Assembly (NCBI GenBank): GCA_977030845.1
Contig: OZ365116.1
Location: 20,398,001-20,462,000 of the forward strand
Reading direction: 5' to 3'
Source of the DNA: Fimbriosthenelais zetlandica
Taxonomy: Eukaryota
Length of the DNA stretch: 64,000 nt
Shown here: positions 1 through 64,000 of the stretch, one piece after another
How positions within the stretch are numbered: position 1 is the stretch's first letter
How the letters are laid out: the number at the start of each line of letters is the position of its first letter
Position numbers and translations under genes: made by a program
The notes under the pieces: model-generated
Told to the model about the DNA's origin: nothing
Databases searched by the model: none
The model's input: only the letters and a program-made list of their open reading frames with translations

Positions 1-59
1 GATGAGTCTACAGGTGGGTTGATATAGCTCTAGTTTAATTTCTCATTGAATTTAAAGAT

Positions 60-1750
60 GAACTGAACTACCTTCATTCCACGGCTGACCTAGTTAGATT
101 ACTCAGTCTAATGAACTCACAAGTGTTTTATTATTCCGCCTACCCATCCGCCCCTTTATTCCCTCTCGTCACTCGCACATAATAGTCATCCAACCGTACG
201 AGTAATTCCTATATACACCAATAGATCTAAATCTGTGCCAGTATCTTTGCCAATAAGCGGGCATAAACCATGGAGTGATCAATTCTTCAAGCCTCAAGCC
301 ACGCAGCTCATATTAGATCACCCTGTTAGATGCATCAATTAGAGATCCCAAAGCTTTAAATAATCTAATATGAATCTGCCTTCTATCTAATTTGATGCTA
401 CATTTCTGTCATGAACACCTGGCACCTGCCTGTCTACTGCTGCTATTTTAAGGCTGATGAATACGTGATTTCCCATAGAAATCTTTTATGAAAGAAACAC
501 TTAACTTTGTGGCATTTATATCAGTGTTTCATCTTGAGTTGCTATCACTATCAAAGGTAATATATACAGGTAATACTTTTTCCCTGATCATATGCAGGAA
601 GTCTGTATAGATAAAGACTATCCAGTATAATAGTGTGTGTTGGTCATGTCCTGAACTAACACCACATTACATTCACTGTATCCATGTTAGTCCCATGACC
701 AGTGAGGCATGAGAGCCGTGGAATCCGATCCCTTCCCCCAGGAAATGTTAAAAAGCCAAGTAAGGATATCTGTCTGCAATTTCCCTTCTAAAGAGGGCCC
801 AAAATGTAACATTGGTACCAGTGAATATCACATTTTATGTTAGTATTAATATAAAAATATATATTATGTCATTCACTTATACATTCCTTATAATTTTTGG
901 ATTACTTTTCCACTACTGAGGGCATGTTTTCTCATCCCTATCAATGAGCAGATTGGGAACTTAACCTAGAAGTGGGTTTAACTCGCTTTAGTGGACTCCA
1001 ACCCCTTTTATGTGGTCCTTGCCCATTCACCAAATCCTGAAAGTTTTCTTGGGTTTGTACATTCTATGATTTCTTTGTCAAAGCTTTGTGTACTAAAGAG
1101 AATAAAGCTTGATGATGTATGGGCTTTAGTTACTCGCTCCACAGCCTCGAAAGCCTCTAGTCCTTTGGCCTCGAACCCTAAATCCCATAAAGTATGAGTC
1201 CTAACGTGCTTTATTTTATTATGTAGCATTCATCTGTCTGTATATGAGGCAGTAGGATCACATAGCAGAGTCTTTTATTGGCGGATGTGGCCAACACAGA
1301 TGTACACACAGACATTAGTGAGTATGTCCTCAGGCCATCTAGACAATAAGGTTGTCAAGTACACAGGTCTGCCGCAGTCAACTCCCAGACCTACTCTTAT
1401 ACATCTACTCTACTCTGCCTGTCTCCATCCACTACTCTCATTAATGGCCATTGACATGCCTGCCAACATGTCACCATGATTGTAATCATATATTGCCAAG
1501 TCTGCCTTCAATGAAATCTCTAACATAAACATCAGGCTCCTTAACTATTAAATGTTATTGGTCGATCCAACGAGTATAGAATGAAGTCCATACAGTTACT
1601 CGTTGGTCTATCTATATGTACGTCCTTGTGGAATAGACATTTCCTTCTCCTTTTGCTTTTCTTTTATGGGAGAATTCTGTGGAAATATGTTCTATGATGA
1701 CCTGACTATTTCTCAGGGATCAGACATGATTGAATGGTCTATAAAGACAG
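60..1750 (-). mobile_element. Decayed CR1/L2-like LINE RT relic(s)
   Basis: GFEAK...ILFSTQSFD (like GFR...FLDLSKAFD, ORF 1008-1229); VNVM-CGV (like CGVPQG) near 650; KALG (like KYLG) near 350. Confidence 0.4.
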
Positions 1751-2326
1751 TTTGACCGTCATGAATTCAGATTATGGTTAAAGAAAGACCAGCAGCCATC
1801 CCCTCATGGTCTATTCAAGACAATGAAGTACGAGGCGTAGAGGGAGCCTGTGATCGGACCATGATAGTACCTCAGCAGACCGCCAGGGCGAGGATTGCTG
1901 GCGCCATCTGGGGGCATTATAAGCATTTTATATCCTGGTGGGCAGATAATGTTATCATGGACATCTAGAGGGCGAACATAAAGAATTAAGATAACCCGGG
2001 GGTGGGGGTGTTTACTGGAGGTCGGGGCTGGATCTTTATGGTTCTGATGAAAGGGGACCTGTACCCACACACGCCACTAAATACATGTATACAAACATGA
2101 CCATGTGTATTGAAGTATTCAAACATGTACCATGGCAAATATCTATTAGGAACAATATGTCATTCACTGATCCAGAACTGCCATAGCAAGCTTTGGATCC
2201 TCATTCCTAATGAATTTCATTGATCTTACGTATTTAGTTCATGTGCCAAAACCGACCCTCTTCTATGATCTTATCAAAAATATTCATGAAATTTATCTAA
2301 TGAATTTCTTTTGTTTCCGTTTTAAG

Positions 2327-2487
2327 ATTTGACTCGTAGTCAGACGTTTGACGATGGTGAAGGAGAGGATATGGGAGAGACGTTTAAAAATGGTACGCCT
2401 CACTCAGTGAGCGAGGCCACACCCCCCGGTCATGGGCCCTCCTCTCCCCGACACACACCCAAACAGTCCCCCGGCGCCCCGCGAGAG
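2327..2487 (+). CDS. IRAG1/IRAG2-like: IRAG-like exon A (xLTRSQTFDDGEGED...SPGAPRE)
   Basis: Acceptor tttcttttgtttccgttttaag, donor GAG|gtaagt, GC-rich open frame; phase 1 start, phase 0 end compatible with downstream exons. Confidence 0.7.
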
Positions 2488-5400
2488 GTAAGTCACTCCT
2501 ATATACATTCTCACTTATTATAACGAAACAAAGTAAATTAAAATCATGATACTTTTCATGATATTTGTTATAACAGCCTAGTATATGTACCATGTATATG
2601 TGTCATCATTGTGTTTATGTCCTACACTAAAATACTGTGCATATTCTTCTTATCTATCCACGCCTATCTTGTTGAATACCCTTTGTCTTTTCGCATAGTC
2701 CTTGTAAAAATGTCTATATTAGAAATAAGGTTGTGGGACATACAGATAAGGCATTGGTGATCGATGTATAATATGTGCTTTGTACATTCAGTAGGTTATA
2801 CATACATGTTTGTTATATTTTAATTTCGGTCTTAATGTATGTACGACTGCTGCACGCTCTAGATACAATAAGTATTTTTTCTGTGCTTCTAAGTCACAGG
2901 GGATCCTCATATAAATTGTTGATAACTCAGGAAGTGTTGAGACTCCGCAGAACTGCGAGTGAATCGTGACTTAATCTACCCTACCCTCTATATAAACTCG
3001 GCATTTCCAAAACATTTTGACCTCAGCTCTATTCACTTCAGTAGAGCTTATAGTGAAAAAAGACCGTGAAGAGATTAGTAATAATTGTGCCAGAGTGTAT
3101 TTAAATACGCTTGACGTACTTCTCTTGCCTTTTTTAGGGAGTTCATACATTTTTAATTTCCCTATAAGACATGGTGGATTAAAACACCTCAGAACTATAG
3201 AATATATTTCCATCCCATGTAGCACAATGCTATTGATTAGGTATTGGGGTTCCATTTCACTGCTGTTCTGCCAATTGATAGTAGGCGAGGTCTGACATGA
3301 GGCTCTCTCTTCACTGCCTCCACCTGGTGTTATCTATTGAGACTTAAGCCACTATATCGGATCCAACTTGTATTTAAGAGTTGTAGGGATCCAAACCAGT
3401 TGGTTGGTATACATAGAGCTTTTGGTTGGTCTTTGATATTAACTGTCTAGTTCTCAGTTTATATCAGCCAGAATTGACATTTGTCTGAGAATGATCTTCT
3501 CTTATATATTTGTTATAAATTATCTTGAAACAATTACAAAAATTGGATACCAACATCCACAGAGACATAATTATACTGTGAGCTCAGACCATTCATCCCA
3601 TGTGACACACGTTATATTATGACCAAGTACTGTACCATCCCCAGGCAAATATATGGTGATTCTATACACTACGTCACATTATAGGTGAAGAGTAGACTCA
3701 CTCTCAACATATAATGTGTGGGATGGTGTGCTATAGTGGACACAAGTTGTCTTAGACTATATTCTCTACTGTACTACCTGGCACCAGTTACACACATACG
3801 CTATCAGTCCTTCCTCATCTGCTAGACACTGACCAACAAATAGCCAGTGGTCAAGTGTAGCTGGACATTGTGTCTCCCTCCCTGGGGAGTTGACCAGTAC
3901 AGTAGGATGGGTGATGGACATATCCCTGGCCCTCTTCACGATAATGGGCTTATTCAAAGAATGGAACATAAATCATTTGGAGAGGCTAAACTTTCTGGAA
4001 GCTCTAGTGTGAAAATGTGGAGGCTCAGGGTAGGTGCCAAGAATTGGTCCTTTCTTAAACTCATTTATACTTTCAATTTGGCTGGTATATTGCATGTAAT
4101 ATTTCGTGCTGGAATTCCGGAGAAATTTCTGTTCTGCTTTGTCTCTGTTAGAGATTTTGCCTTCATATGAGATTAAAATTCTCCTCAGGTATTTTACCAA
4201 ATTAAAAACTCTGGTCTTGACTGAGACTGACACTTACTGGCCTCGGTTTGTGTTATTGAGGACTGAGGACCATGTGTCTTTGTGTCTGACCACTACTGGT
4301 CATGACAAGTCTGACCTCACCCAGCAACATGGTCGCATGTACTGATTGAACTCTGCCTCATAATAATCAAATTATCATGAAATGCAGAGAAAACTTGTGC
4401 TTCTCCCTTTAAGTATGGACACACAGTTTCCTCCTATCGACAGTAGATATATAATATCATGTCATTCAGTCCTTGTTTCCTCTGCACATAAATACCCAGA
4501 AAACATGCATTGTATCACCAGTCATCAATCATTGAGCAACCTATTATATCACATAACCCATATAGCTGTCATTATCAGCAATCTCTCTACCCATCGGCAT
4601 CACTTTTTACCTGATTTTTTATTCACATAAATTGTATTTCATATAACATGAGATGTGCACCAGCTGCCTTCTACTGCTAGAGGGTTATCAACACATTATA
4701 ATCAACGCTATGACAAGGAGATGAGAGCTCAGATATTTCTCCTGCCTCCTGTCCCCCGGACCTGTCCCTGCGCTCCAATAGTAATCAGTTACTTTGTGTA
4801 TATTATACTATTTAGTTGGGTGACAATATGAGAGGCTTATTTACTGAGTTGTATATGCCCCGGGCATTCGTCACATTATGTAAATGTATGACCTGTCAGC
4901 CTTAAGTGGTGTTCTACTGCCGTCAGTGTCACTTAATTTACATATAATGCACTGTCAGGGATTAGCACACTGTCCCCTTGCCAAATGTTCATGTATTATT
5001 TGCCATTCTCTCCATGTTTTTTAAGTTATGTTTAAATTCTATCTAATTTCATTCTCCTCTTTCACAGTAAATTTTGACATAATCATTATACTGCCATGAC
5101 ATAGAACTAGACATAAATTTTGCTGGTTTATGATTTCACTAAACTACATGTAGATTTTGCATTATGTATAATTTAACCCTTTACTTTTCTGCTTTATTCC
5201 TGCTTTTCATTTATTTTCAATTTTGGATGGTTGAACAGCTTGGTATAGTTGAGGTCCATGCCCCTATGTATCCTGATAATGAATATCCCTCCACATGTCC
5301 CACCATGTCCACTTATTCACCCCCTCTTACCATGCCCCCTCCATCCTCACCCTGTCCCTCCCCTATAGCTCCTCCTCGTAGGCCCAAAAAACAACGTAAA

Positions 5401-8400
5401 TCTTATACCACTTTAGGCCAGGTATGTATCTACATAGGTTCATAATGCTTCATAGATTTATGTAATCAATTAGATAGAAAAATAGAACAAAATGTGTGTG
5501 TGTCCCAAAAACAGTTAAGGAAATCTGTTATTAAGAGAGGTTGCTCCACTTCAGCCTTCCAAACAATGTGTATGTCTATAGACACTTAGCCATTTAGAAT
5601 ATGACTATCACCAAACATATCACCAAACACAAAACACAAATAGTGTGATAATATAGTGATCATTAGGCAGCACATAATTATTGTTTTTTACGAAAAGGTA
5701 GTTGCACAGATTGACTAGTTTCGTTTAAGTTGGAAGTTGAAAATTCTAAGGTCAAAATTACTTTCTTTTATTTGTGACAATTTTTCCATGAAAGTTTCTA
5801 ATATGTCGATTGAGATAAAAAGTCTGATTTGGTATTAATTTAACCTAATTTCAATTATATTTGCTTTGGTAGATATCACTTTTATAGAGACTATGAGAGT
5901 AATGTGTGAATCAGACATGTCCCTTATGGGTGTAGAAGTTGATTGATGATTGACTAATTTTACCCAGGATGATGGACGTCATGGTTCATCATTATCAGTT
6001 AGCATTGAGAGCTCACCGTCTACTAGTCCTCACCACACTCCTACTGTAGTACGGAGAAGATCCTCACATAGACGGCCCTCACGGCGGTCCCTCCTCACTC
6101 CAACATCGTCTCCTAAACCTAAATACCGAGCGCCTTCGCCCCGTCCTCGCCGACCTTCTGTCAATACCGGTTCTCGGCGCAGTCCTTCCGTGACACCACG
6201 TCCTTCTCCAAGACATTCTCTAGCTGGTCCTTCATCCTCTCCTAAAGGGGAGAATGGAGTTGGAAAGATATACCTTAATATTGACCCGTCCCTGAAGAAT
6301 ACACGGACAAGGAGTCATTCAACTGGGACGAAAAGAAAAGCTCCATCACGTCCTGCTCCTTGTCGGCCCAAGTCACTTCCTAAAGTAGCAATAGGCACTG
6401 ATACCCAGGATGCTCGAGGTCCTCCTCAAGCCTCAGACATGCAGAGCAAGTCAAACAATCCCCAGGAGAGTAGAGAGAATACAGCTGAACTCAGACCACC
6501 AGAGAGCTGTATGCAGGTTACATATGCTATTGTGCATAGCAATGATCCTGGTAACCAAAATAATGGTAACTCTGGTACTTCCTCAAGTCTCCCTTCACAA
6601 GCTGATACTTGTTTGTCTCTCACCTCAGTCTCCCAAGCATCAGAGGCTGTCTCCCCTAAAATGTATCAAACTTTGGTACTTTATGATGATACATGTAATA
6701 TACATACAGACAGTTCTCTCATTGATAATGAAAGGTCGTATAGTATGAAGCCGGTATCAGTAGACCACCAGCGGGCAGAGGTAGGTGATCAACTGTCCTC
6801 ACCAGACATCCACTCTACAATCATGGCTGACAGGTCCTCTAATCACTCTCATTTCTCTGATTCAGTAAAAGTAGTCACGACATCCGAAATTAACTCTCCA
6901 GTTCACCATGCCGTTTTAAAGGAAGTCACTGTCCCTGAGTATGTCTCGTCTAATTTGTCACAGTCGTCCAATGATCCCTCACAACATGATGAGGCAAAAC
7001 GCAGCAATTTGTCAGATGGAATTGGCGACCATTGCCTGTCTAATTTAACAGATGATCAGGTGGATCATGCCGCCCCCGTACAATCATCAATCCCTAATAC
7101 AGCAGGAACCCTGGATGATCAATGTGCAGGAACTCCAGAGATGATAGGAGGGACAGATATGATCAGTTCTAGCAGGGGTGAATTTGAGTCAAATTTGACA
7201 AAAATAAATGAGAATAAAGATGACCTCGCAAAAGATCAGAAACGTCAGGAAAAGGAGGGTAGGGATCATAAGCCCCAAATATCCACATTCAAACTGCCTA
7301 CACATCCGTCAGATCCAGCCATCCCAGAGAAGAAAAATACTGGAAATGAGGATAAGAAGCAAAGTGATACAAAAGATTCTGTAGAAAGAACAGTCACTGA
7401 AGATGAAGTCATATGTAAACAAGGGAAAGCAGAAGACATGATGTCTGATGTAAGAAAGATTTCTAAAGCAGAAAGCTCTGACAAAATGAATAATGAAGAT
7501 AATAAACAAGACTCCAGAAGGCCTGATGTTGACATCAAACAGTCTGTACCAGCGAACACACAGACTGAGTCTGACTCGACTAAATCTGATAAGCAAGTCA
7601 TAGCCTGTCAAGGTACTGAACCCTTTGTCTCAAAAATGAACAATTCATCAACTGAGACTCAACAAAATAAACCTGGCGAAGTCTCCCACAGTGTGAATAC
7701 CGACTTGAAAGACAAGAAGAATGAAAGTGTTGACAAAACTCCAGATACGGAGAACAAGAAAGAAGAAAGAGTGAAAAGGAAAAGTGTGACTTTTATGGAT
7801 GCTCCAAAAATCAACCCAAGTATCGTTGTTAGCAGTGTAGGGGATGAGAAGTGTGGAAATACCCAGGATGGTGAAGCCTCTACAGATGAATCTTCAAACA
7901 AATGTCTTACTCAGAAGACTGAAGAGAACACTGAAGCTCATCTGAGAAAAATACAAGGCAAGAAAGATGACAGACCAATGGAAGAAAGGGAACCTGATGG
8001 CAAAGATATGTTAAAAGATGAGAAAACTCTAAAAGCTGAAGGAGGATCCAAGATGGCTGCTAAAGAAACAGGAAGTGAGGGAGATGTGAAAAAGGAGGAT
8101 AAGTCAGATGGTGTCCAGGTCAGTGTTGTTGTAACCCTCTATAGGCAGAGATCACATCTAGATCTGATCATAGAGGCACTCTCTTCCTCCTCCCAGACTT
8201 CCATCTGACCTTCCCTCGTCCCTTCCACCCCCTCCCCGCTAGACACCACCCTATTCCCCACCCTCGCCTATATCTATCATTTCTAGCAGTGCGTCCCTCG
8301 CCTTGTCCACCACCTCTCACAGCTTGTTTATCTGCCTGTCCACGCCTCCACCAGCCCATCCTCACCCTAAGCCACTTTCCTTGTATCCAACTGAAAATAT

Positions 8401-11400
8401 TTGCACCACTTTTTGCCTCGTGTTTTTACCCAGTCACCCCATCCATCCTGCTATGTGCAGTGAGGCTGGCATCCCTTCCATATCGCCATCCTGTCTCACT
8501 CCTCTCTCCAGCTACTGTCACTCCACCTCACCACCAACTCTTTCATGTCCGTGAACCAATAATGGAATCAAAACAGTCATTCTGGTTCATTCGCCGTATA
8601 GGAGGCTAATAGCTAAAAGGTCTCATTGGAACCTGCCTACTGTGGATTGTCTGGATGTAAGAGTTCCATTTTGAACGCCGTCTCTACCTCTGACTGGATA
8701 AGTCACTTTCTATGTACTGCTGGATCTCTAATGCACCTTGTGTTCATGATATCCATTAATGACTTCCTGAAAATGGTAGGCATTCTTCATAGAAACACTA
8801 TTTTATTCATATTAGCTTTGGTAAAATGTCCAGGTCCTATTGAATACGTCATTCATTATGCGTCACATCGTTAGGTGAAACCATCAAGCGACCTGCTCAG
8901 ACATTCTAGCATTCCATTCCGCCCCATCTCTTTCCTTCTTGAGGATCAATATTGCCACATTCCCCTTTTGCAGGCTGTTGATTGCTGCAGTGCAGAATGC
9001 GCATTCATTGCATTTGAAAGAAGCACAAATATATAGGTAGAAATGTTTGCCTTCTCTCTGGTTGACAAAAGACGCGATGGATGGTCTTTTTTGTATCTTG
9101 TTCAGATAAACGATGTTGTTATTTATCTGAGACTTTAAGAGGGGTGGATTTCTTCAGGGGGATCCTTTTAAAGACCTCTTGATCACCTGAGTGGACGGCT
9201 CCTTTTCAAGTACTACCCGTACATTATTGATGGGACCTGACATTGGTGGCCTGACTGCCACCAGAGTACGTGAATGTCTACCCACGGTGGTATAGCTCAC
9301 ACGATCCGCCTCTGGTCACTAAGCGGATGGGTGATTTATCACCTTTTTAAGTGATGGCACATTTATCAGAACTTTTTCTTTTTGGGGTATGAAGGCACAC
9401 GCTATGCTGGTCAACATATGCCATATCTTAGAGGCTATGATATATGAACCTATTACAAGCTTTTACCCACAGTTCTTGGTATGCTTGGTTTAATGTGGCC
9501 CTCCAGTTGACAGTCTGTCACTTATATGATAACTGCCTTTATTCCCATTGAGGAATTGGGATGATGGAAATATGGATGTTATTTATGGCACTCTAAGAAC
9601 ATCTTCCCCAAGTCCCAATGTTATTCTCTAGGTTATTAGTAAGGCAGAGAAAGCCTGAGGCCAGACTTTCTGGTCATCGAGCTACTCATTGGCTAGAGCT
9701 GCTGCTCACGCTAAAAGCTCTGACCAACTCTTCTTCTGCTCTTATTTTGGAAGCAAACTATCAACCCGTGTGTATATAACTTTCCTGCAAGTTATAAAGA
9801 ACTTGTGAAGGATACTTTAAATGGATATTTGTAAAAGTTGAGGGACGGGGAAGGCAGAGGATGGGGCTCTTTACTGTTGACGTAAATTCATTACCTCTGT
9901 GTGATTCATGGGCTTTTAAGGAGCCAGTTCAACAAGCCTGTAATCCAATTCACGTCCCAATCTGTCTACCTTTAAGCTTAGAGCTGCTTGTCAATTTAAA
10001 TATAAGGCCCATATTGCTGCACGCCTTTGCAGTCAAACTTTCAGGACATGTTTCATGGACTGTGAACAACTTTAGGGCATATATATGTATGAAATGTCAA
10101 TGTTCAACAATGTAAGTTGCTATTAATATGGACACTGTTATTCAGTGATATATAGAACAGTAGTATCCAAATGTTGCTGATGCCTTCATCAGATGTGGGC
10201 CTCAGTGCCTGGGGTAAGCTTAGGTGTTGTAGTTGAGTTTTATCCTGCCCTCACACCGCCTCGCCATTTCACAAGGTCATGAAGGGACCCAACATTGCCT
10301 TGTGATTCATTATTCATAGTGACATACTGGAGGCGAAACTACTTAATGTTCCGGCCATTCCTACAAGTTCCTCCCGTGAAACATGCTTGCTCAGCTTTTC
10401 CACCAGGAAGAGATGCCAGTGTTCCTTATTTTTATTTCATCTCTCCATGATGAATCTGTTTAAAGTGGAAAAAAGATTCACGAGATGTTTGAAAAACATT
10501 GCCACTGTCAATTTCTACTGGCAATGTCATTTCCAGAGTTCTGTATGGGTAATGGGAATGTAAGCCTGGAATATTCACAAAGCGCATCCATCCAGTCCCT
10601 GTGGTGATTTATTTGTTTGAATTTGATCCCAAATCATCACAAACTGCATCAACGTGTCTTGCCTTGTGTAGCTCTGTATGTCAAAATTGTTGTCGGGGAT
10701 TCAGATGAAGGAGAGTGACTGGCCCCATATATTCTGATTACATCTCTCTAAGTACCCGTGAGACAGTATTGTGCAGACTCAGCAGGGGTACTATACTATG
10801 TTGTAGCTAAAAGAAATGGCCGCCAAATAGCGCTACAAATTGATTTTAGTCCCTTCCATATTTGCTCATCTTGAAGGCCTTGGATGTGTCCACAAATTGG
10901 ACGGGTGAAACCTCAGACGTATGTGTGAAGATGGTGGGTGTGTGAGGCCTCCCATGAGTCGTGGTCTGTGCTCAGTGTTAGACCATCATCTCTGTATATT
11001 TACCATGTCACAGTGAGCCTCTACTGACTTAATGGCGTGTTGCCTGGTCAGGCCTCTACATGCCACGTGCCTTATTGACTATAGGCTATCACATTTTACA
11101 CCATCCATACCAACAAATCCATCCTCCATCCATGCCAACAAATCCATCCTCTATCCATACAGGACATGTCTCACTGGGTCTTATCCGCTCATGACCGGCT
11201 CCCGTCAATAGATATATTTCAACTTTAGTTCAGGTCCGAGGTGAAAGCTTAGCTTCTGCTCCAGTAGATGGGACCCAGACTCGGAAATGAAAGTAGAAAC
11301 TTGTAGAAAGTCACTATTTGCAATTTAGATTTGAATCTTATTACTTAGAAGTTAAAATTTCCTTTGGATATCAGTGTGAATAGTGAGCCTACAGTAATGC

Positions 11401-14400
11401 CAGCAGCATTACTGAGATACATGTATACATTTGTATAAAGTCTGTACAGTGCTTGGGTGGTTCTGGTTTACTCATGTCTAACTACAGTCCTGTCATAGAG
11501 CTTTTCTGTTGCTTGCTCCATGTTCTTTAGATGAACTGCATTTTCTCTTGTCTAGGGTTAAGATATCTACACAAAAGAATATCATTTAAGGCAGTTAATT
11601 ATTACATGATTTTCTCAGAGCTTGCATAACCTTCTTCCAGGTTACTTCGTGGATTCTTTTCCCAGGATAAGTTTGAGGACGTAACATTTATGTGTGCCTC
11701 TATTCAGTTTGTTGTGTGTGTTTACCACAGGGTGACACAGACAAGAGTGACGTGAAGGAAACGTCACCAAAGTCAACCAATCAGCGACCGTCGACACTGA
11801 TCCCCTCAACTGGTGACCAAGCAAACAAAGCTTTCCGCATCAATGTCCCACTGTCCAAGATCCGTGAGGTATGTCACAGCACGTCCTAGCTCGCTCAGTC
11901 TTCACACTGTTGTTATAGTAGCCATTTTTCCCTTTGGTAAATGTTGAATGATTTTGACAGCAAATGCATCGTGTACATAGATTTAGATTGGTACTGGGAT
12001 AGATGTATAATCCTAGTATTGACAGTGGTCCCCTCGCTGTGGGAATGTAACAATAGCATATAACCAAGCAAGGATAAGTAGGTTCTTTCTTGCTTGCTGT
12101 AGACCTTGCTCTGTTCTAAGCAAATTGGCCTTTTTTTATTTCAATAAAACTAAGGACAATCTTGTTCACGAAAAGAATACAGGCCGTCTACTATCAACAT
12201 ATATGGAATCCATGCTCGAGGCAACACGCTATAATAGTCCAGCAGATGCATGGGGATAGCGTATAGTCTTTCCAATCAGTCTTGTGTAAGATTGCCTCGT
12301 TGGGTTTCAATGTTGCATGCTTGTGGTTTCCATTGGCAATGCCATAGTGCCTAAATGTGTTCTTTCCTCTTTGTAGATCTACATTTATCATAAATTGATA
12401 GTACTTGGAAGATAGGCATGAATAATAGGCAAGGGCCATTAAAGTGAGATCTTGGAGAATGATATTTTACATCCATTAAACATGAATGTTTCTGTGGATT
12501 TGCTACTAAAATTTGAGTACGATAGTTTAATGGAGATGAGCAAACTACTCTGACATGCATTAGAATGCCTGATGTATTGGGAGGAGATGCGTTCCTACGC
12601 CATAAACGGAAGCTTGCATGAGAATGTCGGGGGATATTTTTGATGGGAGGCCTGTTGTTTTGAGTGTAGTGCCTGCCCTTGGCATGTTTGTGTCCACAGG
12701 GGAAGGCATCCATTGTACTTAGAAAAATCCCACTCATCTATCGTGTAATCAGTTTCAGTATTGAAGGCAAAGCTCTGCCTCTATATATAGATCCTCGCGG
12801 GGAAAAAATGGCCATTACCTAAGACAAACCCTATCACTCTCTCCCTGCCTAATACTGTTGTTACATTACCCCGTCTATAGAGCACCCTTCACAGCCCACC
12901 TCTCACTGTGATAAAGGCAAACATGGTGCTCTATACTATTGATCAGTGACTTTAAACTGTCACACCTACCTCCCTCCAGGTTATGTGGGACTATCATAGC
13001 AGCCCACTGGTGACTTCCAATTGCATGACCTGTAGAAATCCGTCAAAAAGAGCTTTAAAAATGAAAGGTTTGGTACCACTTATGATTTTTCCATACTCTT
13101 TGGGGATATGTGAACTATCCTTGCAAGCAGGCAATCATATCAATTGCAGATGATTTGTTCAGAGTTGTTTCAAGTGTAAAATTGGATAGTTATATGGGCT
13201 TATCGGTACATATATTATCTGTTACAATTTCAATTTGTTTTGTTCACCAAGCAAGGCTGGGCTTTATCTCAGACATATGTTGAGGGTCTTCTGTGGGCAG
13301 ATGGCTCCCTGAGGCATTAATATACCCCTGACCTCTGACTGCTGCTTACCGATAAGCTACAGGCTATATTCGGATGACCACATAAAGAATTCTTGAAAGC
13401 AAATTGGCTGCACGGTCCGGTATAGAAATGGCTAGAAAGCCTTGGGTATACGCATGCATACTGGTCCTTGTCTGGAGGAATTGGTCTGTCAGAGCCTGCT
13501 GTATTTCTTCCAGAAACTAGGACCTTGTTCATATATACTGGATGGGTTGGAGAGGGCCGGTGTTCCCTTCCAAATTGACTGAAACCATCTAAGAATGTAC
13601 CTATGAATAGGTGGTTGAGTGCTGAGTCTTGAAAGCTAATGAAAGCACTCATGTGCTAAGCAGGTACTATAGAGATGCAAGCAACAGAATATGTCTACTT
13701 AGGCAAGGACTTCAATGTAGACGTTGATGTAGTGAGACGGATAGAAATGCATGGTCCAATATACTCCATAAAATAGGCTGGTGAAAGCCTGTAAATGTAT
13801 GGATAAATAAGGTACGTATAACGTCCATTCATCGGTCAGCTATGTTAGATCTTAGTAACACCTCCGTTGTAAACCATAACTATATTTGAAACTGATTACG
13901 AATCTGTTTTGATATTTATGAGAAAGGATATAACAATTAACCTTGTCTGTGTTCGGCTATCTAGGAACTTTGCCTGTAATCGTACAAGTGAAGATTGTAT
14001 GCTGCATTCCGTCCATGGACCGTCATTGATTGCACCATTGTGGAACCACTCTGTGTAAAACCACACAAATTCCGGCCCTTATACGTACCTCTCATATATA
14101 TAGCCAGCTGATAGGAGTTATTACTGACTAGTCAGGGATGATTTACCTCCATCTCAGCTGATGGCTGATTTCTGGCAAGTGTGGCAATGCCTGGGTGTGG
14201 GTGCAGGGGTAGGTCTGCCAATAGTACAGGACATTGGGGGTGCGTCTCAGGCTAATGAGATCTGTCTGTATAGAGAACTCCACAAAAGGCCTGGACTGAA
14301 GGCTTCATTACCCATCTCCCTGCAAGCCTGCCATGCACCGTTTCATTTATAGATATCTACTCCAATACATTGTATTTTCATTTTTGCTGCTGGCAGAATT

Positions 14401-17400
14401 CACATAGATGGTGATGCTTACAATGCTTATGATCATCAAGCTGAATCCTTATTGAATCACGCTTAGGATGAGTCTCTAGTATTGTCATATACTGTAAGTA
14501 CTATATCCCAGGCATCTGCTTGAAATTCTCAATCCGATCCTCTTGGTTCGTTGAGTTGTATAAGCCCATATGCCCATGAATATATAATTTTATTAAACTA
14601 CATTGATGGTTATTATAATAGTGAAGGATTATCTGTGAGCTGTGATGTATGATATAGATCTATAAGAGCAACCAATGTGAGATGTCTGGCAGCAGGTCCA
14701 GTTAGTTCCTAAAGCCGCCAGACACGGCGCTGGTGGAGCTTAGAAGGAGAGCAGGGAGGAAGCATTGGTGTAGACCTGGTACAGTAGGAGGAGGCCTATC
14801 TGGACATGGTAGATGGTGGACCACTCTCTCTAACCTTCTCCTCTTCATCTTCTATATCTCCATTTCCCTTCAGTCTCTCCTCCATCCTCCCCTTTCTACA
14901 GCTACAACTATTATAGCCCAGGACTCAGGCTTATAGAGTCACTGACCTGCTCAGTGAGCATCTGCTGAGCAACTCTCCTATTAAACCTCACTCCTTGTTT
15001 ACCGCTCCATCCAAAGCACATGGATTTTCAATTAAGTTCTGCACCAGAAGGTGGGTATACATGCATTCACTCTGATGGAACTTGTTCTACTATAAGTGTA
15101 AAGTACCGAGTATTGGCAATATGTTCTATTTATCACTATTTTTATACTGGCTTGTCACCGTGTCAATAGATCTAGCAGGATATCAATAATGTTAATAATG
15201 TATATGAAAGCATACATCTTGTATTGGTACCGTTAGTGACAAGTGGTGTCTAGAGTTTCTAATGCTCTTGTAACCTAGACTAATCGACCCATGACCTCCA
15301 CCATGATCTATATGCTACATTACGTGGATCATGGTGACCAGTACATGAAGGTCTACCTCAGCTAGATCTCACCACCCATCATATTGATCACCTCACTAGA
15401 TTGCCTGTGATTATATACATTCCTCCCCTACTGGACACACCTGTCAGCCCAATGCCCTTGTAAGCCACTGGCTGATAATTAGACTCAGTTGCCTGGAAAG
15501 GCTGACTTGGCAACTTGACAGCTCCCAATATCTGATCCATGGCGGCTAAAACCAGGAAAACTTGTGTCTTTGTTCACTTGACGTGTGGATACCATGAGAC
15601 ATTGCTAATTTCACTTTCTATTATTGGCATTGAATGTCTGCCGCAGACGTATTTAACCTCCTCTATCTAAAAGGTGGGTCTTTCAATATGTCTTTCATGC
15701 AGTCTCGCCTCTGGTCCTCTGAGAAGATATTCATAATATTTCAATTACACTGCCGAGGGACCATTATTAAAAACAAGTAATAAATCGTATATGGACCCCT
15801 GGCTTTTTCATGTAATTGTATCCATACCAATGGCTCTGTACAAAATATTGAGGAAAGCTGAGACGTTAATAATAATAAAAAACGCCCCATCTTACCTCTC
15901 ATCTTACAGTAATTATTTCATATTGTGGCCCTTGACTGATGTGGATTGATGATGCTTTAATACCACTAATACGACCATGTCCTACATACTATACACTCCC
16001 CTCATTGTCTCGCCATAAATCGGCAGAAAATATCACTGTACAGAGATCTCAACATGAAAGCAGGCCCACTCATTATCTCTACAAAGCATTTTAATGTAGC
16101 TGGAATAGCCAGAAGGTATCTCTCTTCTCTCTGCTCCCATGTTGAGATGTGTCACATTGTTAAACCAATCAGAGAATGTCCCTGTTTACATCAAGGCCGG
16201 CTCTTTATCCCGCTGCTAATCCCTCACCAACACTGACATTCTCCTCTTGGATTTATATTCCTGAGGAGATTGAACTCCGGATGTGCCTGCAGTTAAAAAT
16301 GGTAAATGTGACAGAAATGTGACAAAAACATTCTTTTCATCTGTCCAGTCTTTCTCTATGACCTATTTCTGGGTGCTGTGAAGAGTTGTAACCATTTATA
16401 TTCAGACAGCAAAACATTTAGGAGAGTTTAAAAGGTTAGTGTCCAGAAATATTCACGGCTTTATATTCCTTCCTGTGCCTTTGTAATATCCAGACGAGGA
16501 GAAATTAGATTACAATAGATTACTGGCAGACAGATGATGAATGGATCCATGCCTGCTCTCAATTGATTTTGGATTGCGTTTTTGCAGATGAGAAATGTGG
16601 ATACAGGCAAGCTAGGTTAGAATGAGATGTATGTTTATGGAAGCTTGGCAGTTTGCAATGTCAGCTTATATCTTTGATGGTTCATACAGATCAATAAACA
16701 AGGCCTGTGTTCCACCTCTATTCTCCTTACTAAAGATAAGCTTCAAGAATAGATGTCTCTGAGCACTATGCTACCATCTTGTTAGGCTACATATCACAAG
16801 ACTTATATCAACCCAGCCCAAAATAGAACCTACATCACAAACAACCAAGTATGCTCCTCCTGAATTATGTATTTAATATGAGCTGTGGAGAATTAAAATG
16901 GTAATGATATCACAACGATGATTAAATCCAGGAATAAAGTTGCCATTTTGGGGATTGTTTATTAGTGACACTTTAAACCACATGTATGATTATTAATATA
17001 TATGTTCTATGAACATGGTCAGGGTATATATGAATTAAGGCCAGCTGTGGTACACGTACTATACGCACATACAGCTCCGAGCTTCTCTCTTATTGAAGAG
17101 TAGCGACTCACCTGGTTCAAAGGTCAGTCTTCCAATCACGTTCTCCCTGAGAGAGCCCCTCTCCATCTATGTCTCTGATCCCCCCTGAGTGGTCAAGCCA
17201 TCTTTAAAGGTTGGCCATGCCTTCATAAACCGTCCTGTATGACCTCAACATATTACCCCCTTAAAGGCTCTCATTTTATGGAAGTTAATTGTGGTTTCTT
17301 CAAGTTAATAAATGCTGTGTAACATTCCAAAACTGAAGTATATTTTCGGAACAGAGCCACCTTTAGTAATTATTTTAGTCCATTACTGGGTGTGTTTTTT

Positions 17401-20400
17401 TTGTAAGACTACCTTTTAGTGGTTGATTAATTGACTCCTTTCAATTAGTGTTGATGAGCTGCCAGCAACCTGCACCTGGTTCTTGCCTGAGTTCTTCTCA
17501 GGCTCGGAATTTTACAAATTTAAGACTTTGTTTGTTGTTTATTCTGGGCCATGCATCCAGCATATTGCCATCCTTAAGGATTTGCAAATTTTATTTACGA
17601 ATGAACAGCAAATGAATATCCGGAATTGGGCAAACTGAATATGGATTGTGGGAGGCAGACATTCCCAAGAGATTGCTTTCTTCATGTTGTCTGAGACGGA
17701 CTTGTGAATGTTTCAAACATGGCTGGCTTGAGGCGCGTGATAAAGCCAGTCTGCCAGGCTGAGGTTAATTTTCAAAAGCTGTTCCTCAGAGAAGAGAGTC
17801 AATAAAAAGATGCTGACTTCACTTAATGTAAAAGAAGGCTGGTCGTACCTGTCACTTGTGATAAGATAAAATAACACAATGCAAGGACTTAATGAATACT
17901 TCACCTGACTGAGACTACATCGCGTCCACATACGATCATAGCACTTATGTCCTTGTACATTAGTAACATCAGCCTGTACAATGCCCGGTGGACTCAGTAT
18001 GGCCAATTACAGCCGATTGCCAATGCTGATTACGCGGAGAAATCAGAGCTCCTCTCGCATACTGTGGGTAACTCAGCCTTTATTATTCATCCTCTGCGTG
18101 TGTGAACTCATCCCGCCTGATCACCCACTGAGATGAGGAAGAAGATTGCTTTGTTTCCCCAGGGATCACCCGATCATGAACGATTCCTTTACCTGAAGTC
18201 TGCAACCCACAACTTGATCCCCTCCTCATTCTCATCTCCAAGTCTCAAAGTCTCAATTTCATTTTACACAGTAAAAAAAAGCCTGCCTTTGATCCCTGGA
18301 TTTTAATGCAATTTTCTCATCTCAGAATAAAAGGTGCGTTGATAATGTACATGTGTGCAGCCTGCTCTTGCCCCTTCCAGCCATGTACATCTAATGTATA
18401 TCTTACATATACATGTTCCCCTCTTCACAGTGACTATGTCTCTCCTCTGGTGAGCCTTGTAAGCCAGCCTGTTCATTCTCCTACTTAACACCCAGCCTGG
18501 AACTATTCCAGCCTGTTATGTTGCTGTCATGTCTACCATTGGCTGAGGTATATACAGGAACAAGTCGTATAAGATACACTTTACAAGCCATATTTCTCCA
18601 CCACCAACTAATGCACCTCCAGCTCGCTAGCTCCACAGACCTCCATTACAAGTCCTGCCTTCTTTTTCTCCCTCTCTGGTAATTTTCTTCATTACCATTT
18701 GTCATGTTGCTCCGGTAGTTAATTAAAAGGTTTGGCAGGAATCCAGAGATTGACTAGTGTGCACAAGCATTTCTTGAAGAGGCCATGGAAAAGTCGTCTC
18801 GTATTGGAGACGGAATTTGTTCTGAGATGGTCTTTTTACCAGCTTGTTCGTGACTGGTGAAAAGAGGTATTTCTGATTCTCTAGATATGGGAAGATGAAG
18901 GAATCAGTAAGGCAGGATAATATGCTTGTAGCTCCTCAAACCTTGACAATCAGTCACAGTCCCTCTACATGGTTATCTCTAGCATGTCTCATGCTTAAAA
19001 CACGTCAGAGGAGACTGATTTCTATTTCGAAACTTAGATTATCTTACAAAATGATAATATCTTTAAGAAAGGCACACGAATCTAACCTTCTTTTCGTGAA
19101 AATTATCTAGTTTGAAACCAGATTTGAAACCAAAAGAATTTTCCATTCCTTATCAAGTTTTAAGCTGGTAGATTTCTTGATGCTCAGGCATCCATGTTGG
19201 TGTCATTATGAACAGTGCCTGGTGATGGGTTTTTCAATCCTGCTTCATTATGCCTTAAGTGTTTAAGTCCCTTAATCCTCGGAAAGTGATTTGGAATAAT
19301 GCACCGGCCCTAAGCTTCATTATGAGGAGAAAGCATCGTGAAAGAAACTTAATTTCTGATTCTGGAGGATAAAAATAATTCTTGTCAGTACTGCTGGAAT
19401 CAAATACCAGTTTCATCTTTGATGTTAATGATCGCTAATGCCATTATTTATAAACCTTGTGAACGAGAAAAATCCAATCAAATGACTTTTCCTTCAAAAG
19501 TCAACCCCATTGAAATGCCTCTTCCATATTCAAGCCGTGTGCCTCAGGCCGTACTTTCCGTGCAGAGAAGTGCAACCTCTTGTATTGATTTCCTTTGTTA
19601 AGCTTGATGTGAAAATGAACATGTAAATTTTTTGCCATAACAAATACTGAGGGTTTCAGAAAACCCATGTCACTATGAAGTACTGTGATGTCGACGTATC
19701 ACTGGTCGACTTTTTCCCCTCATCTACTCTCATATTTCATACGGCCCAGCTACCCCAGGCTCACATGTTGAGACTGTATTATGATGAGTATTGGCAAACA
19801 GATTTTTCTCTCTGCTCAGTGAATCGACATTGATGACGGATTTTGATCTGTGCCATATGTGTGAATCAATTTTATTGACGATTGATGCCATGAGCAATGC
19901 TCTCAGCGAGAGCTAAAACGCCTGAAGCCAGACAAGACCACATTAGATGAGAATACTATTTGTTACTCCCTCAGTCTATTCTTTACATTTACCCACACTT
20001 ATAGTAAATGGATCCTGAATATGTTTTAATCAGATTTTCTTACAGTTCCTGGGGCCTTGAATAGACTAACCCGAATTAAAGCAGCATTTTTATCCGGGAT
20101 ATATATAACCTTCACCTCTAGAATCTTTCATCATTTCTTGGGGATCCATATGTTTCTTTATATCTCCCTTAAATTAAGTACAATATTACTGTATGTTTTA
20201 CTGACTTTACCCATGGTTTTCCTTGCAGGAGAACCTGGCAAAGAAGCGGTCCCTGACCAAGCAGTCGACCATGCCCGAGCTGGCTGAGACTGTAGAGTCA
20301 GACACACCTAACACGCCATCATCCAGGCCAGGTGACTCCATGAATCACCACACAGACGGTCACCACACAGGAGGACTACCCCCTCCACTCCATCCTCCCG

Positions 20401-23400
20401 GCCCTCCACCTAGAGATGGTACCTCCCCGATGACGGCCGCCTCAGCCGCCGCCAACTCCGCTTTCCCCAGCCTTCCCGACGATACTCTCAAACAGCTTGG
20501 TCTCTACAGGGAGAAGGGAGATGCTGTCCAACTGTACGTATTAATCTATAACCGCGTGATTTATCACTGTTTTCAGCATGCTTGACCGCTCAGACCACGT
20601 GATATTGATATTGATAAATCACACTATACAACCATTCACCATCAGCTTCTCAGCGCGGTCAGTAGGTGGCAGCATTATTCTTCATCAACCATCCTCTGGC
20701 TTTTTCCCATCAAGAAGTCTGTCTGCCCTTTTAAGTCGAATGCCTTATTGGTCCTCAAGACTGAATCTAAATTAAATTAAATTCATGAAAAAAATGTTTA
20801 TTTGGTCATGTGAAGGGTTTACTTTGTGAACAATGATGATTTGAACGGAAATTATTGGCTCTCTAAACAGGGATTGCAATTTCACGTTTCCTTGGATTGC
20901 GGCAGCAAGAATATTTAATTGTTAAAAGTGCTTAGCAAGCATTTTATTTGGGTTGACGTTCCAGCATGTTTTATTTCATTTCCCAAATATGTAATAGTGC
21001 TGTGCTTGCAAAGACCTCCTTCAGCGACCTTCACTGAGTTGTAACGTTCAGAGTTTAATGTCCTTATTAAGCGATGCTCGAGGTGCCAGGTTAGTGTTGC
21101 TCTCAGATTAGTCTATCTAATCTTCATTAATCTATTCACTTCTTGGAGGCTCCTGTTTACAGCTGAGAGTGCTACACGCTTGGACAGATTCAATGAGACA
21201 CAACTTGATTAGTTACATTACCTGACTCTTAATTAGACCCATTATCTCAGCCCAGGTGGCCATGAAAAACACGCCTCATACCATCACTGCCCCGTGGGAT
21301 CCGCCCAATTATGCGTTAATGTTCTGCTGTGGCATGGGATGGCTAATCATTTTGATGAAATATAATTGATTTTCACTGACTCTAGGGCGGAATTGATGAG
21401 TTAAAAAAGCACACCAGACAAGCATATTAGCATCGTTCATGGGGTTCAAATCAATAACTGTGCTCAGTGGAGGTGAACTGGATGAACTGTGAATGCTACA
21501 TGATGAACTGGCTGCTAATAGCCCAGAGCTTTAATCAGGCCAATAGCTGATAAATCATCAGTTTAGATTTAGTCAGGGCAATAGCTGATAAATCATCAGC
21601 TGAGATTTAATCAGGCCAATAACCAATAAATAGATCAAATTTAGTCAGGGCAATAGCAGATAAATAATCTGTCCTAATTCAATATTGAAATATACCTGTG
21701 ACAGTTTCTTCCCTGTTCAGGGCATTGTCGAGAAGACATGATCCCTGCAACAATATTGTCAGTACATGTGCCTTGATATGGGTAATATATGAAGTTATTA
21801 TTTGACAAGGTCTTCATGTGGGTCAGCCATCATATATTATCATGAGTTTGCACCTCCGCGGGCCGTGGCTGTCATCCTTCCTCACACAATTACTTAGCTA
21901 TATGTGACATCCTGTCAGAAGCTTTGACTGTCTCGTCTGTACAGATTTCTCCTGAGCTTGCTACATCTGCGCAAATCCCCATCATACGGCCCGTCATGGC
22001 AGCCTCACACACTGCAGGCGAGAGAGTTTCCCTTTGTATATTTTTTATAGCCAAATTCCCCATTTCCACCCTCTGTAACTCATTATTGTCGTTCATCAAC
22101 AACAATCAATGTCTATATGGACGCTGTGTTTAGACGAGGAACGCAATGGATGCAAAATGATTACCAACGATGAATGCTTCTATTATCACAGACTGGAAAT
22201 ATTAAATAAATCTAATCAGTGTTCGGTCCAAGAGTGTCATATTCTTAAACAAAATGTTAGTGTTTTGTTTGAATAGGTAGAGGAGAAGGGATGTCTGCTA
22301 TAGTAGTCTTGATAATTAGCAGAAGACAAAGTCTATACCATCTGAAGTACATAGACAGGAAATTGCTGGTGGCAAATATCATTCCAGCAATACTTAATAT
22401 CTCAAAATTAATTACATCTTCGTCACCACTGTCATTTCCATTACTCAGCTTAATTGTTATTTTGGAATTGTCCCACAGTAATAGTTATGACAATAATGAT
22501 AAAAACATTATTGACAATATATGCGTCTGGTAGTATCATTGTCTGACAGGTGCAATGGTGGGAGATGACATCCCAGGACGAACTGTAATGATCCTAAATG
22601 AATTTATGTAAAATAATATGAAAGTTTGATTTGGATAATGGTGATTTACTGAGGGAATACGGCTCTGAGGCCTCTTACATTTGGTGTGTTTTATTGCCTT
22701 AAAGAGAGTCGATCAGTTTACCTAGGATGGTAATTTGTTCCCTTTGTAAATGCTCCCAACCTTTCAACTACCGTCTCTTTTCCTGCACTTCTGTTCCTTG
22801 TCTCTGTCCCTCTCTGTAGATCTTTATCTCCATTCTTCTTTCTTTTTCTCCACATTCATTACGCATCCACGCGATCATTTCTCCGTGCCCCTGTCTCCCC
22901 CCCCCCCCCCCTGACACTCCCCTGCTCCTTCACTGTCATTTCCCGCCCATTCCACACCATTTTCACCTCCTAAAAGCTCCTTTTTTTCCTCCTAACCCCT
23001 CACCTAGAGGCTCGGTGGCTGTGTGTCTCCACAAAGCCTATACTTCCCCTCTCCTCCATGTCTGGCCTTCCACTGCCCACCTGGTCTATGATAGAACCAA
23101 CCTTCTCACTGACCCTCTCATCCTCCCATCCTTCATCTCCAGCCCTCTCCATGCCACTCACACCCCGCCTGCAGGCTTCTACCAGAACTATCAGGCACTG
23201 CTGTAATCGAGGCCATCCTCCATGGCCTTTCTATACTAGAGCAGTTCAAAGAACATAGACATGCCTCTAGCCTGTGGATATACAATTACTAAAGACACCC
23301 CTCCCCATGCACTACTTGACCCCAATGCCATCGATTCTCCCTCTGCAGCTTTTTTGTGCCACAATATATCTTCAGATATGCAAGGGTGCTGAAATTATTT

Positions 23401-26400
23401 TCAGAATGAAGCATATTTCACAGGTACATAGAGTGAGTTATAGCAAGGCGAGTTGAGAGTGGCTGGCAATGCCTGGTGGCCAGTGCACCTGTGACCGTCA
23501 TCGTCTGAGGTATGGAGATGGTCATGAATGGCCTGGAGGAATCCCTGCTGATTTATACAGAAAAGCACGTGTCATCAGCTTTAATGCCACCATGAGGCAT
23601 TTGCCCACTTATCTTGCTTTGAAGGCTGCTGCGAGTGGCAGTGCCATGGCATGAGATGGCCCTGCCGTACCCCCATTGCCATAACTTAGACGAGTACTGT
23701 CTCCCAGCTATTTGTCTTCTGTGCTCACCAGTGCCCTTTTATCACACAAAGGCTACATTTTGCCGGTGATTTCACGTTTATCCACGTCTCTCACTCGTCC
23801 TCGAGGCTATTCCTCTTAGAACTTCTAAGACTACACGTGGAAACGTGCTTAAAATACTTGTTCTTGCTTAATGCGAGTTGCATATAATATGTAGAGAAGA
23901 CCCCCATTAATTTTAAGGGTGGCCTCTTTGCCAGCTGAGCCAGAGATATGATTGTATGTTGTGAGTGATGGAATTTAACGTGACAAGTGTATTCTTTTAG
24001 CTCGTTCTGGTATGTGAGCAGCTCAGACTGTGGTTTTTAGGCGTTATTGATCGCTGTCACACCTATTGTACATCCATGATGGGTGGATGTATAGCCTGGA
24101 CACCCACCAACACAGCTGCTTACATTCTATAATCTATATAGGAACAATACCTATTCTTAACCATGACGTGAATTACAGAAATAATGGGGATTGTAGATTA
24201 CGAGTTCAATAGCAATCATTCGACGCTGTTACAATTCTAGCAAACCCTATAGCGAATGAAATATTGATTTTCCTTTGTTTGCCTTTTTTCTTTTTGCTTT
24301 AGTGATGGAAATGAAAGGTAGGTTTTGAGTTTGCATGCAAAGCTTCACTCTATTCCGTTGAACTACCTCAATAACGAACAATTGCATGGCTTGATATTTT
24401 CTCCTTAGTAGCATTAGCATCCCATACCTTTAGTATACCACGTTAAGATGCTCCACACCAGCAGCTAATCTCAGCTGGAGAGTACCAGGGGAAATATGAC
24501 AACATCCTGCTGTAGGAAGTTTGTGAGTTTTTCACCTCAGTATTGATGACCTTTAAATCCCCCGGGATGGCATTATAAGATGTATGGTAGTGGAGCAGGT
24601 GGGAGGGTTGCTCTATTGGTCTGGATGTGAGAGGATTACCTGCTCCAGGCTCTATCTTACCATTACTCCTCACCTCTCACCCTCTATTGAATCAAAGGCT
24701 GACTTACAAGGCACTCCTATCCTCATTGCTTTGACGCCTTCAAGTTTTATTACCAGGCCTGTGCCTTCCTTCCTAACACTATGTTCCCTTACCCTCCATT
24801 GTCATCTCTCATAGCAAGTACTACATTTATAATAATGATCCATTCTTTCAGAATTCGCTTTGAGGAAAAGCTTGCGCTTCTCTTGATGATATTCCACTTA
24901 TTTAAGTACACACAGTAGACTCGAAAGAGAGGATAGTGGGGAGATGTGATAACTGATGTGCCTGTAGTACAGTAAAATGGCACTGACAATAAATATGTGT
25001 CGGCTTGTGTATTACATATTCATTTAGTGTGGAGCAGATGAGCAAATTTCATTAGGAGCATGGTGATTAATGGGTGGCTTACGTTCCGCGCTCCCGCCAG
25101 CACATCATCGTGCTCAGGCTTTTTATACCAGCTTCTCGTCACAGGGAGCTTTATTCATGTAGCATCACTGCCATGAGTTATACTGAAAAATTCCTTGTTC
25201 AACTACTGAACATACTTCATGGTATTTATAGGATTAAGCCTTTCACTGAGCGCTGTCAGCAAAGTAAAGATAATATGATGAAATATACAGAGGAACAATA
25301 AAAACAATGAGGTGTGTTTCCATAAAGTATATGTACATAATGAATGTATATAGCTCGACCATTTAGTGATTGCTTACATCCCAGACTGTGTTTAAGCACG
25401 TACTAAATATGTTCTCATACTGTGAGAATATGTATGTATCTGATCCATTTATGCAACCATGGGGAGACATTGATCTGATATCTCAAACAGCCCTGTATTC
25501 CCGTCTTCACAAAAGGACACTACAGCTTGATATTATACGTGCCTCTGGACATATTAATTTCCCTCCAGTTCCTATTTCCCCGGAGCTAACTGTCTTCCAC
25601 ACTGCTGTATCCGACATGGAAATCCTCATCATTCCTGGCCACAACTTTGCTACAATTTTCACTTTATTATTTTCGTCATCAGATGTCCTGTGCTCGTCAT
25701 GCAATGTTCCCTCTGTGTTCCATACTTGATGTCGCTGAGTATGGTGCTTACAATGCTGATGATGGCACATCTCATGCTAGCATCACTGTCTCCTTTGTAA
25801 CTTTAGTGGATTTTTTATGACATGTTTCGGGAGACTGAAGTCTGTTTAGCTTGTCAATAGACTTTGTGATGGGTGGAGGGATTAGCATGACTCGTGTGAT
25901 ATTTCCTCACCATGTGGCAGAGTAGACAGAATGTGAATGAGTTGATTGGTGATGAAGCCATCATACTGCTCCACGTCTGTCAGAATCCAGTCTCATTCAC
26001 ACCTCATGTCAGCTGTGCATCATTCAATGTATTGTAATCATACAAGTTTGAATCAAGTTCCCAACCAGTGTCCACTTGCTGATCAAATTAGAATGGTCAT
26101 TGAAATGTGTGGACTTCTGATATTTCTTTAGTATGGTAGAGTTTTCAATGACAGTCATGGTATTTTACTGGGACGTGCATGTGGTGGGGACACAATGAGA
26201 TGCCTACATTAAAGCCTGGGGCTTCTATAATACATGGCCTGTCCCTGAACAACAGATCACATTGTGCAGCAGATCCAGTGTTCTACGTTTTGATGAAGTA
26301 GGACCAGGTTTTATGAGTCAATAAGTAAGCCAGCCTCCTCCTGAAAACCATACTTTGTGGAAACTAGAGATTTTGTGGATGGAGACGCGGCTCGTGTTGA

Positions 26401-29400
26401 TGAGATATTTTGTCGTATCACATGAGACTAACCAGAAACTTGCACGTTTCTGCTTGAAACATTCATTTCCTTCCTACCAGCAATATGACCTGCTCTTTTT
26501 TGGACTCAATTTCAACCATACTGCCTTCTGCCACTCAGCTGGCGATCCAACTCAGTGTACATGCAATTAAATCCACCCTAAAGACCCCTGTCGGCCTATT
26601 CCCTTTGCCCTATTTTCCAAACTGATCTTTTTATGTTTTATCATTGTATGTTTGAAGGCCTATTTTTCTCATACATTCCTCATACATAATTATAAGTGGG
26701 ATATTGCTACAGTCAGTTGCTTCTCCAGTGCTCTTGTATAAGGAAGATCCTGATACTTTTCCGATAGTCACTAGAGATGCAGCATAACACTAATTGGTCG
26801 CTAGTTGAGGCACATATAGACCCACAGCACTGTTGAATTCAGTCTAGACACTATTAATAAGTGTTTTATATATCCTCACGTGTATTTGAGTGACATATAA
26901 TCATTAAATGAGAGAAGTGGTCAGTGAGAGCTTTAAGGGTGGGTGATGTCGGGCTGGTTCATACAGCCAGTGCTCCCCGCTTGTGGCACTCACTGTAACC
27001 GCAGCATCACCACTGACTGAGACTCTACCACTCCCCCCTCACTCCTCACTCCCGACACGGCAGTACAAGAGACAGCACCTGTCTCCACCAAGCCTCCTGG
27101 ACCTGCTAGGGTTCCCACAACACCCGGGAGGAGGAAAACCCTTAATAGTATCCCTTACTCTTTACTCGTCATATTTGCATGTACCGAGGGAGTGACGTTG
27201 GGAACTTGGAGAGTCAGTGACCCCTTCTGACAAGATTGCCAAGTTGGTGATGAACACTGGCTTGGCATTCTGCAATCAACCTTTCATGTGCTTATTAAGA
27301 AGGCTTCAAAGCCAGCCAGGAGGGTTGAGATTGAAGAGGGAGGTGGAGTGCATCATTACTCTACATGTAGCTGGACGCTGGTAAACAGAGAGGACACATT
27401 GCATGACCGTACTACTCTAAACAGTGTATTGAGCGGAATAGATACAATTAAGTCCATCACATGTGACGACTATATTGGCATTAAGACATGATGGATAGGG
27501 CCTACCCGCACACTAGACCTGATCTACTTTCTTATCAAATGAGCGACTGATTCTGATCGATGGATTGATGGATTGATTGGAAAATAAGCAAGGAATGGGA
27601 GCTCGGGTTTTGGCAGAGATGGCTCAGTCTGACGCCAGCTCATGATAGACAGCGATCTGAGGAAGAAGACAGGGTGATTTTCTCAGGAATATATTGTTGT
27701 TGCCACACCAAGTGATCGCTTGTAACCACGGCAGCTGCTGTTTCAGCTGTTGTTACTGCAGTCGTTACACGTTCAACATCATGGCAGCCTTTCATAAAGT
27801 AGTCTTGGAGGCTCTCAGGGCTAAAAGGTAAGATCAAAGACTCAACATCCACATTAGTCACCAAGCTCTGCATGTCTGAGTATACTAGCTTCTCAAACAG
27901 ATCTTGTGCAAAATTTATATATTCGGGAAGTCAAATCTGTTGATGGGAGCGAACTATGTCCTGTGTGGGCAATGATGTATGATTCTTCTGTAAACAATAT
28001 GAGTCGTTAATGGTATCTTCCTGACATGATGATGTTTACATCTGTTGTCATTTCCATGAAATCAAGGATGGTGTGACATGATAGCATTACATGATGATGT
28101 TTGTCATATAACATATAACAGGTATATAGTGTATCATGTATCAGTGACAGTGAGGAGTCATGTAGTCAAGCTGGGAGGTATAGCTGCCTTGTATAATCAT
28201 GATGTGAGGACCATGTTTAGTTGGCCACCACCTCGGACACTGATTGGTGTTGAAGTCACCATGACATGCGAGCCATTCACTGTAACATGATTCCTCCCTA
28301 TAGCTTTACAATTTCACCAGAAGACTAAAATTGAGAAGCTGTCAAAAATAGATTTAAAAACCTCTCTGGCAGGTTATTTTTCTCTCTTGGCATGTATAGC
28401 GTTCTCGGAGAGTGTCATGGATATTACACATATAAGTCGAAGAAAACAAATACATATTCCCAATCATATTCCCATAGAGGACTTTGGCCCCATGGCCCCA
28501 GGCATACGAAATAAAATCTCCAAATGGTAGTGGATAGTTGGCTTGTATCCAAGCATATATAGTTGCCATGGGAAGTTATATATACTGTAGAGATGCACTC
28601 ATTATGCCTTTAGCATGTGACACCCGGCACTGTTTATTTATATCACCACTTTACGCCCCTGTTTATTTCCTCACCATTGCTACATTGAGTATAGAGACAT
28701 CAGCACTATGATTACAGGCCTGCTGTGATTATCACTAATGAATCTGTTGACAGTATATATGGTGAGATAATGTGCTTATGCTACCTGCCTCCAAAGCCTT
28801 CATTTCCTCTGGAATTACTGGGAGGAATGCTTGGCTCCAGACCAAAAGCTACTGTCTGGATTAGGCAATGTTTTAGTTAATAAATGATAGTTTTATGGAA
28901 AGTAGAGTGGTGACCATGTGAGTCATGGTTTGGGAGGACTGTTGCCAGACAATCTGACCTTACTGACATATATACACCCACCACTATGACCCACTGCTCT
29001 CTCCACTCTATGGATTTTTAAACCACTCTGAATTAGAGAAGTGTTGCTGCTGAAAGTATTTTTCTTGCTGCAATTTGTCAGAGTGAAAAAGAGAAGTCCT
29101 GCCTGAAATTGACTAACAGGTTATGTAAGGTCTAGGTCTGATGTTGATTGCATATCCACCATTGAATTTCCGACAATTCGCTACGGGTAATTTGAGATAA
29201 CTTTCCATACAGTATATAGCAGTGATATTATGATGTCAGCCAAATGTAATTTCTGTATCATAATCAGTATGACACCCGTGCCCACTGCTAATAATGAACT
29301 GACAAATGTCATTTCAGGCTGCCCAAGCAATTACCAACGAATTACGTAGCAATAATCATGTCAGTCCCTGACACCTGTACATTGTACAATCTCACTATAT

Positions 29401-32400
29401 ATATCACTCTAATGGATGCTGCACTATATGAAATGCTACATTTATAACTATTACTTTCAGGCTTTAAATCTAGAGGATCTTAGTTGAGGGAAGACTTTTT
29501 GTGTAGTACGATATTCCATCTATATCCCTACAGTCTTGAGATCACGATCGATTACATATCTGCATTATTGATGCCATGTACCATTAATAGGGTCAAATGA
29601 TTGGCGTGGTTATATCATAAGCTTCACTTGTACGTGGGCGTAGGCTTATGGTAGGTGTAAGTTGAATTTAAATTGAATTGGATTCAGCTCAGATATGTGG
29701 AAGTTTTGCTAAGATTGCTTTACTATAGTGACATTGATCATTAGAAATTCTCTTAATTTCTCCATAATCCATCCCATAATTCATCAGTCTATATATGTCT
29801 GTACCCATGCTGCTCTCTGGCAGCTGTACTACACTTTCAAAAGCTGGACCTTTTAGAGGAGGGTATGTTCTATAATGATCTACCACTTGATGGGCTTGCT
29901 TTCTATGCAGTAGCTGCCCCTTCAGATCCTAGCACGCGATGTCTATGAAAAAGAGCCTTTATAAAGTGGCTTGTCATGTCCCCTGTGGGGTTCTCCACCA
30001 ATAGATTGAGCTTTATTCCAGTAGTCCTGGCCATGTATAGAGTACAAATCACAGATATGCGAGACCCCTGGTACTAGCCCCGCATGTGGAATTACACCAA
30101 GTAACAAAATCCTATTCCTAATCATTTGAATTAAAATACCGTTATGAATATTGACTAGAGTGTCAGTTAATTTAAAGAGATGAAATGGTGTGGATTGAAA
30201 AAAGATTTGTTTTGATGGCGCCTCTGGTTTCAGGGGAGAATGATGAAGGTCTTTCAACGGCTCATTCATCATTTTGGAAAGAAAACACCAAGATGGAAGT
30301 GACTTGTGTCAACAATGATGATGTTTTCCCAGTCATTCCTATTACAATTATCTGAATGATTTGAAGCATAAATAGCGCAGCAATGCAAGAGCTCATATTA
30401 TTTTTCTTGTGAATATTATGTGGAATGCACCAATAGTCTAAATCATTTCCTGGCCGAGATTGTTTTCTAAGCTTTGTGTGATGGAGGGTTTTCTAATACA
30501 GCTAGTGAACCTGCTGCCCTGCCATCATCAGACTTGGTCAGTGCTCTCTCACAGCGTGCATCTTCTCTACAGCCGGGGTACCTTTTACTCTGAAGCTCAG
30601 ATCAATGATAAAGCTGAAAGAAGCAGGCCTGTTGTTTTTGAAGAGCCATGTCCTCCCTGGTGGAACTGGTGCAGGGGGATAACTATCCCCTGTGTTGTTA
30701 TATTGGTATTGATCTAAATCTTTTTACGGCGGGTAGGGTCTGGTAGGGCTTATTACAGCCGGAGGGCCTCAGTAGACAATTATCGGGGTTGCACAAAATC
30801 AATTTGGCCACCCTCTCCTTGTCATTACAGAATTCCTGAGTACTGCATTAGGAAGTTTCATACAGTCGAGACTGCAGTTATTTTAAGTGTAAAATTGAAG
30901 TATGTCTTCATGTAAGTTAGACAGTGTATTGTAGCTTTAAGCAAAATCCGCCTATTCCATGTTTTTCTCACGCAGTAATATGTACTTGAATACCAAATGT
31001 GGGTGCCTCAGTGAATCGTACCATCTGCCCTCAGGAAATGGCATCTTGGTAGGTAGCATACGGGCACTTGAATCAGCATAATTAATTCACGCTGCGTCCT
31101 ATAGAATGTTTCCAATCAATCATGAGTGAAACATATATACCCCCGTGGAAGATCAAAGCCACTGCTGCCTCGAAATCAAATTGAAATCCACCAAGCCCTT
31201 ATCCCTTGTTGAGGCTGTAGGTAGTAGAGCAGATTGCAGTGTATCTGTTAACAAAGCCTTGATTTTGCAGCCGGCTGTTTGTTCTAAATGGGCCTGGCTG
31301 GCAAAGACGGAATTCAGACCATGTCCCTGCCAGGCCCAGCCACTGTCACTGTTCGTGGGATGTAGCCAGCCAGTCATCAGGTGTTGCAAGCTTAATTACC
31401 TAGACCCTCCCAAGGTAATGGCAAGTCTATATACTTCATGCTTACCACGAAATGCAGGAGTGAAACTTCCTCTCATTCATCCTGCCTTCATAGTTATCAC
31501 AGGAAGTACACTTCATGGAAGAGTGGAAGCAAGGTCTTTCTTGCATCTAATTTGATTTATAAGGCAGAGTATGAAAAGATTTATGTGAGTGGAATGCCGA
31601 GCCTCCATCTGTGCTGCCTTTAAAGGTCAAAGCTCCTTATCGAGCCCTTTATATGTCACGCATTAGCAGCTAAAAGCACGAAAAGTCAGCATGCTCAGAC
31701 AAACATGTACCCCATGGATAGTGTAGACAAACATAATAACTGAATTATGTATCATATTGAAAATACATAACTGTATAACACTTGTATTTATTCAGGTGTG
31801 ATAAGTAATTATGTAAAGGAAATATTTACATTAGGCGTCTGATGAAAGTCCAAATGACATATTCCATGCATTTCTATTGAAGGCCTAGATGTTTGTGAAG
31901 TCTTGTGGAGTTCATTAATGGGAACCCACACCCCTGATTTGGGAGAATCAACAAGACCTGCCCCTAATTCAACATGCAATCCCGCCAGACAGGGTTACTG
32001 GCGGATTTGATGGACTATTTTGTCTGTGACATGAATGGAGATCAGTTTGCCCACTGTGTTTAATTTGATTTTCTCCCAGTCTCATTATGTTATTCTGTAG
32101 GGCCTTTAACCACACGCAAAGTTTGCATTTTAGGCCATCTTCAAACCAGAATACGAATTAGTGGTATTCTAAAAACCAGAATACGAATTAGTGGTATTCT
32201 AAAAAATCACTTTCCTTGTATGGGCTGCTTAGGATAAGATGTTGACTGATTAAGATGCCATTAACTCGAGCTCTTACTGAGAACGACAGCACAGAGCTTG
32301 ACTGGCCTTGACTGGTCTTGGAGGGGATTTGATACTTTATAACAGGGCATCAGAAGGCATCGTATTCCACCTCACCTCATGCCATCAGACTTCACCTGCT

Positions 32401-35400
32401 TCACTAGACAAGACTTTATTTTTAAGCCGAGTAGATGCTCGACAACTGAGCCTTAAAAATAGCAAGACCAAGTGCTTTAATGCTTATCTCGCCTGATGGC
32501 CCTCTGAAAGCATGTTAAAGGTTTGGTGCCTCAACATTTTCATGCTCTGTATTAGCAAGTCTGGTTTATGGAAGATTGGCCAGGGCATATTCTCAGTAAG
32601 AACATAATCTCCTCCATTGTTTTGAATTGGGAATGCATCAAGTAGATGGCAACCTTCACGTTCAAACTGTTGGGTCAGCAGCCAATATAAGGGTGTACTA
32701 TATAGGACAGTCGGGGGTATTAACCTAATACCTTCTGGATCCCTCGATGGATTAAGGATATATCTAGGGCAGTACTAGATGTTAATAGTATGTTAATCCC
32801 ATAAAAAACAAGGGTATGATAAAGTAGGATTATGTCAGGTCCATGTTAAAATATGTGTGATAGGAAAAGATTTATATCCAAAAAATTCTTCTATTCCTAG
32901 CTTAGTGATGGCTGTGCTCATTCTACCAAGAAACCAGACCTGCTGCTCACCGAATAAATGAGTGTGACATTCTGGTTGTGGCACAGAGGCGTGTTCACGG
33001 AATTAATTGATTTGTGGTCAGCTTGTCTATACTTCTCTCTTTCTCTCTTTTCAGTGGCGAACAATTCACAGACCAAGAAATCGAGGTAAGTTTCTTAACT
33101 ATATTCAGAATATCTAAGAAATAATGTGTATTTTACGTGTGCCTTTTAATCGATATCACTAGTCTGACCATGGGCATTCTCAGCACGAATCCTGATAGGG
33201 TATCTATTTATAACTTGTAATCCGTAGCTGCATGTAGTGCGTATTATAGATGACGGAAATTAGAACATTCTTCACGAGGCTGCTTTAATCAGTGGACCTT
33301 AATGACGTCACACGGCGTCTATGTCCAGGCTGGTGTTATCACGGCTGTGATTGAAGCTGACACATAGCCTGCCATCTATAGCCGACCATCCATAGCCGAG
33401 CTGCTCCACCACTGTCCCTCACCCCATCTATGAGCTCCCCCAGTAATGCGTCCCCTGGGTTTACACTGCCATTTACTCCTCTCACCATACTAGCACATCA
33501 GTAATTACCACCATTAATCACCAACAATTCATATATAGCTCAAACATTGTCCCTTCACAAGTCAGAAGTACTAAGGTTTTTTATACAATTCCTTTGAATT
33601 GAGGGACAATGTCTAATGGGCGACCTGAGTGCACCAAGGTATCAATAGACCTATATTGGGAATACGGTTGGGGGTCTAAGCCTATTTCCTCGTGTTCTGC
33701 CAGCTCAGGCTGTTGAAGCCCTTCCTCACCAGACTTAGGGTATCATAAGATCCATGGGCTGTCTCTAGGGTTATTACGTACCAAGATCTCTATTGACCAG
33801 GTCTCCCACCCCCCTGCCATACATGCCTACCCTCACACAGGTGCCTTCAGCCCTATATAAGGCCTTATTGATGGCCGACCTCATTGTCCTGCAGATCTAA
33901 ATCTACTGCTAGGAAATTGGTCACCAAGCTCATTATGATCCCGGGTGGGCGGTTACCTCGATTGCTTGCCTTTTACCATACACCTACTTTGCTCCCATTT
34001 CCTGCCAGCAAGGAACGGGACATGAAGCGAATCAATATATCATGCAACAAAAATAGAACCCATCTGACAAGAACAGTTCACGGTTCTCGTAAAAAACAAG
34101 TTGCATCTGCCCCAAGCCATCTCAGATTTAATGATAGATTTGTGGTGTGGACACTATGTGTACATTAGATTGCTGTAAAAATAGTATTTGCGTAGCTTTT
34201 ACATGTTCTATGAGCTACCCGATGAATTGCTGTCACTTTGAAATTTCAAACGGTGGCCGCCTCAGACCCATTGAGACTAGTGGGAGAGAGGCTTGAATGT
34301 GGCAGTATTACTGAGTCCAGACGTACACTATCAAATTGACCTTCATGGCCGTGTGTAAATTGCTGAGATTGGCGAGATAAAATGAAGTAAATGCCGACTG
34401 GTTTATTCTATTGATCTGCAGAATTCGTAAATATTTTAAGAAGCTTGGTTCACCTCGGGGTTAGAAAAACCTTTTAGGGACCTTTCCTGTGTACATATGC
34501 TGTAGAAGTTTGGTACATTAGATGGTGAACAGCTTTCAGCTTTGCCAGACGGTTAGGTTTTGATCGATGGGACTTTTAGATTGTTGTTGAATTGATTGAT
34601 CCATAACCAGTGGAGCATGCGCGTATTTTTACTCGGCATCAGCAAGTTTTCATCACATTACACTGGTCACGTTAGATAAATCCCCTCAAATCTCCACCCC
34701 ATAATCAGACACTGATGCCAAACCTACAGATACTTCCTTGGTCAAGATCGCTCTAACTCGCTGGCTCCATGCCCCCTGAAGCTGCCCATGTATGCTGCCG
34801 AGCCTGAAAGCAGACCCAAGCATTGTGAAAATAAGCAATTACCTATAATGCCTTCATCTTGAAGGAGATACTGACCACACGCTATCTTATATGGTCACTG
34901 GACATGATAAAAGTGACCATGCCCTCAGGGCCGGCTCCATTCCTATATTGTGGAAGCAGCGGATTGGAAATCTTTTAAAAAGTCCTATCTTTTATTGAAC
35001 CCTTTCTTATATCATCCATGGGCGCTGGTTTTCTCCCAGAAGTTTAACTTCTGAAACGAAACTTTGGTGATAACTAGTGTTCACTTTCATGAGATACGGA
35101 TGTATTTATTTCGAGACATGGCATAATGTTTCCCACAGGAGGCTTGTAAACTAATAGTCCAGGAATTGGGTTGATCCCTGGAGATCATGGAAAAAGAAAA
35201 GAATCGGCAATTTGTGACTGAAATGATTAGGGCTGATTTTGACTCAGAGCAGCTAAAAAAAGTCTGGAAATATTTATGAATAAATTGCATAAATAATTCC
35301 AGCCAGAGGAACGGGGAACTGCCATATTCCATAAGCAATTAATGTAAGAAAATCCCACTTTTCAAAATAGTATGACTACAGCACATGTATCAGGAACCGC

Positions 35401-38400
35401 CTTTGTCATTTATTTCATTCCTTATTCAAGAAGAGAAAAAAAAGGTGTACAAAAACAGGCAGTCTGTCTCCACTGTTACACTGCCATGAGGAATGATATA
35501 TCCTAGGGCAGATGAATGTTGGTTGGAAATGGCAAAGCTGTACAACACAGACTTTTTATAATCTTTTTATACATAAGCTCCTTTGGTGGATGCTTGGTTT
35601 GCGTTCAAGTAAAGGAAGAATGGCTTGCTTGAATTTCAAGTATGGCAATATGAATATTGTAAGTAAATAGAGTCAGTATGAGTATGATGTGGATAGATGG
35701 GAAATATGAGGTATAATACATACATACTGCTGAACATGCATATTTATCAGACGTATCAGATAAATAATGAACATAATTCCCTTCTCAAATCCGATTCTCT
35801 GAGGGTGTCAGCTTACACCAAGCTCCCATATATAGCTGACCAGCATTTATGACAGTTCATGAGTGTAGCTATTGACCATTCCTAATAGATTACTACACTG
35901 TCTCCATGCAGGCACCTATTTGTCATTCAAAATGGATGCCAAGTACATCCTCCCCTAATTGCAGCCCATTTGTAATGTATCCTTGGTTACAACAATAAGT
36001 ATTCTCCTCATTTGCTGCAAAAAAATATCCCCTAGGTAGTGGATGGTTGCATGTTTAATTAATGAACATTTGATTAATGAGTGTAGTAGGCATGTGTACT
36101 TTACATTGCATTAAATGTTCATGTGTAGAAAAATAGATTCTATATCTACCAGATGACTTAGTGAGATATTTAAGATTTTAAATAGTATGGCTTGCTGGTA
36201 TTGATCGTGTCCGTATGGTGCAGTCATTTACCCGCTATGGTCAGCATGGCCTGCCTTGGATGTCTTGGATGTATCAATGCACGCCAGCAGTCGATCCATG
36301 CCTTCCATCTCCTACCTCCCACCACTACCACAGTTGGTTTTTTAACTCATCTATTGTGTTCCTTCACAATATGTTAGGTGAAGGCTTCTGTGTAAATGCT
36401 ACCCAGTCTTTGGCTTTGAATCAAGACTCAAGGTAAAAATGCAGCCTGCAGCAGCCTGTTTCATTACCTGTTTGATTCTATGAATCGTGGAAGTTATACA
36501 TACTAGTAGCTTATAAAAGTCTAATGTTACACTTACTGTATAGGAAAGCTATCCTTAGAGCGTGTAAAAAGCGTTCAATCTTTACCCAGAACTCACTGAA
36601 TAGTTGATTCAACTTCTGTTCTATATTTGGCTGAATGATCAGAATACGCTTCCCGGGTCGAGGTTGGGTGATCCTTGCTGAGAGAATGCTGGCTTCAGCA
36701 ATCAGGGGCTGTGGTGGAGAAGCCATTTAGGATGGCACATGGACCTGGAGGTTGGTGAGAGCTATTACCCCAGGCCAGGCTTGCTTATTGTGTAGAAACC
36801 ATACACCATCCTCATGCTGTTAGCAGAATGTCTAGAGACAGAGGCGAAGGCCCTTCCACTTAGGACTACTTCTAGACATGCCACACACTGACTCTCTTAG
36901 CGAAGATTGTGTCTGGCGAAATTGCTTTAAGTCTCATGCTTGAATTGCTCTCACCACCACCTCCTACAAAATCTGGGCGAGAAAAAGGAACTTGCAAACT
37001 GCTTAGCACCACCAGCACAATTTCCACTCGTCAGAGAATTGGCATGATGTATGGGCACCCTGGTACGAACACCTGCTGAATTCAAAAGCTCCAGATTTAC
37101 TCCCCAAATCCACTTCCACATGACCAATAAATCTCTTTTTCATATGTACTGGCTTGAATCATCTTGGAGCTGGCTTTTGGTGGTCACACATTTCCACCCA
37201 AGATGTAATGGGCGTCTGCTGTAGTGCGAGAAAAGAGCCATGTTCTCAGGTTTTAGATTTCACGGTCCTTTTCATGTCATCTTTGATGTCTACTTGATCT
37301 CAGATGAACATTTGGTGTTTGTTTTTGTCTTTGTCATGTCTTCCTTCAATGAGCCTTTTTCTGTCTGACCGTCCAGTAGAGATGGATGGGCCTGGGTTGC
37401 TGGTACCAGTGGAGATCCATCACTGCTGTACCAGCCGAGGTGAATTTACACTTGACAAAGATCTACATTTGTCTGGCTCTCCCCTCGTCAAGTCTAGAAT
37501 GAGTTTCCAAGTCCTGTTAACTCTCAGCATAGTAATTGGTAACTCCCACCTGTCTGTTCTTCTAGAATGTACTTCCTGTCGCAACTGGCGGTACATAATG
37601 TCGGTTATGTTAGAAGTTAATTGAGATCACTAAACACAAAAAATACTGAGCTTTCCAGTCATCTGGAAGCAAGAGTAACCGGCTTTGGTAGATGGACATG
37701 ACGTGGCAAGGATCAGAAATAAATTGGCTTTAGTGGCAGGCTCGGTGTGGAGGATGAAACAGCCATACACACACATGGACCCGCGGCTTTATATGACCTT
37801 ATGGCAGCCGGTACGAGGCTCTTTAAGGATTTTATAGATACGGAAAGGGGCTGGTCCATACGATCCAGGATTTATAACAATGTATAAATTAGCCATGTGA
37901 GCACTGAAGCCATACTGCCGGGCCTCCCCTGTGTCCTCTTAACTCTGATCACTAATGTATTGATGCCAAAAGTGAGCATCATCCTTTTATGCTGAGAGAG
38001 ATACACATTTTAACTTCGAAATACTTTCAGAACATGTTCAGATAGTATTGCACTGAAGAGATGTATTGGGATTTCTTTGAATGAGAATACTGTAACGCCG
38101 CCAGCTTACAAATGGCACCACCTGCTCCAGGTTAGGTATGTTTTAGGCCTTGTGAAATGCAATGTTAGCCTTCTTCAGTAGTTCTTTTTACACTCTACTT
38201 CAAAGTCATTGAATTACGAGAGATATTAAGGAAGGTAGATACCGTGCTAATACAACATATGTACTCTTCACACAGCACGATGCTTCCATCTCTGTCCTTG
38301 TCGGAGGACAGGCACAAATAGCCTGATGTGAAGGTCATCACTGTCCCCAGTGAAGGACGTCAACACTCACAATGGATGTTTCTTTAAGAGGAAAAGTTCG

Positions 38401-41400
38401 GGGCTTAGGAGGTGCCTTTACTGGGAAAACCATGGCTTGTAGGAATGAGAAAAACAAGCCTTGTGGTCACATATAGTGACAGGGTGATGGGCGACCTGAC
38501 TCACTAGGCTCGTGGCTCAATAGCTTTAATGACATGTCTTTGTTTATGCTGAGAGAGTTTCTGTTACTTTGAGACTATCTCTCTTTTGTGAGGAGAGTTA
38601 GTGTCTTTGTCAGGCCCTGTGAGAAATGCGCATATTGATGTTTTCTCAGAACTTGTGTCGCTCGTCGAGTTCCTTATTTGGACTGGACGGGTTAGACTAA
38701 AACGTCTGACTTTGAGGAAGTCATCTTAGAGATCTAGACGAAACATTGGATCCGGATTAAAACAATTTTTTCGGGAGCAAAAAATTTGGTTAAGAATTTG
38801 ATACATTGATATAGATGTGTGTGGAAGGTGCCAACAAGTTGCTCATAAGATTACTTGCACTGTTTCATGTGTAATTTTCTTGAATTTTGTTCTTAGATTC
38901 TTCTTCTGATCATTTTCCTTTCTACTTTCAGGAAAAGTTCGCAAGTCTTGCACTGGCCTTCAAGACAGACAAGCTTACCCTTGAGAAGCGGATAGATCTC
39001 CATGAGCGAGCAAGAGACATTGCTGAGCAGAATGTCAACCGTGAAATTGATGGCCTCAAAGAAGCCATGAAGGTGGGTGAACTTTGGCAGGCGTAGAAAT
39101 GGGCCTGAAATCTTGTATTGTTAGTCTTTATAAGAGATAGAAGATACTGTTGATTATTTAATATATGTTTCAAGTATTTGCTTGCTATATTTATCAGATG
39201 CTTATAAGTCATGACACCAGGTCCTTTCTAAATGGTCTATATGGACTCCACTTTCACCATTGCTCTGAAAATTGGTTTTGACAGTTTTTCTTATTCGAGC
39301 TTTAAAGTCTGAGAAAAAATTTCCCAAAGTTGTAGCGATTTTCTGCAGTCATGAATAACAGACCCGAAGCCATGCGTGTTATAAAGTGATCTTCAATGTT
39401 AGCCAAATCCAACCCGTCCTCCTCCTTTTAAAAGTGAATTCTTTTCACTGAATGATTAAAGGATAACAAAAATGGCTTCCGCAATTACAGCTGGTGATAG
39501 ATAGTAAAAAAGATGAACTGCTTCCATGCATTAATCCAAACGAAGATTGCCACGTAAGGGAAAATCCAAGCCAGTCAGCCCTGGCTTAAAGCCTTCCTTA
39601 ATCATGTAAATCCCTCACAATGGAGACTACAGCAAAGTCATACACTGGTTCACACCATCAACATATACAAACATGTCCCCAATTTATTTACACTATTTGT
39701 AAAAAAAATTATATTGATCAAAGGAATGAAACTTTGGTTTATCTCACTTTCTCATTTATGACCATTTTTCACGGCAGGTTGAACTTGAGAAAGAAATTAA
39801 AGATAGGGAAGATGGCTGGAGGTATAAATGCTGCTTCTGCTGCCTTCACTCCCAACCATTAAGCTTATGTTGGTGGCGAATCAATAATCCACTTTGAGGC
39901 CGCGCTAATTGAATATGCTACAGGCTCCTGCATTGAAGACATTTATTTAATCACATATAAATTCCTATTTATGGATCAATATATTGTTTGAGCGATAAGG
40001 TTTTGAAATTAAACCGAGTCCTATCTTTGTGAAGCAGCATATAGTACCTTGGCTTTCTCTGCTTTGTTGGGAATATCCAATGTAGAGCTTGTTTCTTATA
40101 ATGTTCTCAGTAAAGAAAGAGATCGAAGCTGGCGATAAAAAGAAAATACTTTAATTTACGCTTCAACACGTCCAATTCATCATTGGATGGATGCTGCCAT
40201 TATGCGGCTTCTTTTACTGGGCTGAATGCCTTCGTTATAACTCAACAAGCACCATTCAAGCCCCAATGTAGGAATAGATTTTTTAATAGCCTTTAACACT
40301 TCCAGAATTCAAGAGTGCATTTTCAGGTGGGTCTGATCGACTTAAGCTCCAGAACTTGGAGGGAATAAGCCAATTATAGTAGCCGGAAGAGTCGATAAGG
40401 CCTTTGCCATATATATGTATTCCGTTGACAATCTTGTTATGGATTTATCTATGAAAATAATTGACGTACTGCAAGGTTCCTAGAAGAATATAGAATGGAC
40501 CGGGTATGAGCAGAGTGAAGATATAACTGCTGTTACTGCCGCTTACACCAAACTCTGTCCAAATATATGCTGCTCCCCGGTTATATGTCCATCACGTCCT
40601 CAATATGGACCACTTACATCAGAAATAAGCTGTAGTCTCCCACATACGAGATGGATCACAGCTAATGTGAGAGATGCCAATCAGGACTTCTAGATCTAGA
40701 TGCATATATCTTATAGACTTGTTTCCACCCTAGAAATCTAGTCTGAAATATTTGAGTCGCAAGTTTTGTCATAAAGAGCAAGAATATACCTTTCCTTTTG
40801 ACAAGTTTGCAGCCCCCCTCCCCCGAATATATTTCTAACCATCTTCTGACTAAATACCGTGTTGGCTGCAGTGGACACTGACATCAGAGATAAGAGATGG
40901 ATGCAGTTTGTCATTATTCCCTGCCATCATTGTGAAGGAGCTACTTTCAAGCCTCCTACCCTTTCGGTGCACTTAAAAGGAGAGCTGGCTTTTTATCACC
41001 AGTATATGGGTAAAGAGGATATCTTGTAGGCTGCTCTGTCATCCAAGCACCATCTCCAGCTGAGAACGATTAAAGACCATGTCCTCGTCACTTTGATGCA
41101 TCGTCTCAGGATATTGTGTGCTGATTTTTACTTGTGTCTCCCTGTCATTTCATCGTCTTCCCTGCTGCTAACCTACATCTGATAAGTCAGAAAGTAGCCT
41201 AAAGACCACCATCCTATAGAAGCCTTCCTACATCCTGCTAATTATAGTATAGCTTATATATATCATTGATCTTTTATCTGATGGTGTAATCAAAACCATA
41301 GAATGGTATTTTTGAACTGATGGTATCAACTGTGCATTGGCTGGTTGTAGGGGAGTGATATTGTGCTATAATCTAAGGCTTTATGATGAGTGAGCTGCTC

Positions 41401-44400
41401 GGACACCGTGAGATGGTGGCAGGTGTTGTACTGTGAGGTGGGAGATGCTCAAGAAAAACCTGACAATGGTATGAGTTTTAATGAGCAGGTTATGAACGTC
41501 AATGAAAGCTTGCACCGAGTGCGGCGTTATTACCAGAGATATGGCCACTAAACATTGAACCGCAGCAAATGAACGGTGGTTAAGTTGGAGAATGGAAACT
41601 TCACATGGAAAGATGAAATACGGAGCTGGGAACTATCCATTGATTCGTAAATAACCTCAGTTTCAGAGACTGACTTCGGCTTTTGTTATCTCTAGGTTTA
41701 TCCATTATGATCCACACATAAAGATGTTTGACCCGTCGCGGTATAAGTATGGTCTGTATTGATTTGTGTGCTTCTGATGCCTTTGTTGTCTGCCCCTTAT
41801 CTAATTGATCAGGCTATTTTTGGTGGACCTGCCTGGCAGCAATTTATATACCCCACACCAGCATTGAACCATCAATTCAATAATACCAGATATACATACA
41901 GTAAGCGAGTGATCTGCTTCCAGATTAGTAGGTGTATTCGTCATTATCTTTGTTATTTTCTCCCTAGAACCAAGTGGATGAAAGGCTTTCAAAAGATTTT
42001 TTTCCCGGAAATCTCGTATACTTAGTCTGTAAGCATCCATTATTAGCCAGTCAATTCACATGGGTACACGACTCAGTATAGTAGAATGGAACAACATTGC
42101 ACCCAGGCCAAATGTACATTGGTTGAGCCCACATAGAAGCATGATGTTACATCTATCCCTGGCACGCCTAAACCAGGATATTAAGGATCAGATAACACAA
42201 CCTGTATACATACCTAGTCCCCAGGGTATTACATATAGCCCCATACGTTAAGCCTTCCTATCAGACTGGCCTGTACTGAACAGGCGAGTACGTACTGCAG
42301 GACTTGACTTTATACTTGATGGATTCTCGGTATTGTTCTAGCCTGATTGTCTCCAGCTCCTGTGGATTTCAAGTCATGAGGGACGGTGGTACAGCGAATA
42401 GTGAAGCTAATCCCAGGCTTCACTGGCTGAATGCTATGTCAAATGTCATTTAGTCAGAGATTGGTGCCTAGTAAGTCCATTCTCGGCTTTTTGTCAGCCC
42501 CATGAGAACTGTAGCAGACATCTGGCCTTCAGCTCACCATTGTTATCTGTTCTACTCACCAATCTCTTCCTAAATGATATTTGTCCAAAGTTAATTATCT
42601 GCCTTCCTCCTCATTAGTGAGGGCCTCCGTCTCCTACCACTCTTGACCCTGACTTAAAGGTTTTGTGACAGCAGCAGTAAGTTAGTTCCATCATGTCTCG
42701 TCTGGTCATCTAATGATTGCTGATAGGCAGTGGCTTATTAGATCTGGTCCACTCTTCCTCTGACGCAATCAACTATGAGTGGTTGGCATTATACAGTGAC
42801 CACAGTGACATTGGAGATGTACTGTTCCACCCACCATTAGTCAGATAGTTCCTATGCTCATTAATTCAGTTTTCTCCTTAAGATGAAAAAGGTATGGCCC
42901 CTTCAATAGCTGGAGAGAAAGGACATTTCAAATCATTGTATTTTGCCTCGCCCTGAAGTGTGAATAACACGTGAGAAGTGGACTGGTTTATTGTCAGTGG
43001 CTTTCATGTATTGATGGTAAATTTGCTTTTATATTGACTTTAATGCCTGATCAGTCAAGTCTGTGAACTGCCTTATTGCCTGCTTTGATGGCTTTCTGTC
43101 GTGGACCATGGAGGCGAGCTGGGAGGCAGAGGGCAACCATAGCTTGAGGTTACCTACCAGCTCTCCTTTATTCCCACTCTCACCTCTCTCCCCTCACCAG
43201 ATCCTTCCCCACGTACCTTACTTATGGCGTCTATCTATTCTAATCGTTCTTCTCACCTTCCTCTGCCCTCTTTATTTGTCCTTCATCCCACCTATTATCC
43301 CAAGATTTCTTCAGTAAAGTGAGTTTCCCTTTGCTGCACTTTCTTTTCCATCGTACCACTTGCCCTGATCCTCCTCTCTTTCATATATCTTTACTGTCTT
43401 CTCTCTCCTCCTATCGGCAATGTATCCTCCCCTTTCTAGTGATATGGAACCTTCTAAGTGCTGGCCTTTACAATGTATGTGTCTGTTGGGATCTACTGCC
43501 CATTGCCTGAGTCCAGTATGGTCAGAATGTTACCCTTGACCAGCAGTGTGTTCCCCCATCTATAAACAGCCCTTCTCCACCAAGTGAAACACATACATGT
43601 ATGCTTGACATTTCCATTAAAATATTCCTGATAAATATAAGGCTTAGGTGTTGCTTTCTATAATATGCGATGCTCGTATAAGAGGTTGAATTTGAATGCT
43701 TCTAGCAATATCCCATTATGAGTTGTATTCGTGATATCACTCAGCTGCCTGTCTATATAGCCCCAGGCTGAACAATTCTCTATTGCTCTTTGCATTCATC
43801 TCTCATGGCGACAAAGCTGGCGTCAACTGATCACTTCAAAAGGATAGATTCTTAAAAAGGTACCAGCCAATTAGCCTGTACCAACATGCCTTGTTTACTT
43901 CCCTGTCTCTCTCTACCTAGCATCTCTAGCCACATAGAAACTCTATGAGACTTGGCCTAAGCTATATAGGCAGGCCTTCTAGATCTGATACAAATAGAGA
44001 TGGTGCAATGTTCACCTATCTCTAGATGCCCCAGGGATGGTCTGTCTCCAGGGAGGGGCTTTTGTCTTTGCTGTGCTCGCCTGAAGATAAGAGAAAGGCG
44101 TGGCTTGATAAGACCAGATATATAGACGGAATATTTGATTCCTTCCCCTCATATCATCACATATCCCACACTCAATGTTCCCCTCAGGTTAGATGATGAT
44201 ACCCCCTCAATAACTTACCTTGTTACATCAAATATTGAGCACCCTGATAGTCCTTCTCTATGCGGAAAACTGTACTGGAATGTGCTCTGCATAAATTTCA
44301 TCAGACAAATCCTTCAAAACCTTATCTCACTTTCATCTTTCTTATCTAACCCTTTCCATGCCCAGATTCAATAATTCAATTTGACGTAGACACAATGTTA

Positions 44401-47400
44401 AAAGCTCAAAAAAGCCTTTCAGCGAATTCTCAATTTTGTTATTGGAAAAGCAATAAAGACTTTCAAGGTGGAAAATTCAAGAAAGCCTCAATTGATTTCA
44501 GTCACATCAGTGTTTATAATGTTCTGAAACCTTGTGTCTTTTCAGGCTTTAAGTCCTTTCTGTACAAATGCAGCAAGTCGTGACATATATACCAAAGTAC
44601 AGCACCATGTGGAGGTACTAGAGCAGTCCACCTCCAGGGTCTCCTCCCGGGCAGAAGTCCACGGAGCCGTCCAACAGGTGAGTACACGCATTATCAATCA
44701 TTAGTAAAGGTAGAGGCTGTGTATGCAGTCCTTGTTAGCATTATACTAACAAACTGCCACAGCTTGAGAATCATCATTAATATTGAGAACTTAAATAACA
44801 CGGTCAGGTGACTTCTGGTAAGACCTTTGCTCGTCCTTGTTCATTACATCATTTTGTTGAACTCCTGTGTTCTTCCTCCTCCTCCTGTTGGGGCTTGTTT
44901 TTCCTTCTCCCCATCCCCTCTCCACCTTCTGCTGTTTCTCTGAGATTAATGGAATGGATCTTGATCTTCACGCTGCGTAAATCCCCAACAATCCCCTGAG
45001 GTGCTGGCACTGTCTTTTAGAAATCGTTGTGAAATTCCTCCTTTTTCCCCTTTTTTTTCTTCTCTTTTTCCATGGCGGCATGGAGATCTTTTTGAAGACA
45101 TTCCTGTTCTTAAGTGTGAATTCATTGATGGAAAAGGTCTTGAAACAAAAGAGTGTTGTATGAATAATAGATTTTTGCTCAGACTCTTCCCTTCTACAAT
45201 GAGTGTGTTTCAAGCAGGCTTTCAGGGGGGCCTTCATTTACTTGTGAATATGACACCTTTATAGTAGGAAGTCGTCCCTCATCTATTCCGTGCCTAGTCA
45301 CCAAGCTGTTTAAATATGTATGGATTGTGCTAATTGTGACTGTCTTTCTATGCTACTGCAGGAACTGCGAATGAGTAAAGCAATTGAAGTAATGGTAAAT
45401 CATGTGGAAAACCTAAAGCGTTTACACGACAAAGAACACCTAGAATTAGAGGAAACAAGGTGGGTTTATAACTACCTCTTCATCAAATATTCACTGATAC
45501 CTTATGATATATTTCTGTAGATCTCTCTCGGAACATATCGATACTTCAATATTCTTTTTACTTTTATTTTTCCAGAAAACTTTTAACTGAAAATAAGGTG
45601 ATAGGCCAAAATGCAGATGGTGAGTATGATGTATTGAATATGATATTTATTAACATTTATTTCCATCAACATTTCAAAATATCTTAATCTTGATTTATAA
45701 TTTATGAAACATTGTCTTGTTGCAGGTGATGGCCTTCAGAAACGATCATATTCTTTAGCTGGTGGTGGTGGACTCAAGGTATGTGTGTCTCACTCTTGAT
45801 TAATATAGTTTTGTCTTTAATGTTTATATTAAGGTATAACATGATTAGATATATCAAAATCTAATCTATATAATCAACCACTATAGCAACCATAATAGCC
45901 AGAATGTAATGTACACTCCACATGCATTCAGGAGATTCCATCGTTCCCTCGGAGGGACCATTAATAACAAAAATTACTTCACATCCGATGGCTTCAGTCG
46001 GAAGAAACTTAATACTAACGAAGGGGATTATTTTTCTGCGTGGCAGAGAATCATTTTTAAGATCCAGGGATTAGTAAATGGTAGTGACAAAGAGAAATGT
46101 AAATAGTAATTGGCTTGAATTCAATGCGTTGGGTTTAGTTTTATCTTTCGAGGAAAACGTATTGCCAGTGGTAATTGAAGATTTAATGCTGACAGTACAG
46201 CACAGGAATTGGAGTAGGGAGATCTGTATGGCTTGTAGAAAAGATGGTGGCAGTGTCAGTTATTGCTGCCTGCTATTCATTCTGTCTCGCTGCCTTTGGT
46301 ATAAGACCTTACATTGCCTGCATGGAGCTCCCGTGAACTGCCTTTCATCATCCGTCTCCAGCTTAATGCTGTCACTAATCTCAAGTTGACATTCACTCAG
46401 CTGCACACAGGAAAGACTTTATACTTTTACTCCATCAAAGCCAGAACCGATTTCCACCAACTTTTGATGCTATTAAGGGCATGTTAGGATCTGGTACAGG
46501 CGAGCTTGTCAAATGATGAATGTACTTGTGCTACATATCAATCTTATGATATAGGGCCTTCCCATGTTCCCATCTATACACTGATTTATATCCCTGTTTA
46601 TATTCTCCAATTATCTAATACGTATTGGAAATTCAAAATGTCCCCGTAGGCATTAAAAGAAAATGGTTTCTATAACTGAAAGTGAAGTTGTAATATCCAT
46701 TGTGACCTGAGCAGTAGAGCATTGTGGGGTTCTGCTGCAGGCACATGTGAACTGCTGGGATCCACTCTATCTCACAGTGATAGACAGTTTATAGGCCATG
46801 GGTAGTAGACCCATACCTCAACAACAAGAAACTCTACCTTCCCTTCAGGAAGGTCACCTTCAGCTAGTCAAGATATTTATAACATCCCTCAAGACAATAC
46901 CATGGTCGCTAAACATGGACCAAAGCAACTTTAGTGTCCTTTAGTATCTTCAGGTAGTTAATAAGGATTTTGGGAATTGAAGCTAGTGTGAATTTTCTTA
47001 TTAAAATGGCTCTATTCACTATGGACTGTCTGAGATTCGTCCATATTTTCATAAGAAAATGCATTGAATATTCCTCTGCTCAATATCTCGGGTAACATTG
47101 TATTATTCCTTGTCCGTTTGTATTCATAATAAAATACTATTGCACTAATACTGCTTTATATAGAGCAGAACAGACATTCATTTTGGAGTATGGATTGTGA
47201 GTGATTGTAGTGAAGGAAGATGAGATCTGAACTATAAACTGACAGTTATTTTACAGGCATTCCATTCTATGAATTATCAATTATGTGATCTGTATTAATG
47301 ATTTGTTCTCGTTAATTTGATGCATTGACATTTCTGTTTCATCTGCATATATCTATGTGTATTTTAGTGAGGTGTATTTTGGTTTTCACAATACACATAT

Positions 47401-50400
47401 ATATGCAAGATGATATCCTTATGGTCTGCTTTTCACCAGCCAAGCGCTATGTACAAAATCACACGAAAGTCTGGTGGGATATTTCACTCACTCAATTCAC
47501 CTTAATGTTTTGTCGTGCGGAATATATTTCTATGAATTTTATTAATCTTAGTTAATTAATTGGCATTGATTATGGGTTTACATCGACAGAAAGTCTTTTT
47601 TCCACATCCAATATACATACACTTTTAGCTCTTGTAAAGTATGAGCTATTATCTGATTCTCCGAATGCTTCCAATTGTCTCTGATCGATTAATACTATCA
47701 ATAATAATGTTCTACTTGCCACAGAAGCTTTGCCATATCTCTTTCAGACAAATATTAGATATGTTGTTCTGTCAATGTTACAAGATGTCTCCTTGACAGC
47801 CTCCCCTAAAGCATTGCTTCCATTTTGAATCCAGCTATTTACCAAGACATCTCTCCGCTTTCTATCTTTTTAGACCATGGTGGTAGCTAGGAGGTTCTTA
47901 AAATCCACGAGTACGCGGTTTCTACATTTTCTGCCCCTTTTTTTTCTTTTGTGTTGTTCTGAGAAAGTGCTCTAGTGTAGCTGGACAGTGATAAGTTAGT
48001 CTTATGTAAGCTCCCTCAGCCCTAGCCTGGTTTGAGGTTTGTTTTAAGCATCGGCAGATATTTGGTGCGTGGCCTTTAAGTCCATATAGCTGCATACCTC
48101 TAGATATGTGCACCTAGGACATGACGGAGAGTTCCCTAGAGGGCTGTAAATATACAAATAGAGCTCGCAGCATTTTTACATTGCTCAGGTTGACCGCTGA
48201 AAACATGCATGACTTTCAAATCGCTTCTCCATTTGCCCATGCTCTGATTGGAAATGTCTTTTTATCTTTCCTAATAAATTTCCCCCTTATAATATTTCTA
48301 ATAATTTGAAAATTGGATCATTTTGAGAGTTGTTCTTTATTCTGGGAGCCTTTTATTGTCATGCATGGGAACCTTCCTATGGAATACGTTTGGCATCTGA
48401 CTTGTAAAAATGAGGGTGCTGCTAATAACCATTTCAGTTTTAGACAGCTACAATTATTATGTTTTAGTCGTAAATCCTACCACCAAATGAAGCCCAATCC
48501 TTTGTCACCGGACCTCTTTGTTTTGTCATTTTGGATTTTAAGAACATACCTTAAGAGCCTGTCCGAATCATTCATGTTACATAAAACCATATATATGCAC
48601 TTAGTGTCTGAAGGCTGGATATCCATTTTTTTGTCAAATTTCCTACAATTTGTAAGATTGTGATATTTTAGTTCTTGGGCACCCAACTTTGCACCAATGC
48701 TTTAGTTTTGAAACACGTGATAGAGTTAATGATGCCATATTATGATATATTATGCTCACTAAGATTGGTCACATCAAGCCAATTTTCATACTATTTTATT
48801 TCAACACTACAATGTTCGTGGGGTTGTTTTTTTTCCTTATATTATACATTCATGGTGGTGATGTCTTGGTCTATACATCATTATCGAGGTCACATTACTG
48901 AAGGGAATGGAAACTTCTATGATTTCTAAAGAGAACATTACCCAAATGGAATATATGATTTCTGTATTTTCGATGTTATCTCTGATCCCCTTTCCTTTGA
49001 TGATGTTGCTGAAGGATGTACAGATGTGTAACTCGTGCAGTGTTGGACTGCGTCTTTGTGCCCTCAATATGCCTTTATCAGTATATTGAATATCCATACA
49101 TTGGCATCACGTCTGACAGAGTTGTCCCTTTGTTCTCATGGTGTGCATGATTTGCTTTCTGGTGAAAGTTCAGCAGATGTGACTCCAGAATTTGACAAGC
49201 TATTATGTCACCCCCAGTATTCAGTGGCTTACCAATATTATTCTCCTTATATAGTAGGAATGGTGAGAGATGTTGGATGCTGATTCATTCTATTGTGACC
49301 AATGTGTGGTTTTGTTATCGCCATTACTTAGTCTTTGCTTTTCTTTCTTTCTTGATGGGTTTACCCATATTTCAGAGGACCACGATTTGTAAGCTGCTAT
49401 TCCCCAAGTGCTTTTAGAGCTGATTATATTTACACACATCAGCTTGCCATTCCGGCCTATATTCACTTGCATATATACACAACACATGTGTGTCTCGTGT
49501 CCTAACTTCTGTCCTTTGTTCCTCTGGCTTGAATGTTCCTATTAAATGTTGTACAACTCTACTTTCATTTGACCTCACCCACCGCCATCCCACCTCTGTT
49601 TTATTCTGTTCTGTCTGTAATAATCTGTCCATACATTCCTGTCTCCCTTTCTCCTCCCTCGTCTTCCTCTGACACGTTTTATTGCACCTCTCATCGCAGT
49701 CATGTCATCAGACGTCTTCAGCTTACTTGAAGCAGCATGATACTCTGCAGCGATAGATTTTCTTTAGGCCTGGCAGGTATTTTCATAAAATTGTCCAACC
49801 TCTTACTTTACACAAGCACTCTTTCCCTATTAACATTTTGAAAGAACAAAATGTCCCTATATTACCGAGGCGAGAAGTTGATATTGATGAGGGAGACCAA
49901 CTCTGTTGCTAGTATTCACTATATTTGTCAGTTGTGGGTATGCTTATAAATGCCAATGCTTTCTGTCTTTTTAATTTTAAGTCAAGGATGTACTTTTCTT
50001 TTCTTTTAATCTACGAGGGCATGAGAACATTTTCTTATTCATAATATATGGTTTAATCGCTGAATATATTACCGCACATTTTACCTAGTATTTTTTTCTC
50101 TATTTAACTGAAAAGCATGGCAGAAATCGGTTATTTTTTGCACCAATGCAATCTTATTTGCGATGCATTGATTGTCTCTAGGAGTATGTGTTAGACTTAC
50201 TGTTTGTAATGTATTACGTTCTCACATCATCCATGGATATATCCAGCAGCTACTTGGTATCTTGTATAAAACAATAGATACTCTTAATATCCAGTTTAAC
50301 TATACCCACAAGATTCAATATAGATCATCTGAGTCGTCGATCTTACCCTTAATTCCATACAACATTCTGGTAGTTTGATTTGAATCAGAGAATGCTTTTC

Positions 50401-53400
50401 GCACCTGTGGTTCACAAATATTAGACCCCTGTTCACACACATTTAGATAGAAGTTAGACGCAATATTGTAAGGAAGATTTGACGTCTTTCTCATCCTGCA
50501 TAATGCAGGAGGAGATCTCAATGCTATGCTTTAATTTGAGCTGAATAAATTATGTTGATTAGCTCAATACTATAATCCTCTACCCGACTATTCTCCTATT
50601 GCTCATAGACCAAAACATACTGCATTGCTTTGAATTAAGCACACTGTTAAATATATTGGTTCAGTTTGATAAGTTCTATTCTTTTATTAATTAAGTTGAT
50701 GATTGTTTTCAGCTGGGAGGAAGACGTCGCGCGAGCGTAGCAGTATTCCCGAGAAAACTGAGCACACTGGGGGCGGGGTCTAGCGGCCTCGCTCCCGATC
50801 CACCCATGGTCAGTATCCACTCATTATTTATAGTGATTATTTGGAGGTTCTTGTCTTATATTTTGTTTGATTGCACTTAATGCTCTCATGGCAGTTTATA
50901 GTGCCCTTCACGCTGCTTTCAGTTGTCACAGATATATGACAGGTTGAGATGTATTAACTCTAGCAGGATGCAGTATACATGTATAGACTATCAGGAAAGT
51001 AGGATAATTAAGATTATCCAACTTACATTTTATACAATTATTGAGCTACGATAGAGGATATACCCAATGCAGAGCAACATATATTTCTATCATAATTGAA
51101 ATTATGATGTGACTTTTTCGAAGATGTTTTGGCTTCAGTAAAATGTAAATGTCTCTTTAAAAGTGTATCAGATTTAGACTCTTTAGATGTCTGGTCTTGT
51201 TCACGGAAAAGAGAATGAATAACTTTTAGAATAAAAGCCCCAGGTTGTAGTTCCATACTGCTAGTGTTAACATTTCATCCCATTCTTGCATCCACTTGCC
51301 AAACCTGCAGGAACAAAGGCCCTAGTATTAACCAGTAGAGTGAGGTAAGGGTCCCCCAACACGCTTCTGTCAGTGTATCAACTTTCATTGCCATCTTTTG
51401 TATCATATTTTGTATGATTTTGCTGGTTTATGGGTACTACTTTATGTTGTGATAACTCAATCTCATTCCTTATGTACAGTACGTGGATTTAGTCCTTCAT
51501 TCTTTGCAAGATATTTTATTTGTGTAACCCCGTAGTCTTGGAGTCGTATCGTAGTTCTTTCATATTTTACTTTCTAGGATTTCAGGGGTTCAGGGGGCTC
51601 CCAACATGCACCAGTTACCTTAGCTTAAACCCATTCACAACTATTTTTTTCATTTTTTTAATATATATTTTTTATCAGAATATTGAAAATAATGGATCGT
51701 TGCCTAATATTGTGTTAACAGCCGTCCACCAGTTCTTCTCCATCTCCACATTTGGCGAGTGATGAGGAGGTATATATTACTATGTGTGAAACAGATCCCC
51801 TTTTGATGATGGAATGCGGATTTTAGTTTGTGTGTGAATATTTAGAGTTTAAGACCAAGGATACAAATAGTCAATTTAACGTTGTGCTGGTCTTTTGCCC
51901 AAAAAAACCCTGATTCCCTATCATCAAAAAGTAATTCATAAAGTAAATTTTAATATTATGACGTATAAATTGATATCATATGGATTTCCAAAGAAAAGCA
52001 ACTGAGTTGAAATCCTTCCAGTTCCTTCTACTATCCTGATTTAGAACAGGCCCTATTGTTGTAGAACTTCCTGAGAATTAATTCTACAGTCCAGTTTGAT
52101 TCCTGTTTTCCATCTTGGTTGATTACCCTACTTCTGTAGGATTGATCTGTTGCATGCTGTGCCCAGTCAAGTGAATATGTGGGCCGGTTGTTCTTCAAAA
52201 GAACTTAATGACTTCGATCTTTACCTGAATCAAAACTTTTAAATCTGTTAAATGTCCTCTATTACATGCTTGTATATTTCCTCCTGATATTTGTATTCAC
52301 TTGGCTCGTGCGTTCTGTCCTGTTCTTAATATGAATTTAATCTCCCTGGGCTGTCTGACTTTTTTCTGTCTGACTTTCGACTTCGTTCAATTTAGAAATT
52401 TAACAATATAACCGAGAGAAATTTCCTTGATTTGATCGCCTCCAATGGAAACTATTAAACTGTTTTTGCCTTCACTGTCGAGGATAAATGCTTGAGTTAT
52501 AGGAAATGCAAGATGTCTATCCTAACCCATTGTTGTTGCTCATGTTTCAGGACCCCAAAACTAGATTTCAAACTCTCGTAGCCGATACTGCCATTAAAAC
52601 AAGTGTGGTGGAGCAATTACGTAGGTCAGTCTCCATCGACCGCCAACCTGTCAGACCTACAACTCTTCTAGATCTGAAAGGCAACACTAGTCTCAGGTGA
52701 GACCTCTTACCCCACTTTACAATCCCGACATTAATGTTATTCCAGTATTTATATTATGGTATTTATTTATATATGATGCTATTTTTATTTCCAGAAAATT
52801 GGATGGTAAAGTGAATGTCCAAACCACTGTGGTTCATGAAAATGGTAATAATGGTGGAAAAAGTAAATTAGATTCCAATAGTAACATCGACCAAGAAGCA
52901 GTCTTTCAAAAAGGGTAAGTATTTATAACTGTCGCTTAATGGAACCTTATTTTGAATGGCAGTTTCGATTGCAATTCACATGGAAATGGATGGCCTTTCT
53001 TGATAACTTGTAGTCAGATGTAATTGAGCATTTGGCTCACGGCTTTAAAAGCTTTAAAATGAATGTTGCTATTAACTTGATTTTACCAGAGGATGTGTGA
53101 AGGTCGATTGTTTAATAAAAGGCCCCTAACATCAAAATTGACAATCAAGGAAAGTTAATGGCCCTTCATCTTGGTGCCTGGCGCCCTGAGGGCCTTTTAA
53201 TTTTCAAGCAGGGCCAGAAATTAACCATAAAGTTCAGGGTATTAAACAAGTTCTTTGTCTAAGGTGATTTTGCTACAAGCTACCCATATTTTATCTTAAA
53301 GATCACATTAAATTAAAAACCTAATGGCTTCCTAAATCTTTGACTTGTGAAAGCCTTGAGTTGACAGTGAGTTTGTGACTTCGTCCTGAGTCAGACTACG

Positions 53401-54484
53401 TATGTAGGGCCTTCATGCTAGTGTTTATTATTCAGGTACGAGGAAGGGATTCGTGCCAAAATAGGAGCCGAGCTATCAGACCTGCGGCAGCAGCAACGCT
53501 CATTTTATGACAGCCTAGAGAACCTCATCGACCAGAATGAAGTCTCTGACGAGGAGGAACAGAAGTAAGTAGTGCCTTGATTAGGCATTGCCTGGTCTTA
53601 TATTGGCTGCCAGTAAAGCCTTAATGTTCTCATAGAATCTTAACATATTCTTACATCTAAAAATAGGCCTATCTCACAGTATGACAATGCTTCTATAAGG
53701 CCTTGGCCTTGGATGCATAATCTGGGTGTTGATAAGTAGCGTGGAATTATTTTTTATGCCATGCTACTCGTGCGTATATATTAAATCTTGAATTGGCTGG
53801 GTAAATCGTCTACCTCTGCTTTTCGATCTTTTTGTCGTTCTAAGCGTGCGTTCGGCGAGTTTTTTTTCCAAAAGTTTTGACATCGCGCTCAAGATGGTGG
53901 TGGAGGAATCAATAGTCCCGATGCGAGTGATTAATTCTGAAGCATGGCATAAAAATAAAGCCAAACTCGGGTTACATACACTTGTAGGGACCACTAAATT
54001 TGAAATTAGGTCGCATGCCATTTGTGAAAGAGGATATGAGGGCTTTTAGATAATGACTACAGGTGTCTGTATCCCTCATTTGGCTCAGTCTTAGTAAGCA
54101 CCCTCAGTAGAAGTTTACATTGTAGATGTAGCACATTGATATATGTGACTATGTGACATTGTAGATGTAGCACATTGATATATGTGACTATGTGACATTG
54201 TAGATGTAGCACATTGATATATGTGACTATGTTACAGACTGGAGCCGTCCTGGGTGGAGCTGGTGTGGCAGCTCTGGCCTGGCTGGTCCTCGTCTGGTAA
54301 GAGGCTCCGCCTGGCGTTAGCTGGCTTCGTCTTCATGCTGGCCTTCCTCAGCCTCATTCTAACTCTGGTACCGGTGAGCCGAGCCACGGAACGTCACCAC
54401 CACCCCATCACCTGGCACTCCATGAAAAACTACATCAAAACATACACACACATACATCGAGAAGAAAGGGGCGCCCCCACTTGA
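2327..54484 (+). CDS. IRAG1/IRAG2-like: IRAG/MRVI1/LRMP-family gene (IP3R-associated tail-anchored ER/nuclear-envelope protein), 16 exons in window, 5' end upstream of window
   Basis: join(2327-2487,5239-5421,5968-8118,11731-11868,20229-20533,33055-33085,38932-39072,44546-44677,45362-45459,45576-45619,45726-45778,50713-50808,52551-52696,52795-52914,53436-53564,54238-54484). All junctions are GT-AG and phase-compatible. The core FTDQEIE-EKFASLALAFKTDKLTLEKRIDLHERARDIAEQNV...[32 protein letters not shown] matches the MRVI1/LRMP coiled coil as recalled. Confidence 0.92.
2990..4400 (-). mobile_element. Decayed CR1/L2-like LINE RT relic
   Basis: QKFLRNSST (like QHGFRxxRST), DHWLFVGQCLAD (like LGPLLFLIYIND) and a C-terminal SFF motif, in the expected order. 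Confidence 0.4.
5239..5421 (+). CDS. IRAG1/IRAG2-like: IRAG-like candidate cassette exon B, Pro-rich (LGIVEVHAP...PIAPPRRPKKQRKSYTTLGQ)
   Basis: Donor CAG|gtatgt at 5421/5422; acceptor gaacag after a long pyrimidine tract; 183 nt, phase 0-0. Start uncertain (alternative acceptor at 5067, in-frame ATG at 5227). Confidence 0.6.
5968..8118 (+). CDS. IRAG1/IRAG2-like: IRAG-like giant exon C (717 codons, low complexity/disordered)
   Basis: Inside the 752-aa ORF 5950-8208; branch-like gactaat plus ttttacccag acceptor, donor CAG|gtcagt at 8118/8119; phase 0-0. Confidence 0.8.
8880..9650 (-). mobile_element. Decayed L2/CR1-like LINE relic
   Basis: LNKIQKR-AIRV-like and GAEWN motifs of the LINE ORF2 C-terminus; IIPIP...ELWVKACNRFIY resembles the RT N-terminal region. 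Confidence 0.35.
11101..11160. repeat. 25-bp tandem repeat x2.4
   Basis: CCATCCATRCCAACAAATCCATCCT x2 plus a partial copy. Confidence 0.9.
11731..11868 (+). CDS. IRAG1/IRAG2-like: IRAG-like exon D (GDTDKSDVKETSPK...INVPLSKIRE)
   Basis: Acceptor tttaccacag, donor GAG|gtatgt, 138 nt, phase 0-0. Confidence 0.75.
12050..12500 (+). mobile_element. Decayed CR1-like LINE C-terminal fragment
   Basis: VYYQHIWNPCSRQHA (like LEYxxxVWNPxxxxxI). Confidence 0.3.
13300..13900 (+). mobile_element. Decayed RTE-like LINE reverse transcriptase
   Basis: EYVYLG...DVDVVRRI (about 13690-13745) and a frameshifted GVRQG/LFNIYxDWV-like segment at about 13475-13550. Confidence 0.5.
20229..20533 (+). CDS. IRAG1/IRAG2-like: IRAG-like exon E (ENLAKKRSLTKQSTMPE...AFPSLPDDTLKQLGL...Q)
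   Basis: Acceptor ttttccttgcag, donor CT|gtacgt (phase 2); FPSLPDDTLKQLGL resembles the IRAG1 MPNISDVLLRKLRV motif before the coiled coil (recalled). Confidence 0.85.
21530..21672. repeat. 38-bp tandem repeat x4, alternating A/B units
   Basis: TTTAATCAGGCCAATAG... alternates with TTTAGTCAGGGCAATAG... Confidence 0.92.
22780..23000. repeat. Polypyrimidine low-complexity tract including C15 (22897-22911)
   Basis: Direct inspection; similar CT-rich tracts at about 8180-8340, 43150-43440 and 58860-59120. Confidence 0.8.
24790..25770 (-). mobile_element. Second decayed Gypsy-like integrase fragment
   Basis: LHDEH...AKLWPGM (like LHxxH...YWPGM) followed by ITSPHYP (like TSSPYYPQSNG). Confidence 0.35.
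27200..30270 (-). mobile_element. Highly decayed Gypsy/Ty3 pol relic (RT-RNaseH-integrase order)
   Basis: Minus-strand fragments in Gypsy order: MDYGEIKR...KLPHI (like VDYRxLN...PLPRI, about 29700), GAKVLYGN (like RNaseH YLYG, about 28480), LILP...GCHDVERVTT (integrase Zn region, about 27800), SVHHQLGNLVRR (like PYHPQGNGLVER, about 27230). Many stops; no LTRs recognised. Confidence 0.55.
32143..32202. repeat. Perfect 30-bp tandem duplication
   Basis: AAACCAGAATACGAATTAGTGGTATTCTAA x2. Confidence 0.95.
33055..33085 (+). CDS. IRAG1/IRAG2-like: IRAG-like 31-nt microexon F (GEQFTDQEIE)
   Basis: Strong acceptor cttctctctttctctcttttcag, donor GAG|gtaagt; bridges phase 2 to phase 0 and supplies the LTEKEVE-equivalent motif. 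Confidence 0.88.
33303..33310. promoter_or_regulatory. Full palindromic CRE (TGACGTCA)
   Basis: Exact 8-mer in a locally CpG-rich intron patch; could be chance. Confidence 0.25.
35080..35360 (+). mobile_element. Decayed CR1-like RT fragment
   Basis: IYFETWHNVSHRRL-CKL (like IYLDFxKAFDxVxHxRLLxKL), then NRQFV and GELPYSISN. Confidence 0.4.
38932..39072 (+). CDS. IRAG1/IRAG2-like: IRAG-like exon G, coiled coil (EKFASLALAFKTDKLTLEKR...KEAMK)
   Basis: Acceptor tttctactttcag, donor AAG|gtgggt; hallmark LxLAFxxDxxTLExR motif. Confidence 0.95.
40250..40520 (+). mobile_element. Decayed LINE RT fragment
   Basis: VGLIDLSS and TYCKVPRRI*NGP (like TCGVPQGSILGP). Confidence 0.3.
41800..42040 (-). mobile_element. 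Decayed RTE-like RT fragment
   Basis: KAFHPLGS...TNLEA weakly resembles KFxYLGS...RIAKA. Confidence 0.25.
44546..44677 (+). CDS. IRAG1/IRAG2-like: IRAG-like exon H (ALSPFCTN...[21 protein letters not shown])
   Basis: Not in the supplied ORF track; acceptor tgtgtcttttcag, donor CAG|gtgagt; SSRAEVxGAVxQ hallmark. Confidence 0.93.
45362..45459 (+). CDS. IRAG1/IRAG2-like: IRAG-like exon I ([32 protein letters not shown])
   Basis: Acceptor ctactgcag, donor AG|gtgggt (phase 2); MSKAxEVMxxHVENLKR hallmark. Confidence 0.95.
45576..45619 (+). CDS. IRAG1/IRAG2-like: IRAG-like exon J (RKLLTENKVIGQNAD)
   Basis: Acceptor ttttatttttccag, donor G|gtgagt; phase 2 to 1; 116-nt intron upstream. Confidence 0.85.
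45726..45778 (+). CDS. IRAG1/IRAG2-like: IRAG-like exon K (GDGLQKRSYSLAGGGGLK)
   Basis: Acceptor tcttgttgcag, donor AAG|gtatgt; phase 1 to 0. Confidence 0.85.
50713..50808 (+). CDS. IRAG1/IRAG2-like: IRAG-like exon L (LGGRRRASVAVFPRKLS...DPPM)
   Basis: Acceptor ttgttttcag, donor ATG|gtcagt; RRRASVAV resembles IRAG1 RRRVSVAV (recalled). Confidence 0.9.
51000..52220 (-). mobile_element. Decayed L2/Crack-like LINE relic
   Basis: PRWKTGIKL (like WKxAxVxP) upstream of RHLKSLNLIHF*RDIY (like PLFKSLNLLKLxDIY). Confidence 0.35.
52551..52696 (+). CDS. IRAG1/IRAG2-like: IRAG-like exon M (DPKTRFQTLVAD...KGNTSL)
   Basis: Acceptor catgtttcag, donor AG|gtgaga (phase 2); an equally in-phase donor lies at 52624/52625. 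Confidence 0.8.
52795..52914 (+). CDS. IRAG1/IRAG2-like: IRAG-like exon N (RKLDGKVNVQ...DQEAVFQK)
   Basis: Acceptor tttttatttccag, donor GG|gtaagt; phase 2-2. Confidence 0.85.
53436..53564 (+). CDS. IRAG1/IRAG2-like: IRAG-like exon O (GYEEGIRAKIGAELSDLRQQQ...DEEEQ)
   Basis: Acceptor ttattattcag, donor AA|gtaagt; the joined FQKGYEEG resembles the IRAG1 YSKGFQEG motif (recalled). Confidence 0.88.
53764..54021 (-). mobile_element. LINE RT fragment, CpG-rich
   Basis: ILSAMSKLLEKKLAER (like ILxxxSKLLEKxVxxR, the motif after NYRPIS). Confidence 0.35.
54117..54233. repeat. 39-bp tandem repeat x3 abutting the terminal-exon acceptor
   Basis: ACATTGTAGATGTAGCACATTGATATATGTGACTATGTG, near-perfect copies; the last ends TATGTT followed by ACAG. 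Confidence 0.97.
54238..54484 (+). CDS. IRAG1/IRAG2-like: IRAG-like terminal exon P: TM helix (about 54311-54376) plus 35-aa KASH-like tail ending RGAPT*
   Basis: Acceptor gttacag, phase 2; hydrophobic LALAGFVFMLAFLSLILTLVPV after basic KRLR; TGA at 54482-54484. Confidence 0.9.
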
Positions 54485-56115
54485 AAAGGAATTTTCCATA
54501 TCCATGACATCATTTCCATTTGATTCAGAATTCGTGCTAAGCCATTTCTCTTCGTGACTTGGGTAAAGTTTCGTTTTAGAACCTGAAAGTTGCCCTCAAT
54601 ATAGTTAATGAATGGAGGTATTGGTGTGAGCGATGTGTGCCCGTGGTCTGTCAATGTGTGGTGATATGGCTCATCTTGCCCAGATCTGGGCTTCACCAAT
54701 ATACACCAGAGACTTGACTGCTGTCTTCTTTCCTACTAGTCTTTTGTTTCTCTTTCCACTGTGAAGCATATAAGGAAGAACAAAACTTATCTTCGGCTCA
54801 TCATATGCAATACTTTGTTCTTCGTAGTCATATCTACAAACGTTAGCTCTTTGGTCTTACAAGTCTTCAAGTATTTGAATTCCACCGCAGTTTTCATTAT
54901 ATTACGGTGCAGTTTAGAGAGAATTATTAACTATTGAATATGGAAAATTAATCTGTATCATGAATGGTTGGTCGGAATGAGCTTAACTGTGATGATTATT
55001 GACATAGTGGATGGTATCTAGTTGGCGGTCAGGAGTAGATAGAGTGCTCACATTGGGCTTCATCCTACAGCTCCCCACATTGTTCTTACTGGCAGTAATG
55101 TAGGAATATATTATGTATACTCTGTATTGACTGACTGTGATCATCTGAAAACTCTCATCATCAGCAAATCTGTATTATATAGCACTCTTATCTCAGAGAA
55201 CCCCAAGACTACAAAGACAAATAATGGCTTATCGGGGTCTAGTTTTGGGGACATGATCTTTCTGCAGAAATCTAAATGGACATTCTATATCTTAATATAT
55301 AATTATTACCACATATGTACAAAGTTGTCAAATTCATATTGTATATAGCTTTGGTTGTTTTCTCCCTTCCCCACTGGATTATCTGGTACATATGAATCAT
55401 ATCAACAGTACGGGGGTTAATTTTCTGTTCCTTCACTGTAAATTATAATTGGAGCTCCGGAGTTTAAATGGGAATTATTATACAAAATTTATGTCAACAT
55501 GGACTGGGTGGGATCCAAAATGAAAGATGTTCCCCTGATGTAGATCCATGGTCATTTTATGTGTTTCTATAAAAAGAGAAAAGAGATCTTTCAGATAGTG
55601 GTATTATAGTATTCATTTGACAGAAGTAGAGCTGAAGTTAAAATCTAGTCTTTCAAAGTATCATCTGATGATGTATAACGTATTTATAATCTAGTGGTAA
55701 TGTGTGTTCAGTCGTGGCTGAAGATCAAAGCAAGACATGGGATTGAGAGTCCACTAACATTGAGATTTTGAACATAAATGGCCACACTGAAAAGGAAAGG
55801 AGTCGGTAGTAGTATTCACCTTTGAATGGGAAGGTCCTTCATCGGCAGTGCCCATCAGTTAGGCTTTCATAAAGTCAGAAAAGTGTATCTATTTTCACAC
55901 ACAAAAAATCAAGATATTTTCACTCCAAATCGTGTGAAGATAAGAGTGAATCTCTGATAAACTATATTGAGATTATATTCACCGGACTCTGAAGGTTCTA
56001 ATGCATGGGTCTTCCAATGTCAGCCGGCCAATGTTCATTAAAAGCCACTCAGTCTCTCTCAACCCTGGGATCTATTCGATAAGTTGTACATCTAAAAAAG
56101 AAAAAAATCATTACA

Positions 56116-56121
56116 AATAAA
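56116..56121 (+). terminator. Candidate polyadenylation signal of the IRAG-like gene (second candidate 56352-56357)
   Basis: First AATAAA I noticed downstream of the stop codon, followed by T-rich sequence. Confidence 0.35.
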
Positions 56122-56800
56122 GTTCTTTATCACTTTATTGGCGTCACTAATTTATTATGTCCCCATGTTGTCAGATCTCAACGTTTTACTAAATGATTCA
56201 GTTGCAAATATTAAATGTTTTATGAGGATCGTTTTCATTCTGTAAATTTTACTGTCTCCACGAGGGGGAGTGAGTGTTTCAATGTGCTCGGAGCAACTCA
56301 GGTTCTCCCTCTGGTGTGGATACCACGCATTCATCATTTTATCTGTTGTATAATAAACTCCATGTACATTCATTTTATATCATGACTTGTATCTCTTTAT
56401 TACAGATAAGCAGTAAGTACTAGTGACTTATAAAGTCCACTGGACAAGCAGATAGCAGACCTAGAATATGTAGACAAATAGTGGAGTACTATGGTAGGCC
56501 TATATTGATTTATTAGTAGAATGTTAAGAATGTTTCAATGTTTCCTAGGCTTAAGTATAATTCATTAAGTACATGTATTTCGGAATATGCACACATATCC
56601 ACGCATCATTAATCCAAACCGACAAGGAGGACATCACGATTTAGTTATCGTCCCTTTGAATGAATGAAATATGTGCATTCGTTAATTCTAAGATAAATGT
56701 CTAAATTCGTCGATTGTTTTCGTCTGTTGACTAACACGTCAGTGAGGAATCTACCACTATTAATCAAGACGTCCCGAGTAGATTAGCATGCAGTGGATTT

Positions 56801-56814
56801 GTTGTCATGGCAAC
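56801..56814. promoter_or_regulatory. RFX X-box
   Basis: GTTGTCATGGCAAC, 13/14 match to the palindromic GTTGCCATGGCAAC, in a CpG-retaining patch between the two genes. Confidence 0.6.
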
Positions 56815-57348
56815 CATTGTAAATCACTGCCTATTGTCAGGGAATTATGCCATACTCAATGTGGTACCAGTCACAAATAATACATGAATGCTTAACTCCT
56901 AATATCCTAGCCATAAATTAGTGCCCTGCCCTGTCACCCTGTCTCACCCCGTGGATCTATATCTTAACAATAAGGGTATCATGTATGCGTTTAGTCTCGT
57001 TAGGTGTTACACAATCCCAAGAGATTATGCAAATGAGGGAGCATCGTTGCATATTCAATATGATTCATATAACCTAATGATGCAGTTTATAAATGTATAA
57101 ACGATATCGCCAACAATGTGCCCACCTCCTAAATAGGGTGTAGCTTTCCCCTTATGCATTCATGAATGTAAGGGAAGGTAGGGGGTAAATGGATTATCTA
57201 TACCTGACTGCCAGTGCAAGTCATGTAGAACTTTACCCGTAGATAAGATTTGGTATTGCAATTTGTTCCACTCGCATGGATCTGTATGGGCTTCAATAGG
57301 TAAAGACCAGCCTTTCTCCAGTATTTGCACTTAAAAAGACTGGACAAT

Positions 57349-57924
57349 GGCAGTAGATATTTGGCAGACATTAGGTTTGCGATATGGCGGGTAGATATTT
57401 GGCAGTCATTGAGATTTTCATGGGTTGAGGCAGTAGATATGGCGGGTGTATATTTGGCAGACGTTAGGTCTGAGATATGGCGGGTACATATTTGGCAGAC
57501 ATTAGGTCTGAGATATGGCGGGTAGCCTACATATTTGGCAGACATTAGGTCTGAGATATGGCGGGTAGATATTTGGCAGACGTTAGGTCTGAGATTGTGA
57601 TTGCAGACATGGGTTGAGGCAGTTTATGGCGAGTAGATATTTGGCAGACATTAGGTCTGAGATATGGCGGGTAGATATTTGGCAGACGTTAGGTCTGAGA
57701 TATGGCGGGTAGATATTTGGCAGACATTAGGTCTGAGATATGGGGCATATGGCGGGTAGATATTTGGCAGACGTTAGGTCTGAGATATGGCGGGTAGAGA
57801 TTTGGCAGACGTTAGGTCTGAGATATGGCGGGTAGAGATTTGGCAGACGTTAGGTTTGAGATATGGCGGGTAGATATTTGGCAGACGTTTGGTCTGAGAT
57901 TGTGATTGTAGACATGGCTTGAGG
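57349..57924. repeat. 38-bp minisatellite (about 13 units) with higher-order structure
   Basis: Unit AGATATGGCGGGTAGATATTTGGCAGACRTTAGGTCTG, with three related interruptions (GAGATT...ATGGGTTGAGGCAGT). Confidence 0.97.
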
Positions 57925-60900
57925 GAGCCACTGACACTTGCTCACGATGATTTACGAGGTCCTCTTCTGGAGCATGACATGGCTCCACACTATTCATAAT
58001 GAGAAACAGGCGGGTAGGGAGCTTATATTGAGATATAAATATTACATGAAACGTCCCAGACATGACACACACCCGTCCACCCCAGCCATGTCCCCCATCC
58101 TCCCAGCCATGCAATCCCCTGACACCTCCACGTCTGCAGGTCAGTGAGTCTCCTTCACCCACTTTCCAGTCTGCATGGTTCTGAACATCTCTCAGAGAGA
58201 AAACCCCTGAAATATGTGTGGGAAATATATTAATAATGTGTCTCAGAAGTTGGAGTATTCTAGACTTATCCTGAATACAAGAACATGAAAAAGTTAAGTA
58301 AAAGAAATCGTGGAGACCAAATTAAACATTTAAGTGCTGATATCTTCAATATCGAAATGTCCAGAAGATGGATGGAGATCTGATTTGACAGGTAACCCCT
58401 CCTGACGGGGCTTTTTATGATTGGATGCTAAAACATGTTGATATGATTGTGGGGGAGGCGGGGGTGTTGAATAATGATTATTATGACAGATACCTCCACC
58501 CTCCAGGCTAGGCAGCCCAGCAGGCATTATTATTTCACAGACTTCCCAGTAGGGGACGTGAGAATGTTGAGGGGGAGGGGGAAGGAATGCATTGTGTAGG
58601 GTGCGGCACCTGCTCCCCACGAGCACCTTGTTAGTTTGTGATTTTAATCCTCCTGACACCCCTACCACTGCCTAAACCATGCCTGATAAAGCCCCTGTGG
58701 TTAACCCTTCCCCGCATCAGATTACCCGCAACAGTTTCACCCATATCTAAATGGGGGTACTTTCTTGCTGATTATGTACTTTTATTTGAGATATTTAGGG
58801 ATTTGAGAAGCAGGAATGTTGCTCGGAATCCAGCTACCTGTGGCCTCAGGTATCATACCCTTCATCTACCCTCTACTCCCTCCTCCAGCCCTGCTGCTCC
58901 TCTTCCTTCTCACATTCCTCCTGCTCCTTCCTTTACTTTATATTGCCTCCTACTCCTCCAGTAAGCTTTCCTCCAGAGTGCTGCTGCCTCCTCTACCTCT
59001 TGCCCACCTCCTCCTCCTGCACATGGCTCTCTCCCACCGGGCCTCCAGTAGAGAGAGAGCCTAGCAGATCAATACTACTCCTGCTGCTTCTCCTCCTCCT
59101 CCTTCTCCACGGTCTAACCCTCCTCCAGCACCACCTCCAGAGCATGTGGCTGATCGACAGAATGCAGAAGTAGGTCAGTGGATGGCACTGCCTCCTCACA
59201 GGACCGGAAACATCCTTTGGTGGAGAAAAGCGCATGCTCCCCTCTGTCAGTACACACAACAGTGCAATAGGCGGAGTGAGCATGCCATTCAGTGAGAGAG
59301 CAGCTCGGGGAGTAGTGAGAGGCGTGCTGTCCTCCTCTGCTATAGCTCTATAGCAGTTGTGTAGTGGATGGCAGCATGGTGACACAGCACTGGAATTGGC
59401 ATCCTGGCTGTGTGCAACCTGTTACAATAACTGATACAGCCATGGAGTAAGTAGTATATAGGATTGATGGTTAAACGCTGGGCACAACACACACCTAACC
59501 ACCACCATCATATCCACACTCCTCCCGGGTCTTCAGCTGGATTACAGAGGCAGGACTTTAAGTGAGGATTGGATGGATGAGGCCTCAGCCTCCTCCTCCT
59601 GTGAGCTACTGGAGGTGTATATAGCACATAGCTACTTCCTCCTGTCCTTCATCCCCCACTGACTGCACTATTCTCCTCCATTCACTCAATGCTTTATAAC
59701 GGTCAGCAGCACACAGATCCATCTCTATCCTAATTCCTTCCTCCCCTCATTTGCCAATCTCCTGACGTGAAAGCTGTCATGGTATTGTAGAGGAGATGAT
59801 GGAGACGGAGAGGTCAGCGGTGTATATCTTAACCCATACAACATGCACTGAGGTTACCGTGACAGACTGCTAGGACACTGTACCAAACAAACCAGCTCCA
59901 AACAGCCCTACAGACTGCTCCACTCCACAATAACTCGATCTGCAACTCTTCACTACTATTTGACTACCACAGATACAAATATAAGCTGTTTTTCTCCAGC
60001 CCCTTATCTTTGGAAACCGGATGCTTTTGATGCGCATCTGTTAACATTAGAGCATGGATCATTGAGTATCAAAGCTACCATTTCCAAAGGGGGTTTATAA
60101 GCTGGAATATGCCGCAAAATAAACTTGAAATCCTCAAGGCAGACTGGGCTTAACAGAGGAATTCGTGATTGGGAGGTAACCAGGTTGTATGTTTTCCTAC
60201 AGCATCCCTGAAGCTCCTTTGAAGCCAAGATCAATAAGTATGTCTGACTGCCCCTTACAGGTCAGCTTTTGATCTCTTTTTTTCTTTCTCCAGTCAGCCC
60301 ACTGAAGCAATAGACGCTGCCTACCATTCCCATCTCACCAATACACTCAACTCTAACATTTATTGCTACAACTGCCCACCCTTCTATGTCGCCTGCCGCT
60401 AAATCCCATATCTGTCTCTATCCAAGGCTCACAGTACTTAGGCGTCCGATGGTAAACGAAGTTAACACCGTGTGATCCATGCTTGATTGCACACGTTTCC
60501 AACACTCCCCGTTAATTAGCGGCGATGAACTCTCATTACAGACTCTGCCTTATGACATGGCTTCATCATATGGGTCGGCAATACACGCCATGAGGCAGCT
60601 CTGTGTCTTTAAGACGGCTTGGAGTTAGAGTCAGTACATGGCTTAGAACTGGAATCCCATCTCTTGTAGGACATCATTGAAATCCTGATGAGATATGGGA
60701 ATAATAAGACAATATGAAGTGACTTCTGGTTTTACAGACACTATAGAAGCGGAAAGAAGCTTTAGTTTGGACTGGAACATGTACATACCAGCAACATAAC
60801 TGAGCTTAACCTTTTGCAAGAACTGCAAGATTTTGAGCAGCTCACAATGGGAACAGTTTACCCAATGACAATGTTGTGTCTAATAACTTGAGCATGAATT

Positions 60901-61069
60901 GCCTATTTGTGGGGTGAGAATGCAGATGTGTGGGTGTCAAAGTCCACTACTCTTATTGACTGACGACTAAATCACATGTAGCCCACCTAGTATAGGTAGT
61001 AGGGTATCTACCCCACCTCCTTCTCTTCCTTCCATCTCCTCCATCTTCTCCTCCATCCACGGCCCAACC

Positions 61070-61330
61070 ATGCATGTCCATTTTGAGGAGTATGAATCCA
61101 CCAGGAGTGACTGCGCCATCCAGGCGCTCTCCTGGATGGGCAAAGTTCCAGAAACTTTGCCAGACGAGGATGGTTGGAAGTTGAACCGCCTGCACTATTA
61201 CCAGGAAGGTTGGCTGGCGTCAGGCAACCATAATGGGATTATAGGCGTCACCTTTACTGCCTGCCATTGTAAAAAGAATTTCGAGCAACCGCCCAGGACG
61301 AACTTCAACCTCCGAGGACACAGAAATGAG
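61070..61330 (+). CDS. TULP4: Tubby-related protein 4 (TULP4/TUSP), first coding exon (87 aa, start of the WD40 region)
   Basis: caaccATG Kozak context; MHVHFEE...LSWMGKVP...YYQEGWLASGN...GVTFT...NFNLRGHRNE matches the TULP4 N-terminus as recalled; donor GAG|gtaggt. Next exon not found in window. Confidence 0.95.
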
Positions 61331-62094
61331 GTAGGTGGATATGTGAATATTCACCATGTACTCCTGCTGTGGCAGTAGCTGCTGCACTGAATTTCCACTT
61401 AACTTGCTGCAGAAGGAACTTCTGATACCTTTTTGTTTAACTTCTACTTTTATCCTCTCCCATCCATCCCTGTCCCATCTTCCATCATTTTCCCCCACCC
61501 TTCCCGTCCTCCTACCCCTCCTCTTTCTTCTCGATTCACTGACTTGGATTTCATGGTCATGATTTGAGGAATTAGCGTGGCCCGCCTGCCACACTTGTTC
61601 CTGTCCTCAAATGAACAATGAATTACACAATGAAATGAACACTCTTGTCAGTTGAGGCTGTCTCGAAGGACTTTTTTTACCATTTTATTATGATAAATTG
61701 TTATTGGCAATGGCTTGGAAGATTAATAAAGATGGTGGTCCAGATAAAACAGTCTGGTACACCAGTGATAGGCCTCTTACATATAAAAATGAAAGGAGGA
61801 AGATGAATTGACATATAAGCCCTTTAAACTTAGAGAGAACACATTGATGTGTGTAATTGCCTTTCGCTGCATAAGCTATTGCAATAAGTAATGTATGTAA
61901 AAAAAGCATTAGATATATATAATATATATCTTAGTTCCTTTCTTCGAATTCAAGGAATTGATTGCAAGTTCCTTATTTAAAGCCTGTTCTTAAAGCTACC
62001 AAGGTCATTGTTATAATTGTGACATCTGGTGCAACTCTCAATGATTTTATTTTAGGAATCATGGCTGATTCATCCTTGAGGTGGTTAATTCATT

Positions 62095-62108
62095 ATTGCC
62101 ATGGAAAC
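62095..62108. promoter_or_regulatory. X-box-like element in TULP4 intron
   Basis: ATTGCCATGGAAAC, 13/14 match to GTTGCCATGGAAAC. Confidence 0.3.
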
Positions 62109-64000
62109 TGCAACCACCTGCAGGAATGTCTGATGGAGGGGTTTAGAGGGGGCGGAGGGTACTTCATTAGGTCTCCTAATCTGAGAATGTGCATATCTGG
62201 CAGGCTTTTTAACGCTGCCTTCTATTAATCTGGAGTGCTTTTAGTGGCCACCCTGAAAAGATCCCTCAATTAGCTCCATCATTCACATTTTTTCACATTA
62301 TAGAGATGCCGAGTATTCATGTCTGTCACTGCCTCCAGCTGAAAGTGAGAGATTAAGAGAAGGTGCAAAGGAATGTATGAGTAATGTTGCTGCAGAACGC
62401 AGATGACAATGTGAGAAAATGTGTTCTTGTTGACCTCTGGGGTCAGAGCAGGACTAGGGGGTTATTTGAAAGAGAAAGCAGGCTGCCTCGTTTGTGGCAA
62501 GGCAGAGGAAATGAGAATGCAAAGCCACCCTGAGTGTACCGAGAGCTTTCATACATGCCTCCCTTTTCAACCAACAAAAAGAAACGATAATGGATGCCAT
62601 GGAAGCCTGTGGCTTTGGCATGTGAGGGAATGCGTGCATGTGCATGTGAGAGCTTCTGGGTTAGGGAAACAATGCAGCGAGAGCGATTGTAACATTAAGC
62701 GAGATGGGAGGGTGACCATGGCCAAATGTCAGCTGTCACATCCTGAAATAGCTGAGAGTGGAGCAATTATTACACTCACCCAAAATAGCCTCATGATGCC
62801 CTAGACTTGTACGGAGAGTTTGAATGGAGAGCTGAGGGAGAAAGTTGGTTAAATGTCGACTGCTTATCTCCTACATGTATTATTAGTACACACAACACAC
62901 GCCAAGTAGACTAAACGATCCCCAGGAGAGGTTAAGCTTCAAAGAGAGGACATTAGGGGGCATGGATGAGTCAGCAGGCACTCCACTCCTATCAACAATT
63001 GTCTTTGGGGATTGGCTATTATTCCTGTTAGTAATCCACCTCTGTCATTGCCTACTCTCAGTGCACGCCATTGCACGTGAATGCCCATGCATCTGGCCTG
63101 ACTCTCAATAATGGGCTTCACTCAATATACTCACTTTCTCTTCTCTTCCTCTGCCCTGCCATTAGAGGGAGGAGGGCTTTATCTGATGCTGGCCATTATC
63201 CCATATTGACAGCAATTGCAGGCCCTAAATCATCCCCCTCCATTGACATCAACACCTCCAACCAAGTTCATAAATATGCTAATGGGAAGAGAAAAAATCT
63301 TTTATTCTTAATGCCCGCGAATAGACGGGTCGTAGACTGGGGTTCTCAATGACATGTGTATAGATTATAATGTCCCCTTAAAGGACATTAAAATACCTTT
63401 GTGTGAATCATTTGTCAGTCACCTGTTCACATGATCAGAGACATTGTTTCATTTTCCCACACTTGCCGCCCACTTCATTTTCACCAGTCTTTCACCCCCT
63501 CCCTCCTCCCTCTCCTCTCACCTCGCCGACAGTGCCCTCTCTGGTGCCAAGCTGAGCTAATTTCAAGGGGTGTTAAACAGGGCCATAAATCACCTTTGAT
63601 GTGCAATTTCAGAAGCGTTGGCTGCTCCCTCGACTCTTACACTAAGGGAATTATTCTCTTACTAAATTTCTGAAGGGATGGGAAAATTTGGAGCTGCTTA
63701 AAAAATGATGAGATAATTAGACACACAACTCTAGTTACAAAGACACTTAAATTATTCATCATAATTACAATCTTTTTAACAGTTTACACTCATGCATATT
63801 TAGCATTACAGAGTTTGTCTATTTTTGCCGTAATAACATCATAGTAAATATATGGTCATCCCTGACAACATGAGCACACAACCCTGGTGTTCTGCTTGAA
63901 TGCAAGGCTGCCTTTACCGCTTTGCCAGCCTTATCAATACTGCACCTGGAGCTCTCATGACCTACTTTATAACCTTTACACTTGACCTAATTGTATGTAG

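Follow-up and report, generated by a model that had tools for sequence, protein, structure and literature searches.

An IRAG/LRMP family gene in Fimbriosthenelais zetlandica with a degenerate-looking nuclear-envelope tail motif

The locus and its exons

The window analysed here, 64,000 nucleotides of contig OZ365116.1 from F. zetlandica, holds a real invertebrate gene of the IRAG/LRMP family. In a homology-guided model, twelve exons on the + strand (20229-54484) are joined through GT-AG borders and consistent phases into a single open frame, and the gene appears to extend further upstream. The features of the window are as follows.

About 6050 to 8118, + strand: candidate giant exon of about 690 codons inside the open frame 5950-8208 (752 codons); joining to the gene presumed
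11731 to 11868, + strand: exon ending ...FRINVPLSKIRE, then ENLAKK; AG/GT borders, phase 0
20229 to 20533, + strand: exon with the conserved MPELAE and FPSLPDDTLKQLGL motifs; tblastn (Owenia, Tubulanus, Pecten, Mytilus) and alignment
33055 to 33085, + strand: mini-exon of 31 bases encoding (L)GEQFTDQEIE; conserved L[ST]EQE[LIV]E before EKF in relatives
38932 to 39072, + strand: first MRVI1 coiled-coil exon (EKFASLALAFKTDKLTLEKR...); Pfam PF05781 match at 38932-39069 (4.7e-12; 45.8 bits), 244 database relatives
44546 to 44677, + strand: second MRVI1 coiled-coil exon; Pfam match at 44537-44683 (29.7 bits), tblastn
45362 to 45459, + strand: third MRVI1 coiled-coil exon (ELRMSKAIEVMVNHVENLKRLH...); Pfam match at 45353-45466 (1.5e-13; 50.7 bits)
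45576 to 45619, + strand: small exon, (R)KLLTENKVIGQNADG; tblastn (Ptychodera, Tubulanus), phases consistent
45726 to 45778, + strand: exon with candidate PKG site 1, KRSYS (RSYS codons 45743-45754)
50713 to 50808, + strand: exon with candidate PKG site 2, GRRRASVAVFPR (RRRAS codons 50722-50736)
52551 to 52696, + strand: exon DPKTRFQTLVADTAIK...RRSVSIDRQ...; tblastn (Owenia, Sinanodonta, Pecten, Mytilus), phases consistent
52795 to 52914, + strand: exon ending ...IDQEAVFQKG, the conserved EE.FQKG of relatives; acceptor tttccag, donor GG/gtaagt
53436 to 53564, + strand: exon YEEGIRAKIGAELSDLRQQQ..., which completes KGYEEG; tblastn, more than 15 relatives
54117 to 54236, no strand: tandem repeat of a 39-base unit, 3.1 copies; TRF score 233, 98% matches
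54238 to 54484, + strand: last exon, with the basic pre-anchor GKRLR, membrane helix, luminal tail and stop; tblastn (Pecten, Ptychodera, Tubulanus) and hydropathy

The splice model bears out the initial annotation in placing the MRVI1 coiled coil, the RSYS and RRRAS sites, the KGYEEG motif and a transmembrane helix in one spliced reading frame, all on the + strand and with the frame intact. Two of the exons, 33055-33085 (the mini-exon) and 52795-52914, were absent from the simple homology map and were then added to the model. The mini-exon, located by relaxed tblastn, follows a polypyrimidine acceptor, precedes a gtaagt donor and is in phase with the exons on either side. The length of exon 52795-52914 is a multiple of 3, so that it could be skipped with the frame intact. 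The KGYEEG motif is interrupted in the DNA and arises only when this exon (...AVFQKG) is spliced to exon 53436-53564 (YEEG...), the Gly codon of KG/YEEG being divided GG/G by the junction. Exon 20229-20533, which is probably the "exon P" of the initial annotation, carries a lineage-specific Pro/His-rich insert and a strong donor (ACT/gtacgt). The 39-base tandem repeat adjoins the acceptor of the last exon, and a Pfam search of the open reading frames at 58-63 kb gave no matches.

Two exons upstream of position 20229 appear from their sequences to be part of the same gene, which would then outrun the span first reported. The motif of exon 11731-11868 matches QKLSKLREEH of IRAG1 and PLSKLWEEN of Ptychodera in the alignment. 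The giant exon, which has a high content of Ser, Pro, Arg and Lys and looks disordered, has a donor (CAG/GTCAGT) at 8118 in phase 0 that fits the acceptor at 11731, and its acceptor at 6050 is phase-compatible with an upstream exon ending at window position -7005. Its place in the gene resembles that of the S/P-rich stretch that follows the docking motif in IRAG1; Pfam and BLAST searches with the open frame 5950-8208 returned no relatives. When sequencing runs were searched with the coiled-coil exons and with the giant exon, no run was listed for either.

All three coiled-coil exons score above the PF05781 gathering cut-off of 27 bits. The gene is apparently single-copy, since the only MRVI1 matches in the whole genome sit in this locus. 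Over the three exons (124 aa) the coiled coil is 64% identical to that of Owenia, 49-52% identical to IRAG2 and 43-44% identical to IRAG1.

Upstream exons, candidate kinase sites and the luminal tail

Colinear exons on the same strand, reaching as far as 60 kb upstream, encode what looks like a KASH5-type EF-hand with its coiled coil, along with a homologue of the PKG-Iβ docking segment of IRAG1.

C27:20337856-20338280 (contig coordinates), same strand: EF-hand_9 (PF14658), two adjacent exons with 26 and 22 bits, covering profile 2-32 and 38-66
C27:20340088-20340237 (contig coordinates), same strand: KASH_CCD (PF14662), next exon, 24 bits, partial
Window -7161 to -7005, outside the window, same strand: PKG-Iβ docking-segment homologue (SEADK...RHKSRRLRK), 47% identity to echidna IRAG1, E 8e-5

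EF-hand_9 and KASH_CCD are the best Pfam families for their exons, each exon alone falling below the Pfam cut-offs (37 and 43.3, respectively). These exons lie 58-60 kb upstream and are colinear with the long forms of Ptychodera, Argopecten, a tick and a teleost, and the conserved pieces keep the order that they have in Ptychodera (residues 433, 486, 1247, 1486, 1759 and 2164). According to Pfam, EF-hand_9, KASH_CCD and MRVI1 occur in a single protein in hemichordates, a scallop and teleost (Salarias) LRMP, while a tick protein and sturgeon IRAG1 and IRAG2 combine KASH_CCD with MRVI1. A KASH5-like N-terminal domain, which the initial annotation had proposed looking for, appears upstream on the same strand in the form of these sub-cut-off matches, and by way of these exons the gene probably corresponds to KASH5 as well. 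The docking segment corresponds to residues 152-184 of bovine IRAG1, a mapping that assumes that bat numbering equals bovine numbering, as it does at Ser696. Its homologue here keeps the second basic cluster (RHKSRRLRK) and not the first (KKK in IRAG1), and beyond IRAG1 the segment has been found, to date, in this locus and in its hemichordate and Tubulanus (nemertean) relatives only.

The two candidate PKG sites, KRSYS and GRRRAS, follow the coiled coil. Their exons have GT-AG borders, and in the alignment the sites fall, 16 residues apart, in the columns of human IRAG1 RSMS664 and RRVS677. In human IRAG1 the former is a PKG-I site and the latter the functional PKG site (PMC10298018). Most invertebrates have KRSMS at site 1, while site 2 aligns with RRRVSVAVVPK of IRAG1 and RRVSIAAIPR of IRAG2. 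The initial annotation had held that vertebrates split the PKG sites from the KASH tail. This does not agree with IRAG2, which is also an IP3R binder and a KASH protein and has sites homologous to those of IRAG1, RSAS363 and RRVT375 (PMC10298018); the RRR[AV]S site is kept in the IRAG2 of fish, frog and finch/penguin, and site 1 is gone from non-mammalian IRAG2 in the alignment. Since IRAG2 keeps PKG-type sites together with a KASH tail, the combination is better regarded as an ancestral state that IRAG2 retains than as a peculiarity of this gene.

The last exon encodes GKRLR, a single membrane helix of 22 residues (LALAGFVFMLAFLSLILTLVPV, 54311-54376; maximum KD19 2.6) and a luminal tail of 35 residues (54377-54481) followed by a stop, a layout predicted from hydropathy to give a tail-anchored type II arrangement. 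The tail directly follows the transmembrane domain at the C-terminus of the protein, as a KASH tail does, and its length lies within the 9-40 residues, or up to 60 in an animal search, given for KASH tails (Zhou et al. 2014, PMC4050730). It also shares homology with LRMP/KASH-type tails in relatives (hemichordate, IRAG2), most of which end in xPPx and three in PAQ or SAQ. The KASH-like tail described in the initial annotation stands as to layout and homology. The protein ends, however, in GAPT and not in PPPX, and so lacks the PP pair of the animal KASH end pattern for the last four residues, [PATHQL]PP[QTVFILM] (PMC4050730). There is a single Pro, and one residue is inserted by comparison with the hemichordate tails. 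Its last three residues, APT, fit [VAPIL]PT, the pattern in which SUN-binding plant KASH tails end (PMC4050730).

The Pfam profile for MRVI1 supported the assignment of the coiled coil, as given above, while the Pfam KASH profile (PF10541) did not match the tail at E values up to 10; Salarias and finch IRAG2 tails likewise lack a match, as do all the family tails searched, and the profile discriminates poorly in this subfamily. Searching close relatives with the last exon gave no match, the matching locus of the nearest relative (82-89% identity) covering one exon only, and the tail had no match among PDB sequences. A search for another possible last exon, one ending in PPx, was also negative. 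To judge from its residues, the nuclear-envelope tail motif is weakened or degenerate in F. zetlandica. Because the tail ends in GAPT instead of xPPx, it is uncertain whether SUN binding persists in F. zetlandica, and we put the chance of this somewhat below even. The LINC attachment at the nuclear envelope proposed in the initial annotation is accordingly doubtful here.

Orthology and alternative explanations

In a maximum likelihood tree, the vertebrate IRAG1 and IRAG2 sequences formed separate clades (each 100/100) that were joined at 96/94 against all invertebrates, and the gene fell outside both, grouped with an annelid and a nemertean within an invertebrate topology that is congruent with the taxa. 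Each sampled invertebrate had one lineage-congruent sequence. The proposal of a pre-duplication type of gene is favoured by this tree and left short of proof by AU tests, in which neither the placement with the IRAG1 clade (p 0.106) nor that with the IRAG2 clade (p 0.092) was rejected. We conclude, with a probability of about 0.7, that the gene is the invertebrate pro-orthologue of vertebrate IRAG1 and IRAG2/LRMP and that the 3' half of a single large gene lies in the window. In human, KASH5, IRAG1 and IRAG2 lie at 19q13.33, 11p15.4 and 12p12.1, suggesting one set of paralogous regions from the vertebrate genome duplications.

It is possible to read the locus in other ways. A pseudogene, or open frames brought together by chance, is hardly credible, as the thirteen exons with homology support (11731-54484) are in frame, have canonical splice sites and encode motifs conserved across phyla. 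There might instead be two transcription units, with the EF-hand and coiled-coil exons forming a separate KASH5-like gene or belonging to rare transcripts, and the IRAG-like part giving a short protein from an internal promoter. RefSeq does list short isoforms among the relatives as well as long ones (Argopecten, 421 aa and 1711 aa; Mytilus, 472 aa; Pecten, 884 aa), and few exons were mapped between -57 kb and -14.6 kb. A search from -66 kb to +64 kb found no second anchor-plus-tail exon, however, the one at 54238 being the only one on the + strand, so that a separate KASH5-like gene would be anchorless; the conserved pieces also keep the Ptychodera order, and a chance KASH_CCD match on the same strand within 100 kb has a roughly estimated p of about 0.003 (29 matches genome-wide). 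We consider two units unlikely, if still a reading to be taken seriously. Considerably less probable is hidden paralogy, in which the gene would be orthologous to one vertebrate paralogue, most plausibly IRAG2, after a pre-bilaterian split with losses elsewhere. The greater identity of the coiled coil to IRAG2 and the AU tests would allow it, whereas the joining of IRAG1 and IRAG2 in the tree, the one lineage-congruent sequence per sampled invertebrate and the mixture of IRAG1-specific features (site 1, docking-segment homologue) with an IRAG2-specific one (the tail) argue against it.

The explanation that comes closest to an even chance, while falling short of it, concerns the product rather than the ancestry of the gene: an ER-only scaffold like IRAG1 that has lost SUN binding and regulates the IP3 receptor under PKG control, with no LINC role. 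The GAPT end, the single Pro, the one-residue insertion and the mismatch to the animal KASH end pattern all point this way, and the family offers precedents for loss of the motif in vertebrate IRAG1 (...QHEQPTEQ) and in the three relatives ending in PAQ or SAQ. Set against this are the retained length of the tail, its W...[HR] spacing and terminal Pro-Thr, the fit of APT to a SUN-binding plant end, and the dynein-adaptor-type exons upstream, which would be of little use without anchoring at the nuclear envelope.

Taking the gene as a pro-orthologue with the upstream exons included, a possible mechanism may be drawn by analogy with vertebrate work. A tail anchor would hold the protein in the ER and outer nuclear membrane, with most of the chain facing the cytosol; the coiled coil, conserved here in sequence, would oligomerise and bind the IP3 receptor, and cGMP-dependent kinase, perhaps docked on the upstream SEADK...RHKSRRLRK segment, would phosphorylate KRSYS and RRRAS and so tune Ca2+ release. 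A long isoform would add the KASH5-type EF-hand and coiled coil for recruitment of dynein. In its boldest form, which we regard as rather improbable, a single protein would combine the dynein-recruiting module, PKG docking and phosphosites, the IP3R-binding coiled coil and a SUN-binding tail, such that dynein-driven movement of nuclei or chromosomes at the nuclear envelope would be under the direct control of cGMP/PKG and local Ca2+ release, with KASH5, IRAG1 and IRAG2 having arisen from this ancestral form as three subfunctionalised copies.

KASH5 acts in meiotic chromosome movement, IRAG1 in the NO/cGMP control of Ca2+ release, and IRAG2/LRMP on IP3R, HCN4 and nuclear shape, and the three are studied by separate research communities. 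One gene here unites features that in vertebrates are spread over IRAG1, IRAG2/LRMP and probably KASH5. Taken with its relatives in hemichordates, molluscs and a tick, the locus points to an ancestral arrangement in which a single bilaterian gene already held the module of EF-hand and coiled coil, the MRVI1 coiled coil and its PKG sites, and a tail ending in PP. This provides a concrete ancestral model for the division of functions among three vertebrate genes, and invertebrate systems for testing a link between cGMP/Ca2+ signalling and motor coupling at the nuclear envelope. The added value of the gene itself is modest, consisting of an extra orthologue and a degenerate tail motif. Within the literature searched, KASH5 has been tied to fish Fue/Lrmp only (PMC3787381), and no description of an invertebrate relative was found.

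Comparison with known systems

The gene is an added orthologue in a known family, and similar predicted genes are already present in other invertebrate genomes, including Owenia fusiformis CAH1798827, Ptychodera flava XP_070540468, Argopecten irradians XP_069102190, the Mytilus "IRAG1-like" XP_052086965 and Strigamia T1JNL7, a "KASH5-like coiled-coil domain-containing protein". These share the exon-by-exon homology, the sites and the anchor, Owenia being the nearest in the coiled coil, and differ in that most end in xPPx. They are automatic annotations, and no description of them was found in the literature searched.

Among vertebrate proteins, Fue/Lrmp (zebrafish Futile cycle) and the teleost long LRMP (Salarias fasciatus A0A672HFN4) carry the EF-hand, coiled coil, MRVI1, RRVS, anchor and short luminal tail in one chain (Pfam; Horn et al. 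2013, PMC3787381), whereas the joining of the upstream exons here is deduced from colinearity. Fue/Lrmp ends in ...RHNGQPPV instead of GAPT, and the docking-segment homologue and site 1 (RSxS) of this gene were not found in teleost (Salarias) LRMP. IRAG2 (LRMP, Jaw1) resembles the gene in its MRVI1 coiled coil, RRVS-type site and tail-anchored topology, and the tails are homologous (SW...LLWPYTGLRHNG[PQ]PPV in IRAG2, ITWHSMKNYIKTYTHIHREERGAPT in this gene). The xPPV end of IRAG2 goes with KASH behaviour established by experiment (PMC3787381, PMC10298018), in contrast to the GAPT found here, and IRAG2 has no stable PKG-Iβ docking site (PMC10298018). Vertebrate IRAG1 (MRVI1) shares the coiled coil, both sites (RSMS/RRRVS against RSYS/RRRAS), the C-terminal anchor, the LSKLREE, MPELSE and KGYQEG motifs and homology in the bovine 152-184 segment; it differs in the lower identity of its coiled coil and in its own tail without a PP end, and tetrapod IRAG1 lacks the EF-hand and KASH_CCD, part of the latter being retained in sturgeon IRAG1. 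The likeness to KASH5 (CCDC155) was seen with the Pfam profiles EF-hand_9 and KASH_CCD; KASH5 has no MRVI1 region, and here its module would form the N-terminus of a far longer protein.

Exon structure of the gene

The assembly comprises 447 Mb in 79 contigs, and the window has a G+C content of about 40% with no gaps. The MRVI1 coiled coil (PF05781) was matched in three exons (38932-39069, 44537-44683 and 45353-45466), and a Pfam profile search of the whole genome gave no MRVI1 match elsewhere, making this locus its sole source. A phmmer search of 1.8 billion proteins returned 244 relatives for one exon; full-length sequences most like that of this gene occur in Owenia fusiformis (an annelid), Tubulanus (a nemertean), molluscs and hemichordates. 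Exons were mapped by tblastn with long relatives, and their borders were then set by splice signals and phase. The span 20229-54484 contains twelve exons, with AG/GT borders throughout and a single open frame to the stop.

Mapped features within the window
5950-8208, + strand, open frame of 752 codons; a phase-0 donor at 8118 fits exon 11731
20229-20533, + strand, exon, begins at an acceptor
33055-33085, + strand, exon
38932-39072, + strand, exon, MRVI1 match
44546-44677, + strand, exon, MRVI1 match
45362-45459, + strand, exon, MRVI1 match
45576-45619, + strand, exon
45726-45778, + strand, exon containing RSYS
50713-50808, + strand, exon containing RRRAS
52551-52696, + strand, exon
52795-52914, + strand, exon, 5' side of the KGYEEG junction
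53436-53564, + strand, exon, 3' side of the KGYEEG junction
54238-54484, + strand, last exon, with anchor, tail and stop

The motifs reported in the initial annotation were recovered. RSYS (45743) and RRRAS (50722) both lie inside exons, and the transmembrane helix corresponds to an anchor, LALAGFVFMLAFLSLILTLVPV, at 54311-54376, followed by 35 residues ending in GAPT. KGYEEG is absent from the unspliced genomic DNA and is made only by the junction 52914/53436, which splits the Gly codon, so the splicing proposed earlier is correct. A 39-base tandem repeat at 54117-54236 (3.1 copies, 98% matches) stops 2 bases before the last exon, and its final copy provides the polypyrimidine/AG acceptor region of that exon.

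In relatives, LSK[LI]R[EQ] directly precedes ENLAKK. A motif of this type with a GT donor is present at 11851-11868, at the end of an exon at 11731-11868. Exon 20229 begins at an acceptor, and the gene appears to be larger than first described. Ser, Pro, Arg and Lys are abundant in the product of the frame at 5950-8208, which contains many RRxS-type motifs and has no detectable relatives; the frame is probably a very large disordered exon belonging to this gene. Two further forward-strand frames between mapped exons, one acidic (EEQEEEEDV..., window -323 to 24, contig positions 20397677-20398024) and one Pro-rich (5164-5445), gave no similarity and may be extra exons. The interval 58000-60000 is a G+C-rich patch (0.49 versus about 0.40) in which both strands have Pro-rich open frames; Pfam gave no matches there, and the next gene may begin in this patch.

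Candidate KASH5-type exons and a possible docking-segment homologue

Because zebrafish Fue/Lrmp has a KASH5-like N-terminus (Horn et al. 2013, PMC3787381), we scanned the relatives with Pfam. EF-hand_9 (PF14658), KASH_CCD (PF14662) and MRVI1 occur in one protein in Ptychodera, Saccoglossus, Argopecten and a teleost (Salarias) LRMP, and KASH_CCD with MRVI1 in a tick and in sturgeon IRAG1 and IRAG2. The Acipenser sinensis proteins (database sequences P0124 and P0236) keep a partial KASH_CCD, at 93 and 53 bits, which suggests that both vertebrate paralogues inherited the KASH5-type coiled coil before its loss in tetrapods. The genome itself has a forward-strand KASH_CCD match 58 kb before the window begins, and in the 100 kb examined upstream the exons are colinear with the long relatives.

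Mapped features upstream of the window
-60192 to -59694, + strand, EF-hand exons; EF-hand_9 ranks first among Pfam families in each (profile 2-32 and 38-66, 26 and 22 bits)
-57912 to -57763, + strand, KASH_CCD exon, 24 bits
-14.58 kb, -10.1 to -9.1 kb and -8.2 kb, + strand, conserved pieces colinear with long relatives
-7161 to -7005, + strand, exon reading EGKKVDLVSGSLEEVELSEADKLLNTQLLDEARKTSDESRHKSRRLRK

Candidate exons for the KASH5-like N-terminal domain that the initial annotation suggested looking for therefore lie upstream, and from strand and colinearity they are probably joined to the MRVI1 exons. Between -66 kb and +64 kb the forward strand has no other exon with an anchor and short tail, so an independent upstream KASH5-like gene would be without an anchor. 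Upstream of the EF-hand exons, a 359-codon minus-strand frame (window -78787 to -77711, contig ~20319214-20320290) is a different gene and helps to show where the locus stops on its 5' side.

The exon at -7161 to -7005 matches Ptychodera residues 1486-1521 at 67% identity and echidna IRAG1 residues 80-128 at 47%. The PKG-Iβ docking segment is bovine IRAG1 residues 152-184 (PMC10298018). As the RRRVS serine of bat IRAG1 is residue 696, equal to the bovine numbering (PMC10298018), this segment corresponds to exactly the conserved piece, of which the homologue here keeps the second basic cluster but not the first.

Candidate phosphorylation sites, phylogeny and tail

In a MAFFT alignment KRSYS (site 1) aligns to IRAG1 SRSMS, and GRRRASVAVFPR (site 2) to IRAG1 PRRRVSVAVVPK. 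The PKG-I sites of human IRAG1 are RSMS664 and RRVS677, and IRAG2 has the homologous RSAS363 and RRVT375 (PMC10298018), so vertebrates do not, as had been assumed, separate the PKG sites from the KASH tail. Site 2 is kept in nearly all family members, including fish, frog and finch/penguin IRAG2, and site 1 is found in IRAG1 and most invertebrates. Given this distribution and the IRAG2 homologues, both sites are, on the alignment, ancestral family features not specific to IRAG1.

In a tree of 29 sequences and 508 columns (IQ-TREE, LG+C20), IRAG1 and IRAG2 each form a clade (100/100) and jointly make up one side of a 96/94 branch opposite all invertebrates, among which molluscs, arthropods and hemichordates each come out as groups and Owenia and Tubulanus neighbour our gene. 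This topology places the gene outside the vertebrate clades, as a pro-orthologue should be, and fits an IRAG1/IRAG2 duplication on the vertebrate stem; forcing the gene beside IRAG1 or IRAG2 lowered the likelihood by 16-19 units, although AU tests rejected neither nesting (p 0.106 and 0.092). Coiled-coil identity is 49-52% to IRAG2 versus 43-44% to IRAG1.

Tails of relatives after the anchor mostly end in xPPx, an end that vertebrate IRAG1 has lost (...GLQHEQPTEQ).

Tail ends of relatives
Hemichordates, ...SWTSLSELLWPHTSIRHSAPPPQ
IRAG2, ...SWMTIQQLLWPYTGLRHNGQPPV
Ticks, PPPT
Molluscs, HPPL, QPPS, VPPV, RPPT
Owenia, APPS
Tubulanus, KPPT

The tail of our gene, HPITWHSMKNYIKTYTHIHREERGAPT, aligns to these with one extra residue and keeps one proline. 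It resembles a KASH tail in two of the three traits used by Zhou et al. 2014 (PMC4050730), position directly after the transmembrane domain and acceptable length, but GAPT does not match the animal end pattern [PATHQL]PP[QTVFILM]; APT alone fits the plant pattern [VAPIL]PT. No other terminal exon with a PPx end was found downstream of the last exon. Pfam KASH matched none of the family tails tested, bona fide IRAG2 tails included, and thus says little for this subfamily. Judged by its end, SUN binding by this tail is doubtful, and the case for an all-in-one molecule is at its weakest here. Some Argopecten irradians isoforms (P0162 and P0163) add six residues to the ...HPPL tail of P0038, giving ...HPPLLMAATV; with this extension the motif would no longer lie at the terminus but be buried, possibly as an isoform switch for SUN binding.

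Comparison with known family members

The sequence is best read as a single gene, about 115 kb long, that corresponds in invertebrates to IRAG1 and IRAG2 and probably to KASH5 as well. Going by vertebrate work, its product would be a tail-anchored protein of the ER/outer nuclear membrane whose coiled coil would bind IP3R and whose PKG sites would be phosphorylated, and the long isoform would add a dynein-adaptor-type N-terminus. The gene probably also makes short isoforms from internal promoters, as RefSeq predicts such forms in scallop and mussel. The idea of a pre-duplication molecule combining these roles thus appears largely sound, and KASH5 can be added to it, while its vertebrate premise and this species' tail do not bear it out.

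The invertebrate orthologues are automatic database predictions only, and our literature search found no paper on invertebrate members and none tying KASH5 to IRAG1 apart from PMC10298018. Published work already covers the family, the behaviour of LRMP as a KASH protein and the homologous phosphosites that IRAG1 and IRAG2 share (PMC10298018, PMC3787381), as well as the Fue/Lrmp of fish, a fusion carrying a KASH5-like N-terminus (PMC3787381).
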